A stretch of DNA of 63,777 nucleotides, the filler included, from Psammoneis japonica (Eukaryota): the NCBI GenBank assembly GCA_008632985.1. It is 8 parts of 8 records of this genome, joined end to end, with 100 filler letters (N's around TTAATTAATTAA, not from the genome) between each part and the next. Parts side by side here need not be neighbours in the genome. Positions count along the whole stretch, not along the records: positions 34,916 to 43,000 come from QPGO01000545.1; 7 more parts are not named here. One strand, 5' to 3'. The notes below the pieces were generated by a model. The model was not told where the DNA came from. It worked only from the letters and a program-made list of their open reading frames with translations, and made no database searches. This document shows positions 1 to 63,777 of the stretch, piece after piece (the stretch's first letter is position 1; each line of letters starts with the position of its first letter). The translations under genes and the position numbers were made by a program.

Positions 1-578
1 AACTCAATTTCAAGTCCGCAGCAGCTGCACGGCAACGGTCAAACAGTCCCTGCATCACGGCAGACTTGCGTGCTCCTCCTCCTCTACATCCTTCGCCACC
101 CCGCACAAACCAGGAGGCACTGCTTTGACATCATGCAATGCTTCATCGGCTCGGTGCCGCACACAACAAGAAGACCCCCTCTGGGACATTGGTCAATTCA
201 AATTTTTGACGGCAGACAGGGTCGGCAGGTTGTGTTCACATCATGTTGCAGAGTTTGCTCTAACTCTTCTTCAGTTGCTGGAAAAACTGCTGCTTGCGCT
301 CAACAGGCAGCCCTCCTTCGACAACAAGGGCGTGCAAATCCGGACCCGCGGCGAGCTTTCTGCTGTGATCTCACTCGGATCCTGGAACGATTCTTGGATG
401 AACCCAGCCGAGACGTCATTTTGTTCGGTGATTTCAACGCTGATTTCCGGCATGACTCTGATTCATCAGCCACCATGGCCCAACGCTTTAATGTGTCCGA
501 TGTCATGCACCACTGTCACGAAGACCTTGATTTTTCCACATGCGTTTGAGGCTCACGAAGACTGGACTACGTTCTTGC

Positions 579-1527
579 NNNNNNNNNNNNNNNNNNNNNN
601 NNNNNNNNNNNNNNNNNNNNNNNNNNNNNNNNNNNNNNNNNNNNNNNNNNNNNNNNNNNNNNNNNNNNNNNNNNNNNNNNNNNNNNNNNNNNNNNNNNNN
701 NNNNNNNNNNNNNNNNNNNNNNNNNNNNNNNNNNNNNNNNNNNNNNNNNNNNNNNNNNNNNNNNNNNNNNNNNNNNNNNNNNNNNNNNNNNNNNNNNNNN
801 NNNNNNNNNNNNNNNNNNNNNNNNNNNNNNNNNNNNNNNNNNNNNNNNNNNNNNNNNNNNNNNNNNNNNNNNNNNNNNNNNNNNNNNNNNNNNNNNNNNN
901 NNNNNNNNNNNNNNNNNNNNNNNNNNNNNNNNNNNNNNNNNNNNNNNNNNNNNNNNNNNNNNNNNNNNNNNNNNNNNNNNNNNNNNNNNNNNNNNNNNNN
1001 NNNNNNNNNNNNNNNNNNNNNNNNNNNNNNNNNNNNNNNNNNNNNNNNNNNNNNNNNNNNNNNNNNNNNNNNNNNNNNNNNNNNNNNNNNNNNNNNNNNN
1101 NNNNNNNNNNNNNNNNNNNNNNNNNNNNNNNNNNNNNNNNNNNNNNNNNNNNNNNNNNNNNNNNNNNNNNNNNNNNNNNNNNNNNNNNNNNNNNNNNNNN
1201 NNNNNNNNNNNNNNNNNNNNNNNNNNNNNNNNNNNNNNNNNNNNNNNNNNNNNNNNNNNNNNNNNNNNNNNNNNNNNNNNNNNNNNNNNNNNNNNNNNNN
1301 NNNNNNNNNNNNNNNNNNNNNNNNNNNNNNNNNNNNNNNNNNNNNNNNNNNNNNNNNNNNNNNNNNNNNNNNNNNNNNNNNNNNNNNNNNNNNNNNNNNN
1401 NNNNNNNNNNNNNNNNNNNNNNNNNNNNNNNNNNNNNNNNNNNNNNNNNNNNNNNNNNNNNNNNNNNNNNNNNNNNNNNNNNNNNNNNNNNNNNNNNNNN
1501 NNNNNNNNNNNNNNNNNNNNNNNNNNN
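579..1527. other. Assembly gap (N run) inside the retrotransposon ORF
   Basis: Continuous run of N. Confidence 1.
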
Positions 1528-1569
1528 GATGGAGAACATGAAACTGGGCAACTGAATGAGGCGACAGCT

Positions 1570-4500
1570 TTGCCAATTCAACACCTTCGTCGCCATGCTC
1601 CTCCCGCAGTTCAGAACTCTGTCTCAGCAGAATCTCTTCTCTCGAAATTAAAGTCATGGTCTGAATCGACTTCAACGTCTGTCAAGTCAGGGTTGCACTT
1701 AGGACACTGGAAGGCATCACACGCCCCCCACTCCTTTGCCAAGGACACTGACAAAGAGGGGAATCCATCCTCCCGGAAAGAATCTCTCGACCAGATCCAA
1801 CAGACTCTCTTCAAGATTCGCCTTCACTTGATCAACTACGCTCTGAAATGGGGTCATTCTTGTGACCGATGGAAGGACATCGTCAATGTCATGATCTTTA
1901 AAGAACCTGGGAACAACAAAACACACAGATTGCGTGTGACACACATCTACGAGGCAGACTTTCAAATTGTCACAAGCGTCAAATGGCGAGAGCTAGCTCA
2001 GCATGTGGAGAACCATCGCACGTGCAATCCGGGAATCTGTGGTTGTCGGTCTTTCCTGTCAGCTCAAACGCCAGTGTTCTTAGAAAATTTGATGTTGGAA
2101 ATAACCCGAGCGTCCCGCAAGATGTTGCTGACCAGCGACGATGACTGCACCTCCTGCTGCGATCGGAGCATTCCGTCCATTGTGGGATTGTGTTCACGAA
2201 GTGACGGCATGTCTTCATCCGTGGTGGAAGTGAATGTGTCAACTCTGCACCATGCTCGACACTGGCTTCGCACACTGCTGGGTCTTGCGCAGCGCAGTCA
2301 CTCACACTCTTCTCAGCACCCTCTTTACGGAACAGGACAAGGGAGCGGCAACTCTCCTTGGCACTGGAATGCCCTGTGCAGTCGTTTGTTTGACATTTTT
2401 GATGCCAATGCGATCGGGTCCTTTTTCGAGACTCCAGATGGGAAGTTCTTCATTAGAGCGTGCAACAGAGGCTACGTCGATGACACTTCCAAACAGGTCA
2501 ACGAGTTTAGGACTGGCCCCCAACCAACAGCATTCGAATTGTCCCGCGCCTTGAAACAAGATGACCAGCTATGGTGCGATCTGCTCGACGCGGCAGGACA
2601 TGAATCAGAACTTCCAAAGTGTTCCTTTCATGCCATTGAATGGGATTTCACGGAATGCGGTGAGCCCTTTCTCTCTCCATGTCACGACGACATTGATGTG
2701 GAAATTTTTTCTGCCGACAGGTCTGCTTCTCATTCGAGTGCGCAACTGTCTGCGCACACTCCACATGAGACCCTCGGGCACTACGTTGCCCCTGTTGGTG
2801 CCCAGAAGACCCAGCTCCAGAAGTTGCAACAGAAAAGCGACACTGCTGCCCTTTTTCTTTGCTCGTGCCCTTTTGATCGGACGGAAACCTGGCGGTGTTG
2901 TCATGCCTGTTGCCTTTCCTCGATGACGCACGTGTCACCGAGTTTCAATTTTCAGGACAAAGAGCTCCAGAAAGTTCAGCAGAAGGCGATGAGAGTGACA
3001 TTTGCCAAATGTGGGTGCAACCGCAACACCAAACGACTTGTTCCATGCGGCCCCCAAGTGCTCGGTGGAGGAGGTTTTAGATCCCTTGACGCAGAGCAGG
3101 GTGCAGCCCAATTGCAGCAATTGCTGAAACATTCCCGGGGAGTCAAGAATCTGCATCTCGGAGAGGATCAACCTCACAAACTGTTTCACATTGCAATCGC
3201 ATGGATGCAGCTGAACTTGGGCACAGGTGACAGCTTCTTGTGGGACGTCGACACTCCGTTGCCACACCTTGAATCGTGTTGGTTCGCTTCAGTTTGCTCG
3301 TTTCTGCATGGAATCAAGGGCAAAGTCCATCTGACACACAATGGCATTCTGCCCCTTCAACGTGACAACGACCAATTTGTCATGGATGTTGCACTTCGAT
3401 CACAACAGTTCAGTCACAGAGAAATCCGATGGATTGATTGTTGCTGATTGTTCCTTCGTGTGCTTGCAGTCTCTGACATGACCCTGGCGGATGGCATGCA
3501 TTTGGACAAAACCAAGGCAAATGGTGACCCCTCGATTCGGAGCAGTGTGAGCACGTTGAACAACATTGAACAACACAAGCCGAACACTCAGGCCTGGTCA
3601 GTGTGGAAGAAATTCTGCAAAACCCTGTGCCATGCCTCCACAATTCGTTTGAAGGAACCACTGGGAGACTGGCCAGTTCCTCCGTCGCAGATGCGCATGC
3701 AGGCGTCAGCTTGTTGTTCTTCCTCAGAAAATCACCCATGCGTCAAGGGCCCGTTGGGGTTTGAGATCTTCTTGGTCGACGGAACGAGAGCGGTGTCCAT
3801 CAGAGAGATCAAGGAGGCACCAGCGCCAACTGATGAATCACACCCAGCAGATGTCACTACGACAGAAGACGGAAGATGGCATTTCAGCATCCCAAGAACG
3901 ACGGTGGCCCCTGCAATCGCACCGAGCACTCCAGATTCTTTTCAAGATGTGCTGAAAACACTCCCTCAATGGGAATCTCAGCTGTTTGCGGAACCAGATT
4001 TCCATGTTTTCCCCCTTCTCTTGGTTCAACACTTCGACTCTTCTGCACTTGTTGCAGGAAGTGATGGATCTGTCAACAAAGGCGCCACCTTTGGGTGGTC
4101 GATCACACTCCAAGGGGTTCCCCTCGTAGATTGTGCAGGACCAGTTTTTGGGCATGAACCATCGTCGCACCATGCAGAGGCTTGCGGCATTCTTTCCATT
4201 CTTCGTTTTATCTGCCGATGTGTTGAATGTTGCCATTCCAGATTGAACAAGACATTGGACATTCATTGTGACAACAAGTCGCTTGTGTCCTGTCTCAAGA
4301 AGCTTGCTCTCACCCTTCCCGCTCCAAATCCAGAAGACTCTTCTCACAATTCACGTGATTTTTATTTACGACACCACGGAGCCAATGCGCTGTCCTCGGA
4401 TTGGGACGTCATTAACGAGATGTTGCACATGTTTCAACAATTGCAAGATCCGGAAAATGTGTCGATCAAGTGGGTGAAGGGGCATCAAGACAAGCGCGCT

Positions 4501-5613
4501 CCTGTTGGTTCACTCCCCCCAAACGCAAGAGTGAATGTCAGAGTGGATCGACTTGCTGGCGCCTGTCAAGGTCGCTGTGATTGGGACACATCACGTGTTC
4601 TCCCGTTTCCTCACTGCCATTCTCACTTGTCACTTGCAGACGGCACCTTGACCTCTGGTTGCAAGCAACAGCTTCGAAATGCAGCCACTGCTCCCCAGCT
4701 GTTGGAGCACACAGTCGAGCGCAATCAATGGCGACGAGAGGTTGTTGACCTCGTGAACTGGGACGCCCACGCAGTTTTGATCAAGCGTCATTCCAAGCAA
4801 CACGTTGGCATGGTGAAACTCGTGCACGATCTCCTTCCTGCCAACAAGATGGCACACCGGCACAATCCGGTTCGCCCTCATCACTGCCTCAAGTGTGAGC
4901 ATCCTGTGGAAGACAGGGATCACATCCTTCGATGTCCAGAAAACGAAGCATGGCGCCGGAAGTTTCTACAAGGCCTTCGGAAACATTGCGACTGCGTCGA
5001 TGCAATGCCAACTCCACAAGACTTTCTCATTGATTCTCTTCAAGCCTGGTTTGACGAAGAGATCATTTGCACGGACGATGTCGATTGCTGCTGTCGGGAG
5101 CTGTGGCGTGCGCAATCAGATGTCAGTTGGAGACAGATTTTCAGTGGCCGCTGTTCAACTTTGTGGAACCTGATTCAGTCGGGATGTTTGCGGGATTCGA
5201 GCATCCTTCGCCAATGTGAAGCTGAAGACAAGCACCCACCAGATTGGATGGCACAGATTGGGTCATTCATCTGGAGACAATGGTGGGAACCATGGGAGGA
5301 ACACAACACATTCGTGCACGGCCACGATGCGGATTCACGCAAGTCATCCCAACGGCGAATGGCAGAAGCAGAGCTGACCGCAATGTGTGACAAACGACAA
5401 GAGCACCTTGCGAAAGATCAAGCAGCCCTTCTTGATTCAGCAGAAGAACACAAGACGTTCACAACGGTTCGAATTCAGAATTGGATTGCTGTGGTTCGTC
5501 CCCGATTAAAAGAAAGTTTGAAGGAAGCCAGGAAACTGGCGCGTCGTGGCACACGCACCATTGCCAGTTATTTCCGTTGGGCGTCTCCTCCGGGAGGCGC
5601 CGCTTCAGGCTAA
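1570..5613 (+). pseudogene. Retrotransposon ORF2 (RT-RNase H) with one in-frame stop
   Basis: ORFs 1570-3447 and 3448-5613 are in the same frame. TGA at 3445-3447 aligns with Arg in copy 3 (WIDCC*LFL vs WINCCRLYL), consistent with CGA->TGA. Only 7 Tyr in about 1346 codons. Confidence 0.85.
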
Positions 5614-7236
5614 TCGCATCCACTTCTGCCGCACTTGCAAGTCAAGTGTGCTGGAGGTGTGGGTTGGCCGGTGCCGGTGTTGCTGGGCAAAGGTGCAACA
5701 GCACTTTAAATTGGGATTGGGTTTTTTTTGTTGTCGATGGCGTTTGCATGGAAACAGTGAAAAAGCAAAACACGTCCACTGCTGAATGTCGCCAAGGGTC
5801 CGGATTCAACAAGCAGCTTCATTCAGGAGAATGACGTCTGCACAACACCAGCAGATGAATGCTTGGATGGGTCCCCCATGGCCAGTGGGGTGCGCATGGC
5901 CAAATGACGACAAAGTGGAGCTCACTTTCCCATCTGTCCACTCTGCTGGAGCAGAGCAAGTGCACTCCAGTGCAAACCCCAGAAAAGATGCAGCAAGCAG
6001 AAAGATCAGTGATGGAAATGGGAACGAGTGGTGCTGAGAATTTGGAACTTCATGCCTGAAATTTGGCACTCATGTCACAACGGAATGAGAGCTGCTGTCC
6101 ATGGTGGAAACACTTGGGAAATTCGAGAATGCACTGTTTGGCCAACACACTGACATGTGAGTGGTTCACAAGACACAACAAACAGAGTCATGGGTGGGCA
6201 AATTGATGCAGCACACAATGAGGGCATGGTGAACATTGTCGCAGAAGCATTCAGCCAACTTGCTGTGAAGAAAATTGAGCCTTTTGAAGTCCTGCAACAA
6301 TGTCCTGCTTTTAAAACAGGGCAACGACATTTCCCCCAAATTGCCAGATGCAACACATCTTGCCAACACTTTTCATGGAGGTGAGCAAGATCAAAAAGTG
6401 CTCATGTCACAAGGACAAAATTGACTTGTCTGAAGATGCTTTGAAAAAATTGGCAACAGATTGGCGCACAATGCGTGCCCACTTCACACAGGAAAAAAAG
6501 ACAGTCTCGCAACACCCGCGCAGCTGCAGTGCAAAATGTGCAAGGCAAGACACAAACAAACAATGTCGCTCTCAAAAGACATTTGGAAATTGGAGCGGCC
6601 CTGTGTGGCCCACACAAAACAGCAACAGTCATTGCCGGCGGCACAGTGCAGTCAACGTGGAGACATCATTGATGCTGTCAATGTCCGTTGAACAACTCAA
6701 CTTGTCAAATGACTCCAATGTTTGATCTCACATTTTCCACTTTTTGCACTTTGTTCTGCTTTCCTTTGCGCTTGTTCTTTGAGCACAGTGCACCAGAGCA
6801 GATGGTTGAAAGGTTCCTTTTCACTGAGTGATGTTTTGACGTGTCCCAGAGAAACAGATTGATGTTGAGCACAGGATGCCTTGCAAAGTGCAATGTGTTT
6901 TTGCCAAAAATGAGCACAGCGCATTGTGCACACACACCACAGAAGGTGAGATGGTGCTGAGCTTGTTGGCGCCATTGGGCCTTGTCATTCAGCGCACAAC
7001 ATGCGCGATCACAGCCACAACTTGTGGCAGCAACTGCGGTCTTCCCAGGGCCAGCTGGCAACAAATTGACTGTCGCAGCTGAGTTTGCATCCAGTGCTGT
7101 GAAAGCTGTTGTTGGCAAGCAAGCTGAAGCTCAAGAAGGCCTTGAGGGAACGGAGCAAAGAGGCAGAACACACGGTCAATTTGGGCTTGCCTTGAGAGAA
7201 TGTCGCAGCTGGCAACAAAGTGCAACGTCTTGCATT

Positions 7237-7348
7237 CAGCCAGCAAGCCAGTCACTCAGTCCGTGGGTTGGCTGGTCCACTGGTCGGCTGGTTGGCTGGT
7301 CGGCTGGTTGGTTGGTTGGTTGGTTGGTCGGTTGGTCAGTTGGCTGGC
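7237..7348. repeat. Degenerate tetranucleotide microsatellite (TGGT/TGGC/CGGT/CGGC/CAGT/CAGC units)
   Basis: ggttggctggtcggctggttggttgg... read directly. Confidence 0.85.
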
Positions 7349-7659
7349 AATGAAGGTTTGTCCACTTTGAGCACTTCTGAGGCTCAAAAAAGGGTCAGGG
7401 GATGCGCCCCAGCTCTGGGCGGGACCTTGCGCTGCTGAGCCATGACATCAACATTTTTTTGGATCGTGCTCTTGTGTTGTGCACGTGCATTTCTACGTGA
7501 CTTTGGCGGAGCTGTGCGCAATTTTGCAGCGCAATTGCTGGGTGATCCGCTCAACAGTTTTTGACACTTTTTTCTTCTGCGTCATTTGCAAATGCACTGA
7601 GAATGGTGCAGGGCAGGCAGACTGCCAAAAACTTTGAGTGTGGACAGGCAAAAATGCAC

Positions 7660-7765
7660 TTGAAGATGAAAATGTCCATCAATGAAATTCTTGCACTGCA
7701 GAGCTCGCACGCAGAATTCCGCGGGCCGGGTGTCACAAAGCATCCCACCCAGGACTGGAGCCCGT
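7660..7765 (+). repeat. Short dispersed repeat (core gagctcgcacgYRgaattc-gcgggcc-tgtcaca-tcccacc)
   Basis: Matches 33428-33530 and 33310-33378 on +, and 34556-34620 on -. A partial inverted terminus lies at about 7400-7430. Confidence 0.75.
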
Positions 7766-7809
7766 CAGGGACAAGGACAGTCAGGGCATGGGATGAAAGG
7801 GAACTTCAG

Positions 7810-9064
7810 CACCAACCCACCGACCCACCCACCCGCCGAATTGCCAACCCGCCGACCCGCCGACCCGCCGACCCACCGACCCGCCGACCCACCGACCCGC
7901 CCACCCGCCGACCCACCAACCTGCCGACCTGCCGACACACCGACACACCGACCCACCGACCCGCCGACCCACCAACCCGCTGACCCGCCGACCCGCTGAC
8001 CCACCGACCCGCCAACCCGCTGACCCGCCGACCCGCCGACCCACCGACCCGCCGACCCGCCGACCCGCCGACCCGCCGACCTGCCGACCCACCGACCCAC
8101 CCACCCGCCGACCCGCCGACCCGCCGACCCACCGACCCGCCGACCTGCCGACCCACCGACCTGCCGACCCACCCACCCGCCGACCCACTGACCCGCCGAC
8201 CCGCCGACCCACCGACCCACCGACCCGCCAACCCGCCAACCCACCGACCTGCCGACCCACCGACCCGCCGACCTGCCGACCTGCCGACCCACCGACCCAC
8301 CGACCCGCCGACCCGCCGACCACCGACCCGCCGACCAACTGACCTGCCAACCCGCCGACCCACCAACCCGGTGACCCGCCGACCTGCTGACCCACCGACC
8401 CACCAACCCACCGACCAACTGACCCGCCAACCCGCCGACCCACCGACCCGCCGACCTGCCGACCTGCCGACCCACCGACCCACCGACCCGCCCACCCGCC
8501 GACCCACCAACCCGCCGACCTGCTGACCCACCGACCCGCCGACCCGCCGACCTGCCGACCCGCCGACCCACCGACCCGCCGACCCGCCGACCCGCCGACC
8601 CGCCGACCTGCCGACCCGCCAACCCACCGACCTGCCGACCCGCCGACCTGCCGACCCGCTGACCCACCGACCCACCCACCCGCCGACCCACCGACCCACC
8701 GACCCACCGACCCGCTGACCCACCGACCTGCCGACCCACCGACCTGCCGACCTGCCGACCCACCCGCCGACCCGCCGACCCACCGACCCACCAACCCGCC
8801 AACCCACTGACCCGCCGACCTGCCGACCCACCGACCCGCTGACCCGCCGACCCGCCGACCCGCCGACCCACCGACCCGCCGACCTGCCGACCCACCGACC
8901 TGCTGACCCGCCGACCTGCCGCCCCACCGACCCACCGACCCACCGACCCCCGACCCGCCGACCTGCCCGACCCCCCGACCCACCAACCCGCTGACCCGCG
9001 ACCCACCGACCCACCAACCCGCCGACCTGCCGACCCACCCACCCGGGCCGACCACCGACCCGCC
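7810..9064. repeat. GC-rich 8-bp satellite (CCGACCCG and variants CCGACCCA, CCGACCTG, CTGACCCG, CCAACCCG), running to the contig end
   Basis: About 1.25 kb tandem array visible directly. Confidence 0.97.
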
Positions 9065-9164
9065 NNNNNNNNNNNNNNNNNNNNNNNNNNNNNNNNNNNN
9101 NNNNNNNNTTAATTAATTAANNNNNNNNNNNNNNNNNNNNNNNNNNNNNNNNNNNNNNNNNNNN
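9065..9164. other. Artificial contig spacer (44 N + TTAATTAATTAA + 44 N). Identical spacers at 18111-18210, 26607-26706, 34816-34915, 43001-43100, 50788-50887 and 57737-57836
   Basis: Identical 100-nt structure seven times. The 12-mer has stops in all six frames. Internal contigs decrease in length (8946, 8396, 8109, 8085, 7687, 6849 nt). Confidence 0.98.
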
Positions 9165-9347
9165 AATAAACCATGGCGCGGTACCCATGAGATTTCGGTT
9201 GCAGGCAACGTTCCAGATTCCTACTTGTTGTTGAAGAGAGGTTCAAATCTGAGACTTGGTTTTATATATGATTTACTAAAAGACAAGTAATGTAGCGTGC
9301 GTATCGTGAAAAAGTTGTGGTGGGGATGGCTTGACTTTTTGCAGGAT

Positions 9348-11479
9348 TTAGAAGGTCATTGAAGCCGGGGAAACCTGGAAAGGAAGGCTCTCACGGTTCT
9401 TCTCCTCACCGAGCACCTTGTAGTCAATGGTCTGAGCGCGGAACTTAACGAGCATCATTTGGAATTCTTCAGCAGAAACAACCTCTTGGTCAATCAGTGT
9501 CTTTGCCAAGTGCTCCAACAAATCACTGTTGTCTTGGAGGACCTTCTTGGCAATAATGTAACTGTTGTTGACAAGACGCTCAACTTCTTCTTCGGCAGCT
9601 TGTTCGACAACACCTCCCCAGGTAGGTGGGCGACGGAGCATCATGCGTCCCATAAAGGGTCCGCCACCAGAGGGCTCGGTAACGGCGATACGGCCAAGCT
9701 TGTCACTCATTCCCCATTCCTTAACCATGCGCCTGGCAATGTTGGCAACCTGCTGAATATCATTGGAAGCACCGGTGGTAACGTAGTCTTCACCGTAAAT
9801 GAGTTCCTCGGCAAGACGGCCACCAAGGGCAACCGCGAGCTGAGACTCAAGGTATTGTCTACTGTACATGCCAGACTCCAACCTGGATTCTTGAGGGGCA
9901 AAGAAGGTCAATCCACCAGCACCATTGGAGCGGGGGATAATGGTGATCTTCTGGACTTGATCGTAGTCAGGAACAAGGGCACCGACAATGGCGTGACCGG
10001 CCTCGTGGTAGGCAACGAGTTCCTTTTGCTTGGGGAGTTGGTTACCTCCAATCTTCTCCAATCCAACCATAACACGGTCGACAGCACTGTCGATTTCTTC
10101 CCATCCCAAGGTAGACTTGCCCTTGCGAGCAGCAGAAATGGCGGCCTCGTTCATTAGGTTCTCAAGCTGAGCACCAGAGAAACCGGGGGTACGGCGGGCA
10201 ATGGCTTCGAGATCGACATCGGGTTCAAGGGGCTTTCCACGGGAGTGAACACCCAAGATGCGGGCACGGCCCTTGTAGTCGGGAAGATCCACGGTGACCT
10301 TGCGGTCAAAACGTCCCGGACGGAGCAAGGCGTTATCCAAAATATCAACACGGTTCGTGGCAGCAATGGTGATGATTCCAGGGTTGCCCTCGAAACCGTC
10401 CATCTCAACCAAAATCTGGTTCACCGTTTGTTCACGCTCATCGTTACCACCGGCGTAACCGGCACCACGTTGACGACCAACAGCATCAATCTCATCAATG
10501 AAGATAATGCAGGGTGCGTTCTTCTTGGCTTGCTTGAAAATGTCACGGACACGAGAAGCACCCACACCAACAAACATCTCCACAAACTCGGAACCCGAAA
10601 TACTGATGAACGGAACTCCGGCCTCACCGGCAACGGCCTTGGCCAAAAGAGTCTTACCGGTACCGGGAGGTCCATCCAAAATCACACCACGGGGAATCTT
10701 GCAGCCATTGGCGGTGTACGCCTCGGGCTGCTTGAGAAAGTCCACCACTTCGGCCAATTCCAACTTGGCTCCGTCGCATCCAGCGACATCGTCAAAGGTC
10801 ACACCGGTATCGGGGACCATTTGGACTTCAGCCTTGGATTTTCCAAAACCCATGGGGTTACCGGGACCACCAAAGCCTCCGGGCATGCCACCCGCACGAC
10901 GGCTCAAAAAGAAGAGACCGGCAAACAAAACGGCGGGGAATACGAGGGACTGAGCGAGTTCACCCAAACCACTAGCCTCCTGAGCTGGCAAGACTGTAAC
11001 GTCGACCTGTTAAAGAGAAATAGATATAGAATGATGTGTGAGATCATGGTTTGCGTTCTTTACAGTCACATACGTCATTTCCATAAATTTCTCACCTTGT
11101 GATTGGTAAGTTGTGTGAGCAAATCGGGATCATTGGGAAGAGTTTCAATCTTGAGACGCGCACCATCCACATCGACTCCCAACAGCTGAGTGCCATCGGC
11201 CGAAAAGGTCACTTTTTCAATCTTGTCTGAATCGACCATTTTCACAAAATCAGAATAGCGAACATCGGATGGTTGTCCGTAATTGTTTTGAACCACAACA
11301 GGAGCAGGAGCAGACACTTCTGGAGCAGGAGAGGCATCTGGCGGCATATCCACAGCCATATTCACACGGCTCTTATTCGTAGACACTCTATTTACAATCG
11401 AGGAGTGCGGAGCAAAGGCGATGGCATTGTCAGCCAAACACAGAGTTACGCAAGCAATTGCTGAAAGAGAAAACTTCAT
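9348..11479 (-). CDS. ftsH: Plastid-targeted ATP-dependent zinc metalloprotease FtsH (exons 11479-11096 and 11006-9348)
   Basis: Walker A GPPGTGKT, Walker [27 protein letters not shown] zinc motif. Signal peptide ends in AIA-FAP. GT-AG intron 11007-11095 joins NHK|VDVTVLP in frame. Confidence 0.97.
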
Positions 11480-12013
11480 CTTGTTGTTGTAGTCGTTGGG
11501 AAGGATCGAAAATTATGACGATTTCAAGGTTGTCGTTGTGCTTCCAGCGTGTGTGACTCGGTGCAAGGTACTGATGACAATGCCTGACACAGAGAACCGA
11601 ATTCTTGTGTTACTGAAGCAACAAGATACAACAAAGGTTCAGGTTGTTGTGAGTGACGCAGAGAAAACAACGATGGCGATGGAAATTCCCTCCACACCAC
11701 GAGTGACGTGGTTGGTGTCAATCTTTGATCTCCGTACAAAACTTGCGTTGGATTCTACGAAGCTCTAAAGATACACTCAATATCCGGGTTTTTCGGAGAT
11801 GAAGTGCGTGTTGTTTGCCGCGTTGTTTGAGATGCGTGTTTCGTGCGCGCGTTTTCGTGACATCATCCGACATATTTTAATATATCCGGGTGCCTTTTTA
11901 TTCGAATTCAAATTTTGCGTTGTCGTCCAAACTGCCAACTTCAAACTGCCAATCACCACAAAGACGCTACCACCCACCTTTCTGCCGGTGCTACCAGCAT
12001 CTCTTTTGAGATT

Positions 12014-13324
12014 ATGGGAAGCAACAGTCGAGTTTTAGTTCTTTTGCTAATCGTTTCATGTGTGACGTTGCTATCAAACCAAACTTCGGTGCGAAGTGTG
12101 CACCATTTATACTTTGGCATCAAGCAATATGCTCCCGATGAGACGGAGGACATAAGCACCCGAAATGACGAGCGTTTGCAGGAGAAAAGTGCGAATGCTG
12201 TATCAAACGTCAGAAATAACCCAGTGAAAAAAGTCAAGAATCCCATACATTCCGAAAACAAGATGATCAATAGTCGCATAAAAAAGAAACCGAGCAACGC
12301 CGTCAAAAGAAGCAAGTTTTTCAACAATCACACCTGTGTAACCCAGGGTGACCCTGATTTTCCGACCGACTGGAGACGCCGTGCTCCTCATTTTGTGCTG
12401 TTGGGTGCCATGAAGGCAGGGACGGAAACCTTAATGTACTATTTGAGACAACACGAACAGATTGTGAAACCAAAAGACAAGGAAGCAAACTTTTTGGGTC
12501 AAGAAACCTATCAAAGCATATTTACTCCTAATGGTATTTTGCGCAAGAATGCTCGAGACGTTTACGCTGCATACCTGAGAAAGGAAACCCTCGTGTACAC
12601 CAAGGAGGATATCAAGAAGAATGCTTCACTCGTAGCTTCGGACAACACGCCGCATTACATTTTTTGGAATGATGTGGTTCCGGCACGTCTCTTTTGTATA
12701 GCGCCATGGGTAAAGCTCATCCTGTTGCTTCGCGATCCCGTGGAACGATGTTTTTCGCATTACACAATGTCGACGAATACTAGAATTCGCAAGGGATTGG
12801 AGACATCCGATTTCGAAACATGGATTATCAAAGACTTGCGTCGGATGCGAGATTCCGGTCTGATACCACAAGATAAGAAATGGGAAAGTCAGGATGAATA
12901 TGATGCGTTTGCCGGCTCGCCACAAGAGCAAGAAGCTTGGATGACATATACTGGCCAAGATATCGGAAAGAAATATCACGAATCCGTCGTTGGCAAGAGC
13001 CTGTACTCCATTCAATTACGAAACTGGTTGCGTGTCATGGATAGAGTCGGCAAACCTAGGTCGGATCTGTTGGTGCTAAGGTCAGAAGAAATGAGAACAA
13101 ACCCGAAAGAAGTCATTGATCGAGTCATTGATTTCATCGGTTTGCCTCAGTCAGGAATTACTCCCGACACTCATGAACAACATCATGGACGGTACAGGTC
13201 TACTATGAGCAACGAGACGCGATCTATGCTACAAAACTTTTTCGAGCCTTACAATAGAGACCTCTACAAAATGCTGGGGAAAGAGTGGGATGGTGTGTGG
13301 GACAAATCAACGACTGCGCCGTAG
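12014..13324 (+). CDS. PAPS-dependent sulfotransferase (heparan-sulfate 3-O-sulfotransferase-like), type II membrane protein
   Basis: 5'-PSB motif PHFVLLGAMKAGT, 3'-PB motif KLILLLRDPVERCFSHY, C-terminal LQNFFEPYNRDLY, hydrophobic N-terminal anchor after the ATG at 12014. Confidence 0.9.
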   Translation: MGSNSRVLVLLLIVSCVTLLSNQTSVRSVHHLYFGIKQYAPDETEDISTRNDERLQEKSANAVSNVRNNPVKKVKNPIHSENKMINSRIKKKPSNAVKRSKFFNNHTCVTQGDPDFPTDWRRRAPHFVLLGAMKAGTETLMYYLRQHEQIVKPKDKEANFLGQETYQSIFTPNGILRKNARDVYAAYLRKETLVYTKEDIKKNASLVASDNTPHYIFWNDVVPARLFCIAPWVKLILLLRDPVERCFSHYTMSTNTRIRKGLETSDFETWIIKDLRRMRDSGLIPQDKKWESQDEYDAFAGSPQEQEAWMTYTGQDIGKKYHESVVGKSLYSIQLRNWLRVMDRVGKPRSDLLVLRSEEMRTNPKEVIDRVIDFIGLPQSGITPDTHEQHHGRYRSTMSNETRSMLQNFFEPYNRDLYKMLGKEWDGVWDKSTTAP

Positions 13325-13361
13325 TTGTCATCGATGAAAGTTGCAGCGACCTACCATCATA

Positions 13362-15214
13362 TCATCGTCGCTCAAACACGCAAAGAGTTTCCACGTGGTC
13401 GCTCCCTGGAAATAAAATATAACCCGTCGCACTCTTCAACACCCACCCACCCTGACTTGCCAAAAGTCGGTCGCAATCCCTTGCAAGAGCATCAAAACCA
13501 CAGCTTACATAAACTAGAGTACGAACATCATTGGTCAGTTGACTCTTGCATCAGGAATCATTAACATTGTCGCGTCTTCCACAAAATCTTGGTCGCGAGA
13601 AATGGGTTTGCACAGTTCGGTCAACACTTCTGGTTCCAATCCCTTGCGAGGTGGATCCACAATCAAGACATTGGCTCCAAGCGCATCTCCTTCATGCAGG
13701 GCTTGCGAGGCTGAAGCAACCAAGTAGCTTGTCTTTTCTTCAATACTTTTGGGTCCATAATCATCATATCCTCGGCGGGATTTCTTGTTGTTCTGTCCAG
13801 TAACTTCTTGTGGCCTGTACAAGTAAAAACATTGCCAGAAATACATAATTCACGAAAGCTTTGTCAGTATCAACACTTAGTATACACTATTCGTTCATCG
13901 ACTTACATGCTGCTCACCGCCGTTTGAAGCATCGGGGTTGGCGGGATTTCATCGCTGCATCGTAACCATTGCAACGGTGTCCCTTGTTGAGCGTGGTGCG
14001 ACAAGGGCGGTCAAGCCTAAAACTCCAACACCGGCATACAACTCGCAGACACGACTGTTTGCCGGTACGGTACGAGCAACATTCAAGGCCAAAGCATCAA
14101 ATCCATCCATATTCCCCTGACGAAATGCAGATGGCGTAAAGTACAAGAGTCCATTCTTAACGTCGCTCTTTGTTGATGGATGGAATCGGTTCTCGGACAA
14201 ACTCGGGACCCCATACCAAATGCCACCGATTTGGATTTCGGGCAAAGATATTATTCTTGACGCCGTCATTGCAATGGCACCACATGCTGTGCCAAAGATT
14301 GGGTTCCGCCTTGAGTAAAGCCTTGGTCAATCGCGAAACGCCCGGCTGTGTTTGTTTCAACTGTGCGGCATTCCATACAAGAGTCAAACAAATCTTGGCC
14401 GTGCTTCGATCCACTTGCAACTGAACATAACGCAAGCCTCCTTCACCACTATCTTCATCATAGGCGGCAGTCCCCACCTTGGCGGTAGCATCACCAACGC
14501 CTGAGCAGCCTTGTTGATGGATGGATGATGAACCTTGCACTGTGGAATCGACACGACCTTGTGGGATGCACGCTGATAGAGTCCAAAACTACAGCCATCT
14601 TTACCCCACGAGGATGATTTGGGTGCGACAGCCAATTTTGCTTGAGTCCGCCATCCCACCAAGGAGGACGGTACGACAAGCTTGTAAAAGTCATCTCCTC
14701 TTGAAACCATTTCTTCCCTGCTGCCAATCAAATCAAAGCGGTGTTTTCGTACAGCCGGACTGGAAAAGTAGAGCTTGGACGATTCGAGAATGTCAACGGA
14801 TCCCACCTTGTCATTCACCACACAACCGGGACAAACATCAAAATGCTCACAACCAATTGGGTCAACCAATCGTTCCTCGTTGGTGCTCATGTCATTATCA
14901 TTGTTGATAAAGAGTGGTTGGCGCCCTTGGTCGTCTTTATGTTTTTGTTGCTTCTTTTACTGTGTATCGTCGTTTTTGTTGCCACTTTTTGTTACGGGAG
15001 GAGATCCACTGCCACGATTTCCCTGTCTTGAAGTAGAGGCTGCTGCAAGCTGTAATAAAGAATAAGGCTTTTGTACCGACGCTGCTATTGTTCTTGGCGG
15101 GGAGAATCCGACAACAAAGAACGTTTGATCAACCGACAACAGCAACAACAATCCAATTGTTCCCAACACCATTGAAGTCTGAAAGAGTGTTGCGCACATC
15201 ATATTTTTCATCAA
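13362..15214 (-). CDS. TrmA/RlmD-family RNA (uracil-5)-methyltransferase, broken by several 1-nt indels (sequence errors or pseudogene)
   Basis: CEHFDVCPGC, FRQGN, ELYAGVG, IVDPPRKGL, YVSCG and FPGSDHVETL are spread over several frames. Intron 13815-13906 (GTAAGT...TACAG). Signal-peptide-like N-terminus. Confidence 0.85.
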
Positions 15215-15720
15215 TCTTTGTTGGACAGTGCTTTGCCACAGTGAATTATATAATATTACGGCATAGCAATTGCGTCACTTTCCACAATTCTCAGCTGTGA
15301 TGATTGATGTTGTCGGTGGGCGGAATGCTGATGATTTGATGATGGCGGATGATGGATGCAAAGCTGAAAATGCGCGAATGAATGAAAGGCAGGCAGGGGG
15401 GGAAACAGTTGCGTTGGGCGGGTGGACAGGCGCCAACAACCCCATGCTGTTTGTCCGTCATTGCGCACACACGTGAATCTCTCCGAATGAATGAGTTCAC
15501 TTCAAGTTCATCTTGGCACTCAGTGAGTGCTGTGCAACATGCCAGTTGAGTGCATGGCCCTTGCTTTGTGGTGTGGGCTCACCTGCAGACATGACTCGAA
15601 ATCTTGGGTGTCAGCGCACATCACAAGACATTTTCCAGCATCTGCCAGTTGTTGTCAGCGCCGCGCATGTCAGCACATGCTCCCTCAAGACACAAGGGCC
15701 ATGACAGACATGTCAAGCAG

Positions 15721-16105
15721 CAGAAGATGTCTTGCTGATGGCAGGGTGTGGCTGCAGTGTGTGACAGATTGTGTGAGTCAGCCAGCGTCCATCTTGTGGT
15801 GTGTGCAATGCGCCGTTGTCATGTGTGGCCAGCTCTTGCAGGGCCGGCTGCATGGCAGTCCGCCCAGCATTTGGTCTTCTCATGCTCTTGTTTGACAAGT
15901 GCCAAACCTGCCCTGTGGTGCACTGGTGTTCTGTGCATTTAGAGAGTGTTCTCTTGTTTGTCATCGAGCTGAGCAAGAAGGCTCTGTTTTCTGTCCTGGG
16001 CACATTGCCACTTGGAAGACTGCGCAGCACCTCAAATGACAGCTCTCTGCCAAACACTGACTGTGCTGGACTTGCATGCTGAGTGGCTGGCAGAAGTGTG
16101 TGCTG
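15721..16105. repeat. About 385-bp direct repeat, copy 1 (copy 2 at 17706-18087)
   Basis: tcttgctgatggcagggtgtggctgcagtgtgtgacagattgtgtgagtc... aligns over its full length with the second copy. Confidence 0.9.
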
Positions 16106-17294
16106 CTGCTCTCACTGCAAAATGCAGCCGCTGAAAGCATGCTGCTCCACTTTGTGCTGTCATCTCTTCATCCAGCTCCACACTCTCAACTGAAAACGGG
16201 CATGTTCTTGTCACAGGTGGGGCCTTGTGCTGCTGGGCTGTGATGTTGATTTTTTTTCATGCACCATTTGTCAGACACTTTCATTTCTGCTCTGCTTTGG
16301 TGGCATTTTGTGTCATTTTGTGGAGTGATTGTTGGGTGATCCACTCAGCAACTTTGTCATTTTTCACTGGCTCAGGCAGATTTTCTAAAACATTGAGTGC
16401 AAAGAGGTGCAAATGCCCTGCAAACTTGGTTGCTTGCTTGAGTGTTAAAGACAAATGTGTCTGTGTTGAGGATGGATTGACAAGCAAAGGTTGTTTTTTG
16501 TGCTGAGCTCACATTTTTTTTGTTTTCGAGAAAAAAGGGCACACCCCACACAAAGTGCGCAAGGTTTGCCAAAATGAAATTTTGACAATGAGCAGAACTT
16601 TGTCTGTTCACAAGACATTGTGCACACAAGATGGCAATGACTGTGTGCAATCTTTGGCTTGGTGCAAACATGTCTGTGGCCAGTCAAATGCCAGCCCTTG
16701 AAATTTCCTGGAAACTTGTGGAGGCTTGCCAGCCACAAGCAAGCAGTGCAATTTTGGCAAAAAAAATGGCAGTTTTTTGAATGTGACAATTGCGCACCAA
16801 GTCTGACAATTGGAGCTTGAATGTTTGAACCCCACTTGGAAAGGAGCCCCACCAGCAAGTCATGTTGGGGTAGCCAAAATGTCTGAAAAATGCAGCCGTG
16901 CATCTCAGTGGCAAAGCCAACCACAATTTTCACAAGTGCTGAGCACAAACCTCTTTTGTCCTTTTGCACTGCAACCACATCCAAGTGATTGCCTTAACTT
17001 TTTGGTGGGTGCCAGCAGAGTGCATCATCTTGCAGCTGGATGACCAGAGTGCTCCAGCTGAGTCTGGCCAAACAAAAAGCTGACTTGTTGGCATGGTCCT
17101 GAAGTCTTGAGAATCTTGTGAAGTCTCTCAAGACCATGCCCTGCTTCTTCTTAAGATTGTCTTTAAAGGATCCCTTTGTTGTGGCAAGCAAGTTGTTTGT
17201 GTCCATGCACATGAAAGAAAAAACTGCACTTGCTCTTGACACCTCACCAGCTTTGGGGTGCATTGATGATGGCCTTGCCATCAACACTGACAAG

Positions 17295-17703
17295 TTTCTG
17301 TGAACTGCTGCATCTTGGCCATGAAGTGCTCCTTGAAGTCAGCATGACAGTCAAGGTGATCCTGGGCGATGTTGGTGAAAGCACCTGCCGCGATTTGCAC
17401 ACCGTCAAGGCAGTTTTGCTGCAAACCATGACTGGAGGCTTCAAGCACCAGCACCATCATGCCATCATTCACCAGTTTGTCAAGCATCCCATGCAGGGCA
17501 ACCGGGGCTGGTGTGGTGCAGGCAATCGGCTGTGTGCCCTCTGGGTCTGTGACCCTGGCAGCGCCCAAGCTGGCCGTCGTGGGCTGTCCCGAAGCCTTTC
17601 CCAGATCTGCTGGCACATGAGTGCCACAACCAACATCTTTCTGTTGGCGCTGGTGATGGCAACAATAGTTTCAGGCTGGTGTCCAGCAAACTTGGCTGCC
17701 ATC
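17295..17703 (-). pseudogene. murE: Fragment of a bacterial-type Mur ligase MurE, frameshifted and hypermutated
   Basis: QPETIVAITSANRK (P-loop, normally VTGTNGKT), QIWE, TTPAPVALH, EASSHGLQQNCLDGV, AFTNIAQDHLDCH (normally FTNxxRDHLDYH), FKEHFMAK. Confidence 0.85.
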
Positions 17704-20700
17704 ANAGAAGTCTTGCTGATGGCAGGGTGTGGCTGCAGTGTGTGACAGATTGTGTGAGTCAGCGAGCGTCCATCTGTGTGTGGTGTGTGCAACGCGCCGT
17801 TGTCATGTGTGGCCAGCTCTTGCAGGGCCTGCTGCATGGCAGTCCGCCCAGCATTTGTCTTCTCATGCTCTTGTTTGACAAGTGCCAAAACTGCCCTGTG
17901 GTGCACTGGTGGTCGTGCATTTAGAGAATTGTCTTGTTTGTCAGCGAGCTGAGCAACAAGGCCCTGTTTCTGTCCTGGGCACATTTGCCACTTGAAGACT
18001 GCACACAGCACCTCAAATGAGGACAGTTCTCTGCTGAACACTGACTGCGCTGGACTTGCATGTTGGTGGCTGGCAGAAGCGTGTGCTGGGGTGGTTGGCC
18101 AGTTTAGAGTNNNNNNNNNNNNNNNNNNNNNNNNNNNNNNNNNNNNNNNNNNNNTTAATTAATTAANNNNNNNNNNNNNNNNNNNNNNNNNNNNNNNNNN
18201 NNNNNNNNNNCATCTCTGCATGGAAACCGTTCAGTCACTGGCCGGCCGACGCGGAATTTGTGCGGGAATGACCGAAGCGTCAGCTGAGGTCATCGGAACC
18301 GGTCACGAAGCCGGCAGGCTGAGTGCCGGTTCTCCCGTACAAATTCCACGGAGGCCGGAGCGGCCGAACCTGAGGGTGCGCTGAGGCGGAGGTCCCCGAT
18401 GCCGAAGCGCACCCGAAGGTGAGGACGCGTCCACGTGACTGACCGGCTTCCATGGGAACCTGTCAGTTAGAGGACTGACGCAACACAGAGACCAACAAAA
18501 TGCGTTGACATGGATCTCCATTGAGTGATCCTGGTGATGCATTCTTTGCACAGGACTGCTGGAAGACGCCATGGTCGACGGTGACGGCCTCTCGATCGCG
18601 GTGTCGTTTCGTGGGTTTGCTTTGCACATGTGCACATTGCACACACATGCAGGTGCACATTTGTTTTAATCAGGCGGTTCTGTTTGTGTGTTTGTTCATT
18701 TGCATGTGCTTTTTCACAGTCAGCATTGGTTTGTGGCATTCAAACACGATTGAACTCTGCGACGTCACATGCCAGAGACCTGCACAACATTGTCGTAGCC
18801 AGCATGTGCAGGAACCACCGTTGGGTCGAGAGCACTTTTTGAACTTCAATGCCAGACAACATGCAGATTTCTGCGAGTCAGAAATGACCCTCCAGTGCCA
18901 TGTCATGTGCATCGCTCACTGAGGGAACGCGACGGCCGGTTCCCGGAACACTGGCACATGCCTGCGTGGCTCTACGTCGGGAATCGGCCGAATTTGTCAA
19001 AATCGACTGCGCTGGTTCCGACGGTTGGAATGAGACAAAATTCAAATGTTGGTTCGCAACCGTGTGCCAAGTTCCCACGCAGCTTCTACACAACCGCCAA
19101 AATCATCGCGGTCACAATGACTCGAGTTTCCACACACAGTCCACACAGCACTGCGAACAACAATGTCAGTCCGACAACTGACAGGTTCCTTTCAATGACA
19201 GCCGGCACGCACAAAATGAACTGCATGTTCCTTGATCTCCATGTGATGCGGAAGCATGCAACAACAACCCATCTCGTTCACCCTCCGATCCAAGCCAGTG
19301 CACTGCAAGCGACACCCCCAAGGACCGCCCCCATCGAAACAGAGACAGTGCCTCCATGCAGCTGTGGTGCAGAATCAGCAGAAGTCACAGCGACACATCA
19401 CCTTTCTTTGGTTGTGACTGCGGCGCGACTTCCCTGAGTTTCGTTGGCGTTCTTCTGCTTTCAGCAAATTTTGTTTGATGGTGTTGCTGTGGCTGCTGCA
19501 AATGAAGCAGGCACATGTCATGTTCTGGCACAGAACAAAGAGCTTTCAGTGGGGATGCTCTGACCAATGTCCCTCTGCCAGAGAAGCAGACAGCTGTGTC
19601 GACTGAGTCGTCTCTTGACTCTTTTCCTCCATTTTGCCACACTCACCAGATTCAAAACAGTGGCAAACATTTCAGCCTTCCTGCAAGCAGGATTGTGGTC
19701 CTGACTTGTGACAGCTGCAGAGACATCAGAGCACTGTGTTGGCTGGTGTCAGAGATGCTCAGTGGGGTGCGCGTGTTGATGATGCTGTGGAGTGTTTTTT
19801 GAGCTGCTCATTCTCTGTGCAAATTCAGGGGCTCTTCACCGGCATCAAGAAGAGAACTCACCCCATCCTGACTGGAACTCATGGTGGGATCTCTGGGAGT
19901 CACACAACAAAATTGGCTCATGGACATGAGGCAGGTGCCACAAAGATGTTGTTGCAGAGAGAGCCAGTGGGGAGGCTGAGCTCACAACTGTTTGCAGAAA
20001 ATGACAAGAGAGTGCTTGGCTGGGGATTGTGGCATGCTGATGGATTCCATTGAAGAATGCTGCACCCAGCCACTCCACTGCCAGGCTTCAGAGCCAGGCA
20101 GCTGGGGCAAACCATGACTCAAAGACAGCTTGAAAGAAGAAGCAAACACTCAGGAGCACTTTGCACAAGAGCTTGTGCCGTCATTGGCTGCTTCTTCCAA
20201 CAGGCATCCCATTCTGGTGGTGGTGCCAATCCAGGCCAATCCATGGCACTTCTGCTGCACATTTGTGCACTGGAAGTGCAGGCCATCCTGCACTGGCACA
20301 GCCTGTCAATGGAATGGCAGCACTGAAAACCAGGTTTGGGGTTTTCTGCCAAGCATGTGTGCACCACCACCAATGCTTTTTGGTGGAAGGATCTCAAAAA
20401 TGATTCCTTGTGCACTCTGCAATTGCTTTGTCCAGATGCACCCCAAAAAAGTTGAAGACATCTGGAAAAGCATGGCACTCTGCCAACCAGATTTACAACA
20501 TGCAGAGACAGACCATTTTGCATGGAAGATGGCAAGACAAAATGGGGTGCGTGAAAATTTTCCCACCCAAGCCATGAGTGATTCAGTGTCTCCTGCTGCC
20601 AACCCCCGCCACATTCTGAGGAAGTCATGCAAACATGTCATGTGCTCTGTGCATGCAAAAGACAAGCTCCAGCCTCTGATGTTTGTTGAGCTCCAATGCG

Positions 20701-23700
20701 TCCCTTCCTTTCTGAGAAATTTCTGCACAAAATCAGCGCCACGATTTCCCACCTCATGAGAAAATGCCATGCTTTTGAAGAATGAATGACAGTGTTCAAT
20801 GATGCTCATTAAAAGGAAAATTCTTTTCCAGAGCTTTGCTCAATGGCAGACAGCTTCAGCAAAATGCTTTGCGGTTTTGCAGTGTCTGACTGTTGTTCAC
20901 CATTGAGTGTTGAATTGCACAGGAGAAGCATGGTGGAAATCTTCCGCGCATCCCATTTTTTTCAGATTTTCCATCTGTCATCTTCCATGCAAAATGGTTT
21001 GTGCCAGAAAGTTTGTTTGCACAAAAAATCACCACTGAAGAGGGGGGCAAGTTGAAAAAGCAAGTTCTTGTTGTGTTCTCTGCACACAGTTGCTGCTCCT
21101 CTTGGCGCATCTCCAAAATCTCTTTCTCTCATGTGTGGCAGCCAATGCTTTGCACTGCTCCTGGAAAAAGTTTTCTTTGTTTGTCATTCAAAATGCCTGT
21201 CATCTCTTTTTTGAAATTGCGCACAAATCCCACATGGCTGGTTTGCCAGAAAATGCCAGGAAACTGGTGCCAGGTGCCTCTTTGTTCCTCCGCAGTTGAC
21301 AGTCATCTGATCAGGTGCGCTTTAGATCAAACATTTGCAATGGCATGCATGGCAAAACAGCCAGGTTTGTCATTGCACATGTTGTGAGAAGACAACAGCT
21401 TTGGCCCAAAAACATGCAGACTCTTTTTTGCAGAAGGGTCATTTTTGAAAGAGATTGCGCAAGAATGTGCGAGCCTGACAGCTCCAACCACTGGAAGGCT
21501 GGTGCCTGCAAAGGCTGTCCTGACAAGACAGCATGTTCTTTGGGCACCTTTGGTTCTTTGTCAGAAGCCTCAGCACAAGCTTAAAAAGAAAAGCCTGTGC
21601 TTCAGTGCTTGTTTTCCAATGTTCAGCCATGTGGCTCTCTTGCCATCTAGAAAGGGTGGAGTCATGGCATTGCAAATGGAAATCCAAGCGACTGTTGCTT
21701 TCAGGAGATGCAGCAAATGGATTGGACAAGGAGGGCCAAAAGCATGGGGGGCTGGACAACAAAAGGAGTGCAGCAAGTTCCTGGCCTGAGTTCCATGACT
21801 GCAGCATAATCATCAAATGGCAAAAAAAATCAAATTTGGAAAATTTGGCAGGCAAAAAGTGGTCATTGTTGTGAAGTGGGTGTTTAAAAAACTTGACATT
21901 CAAAGAGAAGCAAAAAACAGCCAAACACAATGACGTGCTGGCTGGCACAATTGGCCTCAGGTGAGTGCAGAAAAACAAGTCTTGGGTGCACAACATGATG
22001 TTGCCATGTGTTGTTTGTGGGTAACTTTGAAAGAGACATGTCTCCCATTTTCAAAAACTCAAAGGTGATGTTGTCAGCGAAGCTTCAAGAGTGGCGGTGT
22101 TGGCGGTGTTCAAGGCCAAAAAGTGGAAAGCAGTGTTCAGAACAATCTGTGCTGCACTCACTGTTTGTGCATTCATGCACTTGTTTTTTTTCAGCAGTGT
22201 GATGCTTGCTGTCCATTTTGTTGGATGCTTTGTCATCTGGGTCAACAAGATCATCCGGGACAGCATTTGACATCAACAGATTTGCCCCCACTGCTCAACT
22301 CTGTGCAAATGGGAGCTCAACACGGCACCAACTCATGTTCTCTTTGGCAATGGCCCGCCATTTTTCAAGGTGTGTGTGTGAAAAGCTGCTTCCAATGCCA
22401 TCTGGTGTTGTTGTTCATGTGCTCTTGATGGTGCCAACATGACAGTGCTCACTCTCAATTGCTCAATGTGGTGCCGGCAGAATGACTTTGGGAAAGTCCA
22501 TGGGATCTTGTGCGTTCATGTGACAGCACCAGCAGAATGATGCCCACTCTCAACTGCCCATTGTGGTGCAGTCAAAAAGAGACTCACTCTAAATTTGCTT
22601 TGAATGCTCCATCACATGCGGCAGGTGTTGACATCACCCAGGGATGGCATTTGACGTCAATCGATGCACCCCAAGTGGTTGACACAGAGCAAATCCAAGA
22701 GTTGAAGAGCACCCTGTTCTTTTGCAATTGCCCAGTCATGTGAGTGCAGCAGAGTGCCATTTTGATGTCCTCTCATGATTGCGATCTGGCAAGTGTGATT
22801 TGTGTGTTGTGCGCTTGTTGTGCTTTTGGCAGAATGCCACTCAGCACTCTCATTGCCTCGACTGTTTCATCATCAAGGATGACAAGCAGCAGCCAAAGAG
22901 CTTGTCACACATGCATGAGCAGCTGAATGGCAACATTTGCCAGCAAACAGCACACAATGATGACAACGAAATTAACCAGCCAGAACGAATGGCCATTGGA
23001 TTGGAGACAGGATGCCATTTGAACGTCAGAACAAAATTGGCCTTGAACAAAAAAGAAAAGCAGAGGCTGCACGTGATGTGAATTGATTTGTTGCATGGTG
23101 AAAAGAGGAGTGAACAGAAAGCAATTCATCACACAGTAAAAAGCCACCAAGCAAGTGTCACACTTGAAAATGTCGGGAACATTGTCCGCGTGGACACTGT
23201 GCTTGAATTTTCTTGTGCACGACATGCCAAGAAAAATGTTTGCATCAGAACCAAGATTTCCAGCATGGCGTGCAAGAATGTTCAAATTAAAATCAAAAGT
23301 TTGTTGGCACGTCGGGCAAGAATGCCGTGCAGGCATTTGCATGCGATGTCAGATCATCGCCCCGCCAGACGTTCTTCCAACAAGCCACCTCCACACACAG
23401 CGTGGCAAAGCCTTGGATGAATGACAGAGTCATCAAGAACTGGAAGTGTCTGTCTTTCAGCAGTGCCTGGCCATTCATTCCAAGCCTTCTCCAGCAGATC
23501 TGCACTCTCTGACCAGAAGGGAGTGACTGGCTGGGCAAGACACAGCACCTCATTCTTCTTCCCTGGTCGGGAGGAGATTCAATTTGCACGGCCCCCCTGC
23601 CTGGACAAACAAAGTGGACCGTGGCACCGCAGAAGTGAGGAGTGCCGCGTTTGTTGCCGAGCACTGCAATGGAGCCATTGTTTGCACGTTGCGTTGGTGG

Positions 23701-24015
23701 TCGCGAAAATTCGCTCATTTGCTTTGCGAGAAAATTGTGAGAGCAAACAAGGAAGCACCGCGCATGCTGCCTGCAGTTTCCGGTTGCGTTCGACTTCGTT
23801 CGATTTTGTTCTTGAAATATATAGTACGTACCTACAGTACCGGCTACCGGTATGTAGGTGTTCTGTCCGTACTCAGTACTCAGTAGTAAACGAAGTCGAC
23901 AATGACATGCATGGGTGCAGCAACGCCGTTCTCTCAGCGTTCTCCATCCACTGCAACTCACAACTTCTGCACAACGGTATAATACTGCAGCTCTTCGAAG
24001 TAAATCGATTCGACC

Positions 24016-25067
24016 ATGGGAAAAAGAGCAGACGCAACAGAGCTAAAGCAAAGCCGCAGGCAACCAACGCACCCCATAAGCTAGACGATCGCATACACGA
24101 GCGAATCTCAGAGCTTGTCTCCCATCTGCCGAGAAATACGTCATCCGAACAAGACGGCATCAGGGCCATCAGTGTCTTGGCGGATCTCGCGGATGTCGTT
24201 GCCAAAGACAAAAGCGGTTCCAGTCGTGCGCTTATCCAGCTTGGAGGCATCAGTGCGGTTATCAATCTAATGCAAGAAACTGCTTACAGCAGCGTCTTAT
24301 ATTTCGGTTGCGGCTTACTTCTCTCTGTTGCTTCGATGAACTACAGAGAGGACTTAGAAAACAAACGCGCCATTGTACAGGCTGGCGGAATTCCGGTCAT
24401 TCTATGCACTCTAAGAAATCAGCGTGAGTGCTTCCCAGAGCTCCCGAAGGAACATGCCGGTCTATCTCTTCGCAATACATTGGCATTGTTGTGCTCAATG
24501 GCTCGCTATCAATCGATAGCCAAATCCATCCAAGAGCATGGGGGAGTCAAAGAATCAGTCTTGTTGCTGCGGAACCACGTCACGGACGGCGAAATGCAAA
24601 CGAACATCATTGAAGCAGCAATGGCTCTGATTCGCGCACTACTTTTTTCGGAGACTGTCGTCGTGTCTGAAGTCATTTCATGTGGAGGCGTCCCAAATGT
24701 TCTGGCGTGTATGGAGAAATACCCAAATGAAAGAAGGATCCATATTTTCGGATGTGCACTAGTGGCAAAGTTGTCCGCCTTGAATCCGTCGGTAGTGCTT
24801 GCTGCTGACGGCGACGACGTTATGAAGCGATCAATCCAACGCCATGATGACTGTCATGTCAAAGGGTGGGCCGGTCGTGCGATTCGCTCGATGGAAAAAG
24901 TTGTTCCTCAATGTCGCGCTTGTGGTAAAAAATCCGAGGATATGAAGGTATGCAACAGATGCTACATTGCATGGTATTGCAATGATGATTGCCTTGCCAC
25001 GGATTGGCATGAGAACCACAAGGCTGTATGCAATGCGGCCCGTTGGAGACCATGCAAGAAAGAGTAG
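24016..25067 (+). CDS. Armadillo-like repeat protein with a C-terminal MYND zinc finger
   Basis: GGI/GGV helical repeats and CRAC...CNRC..AWYC...C...W...HK.VC. Probable start is MGKKSRR at 24016, which needs one extra base in the GGGAAAAA run. The ORF-track extension to 23421 runs into repeat DNA. Confidence 0.8.
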
Positions 25068-25710
25068 GTCTCTATCTTCAACGGCTAGGAGTCGTCGAGG
25101 ATCGATCTCAATAGTCCATACGGTACAGTAGCTTTGTGCGACAGGGAGCGACAATGTTCCGAGGCTGCCAAGACGGGAGTTCATGTAAATCGTTTCATTG
25201 GCTTGCAGCCGTGAAACGTCAAGCAAACGACGTATTTTTATTTCACATTTCCTTTTTGTTTTCTAAGTACCTTCCCCTTACGTCAGCTTGTCACTGGTGA
25301 AAGCGGCGAGGAAGATTCGCAATGCCGGATCTGATATAACTACTTAGTATGTACGCTTCTCGTACTCTAATCGTTTCGTCAGGACCTATTTTGTCGACAT
25401 GTTGTATTATAATGTCGCAACACTGACTCGAAAAAATGAAGAATGCTAGAAATGTACTACCGGTATGCAAAATCTAAAATGTAATTCCTACTGCGATCCC
25501 AAACCAGAGAAGCTTTACTGAACCTGTTGCTTGAGTTTTTCGCATGGGAGGTACTAGTATCGCAGACAAGGACTATTTTAACATTATTGTCAGTTGGATT
25601 TAACTGCTATATGCTTTATCTCAATGATTGTTATTCTACCGAAGAGTGATTTTGGTTTGCCTCTCGAATACATCGAATTTCAGAGTGAAGTATTCCCTCG
25701 GCTTCTCTTG

Positions 25711-26606
25711 TTAGCGATGACCAAACGCGACAGACCACTCGTCGTTGTTATCAAGCGCAGCGTGCTGTTGCGCGTGCTCGACGACTAGAGGAGGGGAATG
25801 GGTAGTGGTGGCACCACTACGATCTCGAGAAGGTGACAAGCTTGTCGAACGACGTGCAGCGGTGTTCGATGTTTGGCTACGGGGTGGTGACTTGCTTGAC
25901 GAGCGACTGCCGCGGCGAGACCTTCGTTGACGATGATATGGCGTCTTTCCAGGGGTGCGTTCTGGGTGGGCGACTCCAGATGGAGACGCCCGAAACTCGA
26001 CCCGCCTTTCTGTACTGGTCGGGGTTGTTTCCTTTTTCAGGATCGACTTTGGCGAAGCCTTCGTTGGAGTGCTCCTCGGGTTAAAAAGGAGAGTGTCATT
26101 TCGATCAAACCCAGAGGCGGTATTGGGAAAGGGGCTTTCGTTTGTTAAGAGATTCAGGTATTGCTTCCCATAGGCCATATCGCCACCGCACGGTGCCGAT
26201 TGAAAGGGTTGCATGGGCCCGCTCCATGCCATGTGCTGATTCGTCAGGTGACATGGTATTACATCATGGCGACGAAACGGCGGAGCAGTGTTTCCGCGTT
26301 CCTGTTCTCTGCCATGAACATGATGATCGAAAGGGGGGCGGTATCCATGTTCCCATCCTGTTCCGTGCACCTGATCAAAAAGGGGGCGGTGATAGGGGTC
26401 GAGGCCAGCAACTTGAACACCACGTCCTGACGGAGTGCCGGGATAATCAATCAACCTGGAGTCGTGTGCACGACTCGGAGCTAGCTGTAGAGGCTGCACG
26501 GGATTCGCCGCCTGGCCGACAAACGCGTGGACCCCACTTGAAGCTGTATTATGGATAGCAGAGTACGTCTGGCCGGCTGTGCCGTAAACGCCACCAAATG
26601 CGCGAT
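25711..26606 (-). CDS. Hypothetical Pro/Ser/Arg-rich protein, 5' end lost at the contig edge
   Basis: Open frame of at least 262 codons in TpA-normal DNA, no recognisable domain. Confidence 0.35.
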
Positions 26607-26706
26607 NNNNNNNNNNNNNNNNNNNNNNNNNNNNNNNNNNNNNNNNNNNNTTAATTAATTAANNNNNNNNNNNNNNNNNNNNNNNNNNNNNNNNNNNNNN
26701 NNNNNN

Positions 26707-29310
26707 GGTGGGATCACAAATGCCATGTCATCTGCACAGTTTTCTGCGACACCTGACCAGCGCCCGATGCACTTCCTTTCAAAGGGAAATTTTGCCTGAG
26801 GCATCATAAAGTGCACCGGCTGGTGCCAGTCAAAGAGGGCATGAGCTGAGACGTCTGGTGTTGAACCCGTGATGTCCTCTTTGGGGACTTTCCCATCCAT
26901 TTCCGGATGCTCAGAGGCTGCAAGCCTCCTGACAGCCATGGCCCACTTGGCAAAGCAGGACCAGCAGCGTTTTGGCGCATTCGTGCGCTTTGCTGCAATC
27001 TGCATTTTCTTCTTCAGCTCACGAATGGAGGCTTTGGCCAAGTTCTGCCATGGACTGCAAGGAACAGCAACCCCTTGTTTGATCCGGCACTCCTCACAAA
27101 TTTCCTTTGTGCTGCCATCAGTCAGCTCGGGAGCGCTGTCCGATGCAATTTCCATTGGAACGCCTGCGTCGTGCACAAACGACACAGTCGCATCGGGGTG
27201 CTCGCCCTTCGACTTCCATGGATGGAAGCAGTCATGTCCACAACCATTTGCAAATGTGGAGCCACCCACATCCCCATGAGAACAGATTTCACAGTCGAGA
27301 ACATGTGGTCTGTGCAGAACCTGTCCTTGATGCTCGGGAACTTGAGCCAGGGCGCCTTCTTTTGTGCCTTCCTTCCCAATGGTGCACAGACGTTCCACAC
27401 CCCAGCTTGAGTTCGGCTCCCATTGGAGGGGTGAGGCAAGTTTGAGCCCAGGCAAGTCTTCAAGATCATCTTCCGTTGGTTTGCTTGTTTCGAAAGCAGA
27501 GACAACCCCAATGATTCACAATGGGATCCAGACCTTGGAGTCCGGGAAGGCAATTGAATGAGTGCTGGAGCTGTCAAACTGCTTTGGCACATCATGCACC
27601 GTCAAGCCGTCAGCATGGAGCTGATTGTGACATGTCAGTGAGTGTTTCATCCTGTCCCCAATGTGCATGGCCTCATTCAAGATGAGGAGGTGTGGTTGAC
27701 CAGAACTCGGGTCAACCCAGACAGCAGCAACCGTCTGCATCGGGATTGTTGATTGGGTCGCATTTGCTGGAATGTGGATCTACAGTGACAGCATGAGAGG
27801 GGTCAGAGAAGGGAGCACAGCTGGACCCTGCAATGCATGTGTCGGCATGCGTGTCCAGCTTGTTGAAAAGGGAGTTGTTGCCTGCATCAGTGTCGACTGA
27901 AGCTGTGTGTCTTAAGGATTTAGCAAAAGGCACAGACACATTTCCATTGGTGCAGACAGAAGCAGCAGCATCACAAGAATTGATTTGAGATTCCATTTTA
28001 ACTTCTACAAGGTTGTTGTCCTTGCTCATTGGCGCGACCTTTCATTCCTTTTTCTTGGCTTCCGCAATGCTTGCAGCCGCAGGCTTGTGCGCTCTGCACC
28101 CAAACTGATTCCCAGCATCGGCGCCCCCTTTTTCCTTTGAGGTTTTTTCCTTTTCAATGTCCTTGGGATCAGCAACCATCACCTTGGAATGTTTCCTCAA
28201 AGGTTCTTCGGTTTCCTCCATTTTCAGAGCGGCAGCTCGGCGCTTCTTCTCATGCTTCTTCTTCTCCCGAAGCTCATTGACTTTGGCCTTCTCCTCTTGG
28301 TTGAGGTCATCCCATTCTTCCTTGGGACAATGACCTGCCGTGATCCTGGGCTTGTTTTTCACCTTGCCTTTTCCCTGGCCTTGGTTCCTGTTCCTGGCGT
28401 TGTCCCGTTCCAATGCCGATCTGGCGGTGATCCGTCGCCCGATTCTTTGAGTTCTCAACCAGTGTCTTCATGTGCTGTTGACACAACTCAAAGCTGGAGA
28501 GTTTTGCCTTGTCGCCGTCTGCGACGCTCTTTCCGGTCTCAACCTTGGGTCCGTGATTCCCTTCAGGAAATCTGAGACTTCTTGGTCTCTGCACCGGCTC
28601 ATGCTGGTTGAACGCATGACGACTGCGCCCAGCGCATTTTGTGGCAGTGATCTGAGCATGCGCGCGGTTCTTGCGTGGTTTGATCAAGGCCCACCCTGGC
28701 CCATCAATGATCAGCTTTTTCAAGAGATCACAAACCTGCTTGTTGTCAGTGTCACGCAAATTCCCTTGATGGATCGTGGCAGTGACAAGGTCCTTGTCGA
28801 CGTTCAAATGAGTGGCGCTGCGCACCTCATTGTTGACAACGCACAAAAGTGGAACGCCCGCAACTGCGTTGCGGCGGTGCTGGAGCTTGGTCCCAAACAG
28901 CTCGTCCCAATTGTAAAAATCGTGCATCTGACTCAGAGGTGTAGCGCTTGGGGAGTTGTCGTCCGATTTGTCCTTCTGGATGTTCAACAATTCACTCAGA
29001 CACTCTGTTCAGCAAGTGATTGCAGCATCGTTGAAAGATTGGGCCTGCCTTGGCTGTCCACATGTCGTTTGACAATCCAGAAAAGCTCAAATGCCTTGAA
29101 CTTCCTGATCAAGAGGTGTGGGAACTGCACAGCTGGGTTGTCAACAGCGTCCTTGACGAATCCCTTGACCATGTCTCCGACCTTGGACAGTGGGATTTGG
29201 TGGCAGGAATCAGCATCGGTGATCCCTTGCACCACAACATGGGCCCTGGTGGCATCGTCAAACCCAATCCGGGTGAGGGCTGCATCAAAAGCAACAGCGG
29301 CAGCCATTGT
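26707..29310 (-). mobile_element. Degenerate Ty1/Copia (CoDi-like) LTR retrotransposon: gag, protease, integrase
   Basis: gag start MAAAVAFDAALTRIGF, protease LDTHADTC, HSLTCHNQLHADG (normally L.NQ.R..G), integrase SDSAPEL, PCSPWQNLAKASIRELKK, TPDVSAHALFDWHQPV, IGRWSGVA. Many frameshifts. Confidence 0.85.
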
Positions 29311-29380
29311 GCAGTCGAAACAACCCCATCAGAGGCACGACATGCGTGTGTGCATGTTTTGTTTCGATTTTCTTGCGCCA

Positions 29381-29869
29381 ACGGCAAAAGTTGGCTCAAC
29401 CAATGACATTGAGACCGGCAAATCAACGGAGTGTCAATTTCCTCAACAATTCCCACTCAAACATCCCAGTGCACATCTGCATTGCACGCACAGCAAATCG
29501 TTTCCAATGATTGATTTCCGTTGCACATTGCTCAGGTCCAATGAGCGAGTTGTGTTCACATTCACAACTGTGCCACATTTGCAGTGAACAATTTCGATTG
29601 AAGTGAGGTCATGGTGTGTCGTTCCATTGTGCAGTTGGTGCGCGATCGCCAATGGCAAAAGTTGGCTCAACCAATGACATTGAGACCGGCAAATCAACGG
29701 AGTGTCAATTTCCTCAACAATTCCATGCTCAACACATCCCAGTGCACATCTGCATTGCACGCACATTAAATCGTTTCCAATGATTGATTTCCGTTGCACA
29801 TTGCTCAGGTCCAACGAGCGAGTTGTGTTCACATTCACAACTGTGTCACATTTGCAGTGAACAATTTCA
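29381..29869. repeat. Two about 220-bp direct repeats (29381-29596 and 29651-29869) upstream of the Copia gag, possibly LTR or leader
   Basis: ggcaaaagttggctcaaccaatgacattgagacc...gcagtgaacaatttc occurs twice. Confidence 0.85.
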
Positions 29870-32264
29870 GTTGCGCGAGCGTCCATGGACCATGGCGCTT
29901 GCCGCAAAAATCAAAAGAATGGCCGCCATGCCATTGCCCGTTCCAGGCTGCAGAACAAAAAGAGACGTCATTGGCTCTGACAAAGTGAGCAATTCACACC
30001 ACAGTCTCCAGGAATTTGACAAGATGCGATTGAAAATGTTGGCACAGCAATCAACAGGTTCTAGAAAATTGTGAGGTCATTCCATGCCGCCCTCTGTGTC
30101 AGCGACAGTGATGGTCTTTGCCAAACACCACACTCAGCAACAGCATGACTGCATTCACTCAGCAAGTTGTTTTGGCACAACATCGTCTCAGGGTGATGCC
30201 AACCAAGGACGCGCAAAACCAACAAGTTGACTGCAATGTAAAAAGTTGACTCCATCATGATGCTCCATTTAAGAGGGCGGTCCGGAGACAGCCTGCTGCA
30301 CTTTTTATGCAGAAACTGCACGAGAGCCAAGCACGTGCATTCCTGCACAGACGCAGCACAAAAACAGAAAGCATGGCATGCCCATCAGCGACTCACAACA
30401 ACACCACGTGATGACCATGCATCAAAATGGAGTCGTCCACATCTCTTTCTGCAGCTCCTCTTTCACTTGCCCAATTGCTCCAAAAGGGCCAGGGAAAGCT
30501 CATGTGCTTCTGTCATGATGGATCAATGTAAACCAAAGTTGTTCTTTTTGTTCTACAACGTCAGAGTGCAGTGCAACAGATTGTCAAGGCGCACCCGCAC
30601 TTTGGCTGTGCTGTCAGCCAAATCAACACCATTTGCCATTCACTCACTTGACAAATTGTAAAGCTGACGATTCTTGTTGGCTGAAACTCTTGAGCTGCTT
30701 TTGAGACTTGACACAATGACCCATTTGTCCCGTCCTTCACCCTCCACATTTCATCAGAGGCCGCAACACAGTGTTGCTCACTTTCCTTTGTAAATTTCGG
30801 AACATTGAATTGCACAAAAGTGTGCCATCATTGTTCAACTTCAACAAAAATTTTAAGAGTCAAGTTGAATTTCTCATTTCCTTTTCATGTGTGCAATTGT
30901 TGCCTTTTTGTTTTGATTTGAATTTGCCAAAGACTTTCAATGCACATTTTGTCATCAAAAAATGAGTTTTGTTTTTGATGAATTTGTTGCACATTCATGG
31001 AAACGTCAACTTTGGCAGCGCTTTTTCAATGGCTCCACCGCAGTCTTGCATGGCCCTGACAAAGAGAGAAGGGGCAGGAGGACTTGCCGAGCCTGCCAAT
31101 GTCAAGACTGCAAAGGACGTGGAGGCAGACATTTGTGTGAGCACCAGATGCATCCACAGTCAGGAAATCAACACTGCACTGCTGTCGTGCCATTCAGCTG
31201 GACCAGCAATCACCAGCAAGAGCGACCACAAACTTGCCTTCTGTTGGCACAAAAAGCAAACATGCCCTCATGACAGGTGCACCATTTCCATCTCTTGCTG
31301 CTGTTTTGACTTTCGACCGGCATCCCAAGGGTGACACCACGGCCCGACGGCATCACGCAGCCCCTTGGCGTTTCCACAGCCCCCCCCTTTCCCAAGGTCC
31401 ATTGATGGCATTGTTGCATTGCAGCCCCTGCTTGCAGCTGCGATTTGTCATGTGCTCTTCAGCAAAGTCGATTTTGTGTTCCCAACATCCATCGATGGTG
31501 TCACTGTGGCCCAGCTCCTTGCCAACCGTGTGAGAATCAAGCAATGCCAACAGCAGCAAAAACACAGAAGGAGCTTTCACCCATTTTTGGACTTTCTCAC
31601 CTCTGTTTTCTTGGACACACAATGTCAGAGTAAAATGTGGAATTGACCTGCTTTGGCGTTGTTTGCAAGAGAAGGTTTGATGGCAATGATCAAGCATCAG
31701 CTGCTTCTGCGCCATCATGGTGGTTTTTTGTGATGGTTTTCTGCGCTGCGTTGTCTCACTTGAATGTGGAAAACTGTTTTGCATTCATTGTCACTTTGTT
31801 TCTACAAAGTTTGTGTCTTTTTCATGTTCATTGGAGGCACACTAAAGAACCAGATTTTTTGCATCAAAACAAAGCATGACAACACACACTTGGACTTGCA
31901 GCACTGAACTCTTTCTCCCTTCTTTTCCCTTTTCCTCTCTTCTCCTCTCTCTCTCCTCCCCTCCTCTTTTGTGTTCTGTCAACGACACCAAAAAATTACC
32001 TTGTTTTCACCTGCACCCACCAGTTTTCCAGTCAGCAGCTCCCTGCCTGCATTTTGGCACATTTTCTGCATGTGCAATGCTCTGCCCATTTCACAGCAGC
32101 GCAACCCTCTCCCCAAAATGCATTTGACAAGAGGGTGTGCTGTTGTGATTCCTGACTTGAGGTTGGTCCATTAAGAAATCCTGCCGAGTGAAAGGTGAGT
32201 GTGTCCCACGGTGCAAAAATCTCAAGGAGGCTCTCCATTTCTCCAAAATGTCCGGAGAGACAAA

Positions 32265-33660
32265 ACAAAACCCAAACTCTAATTTTAAGTGCTGCCACGC
32301 TTCCACCCTGCAACTCCGGCAACAACCTGGCCCACACTCCCAGTGCACTGGGTGCGGCAGGAGTGTGTGACAATTGGCCAAGATCGGCATCACCCTCTGG
32401 TGATGCCGTGCCAAAGCAGCTTGCGATGGCACGCGTGCCTCCAACAGCCAGATGCCGGGCCTCTCGAATGCTCGACTTGAACATTGGTTTTGCCATGGCG
32501 AGCCAGTTTTGTAGTCTGTGGGTAGAGTGGGTGAGATGTTCATCTGCCGAAGCAAACAACTCTGCTCGATCCCGGGCCAAGCACTCATCTGCCCCAGAGC
32601 AGATCTCTTTGACCTCTGCCTCTGCACCCCGCCATTGCGAAGACTTTTCGCATCTCTGAATCGTGCCCGTGTGCTGCATCATTGTGGGAGTCCCACAATT
32701 CCCACCATTGTGACCACACACAACTGCCAACAGTTGCTGCCCAGTCCAATCTTTTGTCTTTGTCGGATGGAGAGCAATGCAAGCCGGAAGACTCCAAGTG
32801 CGATGTTTGTGCCTCATTCCACAGACAGGAGAAACGCCCACTGAAAATGTGGCGCCAACCAATGTCGTCTTGAGATTGAAACAGCTCTGTGACACTGTGA
32901 TGGACTTGGGCAGAATGGAGCAATTCCTCATTGAACCAACCCTCCAAGGCATGCAACAACAGGTCTCGTGTGGACGGGGAAGTGTGTGTGTCGTCACATT
33001 TCTTCCGCAATCCTTTGAAGAACTTGCGCCGCCACGATGCATTGTGGGTGCACGCAGAATGTGATCCCTGTCTTCGAAGGGATGTTGGCAGTGTGTGCAG
33101 CAGTTGGGGCATGCAGGATTGCATCTGTGGACAATCTTGTTCGTCGGCAGCAGATTCAACAATGCGCCAGTTGCGCTCTTCAATGTCTGAAGAGTGCAAC
33201 TGGCCAAGCAAAAAATGATGCACTTCAATCATGTGCGAGTTTGTGCATTCGCAAAATTGCCTCATTTTCTGTTGGCGATCATTGGCATTTTAATTGCCGC
33301 ACAATTTCACTGCGGAGCTCGCACGCAGAAGCCCACGGGCCCAATGTCACACGGACTCCCACCTGCATCTGGAATGCGTCGTGGCAAGAGGCATGATTGC
33401 ACCACAAACTTGGCAGTTTGTTTGATGTTGAAGATGAGCACATCCATCAATTAAATTCTCGTGCTGCAGAGCTCGCACGTGGAATTCTGCGGGCCCAATG
33501 TCACATGGAGTCCCACCCAGGGCTGGAGCCCATCTGGAACGAACTTTCCAATCAACAGATTTGCACACTGGGTCAGACCATCTGCACTTCTCCTGCACAT
33601 GTTGGACCAGAGCTGGGCTCGAAGCTTCACAATGGAGAGCTGATTTAAATTTCGAGTTCA
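32265..33660 (-). mobile_element. Ambal-like non-LTR retrotransposon, 3' fragment (copy 2), interrupted at about 33157-33530
   Basis: LLPTNK, HPFEDRDHILR, IGWRHIFSGR, WELWDSHN...HGHD, RLQNWL...GTRAIASCF and the 3' UTR all align with 4800-5730. SPALVQHV...VDW at 33535-33650 aligns with 4660-4765. Confidence 0.85.
33157..33530 (+). repeat. Hairpin-bearing short repeat element inserted into the retrotransposon. An inverted copy lies at 34556-34716
   Basis: Hairpin ccagttgcgctcttc-N7-gaagagtgcaactgg plus two copies of the gagctcgcacg core. Confidence 0.7.
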
Positions 33661-33814
33661 CTGAAGCCGAAAAATGTTCGGAGAGACAGAAGTGGAACAG
33701 CAGAACTGCGTGCTTCTCCACCGTGACATCCAGGCAATGGCAGAATTTGTTCACACGATCATTGCTGGAGACAACCCAAATGATCCCGCATCTGGTCAGC
33801 CTTGTTTCTGATTT

Positions 33815-34400
33815 TTGCGCTGCAAAAGTCTCCAAAATTTGATCAACAATCAAGCCCAAGACCTCCACAGTGCCCATTTTGTCGCTGACATCGTCGTGCA
33901 TTGGGTTCAGTGCAAACCCAAGGACATGGACTGTTGGCTCCTGAAGATTTTCTGTCATGTCAGTGCCCAAAAGGAATGGCGTCTCTTTGTCAACAGCTTT
34001 CTGGATGCATGCAATGCTGACGATCCTGGCTCCCAGGTGGGTGAGATCAAGGGGTTCCTTGGTGACCCAACCGGCAACATCAAGAACATGGTGATGATGC
34101 AAGGCGATCCCCTTGCACGCCGGGAGGCTCATGAAGAAAAAATCAATTCCATGTTGAATCATGAATTTGAAAACCGTTGTCCCAAGGAGCAAAATGGCAT
34201 CTGGCCTGGGCACAGCAAGCAGCTCACGATGCTTCGTTGCAGAGTGCGCGATCAGAGGGCCAGCTGCTTGGAAGATGATGACAAACAACGTTGCAAATCC
34301 AAAACCAAATGCAAAATTAAGAGGATCCGCAAAGATGGCACCTGTTTGTGCGATGGCAAGCAACCTGCCCACCTCCCACCTTTTGCCTTTCTGCCTGCAT
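33815..34400 (+). pseudogene. Possible hypermutated fragment of an unidentified protein-coding gene
   Basis: Protein-like open frame (LINNQAQDL...KIKRIRKDG) with no Tyr. Family not recognised. Confidence 0.3.
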
Positions 34401-34756
34401 CTGTCGTCTCAATGTCCCTTCTCACACTCCATGATTGCACACGCCTCGCCAGAGCCTTCCTTGACCATCCCTGACAAGAAGGCCAAGCCTGCATCTTGCT
34501 TGGAACCAGCACCTCCTTCATTGTCTGGTGATGTGCCGTTGTCTGGAGAGGAAGCGTTCCAGGTGCAGGTGGGGACCCATGTGACATTGGGCCCGCAGAA
34601 TTCTGCGTGCGAGCTCCGCAGCAAAATCACACGGCAACTGAAATGTGAAGTGAGTCGTTTTTCACTCAGCCAGTTGCACTCTTTTCAGACGAAGAACGCA
34701 ACTGGCGCGCTGTTGTTTCCACAAATTCGTCACACAAAACGTCTGGGGCTTCGCGT

Positions 34757-34815
34757 TTGGGGTTGGGGTCAGGGTCAGGGTTTGGGGCCAGGGCTGGGGG
34801 CGGGGTCAGGGTCAG
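34757..34815 (+). repeat. Degenerate telomere-like hexamer array at a contig end
   Basis: Units TTGGGG, TTGGGG, TCAGGG, TCAGGG, TTGGGG, CCAGGG, CTGGGG, GCGGGG, TCAGGG. Confidence 0.75.
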
Positions 34816-35199
34816 NNNNNNNNNNNNNNNNNNNNNNNNNNNNNNNNNNNNNNNNNNNNTTAATTAATTAANNNNNNNNNNNNNNNNNNNNNNNNNNNNN
34901 NNNNNNNNNNNNNNNCCATGCTACTTAGGATCTGGTTTTATTCAAACACTTTGCCTGGATCTGTCAAAATCAAAGCAAAAGCATGAAACTGTCACCACAA
35001 GTTTTAAAATTACACCAACAGAGACATGGTCTTGTGAGTGAAATCATTGACAATGCCTGTGGATTTGAAACAGCTCTTGAAAACCACGGATGCTTCATCT
35101 TTGTAGCCACGTGCAAGCAAGACCTCGCTCGACATCTACATTCGTTGACAAATGCAATGCACCACAACTGGTCAAAGTGTGTGAGACCACTGCTGCCAG

Positions 35200-35690
35200 A
35201 ACTCCTGAGGAGAACAAGGAGTTGCTAAATGCTCTGGCAGAACATGCTGCACATTTGGCAGATGAGGCACCAACCCTCACATCCGATGAGATGCATCTCA
35301 TCATCGACTCGGGTGCTTCCACCACAATTTCAAACAATGAAAATGACTTTATTGATCACATGCGACCTGTCCAAAACTTGGACTTAAAGGGCATTGCATC
35401 TGGCCCAGCCATCGAGGGCATTGGCACGGTGCGACACAGCTTTGTGGATGACGATGGCAACAATTTTACCATTGACATCAACAATGTACTGCATGTGCCC
35501 ACTTGCCCGGTTTGCCTGCCATGCCCTCAACAAGTGGCAGCTGCTAGTCCCAATGAGGACACAGACGGGTTCTTTATAAGGGGTGAGTCCATGACAACAC
35601 TTTATGGACAACATTGCAAGACCGTGCGACACCACCATGAGACGAATCTACCGATTCTCACTGCGGCTCCAGGCTTTGGCAATTTTTGAG
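35200..35690 (+). mobile_element. Copia-type pol fragment (aspartic protease region)
   Basis: LIIDSGASTTISN, LKGI...IEGIGTV, DDDG, NVLHVP.CPV.L.CPQQ. Confidence 0.75.
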
Positions 35691-36169
35691 CTTTCTGCTC
35701 TGACATTAATGCAGATGGCAAACTGTGTTTTCCTACCTCAGCTGCAAAATGACATTGAAAATGGATTTGGTTCACAAACTGTTGAGGCCACACATGACAA
35801 ATGCTTTGCGAGAAATGGTGGAGCGAGATGATACGTTGCAAACTTAGTTTGGTTTTACCCATTTGGGGATCCCCCAAAATGGCAAGGGTAAGGGGGAATT
35901 ACCTTGCCCTTTTGGGGAATTCCAAGGAAATGTGGGAAGGAACAACTAAAAGGGCTCAGGGGAGGGGAACAAAAAACAAATGGAATGCGGCAATGTACGG
36001 TAATTATAGACAGGTGGGTGTGCTTTTATCCTCATGGCGACCGGCGCGCGGAAAAAACGATGCACGACCATGACGGATGCAAATCGACACAAAGCGGCCC
36101 CTTGTGGTAGAGTAAGGGAAGAATGAACTTTACCATTAAATCATGCACATTAACATTGCTCACCTGTGG

Positions 36170-36570
36170 CTCTATTTTTGCCTTAGCCTTTGCTCTAGAG
36201 CTGTTGTGGTTTGCATTTGTGACCACACGACACAAGAAGGAAAAAATGATACACTGCACTCTGTACATAAGATAGGTCAAAGGGAAGAATAAACATTGTC
36301 AATCAATCCGCCATATTTTCATTAACCTTGTGAGGATCTACTTTTGCCTTAGCCTTCACTCTAGACACCTCATGGTTTGCATTTGTGGCTGCACCACAAC
36401 AGAGTGATTCTAAACGATCTCTTTATTCTGCACATAAGATGTGTCAATTGAAATAAAAACCATGACCATTCAATCCACAATCCACCATATTTTTATCAGC
36501 TACACACGGTTCTACTTTTGCCTTGAACTTCACCACAAACGCCACATGGCTTACATTTGTGACCGCAGGA
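36170..36570. repeat. Three degenerate tandem units of about 170 bp
   Basis: tctaYttttgcctt...tggYttRcatttgtg at about 36170, 36337 and 36511. Confidence 0.7.
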
Positions 36571-37483
36571 AAGAAAAACATGCCCAATGTGGCGCCAAGT
36601 GACAGTTGATAGAGTAGTTGATAGATTGATAGACAAGATGTGCTTGTAGTAAATTGGGTTCATAGACGAATTATGAGCTAGATTGGAGGAGAGCTTTAGA
36701 ACCACTTCTCAAGGCTCTCGTCAAGGGTCCTCGTAGGACACACGTGTAACATGCACTGGAAGTCTTGTAATTAAGACACACAACAAGCTACCGAATCGAA
36801 AAATTTGCGACATCACAAAATTTGCGACAAATTCCGAATCCCCGCACAATCATCGCGCGGCGAGTCGAGAAACGACCCTTGTCACCCTCCAAGATCGTCT
36901 TTGCAACGCGGCCAACATCCTCTGGTGCAATTCAAGGTGCAGGCGTTCTTTCTACTTCGATTAAGAAAAGATATGATGCACGAGAAATGACAAGAAATCC
37001 TTATTTTCAAAGGAAGTTGCCTTCTCGTGACAGCAACTCATGCCGACGCATCGCAAGATTTCAACAAAAAATGACCTTTTTGGATGATTACACCGCCTTT
37101 CCTCACAAACAAAACGTCATTTAGCTCTTCATAATGATAACAATCTGATTGGTTTGTTATTTCATGTCACTTACAGACCTTCGGTTGTCGAAACAGTAGC
37201 ATTTGCTCATTTGAAGCGAAAAATGAAGCACTCAGAGACCTCGCACGTGCTTTCATCGTGAAAAAATTCGAGCCATTTGTTTTTATAAATTAATTTGCGA
37301 TTCGCAAATTTTGCGTTTCAGTAGCAAGAATTCTTCTTAGAAACCAGAACGTTCTCATAGGAGCGATAAGTCATTGAGACACTTAACGGGACATTGAAGA
37401 ATGTTCGGTTCTTGAGTTCGTATGTAGACAGACAGACAGACAGACAGATGGCACTACAGCACTCGCTTCCCCAACTGAACAGT

Positions 37484-38480
37484 CTAGAAGACAGGGTGAA
37501 GACGACGGATATTGATTCGTTCAGTGACGTTGGGAGAGCGCTGGATGGTGACTGTACCGTTGGTAGAGTTAAATTTGGATTTGGAACGATTGGTAGAGTG
37601 GAATTTGGGCTTGAGCCGACTTGTGGAGGTAACTTGAAGTGGGATGTTTTGAAGTTTTCGATTGACATGATGCCAGTCTTCATAGGTGGCATGTTGAGTC
37701 TTGTTTTCTGTTTTCATAGGGATGGTGACGTTGCCACAGGTCATCATGGTAGTCGTAAAATCCAGAATAATGCCGAGTTGTTTGCACGTTCGGCGACCGA
37801 CAACAATGGTGTGACGACCGATTGCATCGTCTTCAACGTACGCTTCGATGGTGACAGGCTTCGATTGAGAAAATTCAGGCAATGCAATGTTAAATGCTGC
37901 CTTGTTCTGAACTTGAACTGATTTGTAGCGGCTTTGTACCGGTGCAGAAATTGGTTTGATTTGATGGGAGATTTTTTCAAGGGCTTCGCGCTTGATGTAG
38001 TTGTTGTTGGCTCCAGAGTCGAGGAGACCGAGCACTTGCTCTGCATGAGAGGTAGAGGATGAGGTAAGTTGCACTTGTACATCTGCACTGATATTTTGTT
38101 GAGATTCTTGAGTATTCTGACTAGATGCTGTTTCAATTTCATTGATTTCATCATGGATGTCATTGATGCACTCGGATGATGCGCTTCCAAGATCGTCTGG
38201 GGGATCATTGTAGGTGCTGGAAGGATCTTCTATCGCGTTATTTTCGTTGTTTCTTTGTTGGTTGCTTCTGCTGCATAGGTCACAGCGATGAGTTGGCTGC
38301 TGTTGCGACTGGCTCCGAGTTTGGTTGTCTGGGCCATTGTTTTCTGAGGATTGGACACGTTGAAGCCTTTGTTGACGTCTCTGCTGGTAGATTTCTCGCT
38401 CACGGTGAACAACATTACATTCTTGTCCATTTGGATGGACTGCTCCATGGAGTGGGCATGTGTTGTTTATTTGGGAGCTC
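37484..38480 (-). mobile_element. Ty3/Gypsy-like gag-protease fragment
   Basis: CPLH...H.....C knuckle, LGLLDSGA retropepsin motif and IVVGR....LGIILDF. No RT follows. Confidence 0.7.
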
Positions 38481-38499
38481 GTAGAAGGCGTCGACGCCC

Positions 38500-39324
38500 T
38501 TGAGCTCGGGATGTGGGCCTGAACTGGACGGTTCACCCGAGTTCAACGCCAAAACGGCTAACTGCTGCCAAGGCCTTATTGGTGTGCTACGATGGGTAGT
38601 TGAACTAGGGCGAGTGGACATTTTTGTCGCTGTCTCGCTCATGTCCTCCTACCTAGCAGCACCACGAGTTGGACACCTGGACGAGGTGCTCCACATCTTT
38701 GCATGATTGAAGGCTCACTCTAAGTCTGCGCTAGTTGTGTTCGACGACACTGAGCCTGTCTTTGATGAGAGTTGTTTTACCAAGTGCGATTGGGAAGAAT
38801 GTTGCCCTGGCATGGCTGAACCAATGCCGCCGAATGTGCCGGAGGCACGCGGGAATAGCGTGACCACCACTTGCTTTGTCGATGCTGATCACGCCAGATG
38901 CCGTGTGACATGCAGGTCCCATGCTGGGATCCTGATGTTCATCCAACGAGCGCCCATCTTGTATTACTCTAAGCGGCAGAATACCATAGAGTCCTCTACT
39001 TTTGGGTCGGAGTTCGTGGCTATGAAGACCACAGTGGAGCAAATTGAAGCCTTGCGTTACAAGCTTCAGATGCTCGGAATCCCCATGGATGGGGCCACTA
39101 ACGTTTTCTGCGACAATGAGGCTGTCTTCAAGAACTCAACTAAACCAGAGTCCACTTTAAAGAAGAAGCACAATGCAATTGCCTGTCACAGGACTCGTGA
39201 GGCACAAGCCGCTGGAACAGTGCACATTGCTTGGGAAGACGGACACACGAATTTAGCGGACGTACTAACTAAGTTGTTGCCTGGACCGAAGCTCTGGGAA
39301 ATCATAAGTCATATCCTATGGTGA
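38500..39324 (+). mobile_element. Copia (CoDi-like) RT C-terminus and RNase H, with an in-frame stop at 38704-38706
   Basis: LIGVLRWVVELGRVDI, FVDADHA, SKRQNTIESSTFGSEFVA, FCDNEAV, STLKKKHNAI, NLADVLTK. Confidence 0.92.
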
Positions 39325-39467
39325 GTCCCAAAAGGGGACAAACCGAACGGGTTTGCCGCGTAGGTGTGGCTTTTCCCATCCCCAAAATGAAAATACTACC
39401 CTGGAACAGGGCAGCATCAGGTTGCATTTGTCTGTCGATCTGGCCCGAGTGGAGCTAGTGTCAGTTT

Positions 39468-39605
39468 GAGGGGACTGAATAAATGCTGATATGCTGTCAC
39501 GAATGTAGGCAGTTTATGTGCTGTTGGCGATTGGTCCACTGTCGCTTATTTAGTGGTCCCAGTAGCGTAACATCTCACAATTCTAGAACCTGTTGATGCT
39601 GTTCA
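39468..39605 (+). mobile_element. Putative polypurine tract and short 3' LTR of the Copia element
   Basis: GAGGGGAC then TGAA (39476)...TTCA (39605), about 150 nt after the pol stop. No second LTR is present to confirm it. Confidence 0.4.
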
Positions 39606-39633
39606 ACACTCTGTCTTGTCTTACACCCAATTC

Positions 39634-41145
39634 TTAGCTATCATGGTAGTGTTTATTCAGCATTTCATTGATGACATCCCAATTGGATGAAAGAACATTG
39701 GCATCGTGCTGTCGTAGATGAAAGTCTTGGTCGGAATGCTCTTGTGCCGACGGATCAATGGAAGGACGGCTGTAAGACAATCTGGAAAGGACTCGGACCA
39801 AGGCCTTGTTGTCACACCAGTTGTTGACACCTTCGTGCGTTGACATCTTGCAGAACTCAATCAGACGATAGATGAACCGAATCAGGGAAAGAAAACCGTG
39901 TGCCTCGGCTCAATAGGATGATGGCAAACGACCAAACACCAGACCAGCACAATCCACCAAGGGTCTGCCGTTGAATGCAACAGTCCATCTGAAGGTGGCG
40001 TCATGATGAAGCACGGATCCGTCACTCCCCGCCATGAGGCGACTTGATGCAAAATAGTCCACTAGTTCATAAACGGAAATGTGGAAATCAATGTCTGAAA
40101 AGAGAGAGGACTCCCAGGGAGGCAATGCTTTTAAGCGGTCTGCAAATAGGTCGGGTAAGGGTGGAGTTGTTTCAACCGAGAGTTTTGGGCGATGAGGAAT
40201 GTATTTCCATCTGCCATCTTCTATAGAGACAATCTCAACCGGGAATGATGAGTCAGAGGGGGAGGGAACCGTTTCGATTTGGTGCATCGACGTAGCGACA
40301 GTGTCCTGGACCAGAAAAACATCAAATCCTGATGGAGATCGAACGTATAAGCATGACTCTTCGGGAGACCAATACGCTGAACATTGCATCCTCATTTCAG
40401 AAGGGGGCACTAGCCAGTCTCCTAAGGGAGCTTTCAGACGAACTGAGTCTTGATGGCACAACAATTCACATAACCGCATCCAAGGACTCCATGCACGGTG
40501 GCAAGGTTTAATCTGTTCCACGTTGTTGAGGGTACTAACACTGCTGAGGTACGTAGGATCACCATAAACTTTGGACTCATCTAAGAAATGTCCGTCTGCC
40601 AAAGTGACATCCAAGACTGTCAGGACCCGAAGATACAAGCGGCAACAGTTGATCCATCTGATCTCTCTAGAAGAGAATGCTTGTGACTCCAGAGCAACAT
40701 CCATTAAAAACTGATCGTTGACTCTTTGCAAGGGGAGGACACCGTCTTGGGACAATGTAATGTATCCTCCAATGCGCTGTAGAAATGACTGAACTGACGC
40801 AAACCACAGCGACTCATTATGTGGATGAGGAGCATTGACATCTCTGAGGAAGCTAACCCCCATGCCTGGATGCAGCTGATTCCATGCAATGGGAATGTAA
40901 ACCGCAGCACATGGTTGGTTGTCTTGTGTGAGATGCTGTGCACTGTGAGAATGTTTCAATAACTGTTGTATTTGGGCAATGCCCTGCTCAACGTTGAGAG
41001 ATCGAAATCCACCACCACCGAGAGATTGCGGGCCGTATAGAATCAGACGCTTTGCACTCCTGTTGTAACAGCATTTGGCGAACATAACTCTCATAGCATG
41101 TTGCTGTATTTGTTTCAACACTTTGGAAGCAAAGTGAGAGTTAGC
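39634..41145 (-). mobile_element. Ambal-like non-LTR retrotransposon, internal fragment (copy 3, lightly mutated)
   Basis: 403-aa ORF aligns colinearly with 2960-4170 (GPQ.LGGGGFRSL, LPLQR.NDQF, TLADG, PLGDW, AGSDGSV). Continues as CDNKALV...WDVINEML. Confidence 0.9.
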
Positions 41146-41151
41146 AAGGAC

Positions 41152-42852
41152 AAGGCCCTGCTTGTTGCATCATATGACAAAGCGCTACGTCAGGCGATTG
41201 CGTCCGACGAAAATGTCATGGATCATCTCCATAAGGACGGAGCAATGTACTTCTACCACGGCTTCAAGCAGCTGTTCCCGTTGCCTGAGATGTATGTTAA
41301 CGGCATCCAGACAAAATTGTCTGAGGTTTCTCTTATCAACGATTGCAACGGCAATGTCAACACGTACAAGCATAAGTTCAGGCAGTACCTCCGCCTAGTT
41401 CATAAGCGCAATGACACACTCGAGTGCACTCTCATTGAGAAAGCCTTCACCTAACTCCAAACCGCCACATGGAAGCCATTCGCAGCCAAGATGGCCAAGC
41501 ACAAGACGGGCTGGATGCTTAAGAAACATGTTAAGTGGACCGTCGAGACCCCATTCGAGGAAGCCAACAGCCTCCAGATGGCACTTAAGGCACAGGATCT
41601 TTGGGACAAACCTTCCATGGAAGAAACCCAGTTCATGGCCATGCTGGCTCAGAACGAACAGCTCGTCAGCTTTGCACAGCAGATGACGAAGGTTGCCTCT
41701 ACTTTCCAGTCGTCCCTGCAGCAGAGTACGCGATACGAGCGTCGTAACAACCGTTACAACAAAGTGGAAGCACACATTTTCGAATTCCCAGCCAATGCAC
41801 TATGGGGCATTGAAACGGACGAGGTCATCGCCAAGAAATCCGATGACCAGACATCTGTGCATTTCACGCAACGTGCGCTCAAGGCCCTGCTTGTTGCCTC
41901 GTATGACAAAGAGCTACGTCAGGTGATTGCGTCCGACGAAAATGTCATGGATCATCTCCATAAGGACGGAGCAATGCACTTGCACCACGGCTTCAAGCAG
42001 CTGTTCCCGTCGCCCGAGATGTACATTAACGGCATCCAGACAAAATTGTCCGAGGTTTCTCTTATCAACGATTGCAACGGCAACGTCAACACGTACATGC
42101 ATAAGTTCAGGCAGTACCTCCGCCTAGTTCATAAGCGCAACGACATGCTCGAGTACACTCTCATTGAGAAAGCCTTCACCAAACTCCAAACCACCGCATG
42201 CAAGCTATTTGCAGCCAAGATGGCCGAGCACAAGATGGACTGGATGCATAAGAAACATGTTAAGTGGACCGTCGAGACCCCATTCGAGGAAGCCAACAGC
42301 CTCCAGACAGCACTTAAGGCACAGGATCTTTGGGACAAACCTTCCATGGAAGAAACCCAGTTCATGGCCATGCTGGCTCAGAACAAACAGCTTGTCAGCT
42401 TTGCGCAGCAGATGACAAAGGTCGCCTCTGCTTTCCAGTCATCCCTACAGCAGAGTACGCGATACGAGCATCGTAACAACCGTTGCAACCGCCGTGACAA
42501 CCGCCGGGGACATCAGGGTTGTGGTGGTCACGGAAACAGTCGTGACCGCGTACCTTGCCATGGTTCCCCTCCGTTCTTGTACATTGAACCCAAGAACAAA
42601 GAAACAGAAAAGGAGTGGGGTAACAAGAAGTGGCATTGGTGTGACACATGCAAGATGTACTCCACTCGCCACAGCACCGGCACCCACGATGAGTGCATTG
42701 CCTCCAATGACAACAAGAGCGCCAAGTGTCCTGGAAACGTGCAATCCAAATCTGGATGTGACCACAAGCGCCAGAAGGCTAGTTCCAAGATTCAGCAGAA
42801 AACGTATCAGCGGTGTGGTAAGTGCGGTCATAACGGCGGTATGGAAATCTGA
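41152..42852 (+). mobile_element. Copia-type gag-like ORF with an internal duplication of about 610 bp (41152-41760 and 41881-42489, offset 729)
   Basis: Duplicated KALLVASYDK...RNNR. C-terminal WHWCDTC....H....H motif of diatom CoDi gag. Stop at 41452 in the first copy. Confidence 0.75.
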
Positions 42853-43184
42853 TTGGACAAACGATGTCAGCTAAAAACTTTGTTGTTCACAATAAGTAAT
42901 GTTGACAAGTTGCAGAAATTTGCTGCAAACTTGTCCCTCTCTCAATCTGTTGCCTCTCTTGAACAGAAGAGGGGAGAAGGTAATTAGAAAACAACTAATG
43001 NNNNNNNNNNNNNNNNNNNNNNNNNNNNNNNNNNNNNNNNNNNNTTAATTAATTAANNNNNNNNNNNNNNNNNNNNNNNNNNNNNNNNNNNNNNNNNNNN
43101 AAGGGGTGTATAGGGATAGAAAAGTTGAGCAAGGAGACACGTTAGCAGAACAATTGGAAAAAACAAGTCCATAACAACACTTAC

Positions 43185-44579
43185 AACTTCATTGGTTGCA
43201 TTAAAGGCTTCACTACCCAGTGACTCCAAGACGTCATTGTATTGTTGTTTGAGCCGTGGCGTGATTGGATTGTCCTCGGTGAGCAATCCCGGGTCGGTAC
43301 GCCACGTTTTGATAAAGGCAATCCACATGCATGCCATGCTACAAATGGTAAAAAAGTGCAGCGCCGTCTTGTCCCACAACAGTCCCTGTCCGACCGAAAA
43401 GACGGGCGTAAAGACAAATGGAAACCAAAGTCCAGCGAGTAGCATGTTGCCAACGGTAATGAGAAAGGGCAATTTGGGTGCTTCATCGACATTGTCATTA
43501 TTTTGACATCCCAACCACGTTTTCCACGCATGAATCGAAAGCATGGGACGACAATTGGAGACAATGTATCGTTTCCAATAATAGGCAAACAGACTACTGC
43601 CATGAGCACGAATCGGCACAACTCGATCCATTTCGTGTTGTAACACGGATGCCACGGTGGGTTTGTTCTTTTGTAGGGCCAGATCCAACGGTGTCTTTTC
43701 GTTCTTGTCCTGGCAAAGCAACATTTCTTGTAATTGTCGAGTCGACGTGGATTCTTCCAACAAGTACCGTACGACACTTGTATTTCCCCGCAAACTCGCC
43801 AAGTGCAACGGTGTTTGACCAAACGCATCTTGTTTCAATAATAGTTCGTGTTGATTCGTTTGATGCAATAGAAATCCACAAACCTCCATACTTCCTTTGT
43901 AGCACGCCCAGTGCAGCGCTGTATCCATGGAGGAATCGACGGCATTCAAATTGGCACGTGCCTTGTAGCATAAGAACGCCACGAGATTGGCATGTCCGTA
44001 CTGTGCGGCAATCAAGAGGGGCGTACAACCGGCTTGATCCGTCAATTCCGCCTGTGCTCCGTGCTTCAACAAACACGCCACGTGGGGAATACTACCCTCG
44101 GTACATGCCCAATGCAACGGACGCATTCCCGTGTCATCCTTGGTTGGCACATTAATGATTTGTGTATTAGTAGTAGTACCATCCAGTCTCGTACAAAGAA
44201 ATTCCAAAAAGGACACATTATCCACACGCTTGGCGGCCCAATGAACGAGCGAATGTTGTTGTTGTTGATCTGGTGTGTGTTGCAAGACGGCGTTGAGTAA
44301 ATCGGCCTTTTCAAACGCACTCGCAACAACTTCAAAGGCTTGATAGGAACCCATTTTCACAAGAGTCATGAGTGTCCTAACGTGATCCTCGGTCGAACCC
44401 GATTCAATCAAATCATCAATCGATAACTGCGGCAGAGGCGGTTGTTGCGAATGGGAAGGATGAATATGATTATTGCAGCAAGTACCATCATGATGCTGAT
44501 GATTATGCTGATGATTATGATGATGATTCGTCTGTGACAATTCCAGAGTCGTGGCACCCGTCAAGCTTATTTCCTCCAT
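43185..44579 (-). CDS. Ankyrin-repeat palmitoyltransferase (AKR1/ZDHHC17-like), first exon. 3' part lost at the contig edge
   Basis: Ankyrin repeats (PLHWAC, TPLLIAAQYGH, TALHWAC, TPLHLA, TPLDLA), then two hydrophobic segments and TDPG. Donor GTAAGT at 43184. The DHHC motif itself is not in the window. Confidence 0.8.
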
Positions 44580-47299
44580 GGTGTGTATGTCGTCGTTTGT
44601 AGAAGGACGGCAGTGGTGCTGTTGTTTGCGGCGGCCATTGTCTCTCACACACAACGATAGGATCGAGCAGGCAGGCGCAGGCGACGGACGAGATTCGTCA
44701 ACGGAAATGTTGTACTGAGATACACGTAAGTACATATTCGTAAGATGTGGTATAAAACATAAAATATCGAAAAAAATAGATAAAGCTTGGTCACGACGGA
44801 TTACCCGAGAAGCGCCCACTTGACATGCTGCTCCAGCAATTGTTGCACCCCGAGACCAATCTACTCCCAAGTGCCAAGAACAGTGGCAGGCAAGGTAAGA
44901 AGGATCTGCAGAAGCTGGCGACTCCACCACCAAGTCGCACATCCCACATGTCATGCACAGAACACACCCGCTCTTTTGATTTCTTGTCTCAGGCCTGCCA
45001 CCCACTGCTGACATGATGAGTTGCAATGACAAAGTGCAAAAGTTTTGTAAGAAACATCCCACAGGACTGTGGGTTAAGACAAGCAAATGGTGGGATTGCA
45101 ATTTTTGCTCTCAAAGACAAGGTGCTGGTGTTTGCAGAGAGTTGGGGGTCAACAGAAATGGGGACAATTGCACAAGATCCTCTCGCAATGTAGAGCCCAA
45201 GGAAAAGATTGGCACCTGTTGCACAACCGCAGAGAGCCAGCCACAGCTGAGGAATTTTTTGCAGCCGGAGGAATCATTGCAGTTGGCAGCAACATTCCTG
45301 CAGGAAGAGGATCCATCACTGGAGGAATTTTTGTGGGGATTGGAGGTGAGGAGGATGGAGGCGTTGCTGCGAATGTCGTCGCCAGTGTTGTCAAGTCAAT
45401 GGAGGTTGAAGGAAGCATTGTTCATGAAGTCAGCAGGATGGCATGGGGAACTTGGCTGCTGGTTGGAGCAGCAGAGACCACTTTGTGGCTGGCCAGAGCA
45501 GAGAGGGGGAAGAATGGTTTGTTCGCCAAGGCAGTCCTTTGCTTTGCCACACACAAATTTGAGTTGAGCGGGTCACAGCAAGTGACCTGCAAGAAAAGAA
45601 TTTGCCAGTGTGGAAAAGGCTGAGCAAATGGGAAAGAAGCCCCACAACAAACAGTCGAAAGTCTTGAATCATTGTGTGCAACCGCCAACAACAGAGTCAG
45701 TGTCTGAGGCATCACTCGGAGACTCGCTCATTTTCTGCAGCCCTTGCCTCATTGTGAGGGAATCAATTGTTGTCCAAGAAGTGAGATCTTTGCTCTTTGT
45801 CAAGCTCAACTTTCATTCAGAAAGTTGAGCTGGAACAAGTTGATTGAAGCTGCTTTGCAACTGGAGAAAAGACTGGACTGGCTGAAGCCGCATTTGCTGT
45901 GCGCAGCTCACTCGTTCCACATCAGTTAACTCACTTGCAGATTCCCTGCATGATCAAAGGCAAACAGTTGAGCAACATTGCCTTGCATGACCACAGTTCC
46001 ACCAGCAAATGTCAACATGGAGGGAACAATGAACAAAAGAGCTGGAAGCCCCAAGCTTGAAATTCCCGGAACAAACTTGAGTGCCAAACAACCTGTGGCA
46101 AACCCCAGCAAGCAGGCTGCAAAGCAATTGCTGTCTTTCTGCTTTTTGATCAAACCAAGGGCAAAATGCAGATGATGGACAAGGAAAGATGGCATCTCCC
46201 AGCCCCCCAACAAGTTGATGACAAAGTCACTTTCTTGTTGTCACTCTGGATGGAACCACACAAACCCAGTTGTCTCTGCAGTCAAAGTGTTGCATTGACA
46301 ACCGGGCTCTCTGAGGCACAAAGTGGTCTCCATGTCAAACAAAAAGAAGATTCCTCTTTGCATTCAAATGACTGGCACTTCAGCAAACAACATCATTTGG
46401 CTTGTGGTTGTGGCAGGGAGAACAAGGTCCAATTCTCAAGGCACATGAACAAGGACATGAGGAATGGATTGTGCTGGCAGATCAAGGTTCTTGACTTTCA
46501 GATGTTCTTGCCATGAGAGTCAGTTGCAAAAATGATGAAGATCCAGAGGAGAATGGCTGGCCTGTCAGGACTTGTCTGATCAAAATGAATGAAAACACTG
46601 CTGAATCAAATCTTCAGCTTTGTCAGCTCATTGAGAACTGGACAACAAAACACAAAGACAACAAGCACAAGACACAAGACAGAGCAGCATGTTGCTGATG
46701 ATGACGCATTGTGTGATGTTGTGCACTCTCCGTGTGTTTCACCTGACCATTTGTGGGCTGCCAGCAGCACCATCGTAAAGTTGGTCAGAGAGGCACATGA
46801 GATGAAGACAATGCTGATGAGACATTTTGCAAAACTCACACTGATGTCGCAAAGTTGCAGCTTGCTGGTGATGAATGTCCAGACAATGCAAAAGAGGATT
46901 GTGGATGTCCTTTTCCCTGACAACACACACGACTAAAAAATAAAAAAAAAGCTCCACTCAATGAAATTGCCTGCTGAAACCATGAATCTTGAAATGATCC
47001 GTCTCTCCAAATGTCATGAAAAGGCGTTTCTGTTTTTGATTCCCTTTGTCGTGGTGCATCCTGTCCAAGTCCCATGCCAAGCTGCTTTTTTGTGAAAAAG
47101 AGATTGCTTGCCGGCAGCTTTTCAGGTGGTTCCAAGAATGTGCCTGTGTGTGACAGAGACGATGCTAGCAGTTCCACAGACGTCACAAGCTTCCTCTGTT
47201 GACATGCTTTCATGAGCCAACTGCAGCACTTGAAATTGTTGCAATCAACACATTCTACAATCTGCTGCATTTCGTAAACATCTGTTGATCATGCTTCAA

Positions 47300-49950
47300 T
47301 TCTAACAGGCGGAAAGGCACTCGGATGTCGTGTCAACGTCAATGTGCCCGGTGGGCTTGAAGACATGAACAAAGTAATGCGGAACAAGCTTGTTGTCCTT
47401 GAAGACATTGAGGATTGCAGCCTTGCACTTCTTGCCATCCTTCTTGCAGTGCACATCCTCACCCTTCTCAAATGCATCTTTCTGGATGAAACTCTTGGAG
47501 TCTCGAGTGGCAACGCCGGCCTGCTTGTCAGGTTCATTTTCCTTCTCACCAAACGAGTCACATTTTGCCGTGCTCTTGGCCTTCTTCTTGGCCTTTTCAG
47601 CATCTGCCAACTCTGCCTCTGCCTTGCCAACATCTGCAGCAGAGACGTTGATCGGCATGTCAAACTGACAGGGAGCATTTGTTGCAGAAGTTGCTCCCTG
47701 CTTGGCATCCTTCACAAGCTCAAGATGCCTCTCACATTCTGCAGCTGCATTGTCCAATTGGTCCAAATGAGTGCAGCATTGACACCTCCTCAGCCTTGCC
47801 TTCATGTGGAGAGGGTGGATCCGCAGAGCGGCCGCACATTCCTCAGAAGCCTCGAGATGCTTGCTCACAGCCACAAAACAAGCTGCGCGGTTGCACGACA
47901 ATGCCAGTGGAGTCCACCTCCAGCACTTGGGTTGCCGCCATGGAAATTGTTGACCTCCAAACCTTCCGCATCAATGGTTGTAACTTTCACACACTGCCCA
48001 CAAGCATCTTGACAGTGGCCAATCGTGTGCAGAGAATCGCCACTCTTCTTTCCAAGATGGTGCACGACAGCTATCCTGCTCACCAGGTGGCCAGGAAAAC
48101 TCTGCCCGGCATGTGTCACAATCTTGCATTTGCTGTTGACCTGTGCTTGCTTCAAGAGCCTTGATGGCAGTGGTTGCTTCCGTGCAATTCTCTTCCAGTC
48201 GCAAAACACGCAGATGCATGGGCAACATTGAATGGGAGAGGCACAACGCAACCTCCACCACACCCGCAGCATCAAGTTTCTTGGTGGAAACGCCATTGTG
48301 CAATGAAGCCCGGTCAAAACACTTGGTCGTCAACACCTTGGCAGGAGACACACCGGGAAAAGGATTCAAATCAGCCAGCGAATCCTTGAAAACACCATCC
48401 AACGCAACCTTGGCATCCGCATGTTGCTCGCAATGAAGAGCAACTTCTCGCCAACGACAAAGAGAGGCCAACAGATTCACCTTGTTGTGATGCAACTTGT
48501 CACTGCCTGACGCAATCTCAAGTGCACCCGTGACTTGATTGAGACACTCTGTTTGGTTCTTTTCATTCGAATCCGGAAAGGGACTCAGAACAGCATTGTG
48601 GAACTTTTCAATGAACTTGATGGCATCATGACACAGTTTTGCTTGACTCCTGTAAAGAACAGCATCCTGCAAATTTGGTTCAAGGAGTCTTCCATCTCCT
48701 TGTTGCTGTGGCATTGCAGCAAAATCAAACTGGCCATGTCAATTGCAAGGGCAAATGCCTTGTCGGCGTCATCCGATCGACCCATGCGTGAAACGGCCTT
48801 GCCCATTCACAAAAAAGAGCTTGGCCTTGAGCGTCGGTCCACCCTCAGTCATTGCATGCACACTCCAGACGTGCTCAAGTGCCTTTTGACAATCTTGAGC
48901 CGCAGCATGATTGGCACCAATCATGAGAATTTCTGCCGCTTGATTGGCCAAAAGCACGGCATGCATGTCATCCCCCATGCAAATTGTGGCATGCTTGGTG
49001 TACGCCGTAAGAGCTTCCATGCATTTCGAAACAATGGACAGTCCACATTTGCATTCTGTGTGTGCAGTTTGAGCCTCATCATGAAGTGATGCAATCAGAT
49101 CATTGGTTCCCATTGACGGCATTGGAGCCACAGAAGGGAACGCCTGCTGTGTTGGTGCTTGAGGAACAAACAGCTGTGGCTGAGGTTGTGATGTCGTCTG
49201 TGCCATCACTTGCGGTGAATGGAGTCATGTTGGATCACACATTGGAACTTGTGGCAAATGCTTGGCAACCCGTGGCTGCGGCAATGGGAAAAAGCCCGTT
49301 GAGGTTGGTGACAGAGTGGCAGAGACGGGTCCACCATTGCGATTGGATCGCTGGGGTGTAGAATGAGTGCTGGCAGGAGCGTTTGCAGCTGCAGTGGGTC
49401 TCATTGGCGCACCCTGGTGTTGCTGCTGCTTTGATGCAGCCGGATTCTTCTTGGACAACTTGGTGTGCTTGGCTCGTTGAATTGTCGAATCAAACATCTG
49501 ACAGCTGGACACTTGCTTTCTGAATTTTCCAGAGTCAAATTGTCAAAATCCGGATGGGGCGAGTGCCGGCAGCAGTCGGTTCGGAACTTCAGGGTGCGAC
49601 GAGCACTGTTGGGTCGCAATTGCACTTGATGTGGACTGCCAATGACACGGCCATGCGGAGGAAGATTTTGCCTGGAAACTGCTTGCAACGGCACGGAGGC
49701 AAATGTGTTTGCAGGAGGAATGGTTGTGGTGCATTCTGCACTGACATTGTTTTCCTTTCCTCCAGAATGATCTTGTTTTTGACCATTCAAAGCGTCCATG
49801 CGATGGGCCGCCGCCACCGCTGGTGCTCGAGGCATCATGGTGGATGTGGAATTGTTGTTTGCATCAGCTCCAAAGTTGTGTGTGAACTGCACGCGAGTTT
49901 CAAATTTCTGTCTGTTTGTCACAGTTCTCAGAAGTGCACTGCAGGCCATG
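47300..49950 (-). pseudogene. Hypermutated, frameshifted copy of a TPR-repeat (DNAJC7-like) host gene
   Basis: AVLLANQAA, AAAQDCQKAL, GDSLH..G.CQDACGQC, CNRAAC, ALRIHPLHMKARLRR, AAAECERHLELV. These are TPR consensus motifs with Tyr replaced by Cys/His. Confidence 0.75.
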
Positions 49951-50139
49951 ATGCAAAGCAGTGGCTGGTGTGTCTCTCACCCGATCGCAAAGCAAGAATT
50001 CCGTTGCATCAAGTTGGGTGCACTTGCATCATTGTGCAAGTGAACAATGTGCCATTTATTTGCAATTGTGGAATCCGTTCACACAATGGAAACTTCGTGC
50101 CCACCGTGCCGAGCCGGCCAAACAGCGCTCACACAATTG

Positions 50140-50710
50140 GCACAGGCGCTCGCACAGCACCGGCAATCAGCGTGCACTGGCGCTTGCATGAGCATCTTTG
50201 GCAAAGACGCTCGCACACAACAGCAAGGGATTGCACCCGACCCAAGTGTTCACAATCCCTTGACAACAGCATCGGCAATCAGCGTGTGCCGGCGCTTGCA
50301 TGGGCATCTTAGGCACAGGCGCTCGCACAGCATCGGCAATCACTGGCGGTGTGGTGAGAGAGCGAGCTCTCTGCTCTCTAGAGTCCACCAGGTTTTTTCC
50401 TCAATGGAGGTGCTAAAATCCACCTCAATTGATGCAGGCAAAATGCGTGTCATGCCAAAAACAATGTGCTGTTTTGGCAAATGACATGAGAGACGACGAT
50501 GTCAACCCCGTTGGGCAAAGTGGTCTCTGCAATGACAATGAAGCCATTTTGCAGCAGCTGCACGTGGCGGACAGCCAGCGCTGGTGCTCACATCATCAGC
50601 ACAGGTGCTTGCACAGCATCGTCAACCAGCTCGTGTGCACCGGCACACTCACATCATCAGCACAGCAGGTGCTTGCACAGCATCGGCAATCAACGTGCAC
50701 CGGCACACTT
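50140..50710. repeat. Degenerate minisatellite of about 60 bp (gcacaggYgctYgcacagcatcggcaatcagcgtgYRcYggc...)
   Basis: Units at about 50140, 50265, 50312, 50599 and 50665. Confidence 0.7.
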
Positions 50711-50888
50711 CACACCCTTCTCAGCCAACTGGGGCACATGGCATTTTGCTGTGTTTCAAGACAAACCTGTTGCGCGAGACTCTGTTTNNNNNNNNNNNNN
50801 NNNNNNNNNNNNNNNNNNNNNNNNNNNNNNNTTAATTAATTAANNNNNNNNNNNNNNNNNNNNNNNNNNNNNNNNNNNNNNNNNNNNC

Positions 50889-51842
50889 AATTCACCAAAC
50901 CCAGACGGCCCAACTATTGCTGACATTAGTCTCTATGTCTACGAGATTGCAGATCTAGATCCGGGGGAGAATACGTTTTTCATGGAGGGATTTCTCGACC
51001 TTGTTTGGTGTGACCCTCGCCTGACTTTCAACGAGACGGCCGAGAATGTAACGACCAAGTACTTTCTGGAAAAGGACGCTGAAAAGGAGCTCGAATTCAT
51101 TTGGTTTCCGGACTTGTTCTTTGTAAATGAAATCCTTCCTCGGCGGATTGAAAATGAGGAAGTCGTGGTTACTTCCGACGGAACGGTTGAGTATCGAGAA
51201 AAATTTGGGGTCAAGTTGATGACAAACTACGAAATGAAGCGATTCCCATTTGACTCTCAAGTACTGTTGGCAGAAATTGAATCCTTCGCTTGGTCGAGTG
51301 CTATTCTTGAGTTATCGGTAGAGCAAGAAATGGTGGGCTTCTCCGACGAGTTTGAAGTGCCCGAGTTTGACCTGACAGGATTAAAAGAAATGGTGGTGGA
51401 AAGAATGGAGTTACGTGACCGCCATCCCTTTTCCGAACTGGTGGTGGAGATCTATGTCAAGCGCGATCCGGCGTATTACGTGACAAAGGTCATTATTCCA
51501 TTGACACTGATTGTCTGTATCTCATTTGCAGTCTTTTGGATGGACCCGTCCAACTTGGCAGATCGAATGAGCATCTCCTTCACGGGTGTCTTGACCTCAG
51601 TGGCATATCAGTTTATCGTTTCGGAAAGCCTACCACGACACATTTACAATACCTTCTTGGACAATTTCGTTTTATTTTCCTTTGCCCTAATGGTGTTTAC
51701 AATTGTTGAAAATGTCGCCGTGAATGCACTCTATACGAGAAACAAGGTGAACGAAAGCAACAAGGTTGACTTTTATTGTCGCATCATATTTCCAACCGTT
51801 TTTGCAGTGGGCGTGGGCATCATTGCGGCTGTGCATCTCTAG
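50889..51842 (+). CDS. Cys-less (Pro-loop) pentameric ligand-gated ion channel subunit, 5' truncated
   Basis: IWFPDLFFVN (loop A), YEMKRFPFDSQ (Cys-loop equivalent without Cys), pre-M1 KRDP.YY, four TM helices, very short M3-M4 loop. The frame is open from the contig start. Confidence 0.92.
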   Translation, partial: NSPNPDGPTIADISLYVYEIADLDPGENTFFMEGFLDLVWCDPRLTFNETAENVTTKYFLEKDAEKELEFIWFPDLFFVNEILPRRIENEEVVVTSDGTVEYREKFGVKLMTNYEMKRFPFDSQVLLAEIESFAWSSAILELSVEQEMVGFSDEFEVPEFDLTGLKEMVVERMELRDRHPFSELVVEIYVKRDPAYYVTKVIIPLTLIVCISFAVFWMDPSNLADRMSISFTGVLTSVAYQFIVSESLPRHIYNTFLDNFVLFSFALMVFTIVENVAVNALYTRNKVNESNKVDFYCRIIFPTVFAVGVGIIAAVHL

Positions 51843-52213
51843 AGGCAATCGCAGACTAACTAGCTCTGCCAGTTGCAGGTAGATAGCCGCCACGATTGGT
51901 TGCTTCCATTCCCTGGTAGCTGACGACGATCAAGACGTGCAGAGTACTTACTTTGTGAATGAATCTATGCTTGCTCAAACGGTTATTGCATTCATCTCCA
52001 CCCTTCGCGTGCGCCTTCCGAATAATAGTATTTTCTTGAAATCAACACCAGTAACGACAATGCGGCAACGAAAGGGAGAAGAATCCTTTTTGGTTAACTT
52101 CATAGACTACCGTTTTTAATAAAGCAAGCTGCAGAGTATAGATCTAAGTTGCACAAGATGTTCTCGCGTGAAAACATAAATACAAACATGCTTTTGCGTT
52201 CGCATCATTTCTT

Positions 52214-55200
52214 TTAACTTTCACACGCTTCCTCTGTTTGCTCTTGTGGTGGTGGTTGAAACGACGGGTTCTTGACCCACAATCCATCGACAAGCATCCA
52301 TTTAAAGGCCGTCACCGGTTTGCCTCGTCTCTTCCACGAATTGCTGGGATAATTGTGAATACTCGCTCGGACTTGAGATTCATACGCTTCAATCAAATGA
52401 GACGCATTCTTAAAGCTGCGTCCATCCAAAGCACCCCGATGGGGTGCGCGTCGACTAGCGGATGTTTCTTCTTCCTTGTGTTCCTTTTCTGTAATAAAGG
52501 CTTGTCCCAATTGACGCATTTCATAACGATAGGCATCACGAATGGGAAGGTAGGCGACTCGTGAAAGGTACATGCGAAAAATGGAATTAATCTTGGTAGC
52601 CGCCGTGGACTGCTCTGTGCTGCGTATCCGTTCCAACGCTTCAAAAGCCTTGTGACGTAAAAACACCTTGGTCTTGCCCAACTGTATACCCACCTTGGCC
52701 AAGTCACTAGCGCTGGGAGCAAAGCCACGACGAAAGGACGATGAACCACGAAAGGTGGGTGTTGGAGCTGGTGGCGGTGGGGCTGCTGCGCTTGCCGCCG
52801 TCGATGTATCGGGGCTCTTGGCCCATGGAGGATAATTCTTGAGCTTGGACGGAGCCGTTTTGGGTGCGGGTGGCAAACCAGCACTACCACCATGTGACGA
52901 TGATCCATTGGATGCTGACCGCGCCTTCCACGACGGCGGTGGAGTGGCCGTTTGGTACGAATACGATTTTGCCTTGACGGGAGCTTGGGAATTAGTCGTA
53001 CTAGCATTGCCGCCGTCACTTGCTCCTTCTGGGACATTTTCTTTTCCCTCCTCCTTTTCTAGCTGCAAGAGTTTCTTGTAAATAACCTTTAGCAACTCCT
53101 TGCACTGTTGTTTGGCATTCGGAGCCGGTGGCGCTTCGGGTGACGACGACGACGATGCTGCGGCTGCCGGTGAGCTACCAAACGACGCGCTGCGAGGGGT
53201 TCCAGGTGTACCCCATCGCTTTCCGGTATACGTACTCTTGGCTGGACTGGGACTTGCGACGGCTCCTCCTCCCTTGTTAGCCCAACTCGGCAAATTGCTA
53301 TTGCCATTATTCAAATTGTTGTTGTTGTTTAGTTTCATTTCTTTCAATGCCAATCCACGGTATCGACGATAAAAGTCCGCGTGTGGATAATGTTGTGTAA
53401 AACCCGCTCGACTGACACGAACCGCTTCCAAAATACCACCACAACGCAACTGTTCGGCAATCACCACGGCATCAAAGCGATCCGGTACCAAGTGATCGTT
53501 TGGTTTGAGACAACGGATATAATGCGGTGACGTCAAATCGATTTTGGTTCGTAAATTCTTGAGCTGCCGACGAAATTGACCACCCACCGTCATGGTTTTG
53601 GCCAAGGCGGATGAATCGGTGCGCTTGAGCTTGTACGGCATAGTACTAGCGGAATGATGATGACTGCTATTGTTGTTGTTGTCCATGCTATTCTTGTCAT
53701 TGCCCTCAACAAGAATTTCCGCCAAATGCTGAACAAAGGGATTGCCACTCGCCTTGAGCAATTCGGTCGATTCCTTGGGCAACTCATCACGGTTCTTTTC
53801 AATAAACCCATCCGCCGTGTATTCGACGGGACCGGCATAATGATCAATCTCAAACCGTTGCACCGCTTGTTGTTTACGACTCGCTTGGAACCGCGGCTGT
53901 CCACGACACTTGTTGTAAATGTCGGACGCAAACGATCGGTCCGTCGTTCCCGGAGCACGGCATTGATCGTCCAAAATGTTCAAAATACCCATGCCACGCT
54001 TGTCAATCAAATCCAGCACGTCTTGATTTTCCGGAAAGGCAATAAAGGACCATTCAATGCCCTCGCGTTCGTATTCGGCCTGTTCGTTTTTCAAAACAAA
54101 GGCATTGAATTGTTGCTGCAGCGCTTCGTTGCAATAATTAATGCACAATTGTTCAAAGGAATTCGTTGTAAAGGACTCGAAACCAAAAATATCCAAGACC
54201 CCAATCGTCGCCGCAGGCCTGGACCACGTGTCATCCTCAATCACATCACCGTCGTCATTGACATGAGGTTTGTACGCAATGGAATCATTAATGCGTCTCA
54301 CCAAATACGTAAAGAGCGATCCATACGTGGCTTTAATCAATGCCTCCAATCCCTTGTACGCTTTGGGTTGTGACACGTGACGTCGTACCGATTCCATCCC
54401 ACCCGCTTGAATATGAAAATAACAAAGGGCTTCATTCAAATCGTGTGGTGTCACACCCAACAAGTGACAGACGGGTTGCAAATGAACATTGTCAAAATCC
54501 AATTCACACTCTTCTTCTTCTATAGCATCAAAGGTCAAATTGGAACTGTGCAAGAGTGCCGCAACAATACGGAAAATTTCCGTCTGTTCAATGGCATCGA
54601 ATTTCATCATTTCCATGGCCACCCGCAATGCCTTGTAGGTTTCTCCATCCTTGACACCATCTCGACGATCCAACGTTCCCGAATGTGTCATTTGAAAATC
54701 ATCCGGTGTGGCCGTTTTGGCAATAAACAAATTCCGTAATTCCTTTTCCGACATGCCCTCGAGTATTTCAAAAAACACGTGATAATTCCGTTCTCCACTC
54801 GATTGTGTCACGAGACGGACCTTTTCTAGCAGATAGGTTTCAATGGTGGCACCCACCAATTTACCCGAACGGGTAAATTGAATCTCGATGAATTTACCAA
54901 ATCGACTCGAATTGTCATTGCGAACCGTACGGGCATTACCAAAGGATTCCAAAATGGGATTCGATTGCAACACTTGGGCTTCAATGGAATTTTTGTTGTT
55001 ATTCGACGAAAGGGATGTCGTCGAGAGACCCAAATCCATACTGTCCATGCGAGAAACAGGAGAAGAAGTATTGTTATTGTTGTTGGTTGCCCAAGATGGC
55101 TGGTTTGTTGGAGACTTGGGACTCGTAGCTGCTGCTTGTTGCAATTCACGAGACTTTTCAAAAGCACGTTTGGGTGTCGTCTTGATGGATCGTTGCGATA

Positions 55201-55998
55201 GTGCTGCCAAATACTTCATGACAAATTTCGTCGTGACCGTCTTGCCCGCACCACTTTCACCCGACACCAAAATGGATTGATTGCAACAACACTCTTCGGT
55301 AGAAGAAGAATCAATCGTTTCATCCATGCGTCTCATCATGCTTCGAAAGGAAGCATCGGCAATGGCATAAACGTGGGGTGGTAACGTATTATTGGTACGC
55401 TTCTTCTTTTGCAAACTACTACTACTCGCATCCCAATATCGTTTCATGGTGGCTTCTCCATAAAGACCACGAACATGTTTGAATGGATTCAACGCCAACA
55501 GCACGGGCCCCGTTGCCGTATAGATTGTATCGTGAGTGTACCAATGTTCCAAACAATGCACGACGGCGGGTTCATGCAAATGAGTCAATTGAATCAAATC
55601 ACGGGGATATTGCAGTGAACCCGTCTCTGGATGACGGGGAAGTTCGTTATCCAACAAGACTTGACCCGTTTGCAACACACTTGCCGGCAATACCAACGTA
55701 TCGTCACCACATCATCATCAAGTTTCACCACGACACCACCGTCTTGATGACAACTATCCAACATACTTCCCAACATCCAACCCCATTGTTGATTACGACC
55801 ATGTTGTTGTTGTTGAGAAGTGGAACTGCTGCTCTTGGCAGAAATGCTACCCGCATCACTCTCGGCATCTAAACTCTTGCTATTCACTAATGCAACAGCA
55901 CCACGTCCGAAACGAGGTATTTTAGGGTTACGAATTGCATCAATTACACTTGCCTTGATCCAAACGCGTGTAGTTGCTTCGGATGATGATAATGACAT
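52214..55998 (-). CDS. Myosin (motor domain, about one IQ motif, short tail), with one 1-nt frameshift near 55705
   Basis: LHEPAV, LNPFK, PPHVYA, GESGAGKT, LESFGNARTVRNDNSSRFGKF, LDIFGFE, RCLKPN, QLRCGG, GKTKVFLR. The N-terminal frame from the ATG at 55998 joins on adding one G. Confidence 0.95.
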
Positions 55999-56424
55999 TG
56001 TTGTAATTGTAATTGTAGCGGCAGTTTGTTTTTGTTGTACGTACTGTAGAGCATGGCGGTGGTGGTGTTGCAGGCAGAAAATCTTTTGCTTCGTCTCCGC
56101 CCGGCTAACTTGCGCGCGTTGAATGTTTAAATTCCAATGATTGGTCCTCATATCCATAATAAATTATTAGTCGTGTCTTGCGATCAACGTACTGTACGGT
56201 AAGTGGATTTGCATAGATGCAATGTCAGTCCCGAACCTACCGTTGGTCATTTTATTCAATGATACAGATAATAAACTTGATACTAATATAGTCATGTGGG
56301 ATAGAAAATTGAAAAACTGAATATCCATGAATATGTTGATAAATAGACTTCCAATGAGAAGCTGACTTGTTCGACCCAATTCGATCTCCCCGTTGAGTTT
56401 AAACATGCTGTGCAGCACGGCAGG

Positions 56425-56548
56425 AATGAAATTCTCATGTGCATCCGCATCTCTGTCGAATGCGCACCGGTGCAACCTGCCGTTGCCCAACTTTTCCAAC
56501 ATTTCCCTGGAATGCCCGCCGCCTCCGAATGTTGCATCTGCACACTGT
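56425..56548 (-). pseudogene. rsmH: About 40-codon fragment of a bacterial-type 16S rRNA m4C methyltransferase RsmH (MraW)
   Basis: CADATFGGGGHSREMLEKLGNGRLH..AFDRDADA matches the RsmH N-terminal motif YVDxTFGxGGHS..IL......L.AFDxDxxA. Confidence 0.7.
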
Positions 56549-58894
56549 GGACACCACAGGGCTTCATGGCCAGGTGGCCCACGTGGGGACGGACCTGGCC
56601 GGCACGTGAGGGAGCATCTCTGCACCAACTCTCTCCAGCTGGAGGGCCCTCTGCTGGTGTCCAGTCCACCAAGGACCTCAATTGAGGCAAAAACCTCAAT
56701 TGAGGATGGTGCAAATTGTGTGGAATTTGACAGACCGAACGGCGATGCCGGCCAGAATTTTTTTAAGGACTGAAAAACATTTTTGCGAGGGCAGGCATTT
56801 ACATCGCTGAAATCAACACACTCTGAGACACAAACTCCACATGTGTTGTGTCTTGCGACTGCAGAGTTTTTGTGCTCGAATCACTGGGAGTTAAGCGACC
56901 ATTTGGCATCTCTGGCAGGACACCCACGTAGAACATGCGATCCTCAATTGAGGAAAAATTCCCCGGCAGACTAGACACCAGCCAGCCAAGTGGCAGGAAG
57001 GGGACACGGAAAGTCGGGGAACCCAAAAAGATGGTGGAATTCTGTCAAATGTGTGTGCTTTTTCTCACTCAAATTTCAACTGTGTGACAAAAACCTTCTG
57101 AACACACGTGCTTTTAACGCAGATTTAAAAGCTGCGTCTGAGTGCGAAAAAGCAGCATCACCAAGATTTTGTGGGCATGTTGCAGCATTTTGCTGTCATG
57201 AACCCGATGACAACACTGCACTGCTCCCACAGAATGCCTGGATGGCTTCAGCCAAGCTGTTTGAATGGCTTGAAATCGTCTGTTCCATCGCAAACAATCA
57301 TTGTCGATCGTCGCTTGGTGCAGATTTTTGATTTTTGTCATGGCAGAAGATGGGGCTTGGCACAAAAAATTGAGCATGACATCACAAGCACAAGTTCTGC
57401 ACCATGCTGCACGACAATTTTCCACCGTCTTTGCGGGATTGTGTGAAAATGGTGCTTTCGCTGCAAGCACAACTCCATTGCGAACCTGAGCTGGAGAAAA
57501 GCACAAACACAGTCTGTTGCCACCGGATGCACAGATGAGCTTTTTGACGTGTTCCAGCCGCACGTGAACCAAATCGTGCACAAAAATGACATTTGCGCGA
57601 TTTTTGCGCAGTCCCCAACTTGCAATCGAACTTTCACCACCAAAAGCACAGATTTGTGCAAATGCAAATGTTTTGCAACACTGGCAAGACTCGTGTGAGT
57701 GTTGCAACATCATTGTTGTTGTGCTGTCTGTGTTTTNNNNNNNNNNNNNNNNNNNNNNNNNNNNNNNNNNNNNNNNNNNNTTAATTAATTAANNNNNNNN
57801 NNNNNNNNNNNNNNNNNNNNNNNNNNNNNNNNNNNNTTAAACACTAACGTTTATACACTGCCCTTTCATAAGTATCAATACTCACAAAGACAAATCATAT
57901 GCTGTCTTGATAGGATGGTACACCCATAGCGTAAAATCAACGTTGAATGGACATAACAATATTTTGGTTGTGTGCACAGCGCGCCCTCGACAAAGTGTGT
58001 CTTTCACCGTCTCACAAAAACGTGGGAGTAGCGATTGGAAGAAAAACGGGTTTGCTGCAGTCCTCCTTACCGTCCTCATCATTGCATAAGCGTGTTGATC
58101 AAAGTCTACAATATTTCTCGCCTATTCCAGTCACTGTCTTTCCTCGTTCACAACACAATAACATTGAGGAGGCTTGTTGCTTGTTATTTCGCCCACCAAC
58201 TCTTCGCAGTATCCGCCTTTTCACCTTTCGGTAAGTGTGTATTGTAAAACAGCAGAGGAGTTCTACAACAGTACCGTACGTCGGATCTCTCCTAACCTTT
58301 CTTGTTGACGATTCTGGCAGAATTCTACATATAAAATAGCTAGAGACAAGAAGAATGGAGGCGTTCGATTCCTTACGATCTATGATCACGTTTGAGGAAA
58401 GCAGCACCAAGGAGCAAGAACATAGCCCACCCGAAGCTCCAACAGACCCAATGAAGGAAGAGGACTCGTCGTCTGAGAACGACACTCCAGAAAATTCACC
58501 ACGAGGGGAAAAGAAATACCTGTCTATCTCGCCCATAGTAAACCCATTCCTCCGAATCAAGACAGGATCACTGGGCAACTTGTATTACTCCAAATCCAAG
58601 ACAGTTTAAAACCTCTAGAATAACAACATTTTTGCTTTCATGATTAATGCAATGGAATCCGGTTTCACGAGAAGAGATTAGAATAAATACCGTGGTTTTT
58701 CTGCTCCCTTTTGTCCGACTGGGGTGCTTGCTTCCGACGCACGTTTTAAGATAACGACAAACAACACGGTGACTGACCTCAGGGGCGTTTTGCAGCCAGA
58801 ATATGAGCTGTTCAATGAAAATCGGCTCAACCACTTTCTCGCCAGTGGAGAGCATACTTAATTGTGTGTACAACGTCTCTCTAGACAGCAAGAA

Positions 58895-59340
58895 ACGGCT
58901 GATAGCCGACAAGAAGTCAGAGTAGGCGCGACACCACTAGCTAGAAGTAGCTACGCTAGTAGAGAGGGAGCGAGAGCTTGGTTTGAAGATGGGCTCTGAA
59001 TACAACGGCATGCCGGCTCAGATCCCATGCCTCGCCAGCCAGAGAGTATGTAGTTCATTGTGTGAACGACATCTCTCTAGGCAGCAAGAAATGTCTGATA
59101 GCCGACAAGAAGTCAGAATGAATGGGCGCGACGCTACTACTACCGTAGAATAGAGCTCTACTCTATACTAGCTCTCTCTAGCTAGAGAGTAGAGTAGCTA
59201 GTAGAGTAAAACTCTAGCTAGAGGGATAGTCGCTCTAGCTAGAGAGTAGAGTAGCTAGAGTAGAGTAGAACTCTCTACTCTCTCTAGAGAGAGAGCCTCT
59301 ACTACCTAGCTAGTAGTAGTAGTAGCTACTCATAGTTAGT
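58895..59340. repeat. TAG/CTAG/GTAG-rich low-complexity tract with an internal duplication
   Basis: ctagctagagagtagagtagctag is repeated. gatagccgacaagaagtcaga occurs at 58901 and 59097. Confidence 0.85.
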
Positions 59341-59588
59341 CGTGATGGAGTAACGTGGTCTCGGGCCGCGCAGTCTCTAAAGCTCATAACCTACAATATC
59401 AGTTTAGCATTGATGATCATTCATCTACCTATCGGCACTCGCACCTCGCACATTGTCGATTGTCGACCGCTTTTCTTCTGCCAGGTAGGGCCTAGTAGCC
59501 GTTGGCTGGTTGTCTGATTGTCTTATCGTCGGTCGGCTTAGCAACAAAGAGGGGGAGAACTAGTCCCAAATACTAGGGCCCTACTATA

Positions 59589-61537
59589 ATGTATGTCCGG
59601 CTGCTCGCGTTGCTGAATCTAATCATGCTTTGCGTCACATCCAGAGCATGGACCGCAACAACCACGAGACTGATGACAAGTTTCGGCAGATGGCGAAGCA
59701 GGGGTCGAAATGAATTATGTTACCGGCGACCAATGACATTGACCTCCACGGTTACAAAATCGACAGACTCTGCTGGCGAGGAAACTACCAAGAAAGTCCC
59801 AAAAAAGTTTGTGCCGTACCCATTTCAGGTATGAAGAGGGTGTTTTATTCCGTGATGCTCTAAGATTTCTGATTCGAATCTCACTCTTTTTTTCTATTAC
59901 TGACTATCGTTCCCCAAAGTATCACGAAGAAAAGACTGTACGAGTCTCGACACTCACAAACTTGGGATTAGGCATTTGTCGTGTGCCAATCAGTCGTCAG
60001 CCACAAGACGACGATCCCGATGCATCCGACGTCAACGGAGAGGCAACGACGCAAGACTGGGTGATTATGGTTCCAAACGTTATACCGGGTGAATTAGTCC
60101 GAGTACGTGTGTATCGAAATTACCGGTCTTATTCCGATGCAGATGTCGTGGAGATTTTGGAGCCTAGTTCTGACCGGGTCGAACCTCAATGTCCGCTGAG
60201 TGAGGAATGTGGAGGCTGCCAATACCAACATGTGAGTAAAACGAAAAAGGGGATATGAATGGAGTCTGCGATTTTGTTTCAGAGGATGCTTATCTCAATT
60301 ATACATATGTTAGAACGGTACACACCGTGGCCGAGAAACCAAACGAGCTGATGGAGACAAAAACGCCCACAATTACTTTTTGTTACACGTGTCATGGACT
60401 ATCGTGCTGTTCCCTGGGTCAGATTTTGTTTCATGTGCTACGCACTCACTCTCTCGCTTGTCTATTGTTTAAAAGATGGACATTGGGCTACAAAGACAGT
60501 ACAAGGCGCAACATGTCAAGGAGGTTATGGAGCGAATCGGTCATATCGAGAACCCCGACGTATCGCCAACCGTGGGCACGGACGAAGTTTTTCATTATCG
60601 TAGCAAAATCACGCCACACTATGACCGACCGCAAAAAGTGAAGAATGAAGAAAATTCTTACGAAATTGGGCCGATTGGCTTTAAGCGAAAAACTAGCCGC
60701 AGGTTGGTAGATGTACCTTACTGCAACATCGCCACAGAGGCGATTAATGAGCGATTGCATGAACTACGGCACGAGAAACGGATAGAAGCATTGGAAGGAC
60801 GACTGAGACGTCCAAAGCGCGGAGCAACACTCTTGATACGAGATGTTCATAACGAAACGGATGATTCTGTCGTGACGGATCCTACTGCATTTGTCACCAC
60901 TCAAGTCAGAGATCTGACCTTTGGATTCTTGGCCGGAAACTTTTTTCAAAACAATCCCTTTATGCTTCCCGTCATGGTGGACTATGTTGTATCAGAGGCA
61001 TCCAAGCCGGTGACAACTACAGAAGAAACTCCCCCTCGAAAAATGACACGCTTGATTGATTGCTATTGTGGATCAGGACTCTTTTGCCTGTCATCTGCTT
61101 CACAATTCGACACATGCGTCGGTATCGAAGTAAATGACAAGGCGGTAGCGGAAGCGAAAGCCAATGCGGACCTGAACAACATTACAAACTGTGATTTTGT
61201 GGCAGCCAGCGCTGAAGCCATCTTTGAAAGCAACCTTCCGATCGAAGACGTGAACAACGAGAAGCTTTTCATCCGCGACTTTCCAAGAGAATCTACAGTT
61301 GTTGTGGTAGACCCACCGAGGAAAGGCTGTTCTGAAGAGTTTTTGCAACAGCTCTATGCCTACAAACCTCAGAGGGTAGTTTATATGAGCTGTGATCCAG
61401 CCACACAAGCCCGAGATGCCAATGGTTTGTTACAGAATGGATACGAGATATCAAGCATTCAGCCATTTGATCTCTTTCCACAGACAAGACACATTGAATG
61501 CCTGGCTGTCTTTGAAAGGCGGCCAGTCCAAGGTTGA
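59589..61537 (+). CDS. TrmA/RlmD-family RNA (uracil-5)-methyltransferase with TRAM domain (exons 59589-59828, 59920-60231, 60476-61537)
   Basis: C.....CGGCQYQH Fe-S motif, YRSK, FFQNN, DCYCGSG, VDPPRKG, YMSCDP.TQARD, DLFPQTRHIE. Two in-frame GT-AG introns. Confidence 0.95.
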
Positions 61538-61643
61538 TAATCGGTACAACAAAACCCGCTCTTTTTTAATCTGTGAGTTCTAATTTTACGCCATTATATT
61601 GCCATGGTAGTGTGGCTAATCCTCATGCCGGTGACAACAAATC

Positions 61644-62927
61644 TCACCAACTTCCTCTTTTGCTAAACCTAGCGCCCGTCAATTGCGCAACCACCCAATC
61701 TGGCAGCTGTTGCCACGCTCGTCTTATCGGTACGTCTACCACGTCGACAAAGGACTCTCTTCGCGTTGAGTGAGTCACACGACGGAGGATCATCGTTTGT
61801 CGAGGACTTAGCATTTCTTCCACCTGTGGTGGGATCTTGCTGTCAGCTGCAAAATCGCACGACCCCATGGCCACTAGACGATTAGCACGTGTAGCCTGGA
61901 GTGCAGTGAGAGGCACGTATCGTAGAAGTGTCTGACGGAGGGCGCCTTTCGACACGGTCTTGTCTTCTTCAATATCCCCTGCAAATTCCGTAAGCTCTGC
62001 GTTTGAGCTGACGCGATTGATCTCTACTTGGGCCGGGATTCTGTAATCACAGGATCGCCAGAAGACCACGTTTACAATGTTATGTTGCAATGCAAAGCGC
62101 ACAAGTCTCGAGACGGACAGCTTTGATGAGTTGTATTTGACTTGGACGACCTGTTGGCCTTCTATGCGTCCGACAAGAGTTCCGAGGACCCCGTCCAATT
62201 CTGCGAATATCACCTCTGCTGCCGAAGCATCTTTTACGACAAACTCAGTCTGCTTTTCAACCTGATATATGTTTCCTCCTCTTCCAACACGGATGCGACC
62301 CATCTCTAGCTCTATCAGCATTTTGAGGTAGATTGGGACTCGCTTCTTGTAAGCTTTGAGGGCTCTTGCCATGGCTAATGCCATACCTGCGTTTGACTGA
62401 AGATCGAGAGGTTTTCCGTCAGTGATGTCTTTTCCTGATCCGTCAAGGATTTTTGCGTAGACAAACACTTCTTCATCTATCTCTGGCGGGGCTACTGTAA
62501 TGAAAAACGCTTCGGCAGCTTCAGCTAGAAGTGGGTGGGACAGTGCGTGGCGGCAAGACGTATTTTGCATTTCTCCACTCGCGTCTCTAGTCTGGTAGTC
62601 GACATACAAGACTGGGATTTTGTACTTTCTCGACTTTTGCAAGGCATCCTCCAGCAATTCGTAGTGAAAGTTCACCAACAAAGGCTCTTTGTGATTAGAG
62701 GGAAGACTGCTTCGTGAAATTCTCCTTTTGAAGGCTGACAGAATGGAGCTTTCGTCATCGCCAGAATGTAAAACGGCGCTGGTTTCTTGATGGCTGGGAA
62801 TATCTTGAACCTCTTCTTCGCGAAGACCTTCCACAATACCATCAATGCAAGTCTTTGTTGTTTCTTGCCATGCTTCGATTCTCCTGAGAGGAGAGGGGAC
62901 GTCAACACGCCCTTGAGTATTTCCCAT
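61644..62927 (-). CDS. Divergent homologue of VPGUxxT-type thioredoxin-like/MsrA-like proteins, catalytic motifs not apparent
   Basis: LEDAL.KS....PVL, LSHPLL.EA.E..F, ILDG.GKDI, AM..AL......P.YL, LDGV..T..G...G..VV.V.Y, LRY.PLT.LQ.TR.N. Family match is recalled from memory, not searched. Likely start MGNTQ. Confidence 0.6.
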   Translation of the reverse strand: MGNTQGRVDVPSPLRRIEAWQETTKTCIDGIVEGLREEEVQDIPSHQETSAVLHSGDDESSILSAFKRRISRSSLPSNHKEPLLVNFHYELLEDALQKSRKYKIPVLYVDYQTRDASGEMQNTSCRHALSHPLLAEAAEAFFITVAPPEIDEEVFVYAKILDGSGKDITDGKPLDLQSNAGMALAMARALKAYKKRVPIYLKMLIELEMGRIRVGRGGNIYQVEKQTEFVVKDASAAEVIFAELDGVLGTLVGRIEGQQVVQVKYNSSKLSVSRLVRFALQHNIVNVVFWRSCDYRIPAQVEINRVSSNAELTEFAGDIEEDKTVSKGALRQTLLRYVPLTALQATRANRLVAMGSCDFAADSKIPPQVEEMLSPRQTMILRRVTHSTRRESFVDVVDVPIRRAWQQLPDWVVAQLTGARFSKRGSW

Positions 62928-63777
62928 CGCAAATCTCAGAATAGTGTAGGGCTGGATCGATGTCACGTCGCAGATTAACGTGGTGCTGGTACAGGACTAT
63001 GCGTAGAAATGATACTATCGCTGGCATTGTCAATGACCGTTTCTAATCTGGGACCGTTGTGATTTATGCCTTTTTTAATCCTTTATCTCTCTCTTTAGGT
63101 TTATATATCAGGAACAACGGTCACAAATTGTCGTGCATCATAGTGCCATAGATTTATGCCCTTTTTATTATCTTCTATGCACATGAGGAAATATAAAAGC
63201 TTTCAACTATCTTGTCCACAAAATCGCTCATTTTGCCATGGGCAGAAGATCATCGAAGATGTTGCATACATTCCAACATGTTTGTACTATCGTTACGAAG
63301 GACAATCATCAGACAACTTAAGAGATTTTAAATCTTAGAGCTCTAGCTAGTACAACAGATAGAGCTTCAGTCACTATTTGCGGCTCCGGTTAGCCAAATG
63401 CATAGACTAAAGCTTGATGAAGTTTCATTGCTAACCGAAAGCCATCTAGCCTTCAATTTTGAGAGCTATGTCTGGTTTGTTCTCCTCCATCTTCATCTTT
63501 TCGCTGGTCTCCTCGTCACGAGGCGACAACGTCGAACTACAAGTGATAGTCTCCACTGTCCAATCAAGGTTAGACATGAAACTTACAAACTCGTCATCAA
63601 TGGTGTGACGCAGTGTCTCGAATGTCTTGATAATTCGTTTCATTTTGGGGCAATGGAGACAGCCGTAGTGCGCACAGTACGGATGCGCTAAAGCGGTCTT
63701 ATCTGGTAGCTCTTCTTGGAACTTAGATTGCGTATCGGTTGAAACAGATCCTTGTCTCTCTTTTTCACTTTGCTGAG

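Follow-up and report, generated by a model that had tools for sequence, protein, structure and literature searches.

DNA of the diatom Psammoneis japonica, a host that our analysis placed among the raphid pennates, contains sharply bounded domains in which about nine-tenths of the TpA steps have turned into TpG or CpA, while the adjoining genes are untouched. The window that we analyzed (63,777 nt; GCA_008632985.1) consists of eight contigs joined by N44-TTAATTAATTAA-N44 spacers at positions 9065, 18111, 26607, 34816, 43001, 50788, and 57737. In it, transposon, gene-scrap, and bacterial-fragment DNA underwent a directional A:T>G:C change at TpA, to near saturation and about equally on both strands. 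Judged from outgroup sequences (LINE homologs, with the integrase, MurE, and TPR sequences in agreement), the direction of the change is established. The change appears, by analogy, to be of one kind with the TpA hypermutation that Mettrop et al. (bioRxiv 10.64898/2026.01.13.699255) saw arise in Bigelowiella natans lines kept under mutation accumulation.

Seven TA-poor domains (30,636 nt) contain 120 TpA, compared with 1,910 expected (observed/expected ratio [O/E], 0.06), whereas 29,143 nt of neighboring genic DNA contain 1,199, compared with 2,031 expected (O/E, 0.59). The ratio ranges from 0.05 to 0.12 across the domains and from 0.51 to 0.73 across six genic stretches. TG and CA are in excess in the domains (O/E, 1.65 and 1.69, versus 1.22 for both in genic DNA), which bears out the near-absence of TpA and the excess of TG and CA that the initial annotation had reported for the domains it named. 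Its first domain, drawn from 1 to 9064, has to be trimmed: positions 1 to 578 and 1528 to 7800 are TA-poor, but the satellite at 7801 to 9064 is uninformative on the process because its repeat unit is itself TA-free. Between domains and genic DNA, the loss of TpA plus CpG (0.0576) matches the gain of TG plus CA (0.0572), and the fraction of pyrimidine-purine steps is constant (0.2458 versus 0.2461). The strands are balanced in the domains (3,178 TG versus 3,215 CA), and local departures from TG/CA parity are close to binomial (variance of z, 1.1 to 1.6). The edges are abrupt. A dense run of TA ends at 15264 and the next TA lies at 15940; similar gaps separate 23288 from 23818 and 56400 from 56764, compared with a TA spacing of ~24 nt in genic DNA. 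The TA-poor blocks are located at contig ends and stop short of the adjoining genes by tens to a few hundred bases. They hold a LINE, a copia-type integrase, a bacterial MurE fragment, gene scraps, non-coding DNA, and telomere-like repeats, as listed here with the internal control copy and a partly depleted block (TpA as observed versus expected):

1..578 (+): LINE-like retroelement, endonuclease (APE) part, at the TA-poor start of contig a; Exo_endo_phos E-value, 1.6e-4; TpA 4 versus 32
1528..5613 (+): hypermutated ORF of LINE type covering the RT and RNase H part, with a single TGA inside it (3445-3447); homologs of 1,900 to 2,100 amino acids, E-values down to 1e-159
5614..7800: TA-poor non-coding DNA behind the LINE ORF, no Pfam match; within the 1528-7800 domain, TpA 28 versus 379
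7801..9064: (ACCCGCCG)n satellite, 157 copies (Tandem Repeats Finder); CpG O/E, 1.35
15265..18110: TA-poor domain, end of contig b; TpA 10 versus 173; CpG O/E, 0.29
15725-16105 and 17706-18088: 380-nt direct repeats, 91% alike, discordant (TG/CA) at one CTAA-type site
17296..17702 (-): alphaproteobacterial-type MurE fragment (residues ~92 to 224), frameshifted; Mur_ligase_M E-value, 9e-16; 54 to 62% identity to bacterial MurE
18211..23817: TA-poor domain, start of contig c, with its far edge (23288/23818) just upstream of a MYND/Arm gene; TpA 18 versus 363
26707..34815: contig d, TA-poor over its whole length; TpA 31 versus 500; CpG O/E, 0.55
26709..27515 (-): hypermutated integrase core of a copia-type LTR retrotransposon; 1,149 homologs, best E-value 1e-61
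34757..34815 (+): degenerate telomere-like array at a contig end (TTGGGG and TCAGGG units, TTAGGG absent)
34916..35900: partly depleted block that includes a Pol_BBD fragment of copia type (35081-35686; E-value, 9e-7); TpA O/E, 0.27 to 0.39
39910..41169 (-): unmutated LINE paralogue, C-terminal 420 amino acids, internal control; TpA O/E, 0.49
44900..50787: TA-poor domain, end of contig f, beginning ~100 to 200 nt upstream of an ankyrin gene; TpA 22 versus 373
45929..46240 (-): signal-peptide-peptidase-like gene fragment within that domain; Peptidase_A22B E-value, 1.9e-6
47305..47970 (-): TPR co-chaperone-like gene fragment within the same domain; SPAG1, RPAP3, and CHIP TPR chains, E-values down to 1.5e-8
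56401..57736: TA-poor domain, end of contig g, ~700 nt upstream of a myosin gene (edge 56400/56764); TpA 7 versus 86

The LINE-like ORF has a tyrosine content of 0.51%, compared with 2.66 to 4.71% in 120 homologs. The initial annotation quoted five motifs with lost tyrosines, and all of them are present: SCCDR at 2152-2166(+), PCSPWQN at 27042-27062(-), FDWH at 26823-26834(-), DHLDCH at 17344-17361(-), and HPLHMKA at 47797-47817(-). Its wider claim that every conserved Tyr had become Cys or His was too strong: the 34 LINE columns with conserved Tyr now hold Cys in 11 cases and His in 8, but Tyr is kept in 5 and Phe stands in 6. Other conserved columns are retained (Trp in 27 of 29, His in 17 of 19, and Phe in 13 of 16), and the outcomes for Ile are Val (5) and Thr (4) but never Met. 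With ancestral states inferred from protein homologs of 35 to 62% identity, and with a classification that favors the TpA route where several ancestral codons are possible, 41 of 127 single-step replacements are TpA>TpG/CpA (21 TpG and 20 CpA) and 3 are other A:T>G:C changes. These counts uphold the proposed directional A:T>G:C transition from TpA to TpG or CpA on either strand, and A>G rates are not equal across contexts. The 49 transversions and 18 other G:C>A:T changes resemble ordinary divergence, likewise in the control copy. In that paralogue, 231 of 419 aligned residues are identical to those of 2902-4300(+), and its 42 single-step replacements include 4 of the TpA type and 2 other A:T>G:C changes. 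Opposite its 13 Tyr residues, the mutated LINE has Cys (4), His (3), Phe (2), or other residues (4).

TpA is underrepresented in most genomes, and its O/E is 0.59 in the genes of this window, as would suit ordinary compositional evolution, in which the elements never had TpA or selection (on UpA in RNA, TATA, or stop codons) purged it. We find this scarcely credible for the domains. The relatives do not already lack TpA: the 120 homologs have Tyr, and 80 related LINE loci (550 kb) retain TpA, with a median O/E per locus of 0.67 and a lowest 1-kb value of 0.20. Moreover, conserved tyrosines, including those of the catalytic region, are now Cys or His, and selection is inoperative on dead fragments and non-coding DNA. 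TpA loss is no trait of the LINE family as such.

The other affected elements agree with the LINE. The integrase, assigned to the copia type by its homologs P0371 and P0411, which carry RVT_2 downstream, has no Tyr among 269 residues (median of 4.15% in 116 homolog regions), and its three conserved Tyr columns hold Cys, His, and Phe. In the MurE fragment, whose named matches are from Methyloceanibacter and Hyphomicrobiales, DHLDYH became DHLDCH and EYF became EHF, so that both aligned tyrosines are lost, to Cys and His. The TPR fragment has His or Cys at positions that are Tyr in SPAG1, RPAP3, and CHIP. Diatom telomeres are generally described as TTAGGG, the unit absent from the telomere-like array.

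This variety of targets bears on whether the change could have been made in RNA. Editing of element transcripts by an ADAR- or ADAT-like enzyme that acts on A after U, with the edited copies then reverse transcribed and inserted, would suit the two affected elements that are retroelements and the preference of ADAR for a preceding U mentioned in the discussion of the B. natans preprint. We nevertheless consider it very unlikely, because the MurE fragment, the TPR and peptidase scraps, non-coding DNA, and telomere-like repeats are also affected, the strands are affected equally, site by site, and other copies differ by TA versus TG/CA at 9 of the 40 places listed. In addition, the mutations described in the B. 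natans preprint arise in integrated single-copy DNA.

A milder CpG decay is present in the same domains (O/E, 0.53 versus 0.96 in genic DNA; ranges, 0.29 to 0.82 versus 0.78 to 1.12). Like the CpG decay of methylated transposons in general, it feeds TG and CA, and its share of their gain is ~35% (0.0203/0.0576). It is unable to remove TpA, however, and the earlier argument that CpG deamination is insufficient is confirmed by related LINE loci elsewhere that are CpG decayed (O/E, 0.20 to 0.27) and still hold TpA at 0.35 to 0.39. The CpG depletion also makes damage and repair of methylated cytosines plausibly frequent in the domains, and the TpA loss could then be a by-product of error-prone or biased repair tied to it, either through polymerase eta, which leaves WA>WG patches, or through a mismatch glycosylase with biased action. 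We regard this as improbable. Polymerase eta acts at AA and TA and is disfavored because ApA is not depleted (O/E, 1.25 in the domains versus 1.13 outside); changes of A:T>G:C away from TpA number 3, compared with 41 at TpA; and the mutated LINE has lost ~88% of its TpA with a CpG O/E still at ~0.66. Both repair candidates of the initial annotation thus lose ground, polymerase eta on the ApA content and Vsr/MBD4-type biased repair for want of a mismatch source.

The domain at 44900-50787 is reproduced by Logan contigs from a public run, in which two TA-poor pieces, of 1,291 and 1,699 nt, show 8 and 13 differences, respectively, from the window; the reads come from one study, probably on the source sample, and hence are not independent support. 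This independently made assembly reproduces the sequence, and in this one study the reads do not speak against the substitutions. The contig depths of the two pieces are 58.1 and 54.8, compared with 54.3 for the neighboring ankyrin gene. That all reads stem from one study leaves a slim chance of an artifact, either a TpA base modification in silent chromatin misread by the sequencing chemistry or a faulty assembly. Strand-wise misreading predicts separate TG-only and CA-only versions at half depth each, but the single 1,291- and 1,699-nt contigs mix TG and CA at full gene depth. The graded flank rule among the surviving TpA, described below, and the presence of some TpA also argue against it.

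The DNA affected is transposon, foreign, and non-genic only, in line with the initial annotation, but the description "repeat-targeted" is not supported by our data. Present-day depth is mixed, with some TA-poor parts multicopy (240 to 780) and others single copy (55 to 58, versus 54 for the gene), and the LINE paralogue is untouched despite its relatedness (55% protein identity to the mutated copy). RIP changes CpA to TpA and in this way generates TpA and stop codons and reduces GC; it requires duplicated DNA and a cytosine-methyltransferase-like protein. The chemistry here is the opposite, as the initial annotation had recognized: TpA is destroyed, GC rises from 0.472 in genic DNA to 0.501 in the domains, and no stop codon can be created. 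Two long mutated pieces are now single copy by depth, whatever their past copy number. The likeness to RIP in Neurospora and other ascomycetes (PMC7296669) is that dense, dinucleotide-specific transitions ruin transposons in sharply limited tracts and spare the adjoining genes.

The surviving TpA steps reveal a flank rule, which is a new element of the present analysis. The 120 survivors comprise TTAA (34), CTAC (25), CTAA (21), GTAA (20), ATAA (9), CTAG (6), ATAG (3), and GTAC (2), with no ATAC or ATAT. The pattern is alike in all seven domains and differs from that of genic DNA (chi-square, P = 4e-27) and of 24,403 TpA from the 80 related LINE loci (P = 2e-42). TTAA is at 57% of its normal density, and ATAT and ATAC are wholly erased. 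Consistent with this, 21 polarized Tyr outcomes favor a 3'-neighbor model (log10 likelihood ratio, 4.5). What is converted is the A:T pair in 5'-TAY-3' (on the opposite strand, the T of 5'-RTA-3'), and the rate order by the base 3' of A is T > C > G > A, provided that the mutated DNA started out with the same TpA contexts as the baselines; hence, ATAT and ATAC vanish and TTAA mostly survives. CTAC is in excess of the prediction of a one-flank model (25 versus 14.3). In the partly depleted block at 34916-35900, the 23 TpA include no ATAT, one ATAC, and no ATAG.

These data fix the converted pair alone and not the attacked base, TAY being RTA on the other strand. A targeted process could thus attack the thymine of 5'-RTA-3', for example, by TET/JBP-type oxidation to 5-hydroxymethyl- or 5-formyluracil, which would mispair with G or be misrepaired, giving T>C. 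Hydroxymethyluracil in dinoflagellates favors TpA and TpC, and 5-formyluracil induces T>C mutations. The window gives no pointer to thymine over adenine, however, and adenine deamination is the sole proposal published, that of the B. natans preprint. We therefore hold an attack on thymine to be rather unlikely.

Among adenosine deaminases, the natural target of the TadA/ADAT2 family, A34 of tRNA, always follows U33, a context that would correspond to a TpA rule on DNA. In natural anticodons, A34 is followed by G, A, or C, whereas T is preferred here. We know of no TadA/ADAT2 action on both strands of chromatin DNA. These polynucleotide deaminases share the A>G chemistry, and DNA editing by them in amphioxus and trypanosomes is cited in the B. 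natans preprint (10.64898/2026.01.13.699255).

The joint explanation that we favor, and consider probable, is an in-place, directional A:T>G:C change at TpA that prefers TAY, acts on silent inserts, and is of the B. natans type. The change would be made on integrated, silent, probably cytosine-methylated chromatin. Its in-place nature is suggested mainly by the kinds of DNA affected and, directly, by one repeat-pair discordance and the differences between copies; methylation and silence are read solely from the CpG depletion. An enzyme that recognizes the palindromic TpA step would alter one base of the pair. The likeliest chemistry would be adenine deamination, yielding hypoxanthine that is taken for G when the DNA is next replicated, a guess that we share with the B. 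natans preprint. Elements are disabled by missense changes (Tyr to Cys or His, Ile to Val or Thr, and Leu to Pro or Ser); TpA to TpG or CpA can never create stop codons and removes TAA and TAG.

In B. natans, Mettrop et al. (10.64898/2026.01.13.699255) described TpA hypermutation in giant-virus and virophage DNA that had integrated into the genome. In two viral inserts, 230 of the 231 new mutations were A>G or T>C, all those at TpA, and they arose in only some of the lines, at ~1e-7 to 1e-6 per site per generation. The initial annotation's statement that no description existed is thus superseded, but it holds for diatoms, for which our literature search found no report of TpA hypermutation. 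As presented in the preprint, the two cases share a near-exclusive A:T>G:C change at TpA only, giving TpG or CpA by strand; bounded regions of foreign (there) or foreign or mobile (here) origin inside an ordinary genome; and a long-term trace of TpA depletion with a gain of CpA plus TpG. The TpA-poor genes of B. natans are enriched for reverse transcriptase and DDE domains. The cases differ in host (a rhizarian versus a stramenopile diatom), in evidence (new mutations versus the end state alone), and in depth, with an O/E of 0.45 in the NCLDV region there and 0.05 to 0.12 here. The targets there are viral inserts; our window yielded no viral gene, its targets being transposons, gene scraps, and a bacterial fragment. 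The 3'-flank rule (TAY) and the CpG decay in the same domains are features of our data, whereas the main text of the preprint gives no flank context and does not discuss CpG decay.

Targeted hypermutation as genome defense is established for fungi (RIP) and vertebrates (APOBECs), and both systems are cytosine directed. The adenine- or thymine-side counterpart is known so far from one preprint on one alga. We tentatively suggest, as a possibility we do not yet favor, that an old, chromatin-guided defense is common to diatoms and chlorarachniophytes, in which a duplex-acting enzyme at 5'-TAY-3' changes A:T to G:C in silent transposon, viral, and bacterial inserts, as an SAR-wide counterpart of RIP with opposite chemistry. 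If so, nature would possess, in this enzyme, an A-to-G base editor for double-stranded DNA, and any enzyme acting on duplex DNA in this way would be of interest for base editing; the flank rule (TAY preferred, TTAA resistant) is a biochemical fingerprint for testing candidates and could serve as a clock to date insertions. For annotation, mutated elements evade profile searches (few Pfam matches in 30 kb) and, with TAA and TAG erased, contain long spurious ORFs. The near completion of the signature in a diatom indicates that the process is no curiosity of a single species and that it reaches transposons and bacterial inserts besides viruses, shaping a large share of the non-genic genome in an ecologically dominant group.

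Depletion of TpA in the window is real and very strong. Seven TA-poor domains (1-578, 1528-7800, 15265-18110, 18211-23817, 26707-34815, 44900-50787, and 56401-57736; 30,636 nt) hold 120 TpA steps against 1,910 expected from base composition, an observed/expected ratio (O/E) of 0.06 that lies within 0.05 to 0.12 in all seven. The adjoining genic DNA (29,143 nt) holds 1,199 against 2,031 expected (O/E, 0.59). From genic DNA to the domains the O/E of TG rises from 1.22 to 1.65 and that of CA from 1.22 to 1.69, and CpG drops in O/E (0.96 in genic DNA, 0.53 in the domains). Pyrimidine-purine steps make up a nearly equal share of dinucleotides in both (0.2458 in the domains, 0.2461 outside), and the losses of TpA (0.0373 of dinucleotides) and CpG (0.0203) are balanced by the gain of TG and CA (0.0572). 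Transitions preserve the purine/pyrimidine pattern. By this mass balance, the domains resemble ordinary DNA altered by little more than the conversion of TA, and less so CG, to TG or CA. Among four-letter products, the gains of CTGC and GTGC exceed the possible TpA sources, a balance that is not interpretable because the genic baseline misfits at that level. ApA is not depleted (O/E of 1.25 in the domains versus 1.13 outside), which leaves the Pol-eta-type repair proposed in the initial annotation unsupported; its Vsr candidate likewise found no support.

The domain edges are sharp. Dense runs of TpA end at 15264, at 23818 (from the other side), and at 56400, and TpA-free gaps of 364 to 676 nt adjoin the edges, compared with a genic TpA spacing of about 24 nt. 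The domains reach to approximately 100 to 700 nt from the starts of neighboring genes, and a block of intermediate depletion (TpA O/E of 0.27 to 0.39) occupies 34916-35900. None of the contigs listed from public reads spans 44857-44988, across one domain edge. The eight contigs of 6 to 9 kb are distinct and are linked by seven artificial spacers of identical makeup (44 N, TTAATTAATTAA, 44 N), so features are not to be read across the spacers. The ordinary genes mostly consist of one long open reading frame (ORF) each and include those for FtsH, a sulfotransferase, a MYND/Arm protein, an ankyrin protein, a myosin, a cys-loop channel, and a tRNA U5-methyltransferase. Named counterparts of the myosin in raphid pennate diatoms (Seminavis, Nitzschia, Bacillariaceae, Fragilariopsis) share 53 to 63% identity with it, and the best unnamed match over the full length shares 61%. 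These values place the host among the pennate diatoms, distinct from Bigelowiella and lacking a close sequenced relative in the protein collection searched. The homologue of cys-loop ligand-gated ion channels, present in this diatom at 50889-51842 on the plus strand and truncated by the contig start, matches Neur_chan_LBD (E-value of 1.5e-20) and Neur_chan_memb (E-value of 4.7e-13). The spacers and the noncoding features are as follows.

9065-9164, 18111-18210, 26607-26706, 34816-34915, 43001-43100, 50788-50887, 57737-57836: artificial spacers, N44-TTAATTAATTAA-N44
579-1527: gap of 949 N inside the first contig (contig a)
7815-9064 (block 7801-9064): satellite of 157 copies of the 8-nt unit ACCCGCCG at a contig end, CpG O/E of 1.35
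7266-7347: short inverted relative of the satellite, (GGTTGGCT)n
34757-34815: degenerate telomere-like array at the end of the fourth contig (contig d), with TTGGGG, TCAGGG, CCAGGG, and CTGGGG units and no TTAGGG

The satellite unit contains no TA, and block 7801-9064 is therefore excluded from the TpA argument; this CpG-rich satellite adjoins a CpG-depleted domain. The units of the telomere-like array are the expected product of TpA erasure on TTAGGG. Variant telomere units are also common near the telomeres of other organisms.

The core reading of the initial annotation, a directional change of TpA to TpG or CpA in mobile and foreign DNA, opposite to fungal repeat-induced point mutation, is borne out by this composition and by four independent pieces of evidence that give the polarity. 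The element on contig a (ORF at 1528-5613, plus strand) is LINE-like, with endonuclease, reverse transcriptase, and RNase H. Its residues include 0.51% Tyr, 4.19% Cys, and 5.65% His, compared with 2.66 to 4.71%, 0.96 to 2.66%, and 2.82 to 5.54%, respectively, in 120 homologs. When it was aligned with the best 60 of these, 34 columns had Tyr in at least 60% of sequences, and there the window copy has Tyr in 5, Cys in 11, His in 8, Phe in 6, and other residues in 4; it retains Trp in 27 of 29, His in 17 of 19, and Phe in 13 of 16 conserved columns. Altogether, 178 of 524 conserved columns differ, and 127 of the differences can be explained by one nucleotide change: 21 TpA>TpG, 20 TpA>CpA, 16 CpG transitions, 3 other A:T>G:C, 18 other G:C>A:T, and 49 transversions. 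The 41 TpA changes are an upper figure, as the classifier chose the TpA route where several ancestral codons were possible. A paralogous LINE copy with normal TpA (39910-41169, minus strand) shows that this bias is small, as its 42 changes comprise 4 TpA>TpG, no TpA>CpA, 8 CpG transitions, 2 other A:T>G:C, 7 other G:C>A:T, and 21 transversions. The paralogue matches the mutated LINE at 231 of 419 aligned residues, and its 13 Tyr residues stand opposite 4 Cys, 3 His, 2 Phe, and 4 others. This fragment, which has an open frame, lies in genic DNA beside a 610-nt direct repeat (41151-41760 and 41880-42489, 93% alike) inside an ORF without assigned function (41455-42852).

The same direction is seen in a copia-type integrase core (26709-27515, minus strand; 1,149 homologs, with RVT_2 downstream in two of those checked). 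None of its 269 residues is Tyr, compared with a median Tyr content of 4.15% for the aligned parts of 116 of 150 listed homologs (those matching over at least 140 residues), and the three conserved Tyr columns have become Cys, His, and Phe. A MurE fragment of 130 residues (17296-17702, minus strand), 54 to 62% identical to alphaproteobacterial enzymes (named matches, Methyloceanibacter and Hyphomicrobiales), reads DHLDCH for the bacterial DHLDYH and EHF for EYF. It is either bacterial DNA taken into the nucleus or a piece captured by a mobile element. The fragment lies in TA-poor nuclear DNA of the diatom between 380-nt direct repeats (15725-16105 and 17706-18088) that are 91% alike. The TPR fragment quoted in the initial annotation is also present in the window.

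Is low TpA characteristic of the LINE family, or a side effect of decaying CpG? The first is ruled out by related LINE loci on 80 metagenome contigs (550 kb, flanks included), whose median TpA O/E is 0.67; the 1-kb minimum is 0.20 and comes with no excess of TG and CA, and none of the 80 contigs carries a TA-poor block. One of the two search patterns includes Tyr and would miss mutated copies, which makes this set a control for the family and not a survey of diatoms. Two of the loci (L063 and L065) have 1-kb CpG O/E values of 0.20 to 0.27 with an excess of TG and CA, and represent, in other hosts, decay of the methylation type that leaves TpA in place. As these CpG-decayed loci keep TpA at an O/E of 0.35 to 0.39, the second explanation is ruled out as well. 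The LINE has lost about 88% of its TpA versus about one third of its CpG, from which we roughly infer a process several-fold faster than the decay of methylated CpG. A self-BLAST of the window returned only short repeats within TA-poor DNA, with both copies TA-free and one TG/CA discordance.

Public reads (one study, three runs of one sample) cover 43101-50787. Independently built read contigs differ from two TA-poor pieces at 8 of 1,291 nt and 13 of 1,699 nt (depths of 58.1 and 54.8) and from a piece of the ankyrin gene at 6 of 1,756 nt (depth of 54.3). Because the reads probably stem from the very sample used for the assembly, they give no independent confirmation of the sequence. A misread base modification is an improbable explanation, as it would produce TG-only and CA-only versions at half depth, which were not seen in the read contigs. 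The depth of 240 to 780 at 46185-46955, taken with the other depths, indicates that the domain is now partly repeated and partly single copy. Long mutated pieces are thus single copy today and the diverged LINE paralogue was spared, so the label "repeat-targeted" is not supported. Among 40 listed differences between copies (254 others exist), 9 are TA versus TG or CA, and about as many are CG versus TG or CA.

Both strands are affected alike, with 3,178 TG and 3,215 CA in the domains. Local imbalance between the two is near binomial at 100 to 1,000 nt (variance of z, 1.1 to 1.6, versus 1.5 to 3.6 in genic DNA), and Cys and His outcomes are not clustered along the LINE (runs test, 10 versus approximately 10.9 expected). 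This argues against editing of a single-stranded intermediate, whether cDNA or one transcription strand.

The 120 surviving TpA steps depend on their flanks: TTAA (34), CTAC (25), CTAA (21), GTAA (20), and ATAA (9) make up most of them, followed by CTAG (6), ATAG (3), and GTAC (2), with no ATAC or ATAT. Scaled to genic density, 57% of TTAA and none of ATAC and ATAT survive. The pattern recurs in all seven domains and differs from that of 24,403 TpA steps in the related LINE loci (chi-square P of 2e-42); in the partly depleted block 34916-35900, the fast contexts have already gone. The counts are fitted by a model that assigns each flanking base a single parameter (likelihood-ratio statistic of 138.6, 3 df), with cumulative hazards of 2.96 for T, 1.58 for C, 1.0 for G, and 0.33 for A, and CTAC as the worst-fitted context (25 observed versus 14.3). 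The survivors by themselves fit a deciding base on the 3' side of the edited A as well as one lying two positions 5' of that A, since these alternatives mirror each other. Polarized Tyr events (n = 21) favor the 3'-neighbor model by 4.5 log10 likelihood units: T before the codon leads to Cys in 6 of 8 cases, as this model predicts, and the 13 Cys observed compare with 13.7 expected under it. Ile changes in the LINE (5 Val, 4 Thr, and no Met) agree with it. Hence, conversion affects the A:T pair of 5'-TAY-3', equivalent to the T of 5'-RTA-3', and these data are compatible with chemical attack on either base.

Conversion of TpA to TpG or CpA cannot turn a sense codon into TAA, TAG, or TGA, and it deletes TAA and TAG. 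Six-frame stops fall from 37.4 per 1,000 positions outside to 25.5 in the domains, 22.7 of them TGA, and TAA plus TAG fall from 18.5 to 2.9. Because these two stops are erased and no new ones arise, the domains contain many long empty ORFs, and the stop-poor DNA is a trap for gene callers. Many ORFs of 200 to 700 codons in the domains have no family match. The LINE has 1,361 codons with a single internal stop, a TGA opposite an Arg codon of the paralogue, and its frame is this intact because the process makes no stops. An open frame in TA-poor domains is thus no sign of activity. A Pfam search with 191 ORFs (at least 80 amino acids) from the TA-poor blocks returned only Mur_ligase_M, Peptidase_A22B, Pol_BBD, and a few weak matches. 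The MraW match at 56302-56880 (E-value of 2.8e-4 over 35 residues) may be due to chance, and the peptidase fragment had no match among PDB sequences at E-values up to 1.

The initial annotation knew of no description of such a process in diatoms; a single 2026 preprint now supplies a precedent, from a different lineage. Mettrop et al. studied the chlorarachniophyte Bigelowiella natans in 15 mutation-accumulation lines, where 231 of 302 new mutations fell within two regions of integrated viral DNA; A>G or T>C accounted for 230 of the 231, each of these at TpA, and only some lines were affected (bioRxiv 10.64898/2026.01.13.699255). The main target was single copy, TpA-poor and CpA- plus TpG-rich genes and clusters were enriched in reverse transcriptase and DDE domains, and an ADAT2 homologue was named as a candidate (bioRxiv 10.64898/2026.01.13.699255). 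We file the diatom case under the same barely described kind. Full-text literature searches for the signature turned up no further report from a diatom or any other alga, and a search on adenine deaminases in genome defense likewise gave no diatom report.

The change in the diatom is directional and specific to TpA, affects both strands, depends on the flanking bases, and is confined to bounded domains. We hypothesize that the process acts in place, on integrated DNA, as a bacterial fragment, scraps of host genes, noncoding DNA, and a telomere-like array are affected and copies differ by the change. The CpG depletion suggests that the domains may be silent, methylated chromatin. An enzyme would then alter one base of the TpA step. 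Adenine deamination, the proposal of the preprint, would rank first as the chemistry; oxidation of thymine fits these data equally.

The available text of the preprint on B. natans mentions neither diatoms nor flanking bases; the TAY flank rule comes from the diatom window, and we did not find it in print. In summary, our work adds near-saturation of TpA hypermutation in a diatom, its extension to transposons and to an insert of bacterial origin, and the TAY flank rule.

Follow-up and report, generated by a model that had tools for sequence, protein, structure and literature searches.

Genomic Organization of the Window and of Copy 1

The window analyzed here, a stretch of 63,777 nucleotides from the diatom Psammoneis japonica, consists of small contigs placed end to end with N44-TTAATTAATTAA-N44 linkers between them, and the source assembly comprises 91 Mb in 597 contigs. 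It harbors host genes, retrotransposon copies and large blocks that are nearly devoid of the dinucleotide TpA (referred to as erased; transposon DNA that keeps its TpA is referred to as spared). The features are as follows.

1..5729, + strand: copy 1, non-LTR retrotransposon ORF2, 3′ UTR and terminal T tract, TpA-erased (contig C539)
2960..4170, + strand: studied interval of copy 1, 404 aa, 0 Tyr, 3 TpA
3445..3447, + strand: single internal stop of the post-gap frame, TGA; the sisters read CGA and CAA
5730..7760, no strand: erased flank of copy 1, 2 TpA (128 expected)
15400..18110, no strand: erased block with a sharp edge, 10 TpA (164 expected); last clustered TpA at 15264
18211..23300, no strand: erased block, 18 TpA (335 expected)
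26707..34815, no strand: erased contig, 31 TpA (500 expected)
32377..33156, − strand: copy 2, TpA-erased 3′ fragment from yet another subfamily (2 TpA in 780 bp)
34916..43000, no strand: contig C547, made up of nested transposon fragments and mostly spared (TpA o/e 0.33–0.61 per kb); Pol_BBD match at 35081–35686
38484..39450, + strand: Copia-type 3′ fragment adjoining copy 3, spared, 32 TpA (erased sisters 2–11)
39660..41153, − strand: copy 3, fragment of 1.5 kb from a different subfamily, 25/32 ancestral TpA kept and 23/64 CpG lost
45100..50787, no strand: erased block, 20 TpA (360 expected)

Ordinary host genes with normal TpA were located at 9348–11009, 11861–13324, 23421–25067, 43101–45110, 50888–51842, 52214–55711, and 60473–61537, and encode, in order, FtsH, a sulfotransferase, an ARM/MYND protein, an ankyrin protein, a pentameric ligand-gated channel, a myosin, and a tRNA methyltransferase. 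A scan of the window gave an observed/expected (o/e) TpA ratio of ∼0.4–0.8 in gene regions and of 0.0–0.2 in large blocks in which CA/TG was raised, the counts being 681 TpA in 18,200 bp of gene regions vs. 99 in 26,372 bp of erased blocks. The erasure was limited to foreign DNA, the genes being spared, a pattern of the type known from Bigelowiella natans (see below). A GC-rich low-complexity tandem repeat (78% GC) occupies 7765–9064 at the end of contig C539, and in one erased block (47300–48740, − strand) two frames without any Pfam hit resemble a decayed helical-repeat host protein.

The ORF2 of copy 1 is ordered as endonuclease, reverse transcriptase (RT), RNase H and a C-terminal Cys/His knuckle, and is interrupted by an N gap at 579–1527. 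N stretches of ∼950 bases occupy the same place in two sister copies (579–1527 of the window and L060 on C41) and may represent withheld sequence, not gaps of the assembly. The Pfam matches of copy 1 to Exo_endo_phos (1–546, E 1.6e-4) and RNase_H (E 0.003) were under the curated cut-off; its RT region is 34–40% identical to intact relatives, in which the Pfam matches were stronger than in copy 1 (of four, Exo_endo_phos in three, zf-RVT in three and RVT_1 in two). A single frame holding endonuclease, RT and RNase H, together with a homopolymer 3′ end and a different flank for each copy, identifies the element as a non-LTR retrotransposon, and its domain order is the same as that of diatom non-LTR retrotransposons with these three domains. 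The sole named relative found, a Fragilariopsis cylindrus protein, is 26% identical to the copy 3 region. The clade may be Ambal. In the C41 sister, the T tract is followed by a flank unlike that of copy 1, and as the T tracts lead into unrelated flanks the element copies are separate insertions. In six copies, which represent two subfamilies, the 3′ end carries a sense-strand T tract in place of poly(A) (window 5722–5729; L062–L065).

Downstream of the gap, positions 1528–5613 form a frame of 1361 codons with one internal stop, which bears out the ∼4 kb of frame with a single stop noted in a preliminary description of this DNA. Since the sisters read CGA and CAA, the TGA at 3445 is attributable to CpG decay and not to TpA loss. 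A second stop of copy 1 lies upstream of the gap, at 547–549. As TpA loss also deletes TAA and TAG stops, an open frame alone may be weak evidence of youth.

Comparison of Copy 1 With Copy 3

The preliminary description had set copy 1 against copy 3 as heavily and lightly mutated copies of one retrotransposon family. The contrast in tyrosine on which it relied was reproduced, as the reverse strand at 39910–41121 of copy 3 encodes 403 aa and a stop with 13 Tyr and the 404 aa of the copy 1 interval contain none; all the residue pairs that it listed were also found. Opposite the 13 Tyr, copy 1 has Cys (TGY) four times, His (CAY) three times and an unrelated residue six times (K, F, N, I, F, and L). 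The copy 1 interval contains 3 TpA (71 expected) and copy 3 contains 41 (83 expected), which correspond in copy 1 to 11 TG, 11 CA and 19 other dinucleotides, with none kept. For 13 other dinucleotides tested, 25–51% were kept, and the probability of keeping zero of 41 TpA at 35% retention is ∼2e-8. The two copies are, as also claimed earlier, diverged subfamilies, with 227 of 406 protein columns identical (56%) and 65% DNA identity over 602 bp. Copy 1 belongs to C539 and copy 3 to C547, and as the window strings separate contigs they are not neighbors; being on different contigs and only 56% identical in protein, they form a weak control pair.

TpA Loss in Copy 1 and Its Sisters

A genome search, in which 40 of 120 candidates were scored, identified two sisters of copy 1 among the scored candidates, on C41 and C12, with 93–94% identity. 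Over ∼3.5 kb, the trio showed 80 columns in which the copies were split between CA and TG, along with 127 CpG retained in all three and 5–10 transversions per pair. Within 2960..4170, the three copies had 31 CA/TG-discordant columns, eight with TA in some copies and two with TA in all. CpG decay was rejected as the source of these switches, as it predicts 0.2 columns vs. the 80 observed, and all 19 discordant codon-start sites ended in C or T, as an ancestral TAY codon demands, vs. 22 of 47 conserved CGN codons (P 5e-7). With a model correcting for unseen concordant sites, the loss per copy in the trio was 82–86% for TpA, 10–13% for CpG and 0.4–0.6% for other changes (for copy 1, CpG loss ∼13% and background change ∼0.6%). 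The pattern was repeated in a five-copy subfamily, with 18–57 CA/TG switches per pair, and in 12 erased Copia sisters, in which 38% of doubly mutated site pairs were discordant. No TpA-rich member of the copy 1 or the five-copy subfamily was present among the 30 loci retrieved.

These observations support the loss of TpA in copy 1 after insertion, copy by copy, as the 80 discordant columns arose separately in each member of the trio. The earlier proposal that TpA loss is fast relative to background mutation also held, the hazard per A at TpA exceeding that of A>G change at ApA and GpA ∼240–270-fold. It had been reasoned that close relatives sharing the Cys, His and Pro of copy 1 would speak for inheritance; copy 1 and its two closest relatives differed among themselves at six of the nine named sites and agreed at three. 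The copy-by-copy test that it suggested thus favors its idea within the copy 1 trio, but the part that treated copy 3 as an earlier stage did not stand.

The shared-state pattern, absent for copy 1, was present in two other LINE subfamilies whose copies are 97–99% identical. In these (6 and 7 copies; 96–100% identity), CA/TG states were common to the members and the differences were mostly at CpG, with mostly 0–11 CA/TG switches per pair; a few pairs that took in unrelated flank were excluded. Since their members share CA/TG states, the two subfamilies multiplied after erasure. The loci concerned are L016, L017, L021, L023, L024, and L030 for one and L008, L012–L014, L018, L019, and L022 for the other, and two post-erasure copies lie 6.2 kb apart on C433. 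Tentatively, such amplification may be ascribed to passage with another mobile unit or to DNA duplication.

Strand Symmetry, Sequence Context and Specificity

Both TpG and CpA were formed from TpA, with 48 TG and 48 CA in copy 1. Strand runs of outcomes were seen in none of 12 copies (lowest p 0.16), which ruled out processive single-strand editing, and the strand factor in a fitted model was 1.09. Change of A to G elsewhere was rare (ApA 5/1218, GpA 5/1530, CpA 11/1527), as were transversions (9/9012). A pyrimidine after the A (A-strand notation) raised the hazard ∼3–4-fold, an A at −2 raised it ∼2-fold and an A at +2 halved it, in a context fit on 305 sites that treats copies as independent and so overstates significance. 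Correspondingly, ATAT was retained at 0 of 83 sites and TTAA at 29 of 67, and the 99 TpA surviving in the erased blocks of the window include no ATAT, no ATAC/GTAT and 26 TTAA.

The outcomes comprised 207 synonymous and 223 non-synonymous changes, and there is no selection on them. The eight Tyr that survive in copy 1 look conserved, and selection keeping RT Tyr was considered and rejected, as sites at which both outcomes change the protein were kept less often (51/306 vs. 147/577); owing to this lower retention at always-non-synonymous sites, the surviving Tyr are explained by context. Protection by an adjacent CpG was likewise rejected, as YTACG was kept at 40 of 78 sites but YTACA also at 53 of 124. 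The ratio of TpA to CpG hazard was 0.2–0.8 in spared copies, then 2–3, and up to 13–18 in the copy 1 trio. TpA loss is therefore decoupled from CpG decay, and it nears saturation before CpG decay exceeds ∼13%.

Spared Copies and the Effect of Genomic Location

The copy 3 subfamily comprises seven close copies. Polarized on spared sisters, TpA was kept at 25/32 sites in copy 3, 25/28 in the C379 copy and 25/35 in the C196 copy, and, of TpA shared by two spared sisters, the erased copies kept 16/74 (C35), 11/71 (C382), 2/29 (C91), and 9/45 (C26). Each erased copy had 0–2 new TpA vs. 22–59 lost to TG or CA. CpG loss was 35–44% in the three spared copies (36% in copy 3) and 46–70% in the four erased ones; background change in copy 3 and its two spared sisters was 1.5–4.2%, partly reflecting subfamily divergence. 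On a tree from which mutable columns had been removed, spared and erased LINE copies were interleaved (one node with support 0.47). Copy 3 has itself lost 7 of 32 TpA (p 3e-6). The view of copy 3 as a lighter, earlier stage is contradicted by its CpG, of which it has lost 36% vs. ∼13% in copy 1, yet it keeps 25/32 TpA. As the TpA-rich copies show more CpG decay and more background change than copy 1, TpA loss is location-dependent and bimodal. Beyond copy 3, the window carries at 41151–42489 a 610-bp direct duplication, 93% identical, with 19 CpG, 7 TpA and 3 CA/TG differences and 17 shared TpA.

The fragment at 38484..39450, which by its motifs is presumably of the Copia class, gave a similar picture. 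Of its 15 top-ranked sisters, three were TpA-rich and 12 erased, in a set of 40 scored out of 120 candidates whose ranking is biased to spared copies; CpG retention was alike in the two classes (p 0.67). Its best match among the scored candidates lies on C196, which also carries a spared LINE. C196 (L213–L222, L073–L076, L063) is a 139-kb contig of Gypsy, Copia and LINE elements nested in one another, with frames of up to 1914 aa, and is a candidate centromere core or refuge. No host gene was recognized among its 46 frames of ≥250 aa read by eye, and among 11 frames scanned four had RT families and seven had no family. One-kb windows with TpA o/e under 0.2 numbered 3/139 on C196, 1/40 on C356 and 4/60 on C160 (4–64 kb), in contrast to 19/20 on C382 and 20/50 around the C35 island.

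In a Gypsy element on C12, 248 of the 307 TpA of its C196 sister are changed, with two changes in reverse, 1.1% other differences, and CpG losses of 18 and 25. Pairs inside C196 that are 95–97% identical keep most TpA; TpA differences equal or exceed CpG differences in most of these pairs, and the process is still weakly active inside clusters. A young Gypsy (L066:6438–9901, C91) inserted in an erased LINE keeps 121/135 TpA, more than its C196 sister, and age matters only at the very start. Size alone is not the rule, because erased blocks can also be large, e.g., 26 kb on C41. Spared and erased DNA occur together on C379 and C160. C356 is spared and bears the sole genome match to its ataxin-2-like gene, and this single match ruled out a haplotig or contaminant origin of the contig. 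Telomere repeats were absent near the spared copies at the five loci checked. In sum, LINE, Copia and Gypsy sisters of like age are erased elsewhere and mostly spared in large nested clusters. At a guess, the clusters, which were characterized by composition and ORF content, may be centromere cores or guide-RNA source loci; transposon-rich centromere cores reportedly have a precedent in oomycetes.

Possible Mechanism and Alternative Explanations

There is little room for doubt that the TpA phenomenon itself is real. Loss of TpA follows insertion and strikes individual sites on both strands of LINE, Copia and Gypsy elements alike, with preference for TAY and in dependence on the locus. We propose that a host process mutates the chromosomal DNA of inserted transposons at 5′-TpA-3′, from A:T to G:C on either strand; a single change (TA>TG or TA>CA) would destroy the target, so that each site would alter once. 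The adenine may be deaminated to hypoxanthine and read as G at replication, conceivably by a zinc-dependent deaminase that chromatin or small RNA guides to elements which are silenced or were recently active. The effect would be one of defense, given that the target occurs in all Tyr codons and in many of those for Leu, Ile and Val. For this whole account, a host TpA mutator acting through adenine deamination, we consider the chances evenly balanced.

The genome contains candidate deaminases, i.e., genes that by their motifs are presumably ADAT2-like and TadA-like, and two editase-domain genes (C40, C79), as well as endonuclease V; the other enzyme labels used here are presumptive in the same way. 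The ADAT2-like gene (C26) has HAE, PCxxC and the Asn position. The second editase-domain (A_deamin) gene (L091:533–2219, C79) is conserved across many diatoms, its named relatives being all diatoms, and therefore does not single out this genome; an Atlas search with it returned A_deamin clusters only. An unusual deaminase was not found with PF00383, PF02137, PF14437, PF12851, PF05063, PF00817, PF04493, or PF00145, a set that divergent families would escape. The deaminases found look like housekeeping types, a point against the deamination account, and the DNA preference reported for amphioxus ADAT2 is TCG and GAA and not TA (PMC10354150). Sequence cannot separate A>G from T>C on the opposite strand. 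Moreover, simple targeting of silenced repeats leaves the sparing of dense clusters with 95%-identical neighbors unexplained. Among related metagenome loci, 0 of 80 kept (162 confirmed) were erased, with TpA o/e of 0.38–0.78 against a cut-off of 0.3, in a scan that favors intact, collapsed families.

A less probable route to the same outcome, though one with some standing, is targeted damage followed by error-prone repair, in which a TpA base is removed, or a patch synthesized anew, within transposon chromatin, a Y-family polymerase then placing G opposite T or, where loss of the A left an abasic site, C. Pol eta makes A>G at WA, and Rev1 inserts C opposite abasic sites. Five Y-family polymerase loci and many C5 methyltransferase matches in the genome lend this route some plausibility; against it, ApA was not raised (5/1218 vs. 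5/1530 for GpA), unlike the WA motif of Pol eta, changes of TA to other dinucleotides and transversions were rare where abasic bypass is expected to give mixed products, and TpA loss did not track CpG decay (the ratio of the two hazards ranging from 0.2 to 18). C5 methyltransferase domains were also noted within erased DNA (o/e 0.03–0.11) at L099, L100, L101, L105, and L108 (C301, C297, C28), where they are probably transposon-borne or duplicated.

Somewhat more doubtful is a thymine target, a modified (e.g., oxidized) T in RTA that pairs with G and becomes C, the palindromic TpA possibly bearing a symmetric heritable mark like CpG. Its sequence outcome would be formally identical, and both the strict palindromic dinucleotide and the sharp domain edges would suit it; a Tet_JBP match was absent from the genome, a weak objection, the control also being below the cut-off.

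That copy 3 is merely younger, with TpA loss a uniform fast clock on all repeats, is very improbable. The young C91 Gypsy with 121/135 TpA and the low-level loss in spared clusters (7/32 in copy 3) are what such a clock would produce, but CpG loss is 35–44% in copy 3 and its spared sisters vs. 10–13% in the copy 1 trio, spared and erased Copia have like CpG (p 0.67), and the LINE classes are interleaved on the tree. For copy 3 the clock is largely refuted, unless CpG decay is several times faster in clusters.

The remaining explanations are scarcely credible. A pre-integration change, whether from editing of the RNA transcript or from reverse-transcriptase error, could draw on the two editase-domain genes and on the preference of ADAR-type enzymes for a 5′ U, as given by Mettrop et al. 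(bioRxiv 10.64898/2026.01.13.699255), but TG and CA are about equal and intermixed (48 and 48 in copy 1), and flanks and unrelated neighbors are erased too. Strand symmetry refutes this explanation unless RNA of both strands is edited. Inheritance of Cys, His and Pro from a TpA-poor master element, or their selection, is equally hard to sustain; it is true in form for the 6- and 7-copy subfamilies, and the copy 1 trio agrees at three of nine named sites, but this number fits the chance expectation of one-quarter, 80 columns of the trio are discordant and there is no synonymous bias; for the subfamily of copy 1 the idea is refuted. Faulty assembly or sequencing, or a foreign genome as the origin of the spared contigs, can be given next to no weight: the assembly is in 597 contigs, and the public run compared is possibly from the same source sample, yet its contigs, which showed 217 transitions and 17 transversions relative to the window, matched C12 or C41 at 34 of 35 differences checked, the other lying under N (40 of the 234 differences were shown, 35 within the alignment), and spared and erased DNA share C379 and C160.

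Comparison With Known Systems and Significance

Editing of retroelements by APOBEC or ADAR enzymes acts on one strand, before integration. The process described here is likewise a context-specific hypermutation of the deaminase type on retroelements, but it affects both strands at random and includes flanking DNA. Repeat-induced point mutation (RIP) of ascomycete fungi causes transitions in repeats at one dinucleotide, makes TpA from CpA, and hits close similar repeats hardest. Both RIP and the present process are post-insertion transition hypermutation of repeats, at one dinucleotide and on both strands, that ends element activity. The polarity here is opposite, with 0–2 new TpA vs. 22–59 lost per erased copy, and close similar repeats are spared (the 95–97% identical C196 pairs). 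RIP depends on a RID/DNMT4 methyltransferase and on the sexual cycle. RID has been linked to diatom DNMT4 (PMC9998398).

The closest counterpart is found in B. natans, where integrated giant-virus and virophage DNA undergoes TpA hypermutation. The preprint on it reports de novo TpA>TpG/CpA in mitotic lines, only some of which show the activity, proposes adenine deamination, finds RT and DDE domains enriched in TpA-poor coding sequences, and suggests extension to transposons (Mettrop et al.). The two systems share A:T>G:C change solely at TpA, on both strands, in foreign-DNA domains, at a rate 2–3 orders above background. They differ in that the present case concerns a diatom and dispersed retrotransposon copies, with 82–86% loss vs. 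a region at rho 0.45 there, and in that de novo activity was demonstrated in B. natans, the present data being assembled contigs. Copy-by-copy independence, the TAY preference, the decoupling from CpG and the spared clusters go beyond the account of B. natans, in whose main text the words "diatom," "CpG," "context," and "centromer" are absent (Mettrop et al.). A literature search that covered subscription papers thinly found no report of TpA hypermutation in diatoms. A process described in one preprint on one rhizarian alga is extended here to diatom retrotransposons, with an escape that depends on place, and the figures added are a rate of ∼250 times background, TAY preference, action on both strands and completion before CpG decay.

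In practical terms, neither TpA nor Tyr content can date these elements, and TAA/TAG loss accounts in part for the long open frames of erased DNA. As location is all that distinguishes sister copies, the spared clusters provide a built-in control in the search for the targeting signal. With considerable reserve, one may envisage a two-tier adenine-deaminase defense of diatoms, in which large nested clusters (centromere cores or guide-RNA sources) are shielded and retain long open frames, newly silenced copies elsewhere lose nearly all TpA, and which would be SAR-wide together with B. natans. If this were true, TpA hypermutation across SAR would be built on a natural genomic-DNA adenine editor, and a natural enzyme converting A:T to G:C on chromosomal DNA would be of interest to base editing.

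Follow-up and report, generated by a model that had tools for sequence, protein, structure and literature searches.

In repeat-induced point mutation (RIP), known from Neurospora and other ascomycetes, C is changed to T mostly at CpA, which enriches TpA. Conversion of CpG to TpG or CpA typically results when methylated cytosine is deaminated, and diatom transposons are methylated. A TpA-restricted hypermutation has been described in Bigelowiella natans, where it hits integrated giant-virus and virophage DNA; a DNA adenine deaminase has been proposed, as a hypothesis, to be the enzyme (Mettrop et al., bioRxiv 10.64898/2026.01.13.699255). This 2026 preprint is the one description we found of a TpA mutator of mobile DNA, in a chlorarachniophyte, an unrelated alga. 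A full-text literature search for a TpA-rewriting mutator in diatoms or transposons returned nothing relevant beyond it.

The locus described here lies in Psammoneis japonica (assembly GCA_008632985.1), on contig QPGO01000545.1, which occupies positions 34,916–43,000 of the stretch that was analyzed (the window; 63,777 nt, a row of 6–9-kb contigs). The reading we prefer, with a probability of roughly 0.6, is that a gag core has been duplicated and that its copies have diverged by CpG decay together with a lighter, uncoupled TpA loss.

A Putative gag Core Occurs Twice in One Reading Frame

The contig contains a direct repeat at a constant offset of 729 (243 codons), extending over 610 bp with 40 mismatches, no gaps, and 93.4% identity. 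Copy A (41151–41760, plus strand) and copy B (41880–42489, plus strand) are separated by an unrepeated spacer of 119 bp (41761–41879, plus strand). An earlier sequence-only reading of this DNA had reported the duplication at this offset and quoted individual differences, and each was found in place: TAC at 41248 and 41254 against CAC at 41977 and 41983, TGC at 41425 against TAC at 42154, CCA against CTA (41476/42205), CGTTAC against CGTTGC (41751/42480), ATG against ACA (41578/42307), and TATG against TACA (41293/42022). The offset preserves the reading frame, which has one stop in 604 codons and terminates at 42852, leaving 148 bases to the contig end. That sole internal stop, TAA at 41452–41454 (plus strand) in copy A where copy B has AAA, was made by a transversion and is thus due to neither of the dinucleotide processes considered below.

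A word-indexed search found no close protein relatives of the ORF. A full HMMER search recovered eight relatives (P0001–P0008), which at 21–33% identity are too distant to provide a nucleotide outgroup. Each of P0001–P0003 matches the query in one single stretch, and the spacer aligns to the sequence upstream of their repeat region, colinear with the single-copy proteins P0001 and P0002. Downstream of copy B, the C-terminal region (42490–42852, plus strand) carries a W-x-W-C-x2-C ... H motif common to P0001–P0008. Judged by these alignments, the native gene is composed of copy B, with its open frame, the preceding spacer, and the following tail, and copy A represents an additional piece from inside the gene, in frame. 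Simple tandem duplication of the spacer plus the repeat was considered and rejected because the left flank of copy A is unlike the spacer and comes from another repeat: the 119 bases before copy A match the spacer at only 17–37% (offset 729) and form part of another repeat on the opposite strand. The fragment of this unrelated repeat ORF (39910–41150, minus strand) adjoins the left end of copy A, and the contig as a whole is a patchwork of repeat fragments.

The AlphaFold model of the ORF has a mean pLDDT of 72. In a VIA-align search of 48,161 chains, the best 12 rows were all retroelement or retroviral capsids, headed by the PEG10 CA-CTD (Z 9.4, rmsd 2.9, 85/85 residues aligned) and the Drosophila Copia capsid (Z 9.1), with PNMA2 (Z 8.4) and the Ty1 Gag CA-CTD (Z 8.0) further down and the first unrelated row at Z 6.4, values that are to be read with caution because a Z under ~13 may reflect a common helical arrangement. 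The likeness to the PEG10, Copia, PNMA2, Ty1, and Arc capsids resides in the all-helical predicted fold (Z 8.0–9.4, model residues 33–190), and the capsid-like helical domains of copy B correspond to model residues ~41–243. The cysteine/histidine motif downstream of the capsid-like region is a further resemblance to retroelement Gag. Foldseek with the same model gave no match in the PDB at E ≤ 0.001, and Pfam models of gag and zinc-knuckle families found no family at cutoff in the window ORFs or P0001–P0008. The ORF differs from typical retroelement Gag in this lack of a Pfam match, in having the eight divergent proteins as its relatives, and in having no pol after gag on the contig, which stops shortly past the ORF. 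The label "gag" used in the sequence-only reading nevertheless holds because of the retroelement-capsid-like fold, and the duplicated ORF is, on the strength of the structural model, a capsid-like retroelement gag.

The Copies Differ Almost Entirely by Transitions at YpR Steps

The 40 differences between the copies comprise 33 transitions and 7 transversions. All but one of the transitions (32/33) fall within YpR steps, which account for 317 of the 610 sites (binomial p 1.3e-8), so the proposed concentration of differences on TA and CG sites goes beyond chance. Nineteen single sites have CG in one copy and TG or CA in the other. CpG has decayed at 10 of them in copy A (6 TG, 4 CA) and at 9 in copy B (4 TG, 5 CA), as expected from the suggestion that decay struck each copy independently and on both strands. 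At seven single sites TA is paired with CA or TG, and TA is retained at four in copy A and at three in copy B. Both types of change thus run both ways, as had been claimed, with CG kept at 9 sites in A and 10 in B. Interchange of TA with CA/TG affects 7 of 124 sites at risk, vs. 1 transition among 293 non-YpR sites (Fisher p 0.0011). It contributes 7, and at most 13, of the 33 transitions; most A/B differences are at CpG. Three double differences pair TG with CA. The proposal that these derive from a CG ancestor fits their number (1.1–1.8 expected), and a TA ancestor would also be possible. Among the 40 differences there is no pair of CG with TA. Intact in both copies are 17 TpA and 22 CpG, and each copy has private changes.

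Changes private to A and to B are interleaved within 3–7 bases (e.g., 41464/41467 and 41477/41481). Perfect unitigs of 168–209 nt from run X1 cover these interleaved stretches, and because they cross the interleaved private changes, the reciprocity is no phase-switch artifact. At one position, 42193, the contig has A and the X1 copy-B unitig has G, giving an intact CpG, so this contig difference is absent in X1. Runs X2 and X3 yielded one unitig and none, respectively, for this region and are thus uninformative. Between the copies, pN/pS is 0.42 (15 synonymous and 25 nonsynonymous differences), and part of the divergence may be older than the duplication, having arisen in separate, still-selected elements.

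A preference of the mutated A for particular neighbors was considered and not retained. The variable TA contexts (TAC 5, TAG 2, TAA 0, TAT 0) are small numbers, and set beside the conserved contexts of the pair (TAC 10, TAG 3, TAA 13, TAT 8) they are only partly consistent with survival in the erased windows described below (TAA 0.19, TAG 0.10, TAC 0.06, TAT 0.02).

Direction of Change at the TA Sites

No close nucleotide outgroup was found among metagenome contigs (searched by protein and by degenerate DNA pattern) or viral contigs (searched by the same pattern). Partial polarization of the seven TA sites drew on a third family copy and on Tyr or aromatic residues in the distant homologs. Loss is favored at three sites, one leans weakly toward the reverse, and the remaining three have no polarity, so that four of the seven are unpolarized for want of a nucleotide-level outgroup. 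The third copy is a 144-nt X1 unitig (depth 91), known from a single difference table of which 40 of 79 rows were listed; some of the "variants" at A/B-variable sites may be unitigs of the other copy, and 6 unitigs fit two places. The X1 unitigs point to ~3–6 members of this gag family at ≥90%.

The most informative position is 41248–41249 (plus strand), which has three states: TA in copy A (TAC, Tyr), CA in copy B (CAC, His; 41977–41978), and TG in the third copy. TA appears ancestral here because it alone is one step from both CA and TG, and P0001 and P0002 have Tyr. At 41903 and 41916, the third-copy unitig likewise carries TG against TA in both A and B. At 41425, Cys (TGC) in copy A corresponds to Tyr (TAC) in copy B and to Trp, Trp, and Tyr in P0001, P0002, and P0007; at 41254, copy A has Tyr, copy B His, and P0001 and P0002 Trp. 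The reverse lean is at 41701, where the Ala of P0001, the closest homolog, equals the GCT of copy B and implies a gain of TA from TG in the ACT of copy A, a weak indication given 27% identity and poor alignment of the region. At 41476, P0002 has Pro, as in the CCA of copy A, and the other six homologs have A, I, I, A, H, and A.

These comparisons favor loss of TpA to CpA or TpG at three of the seven sites, and suggest the same direction at the rest. The sequence-only reading had taken TA as ancestral and lost to CA/TG, and had called for an outgroup to polarize each change. Its direction is supported at the three sites by the Tyr/aromatic residues and the third copy, and by the near-total TA loss in the other repeats of the window; it was not carried by the four unpolarized sites, and 41701 leans against it.

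TpA Loss and CpG Decay Are Uncoupled

The TA observed/expected ratio (O/E) is 0.49 for the contig and 0.59 and 0.54 for the two copies, vs. 0.44–0.57 for five host-gene ORFs of the same window. CpG O/E is 0.82 in the copies and 0.83–1.15 in the host-gene ORFs. As the copies are not TA-depleted relative to the host-gene ORFs, the dose of TA loss is unreadable from composition. A scan of 120 windows of 500 bp gave a bimodal distribution of TA O/E, with 59 windows below 0.2, 10 at 0.2–0.4, 50 at 0.4–0.9, and one outlier at 1.61. Pooled TA O/E is 0.061 in the erased windows and 0.634 in the unmutated ones. Erased domains have sharp borders, TA is negatively correlated with CA/TG (r = −0.79), and windows with TA O/E <0.2 have CA/TG at 1.4–2.0. 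A repeat ORF at 3448–5610, 52% identical to the ORF at 39910–41150, is TA-erased (TA O/E 0.07) and has no Tyr in the aligned part, vs. 9 in the contig ORF; Cys or His stands at 4 of these 9 positions. Intermediate depletion in the contig is confined to its left 800 bp (TA O/E 0.26–0.41, CG 0.40–0.49, CA/TG 1.6–1.7); this edge (34916–35700) holds an ORF for a retroelement Pol β-barrel domain.

For the pair, −ln survival per lineage comes to 0.16 (TA) and 0.26 (CG), a ratio of ~0.6. The corresponding values in the erased windows are 2.34 and 0.58, and their ratio of 4.1 is roughly seven times that of the pair. The two processes are therefore uncoupled, and erasure of TpA seems to proceed by domains or in episodes. 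Three elements of the sequence-only reading are not supported by these data. The pair had been described as caught early, and its copies are as TA-rich as host genes. The contig had been called only partly depleted, and its value of 0.49, with 0.54–0.59 in the copies, is within or just above the host-gene range and slightly below the 0.63 of unmutated windows. A cumulative or graded process with both kinds of change acting together had been proposed, and the bimodal TA O/E, the sharp borders, and the loss ratios of 0.6 vs. 4.1 speak against it. Because 17 TpAs are still common to both copies, duplication as such has occurred without saturation, and linkage to a 610-bp second copy of 93% identity is evidently insufficient to bring TpA erasure to saturation.

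Alternative Explanations

The TA-variable sites could have been made in the RIP direction, by C-to-T change at CpA (G-to-A at TpG), for instance through deamination of methylcytosine outside CpG, in which case one cytosine-deamination process, CpG decay included, would explain all of the changes. Barring the direction at TA sites, all 32 YpR transitions are indeed formally C:G to T:A, the copies are not TA-poor relative to host genes, and the non-TA state is matched by the Ala of P0001 at 41701 and the Pro of P0002 at 41476. Against this, the three-state site requires at least one TA loss, homologs have Tyr or aromatic residues at 41248, 41254, and 41425, and no CG-vs-TA pair occurs. Older repeats in the window, with TA O/E of 0.06 and CA/TG of 1.6–1.9, are opposite to a CpA-to-TpA flux. 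Of ~38 CAA, CAG, and TGG codons in the two copies, none became a stop (~1.5 expected), a shortfall that is not significant. On balance, we regard the RIP direction as unlikely. An assembly artifact, or chance juxtaposition of members of a multicopy family showing ordinary between-copy divergence, is somewhat less probable still. Such an origin gains credence from a window of 6–9-kb contigs and a gag contig that is itself a patchwork of repeat fragments, from 189 X1 unitigs on 40000–43000 at 90–100% likeness (58 at ≥99%, 52 at 95–99%, 79 at 90–95%), and from a summed X1 depth several times the 36–71 of single perfect unitigs. The longest identical stretches reach 75 nt, over which assembly from short reads could go astray, and the pN/pS of 0.42 suggests that some divergence took place under selection. 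However, perfect unitigs join copy A to the spacer (41639–41847) and copy B to the tail (42417–42651), and the offset keeps the frame, with the one stop in 604 codons. Among the unitigs listed, the left junction of copy A and the junction of spacer to copy B are unbridged, and X1 does not confirm the arrangement independently because it may be the contig's own assembly data. The difference spectrum and its reciprocity stand even if the copies were juxtaposed, since they share an ancestor.

The change of A to G at TpA might instead have been introduced at the RNA level, through ADAR-like editing of double-stranded transcripts of the element that favors a 5′ U, and fixed by reverse transcription before the two copies became neighbors. 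Changes made on RNA and on DNA would look alike in the pair. To our knowledge, ADARs are known from animals only, and they also accept a 5′ A; AA is not depleted here (O/E 1.1–1.3). The element is a predicted retroelement with a capsid-like fold, the changes are A-to-G or T-to-C beside T/A, and ADARs favor U before the edited A (bioRxiv 10.64898/2026.01.13.699255), all of which would suit editing. The sharp DNA borders of the erased domains do not resemble transcript units, and we consider this origin very improbable.

Interpretation and Comparison with Known Systems

In the preferred reading of a duplicated core with uncoupled mutation processes, a 610-bp capsid-like core of a retroelement gag would be present twice in the same frame, with an unrelated repeat adjoining copy A on the left. 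After diverging from their common ancestor, the copies would have changed almost only via two dinucleotide-specific transition processes. One would convert CpG to TpG/CpA on both strands, at about a quarter of the CpGs per copy; its pattern is observed, and methylated-cytosine deamination is its presumed cause. The other would convert TpA to CpA/TpG (A:T to G:C), more lightly, at ~15% of the TpAs per copy, and would be the same type of change that removed almost every TpA from the other repeat DNA of the window. The pair would then combine much CpG decay with little TpA loss, and the erased DNA the reverse.

More tentatively, and with somewhat less than even confidence, the pair may serve as a natural dosimeter of a DNA-level mutator of TpA to CpA/TpG in a diatom-like genome that acts at low dose beyond saturated domains, makes independent hits in each copy and recurrent hits on one TpA across family copies (TA/CA/TG at one site), is separate from methylation decay, and is not triggered by duplication as such. 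This last property would, if true, distinguish the mutator from RIP not only chemically but also in its logic. The locus does not itself establish TpA erasure, for which other parts of the window are far better, and what the pair gives is a limited, local look at two distinct kinds of mutation on mobile DNA. It does constrain any mechanism: the clock of TpA erasure is not that of CpG decay, and a linked 610-bp duplicate together with multicopy family membership is not enough for saturating erasure, which argues for domain/chromatin or episodic targeting and not for homology sensing.

The CpG decay in the pair is ordinary. It resembles that of methylated transposons in that CG has changed to both TG and CA, with either strand affected and the two copies hit independently. 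As in RIP, both copies of a linked duplication that is long and similar enough carry dinucleotide-specific transitions. Unlike in RIP, TpA is not enriched and is lost where it could be polarized, and the duplicate retains its 17 shared TpAs; the TpA enrichment typical of RIP is absent from both the copies (TA O/E 0.54–0.59) and the older repeats (0.06), which have an excess of CA/TG.

A close counterpart is the hypermutation of B. natans, in which TpA is changed to TpG/CpA and TpA depletion is tied to CpA+TpG enrichment (bioRxiv 10.64898/2026.01.13.699255). At the level of the window, such depletion with CpA+TpG enrichment is present in bounded regions, and the gag pair lies in the unmutated mode. 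The preprint describes the B. natans process as local on foreign DNA, uneven between lines, and not clock-like, which fits the uncoupling found here. There, mutation-accumulation lines gave direct measurements on viral inserts present as single copies, whereas here the process is inferred from a retroelement pair. In this pair the TpA dose is light and CpG decay dominates, a decay that the preprint does not report for B. natans. The erased DNA of the window, with TA O/E of 0.06, is far lower in TpA than the B. natans viral region, for which the preprint gives a Rho of 0.45.

A repeated gag-like segment with an extra copy

The contigs of the window are joined by N44-TTAATTAATTAA-N44 linkers, and the gag pair lies in the contig at 34916-43000. 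The duplicated gag segment reported in the sequence-only reading is real in this contig: at a constant offset of 729 bases (243 codons), a direct repeat of 610 bp aligns with 40 mismatches and no indels (93.4% identity), and every example quoted in that reading was found in the sequence at its coordinates. Copy A (41151-41760) and copy B (41880-42489) are separated by an unrepeated spacer of 119 bases (41761-41879), and no third copy of the repeat was found within the window. The reading frame at 41041-42852 (604 codons) contains a single internal stop, the TAA at 41452 in copy A, which faces AAA in copy B and originated by transversion.

Sequencing run X1 contains 76% of sampled words from 41000-42900, and its unitigs cover 30 of 30 bins of 40000-43000. 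Perfect X1 unitigs join copy A to the spacer (41639-41847) and copy B to the tail (42417-42651); among the 8 of 191 pieces listed, none bridges the left junction of copy A or the spacer-B junction. Since X1 is possibly the source of the assembly, this support amounts to consistency rather than independent proof. At 42193 the contig has A (CCACC), whereas an otherwise identical 168-nt X1 unitig of copy B has G (CCGCC), so that X1 lacks one of the 19 CpG differences between the copies; the mismatch is due either to polymorphism at a CpG site or to an error in the assembly.

A fragment of another repeat open reading frame (ORF) (39910-41169, minus strand) adjoins copy A on its left. A simple tandem duplication that took in both the spacer and the repeat is insufficient to account for this arrangement, and the presence of an unrelated repeat indicates that at least one further rearrangement truncated copy A at 41151. 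Elsewhere in the contig, three direct repeats, each about 166-174 bases long and diverged from one another (36114-36567; 69-78% alike), lie in a stretch with observed/expected (O/E) ratios of 0.64 for TA and 0.35-0.58 for CG.

Pfam identified no family in the gag ORF. A HMMER search of 1.84 billion representatives returned eight proteins (P0001-P0008) at 21-33% identity, the best with E values of 1e-31 and 1e-27. Each of the top three full-length matches (P0001-P0003) aligns to the query in a single stretch, the repeat region is single in every homologue in the alignment, and a W-x-W-C-x2-C ... H motif downstream is common to the homologues. The spacer, copy B, and the tail align colinearly to P0001 and P0002, with the spacer segment SDDQTSVHFTQRALKALL aligned to NDQSTDQFASRVLQELL; copy B is therefore the native copy and copy A the extra one. 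The AlphaFold model of spacer, copy B, and tail (mean pLDDT 72) is all-helical as far as residue 238, and the duplicated part corresponds to model residues of about 41-243, comprising capsid-like domains and a long helix. Foldseek gave no matches to this model at E ≤ 0.001. With VIA-align against 48,161 chains, all of the top 12 rows were capsids of retroelements or retroviruses (PEG10 CA-CTD, Z 9.4; Copia capsid, 9.1; PNMA2, 8.4; Ty1 Gag CA-CTD, 8.0; then Arc, MLV, and RSV), and the first row unrelated to capsids had Z 6.4; Z scores of the size seen for the capsid rows can be generic among helical models. Because the capsid rows are consistent, the predicted fold appears capsid-like and the earlier gag label seems a fair one.

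Transitions between the copies fall mostly in pyrimidine-purine steps

The copies differ by 33 transitions and 7 transversions. All but one of the transitions occur in pyrimidine-purine (YpR) steps, which hold 317 of the 610 sites (p 1.3e-8). At 19 sites CG faces TG or CA, decayed in copy A at 10 (6 TG, 4 CA) and in copy B at 9 (4 TG, 5 CA). At seven sites TA faces CA or TG, with TA present in copy A at 41248, 41254, 41701, and 41756 and in copy B at 42155, 42206, and 42447. The reciprocal CpG and TA differences described previously were thus borne out. TA-CA/TG changes affect 7 of 124 sites at risk, vs. transitions at 1 of 293 non-YpR sites (Fisher p 0.0011). Dinucleotides intact in both copies number 22 CG, 17 TA, 57 CA, and 26 TG, and among all 40 differences no CG faces TA. 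An assembly phase switch could have produced apparent reciprocity, but the changes private to A and B alternate at spacings of only a few bases, and such stretches are crossed by perfectly matching X1 unitigs (168-209 nt), which rules it out.

At three further sites TG faces CA. Independent CpG hits on opposite strands, as proposed from the sequence, predict 1.1-1.8 such doubles and a TA ancestor predicts 0.3-0.8; the counts make a CG ancestor likelier without proving it. The differences comprise 15 synonymous and 25 nonsynonymous changes (pN/pS 0.42), a value that may come from CpGs at codon borders or from divergence partly under selection. The CpG half of the pattern is ordinary CpG decay.

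Direction of the TA changes

Protein, metagenome-contig, and viral-contig searches found no nucleotide-level outgroup for the gag pair. A third family copy was present as an X1 unitig (144 nt, depth 91) placed on 41872-42015; its states were read from the 40 of 79 difference rows listed. It agrees with copy A at 41924, 41977, 41982, and 41983 and carries G at 41903, 41916, and 41978. Three states consequently occur at 41977-8 (TA in A, CA in B, TG in the third copy). Only TA can be converted into each of the other two by a single change, so TA must have been lost there at least once. At 41903 and 41916 the third copy has TG vs. TA in both A and B.

The distant homologues polarize some of the seven sites. 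P0001 and P0002 have Y-F-W opposite Y-F-Y in copy A and H-L-H in copy B; the Tyr indicates that TAC at 41248 is ancestral and the copy-B CAC derived, and the same direction is suggested, less firmly, at 41254. At 41425, copy A encodes Cys (TGC) and copy B Tyr (TAC), where P0001, P0002, and P0007 have Trp, Trp, and Tyr. The Ala of P0001 at 41701 matches GCT in copy B and would imply a TA gain at ACT in copy A. P0002 has Pro at 41476, like CCA in copy A, and the other six homologues are variable; the difference at 41718 leaves the amino acid unchanged, and at 41756 the homologues could not be aligned. An ancestral TA lost to CA/TG is therefore supported at three of the seven sites, with one weakly indicating gain and three giving no direction.

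The ORF at 3448-5610 (plus strand), weakly matched to RNase H, shares 52% identity across 242 residues with the minus-strand fragment beside copy A. TA O/E is 0.07 in the former and 0.49 in the latter, and among 241 aligned residues the TA-erased ORF has no Tyr vs. 9 in the fragment, 4 of which face Cys or His. Together with the TA depletion and CA/TG excess of the window, this Tyr loss indicates that the net flux in the repeat DNA of this genome is TA to CA/TG.

TpA erasure is bimodal and uncoupled from CpG loss

Across 120 windows of 500 bp, TA O/E is bimodal, with 59 below 0.2 (erased), 10 at 0.2-0.4, 50 at 0.4-0.9, and 1 at 1.61. Pooled TA O/E is 0.061 in the erased windows vs. 0.634 in unmutated windows outside contig 34916-43000; CA/TG reaches 2.0 and is correlated with TA at r = -0.79. 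Neighboring windows step steeply (0.03 to 0.73 at ~23.7 kb; 0.55 to 0.03 at ~45.1 kb), and erased/unmutated borders lie within one or two windows at 14665-15665, 23211-23711, 44601-45101, and 55888-56388. TA O/E is 0.59 in copy A, 0.54 in copy B, and 0.49 in their contig, which belongs to the upper mode apart from the 800 bp at its left edge (0.26-0.41). Five host-gene ORFs of the window span 0.44-0.57; two ORFs that look host-type from their translations, encoding an FtsH-like protease (9351-11009, minus strand) and a myosin-like product 1165 residues long (52217-55711, minus strand), served as the unmutated baseline (TA 0.44-0.50, CG 0.83-1.15). With the copies within or just above the host-gene range and sharp borders around erased DNA, the suggestion that the pair was caught early in a graded process is not supported.

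In erased windows CpG loss is context-dependent: relative to unmutated frequency, CGT and CGA (equivalent to ACG and TCG) stand at 0.48 and 0.62 and CGC and CGG at 0.91 and 0.93. The TpA that is left is highest in TAA (0.19) and lowest in TAT (0.02). Two repetitive stretches were also observed. An array of >1.1 kb (7900-9064; 78% G+C, without TA) of the 8-base unit GACCCGCC reaches the contig end, and its variants GACCCACC and GACCTGCC differ as CG vs. CA/TG, i.e., CpG decay within the satellite. TA-rich DNA of CTAGAG/GTAGAG-like units (58837-59340; TA O/E 1.61) is repetitive yet not erased, and a similar string forms a loose end of a contig from run X2 at 42794.

Loss per lineage in the gag pair is about 15% for TpA (-ln survival 0.16) and 23% for CpG (0.26), a ratio of 0.6; in erased DNA the corresponding -ln values are 2.34 for TpA and 0.58 for CpG (ratio 4.1). 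The two processes are therefore not in step, contrary to the proposal that both act together. The pair is repeat DNA aged by the CpG measure with little TpA erasure, and its TpA differences probably reflect low-level action of the TpA-erasing process evident elsewhere in the window. Its value lies in showing that loss of TpA is not tied to loss of CpG and that a segment duplicated in linkage escaped saturation.

Comparison with known systems

In full-text literature on diatoms and transposable elements, nothing relevant to TpA hypermutation was found besides Mettrop et al. (bioRxiv 10.64898/2026.01.13.699255), who report TpA-specific A:T-to-G:C hypermutation. In that preprint, 231 of 302 mutations in Bigelowiella natans mutation-accumulation lines fell within two integrated viral regions, where A-to-G and T-to-C changes made up 230 of the 231, all at TpA; the hypermutation was confined to some lines, and an ADAT2-like deaminase was proposed as the candidate enzyme. 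The net TA change in the window, and that at the three gag sites where TA loss is supported, runs opposite in direction to RIP, and the pattern does not fit it.
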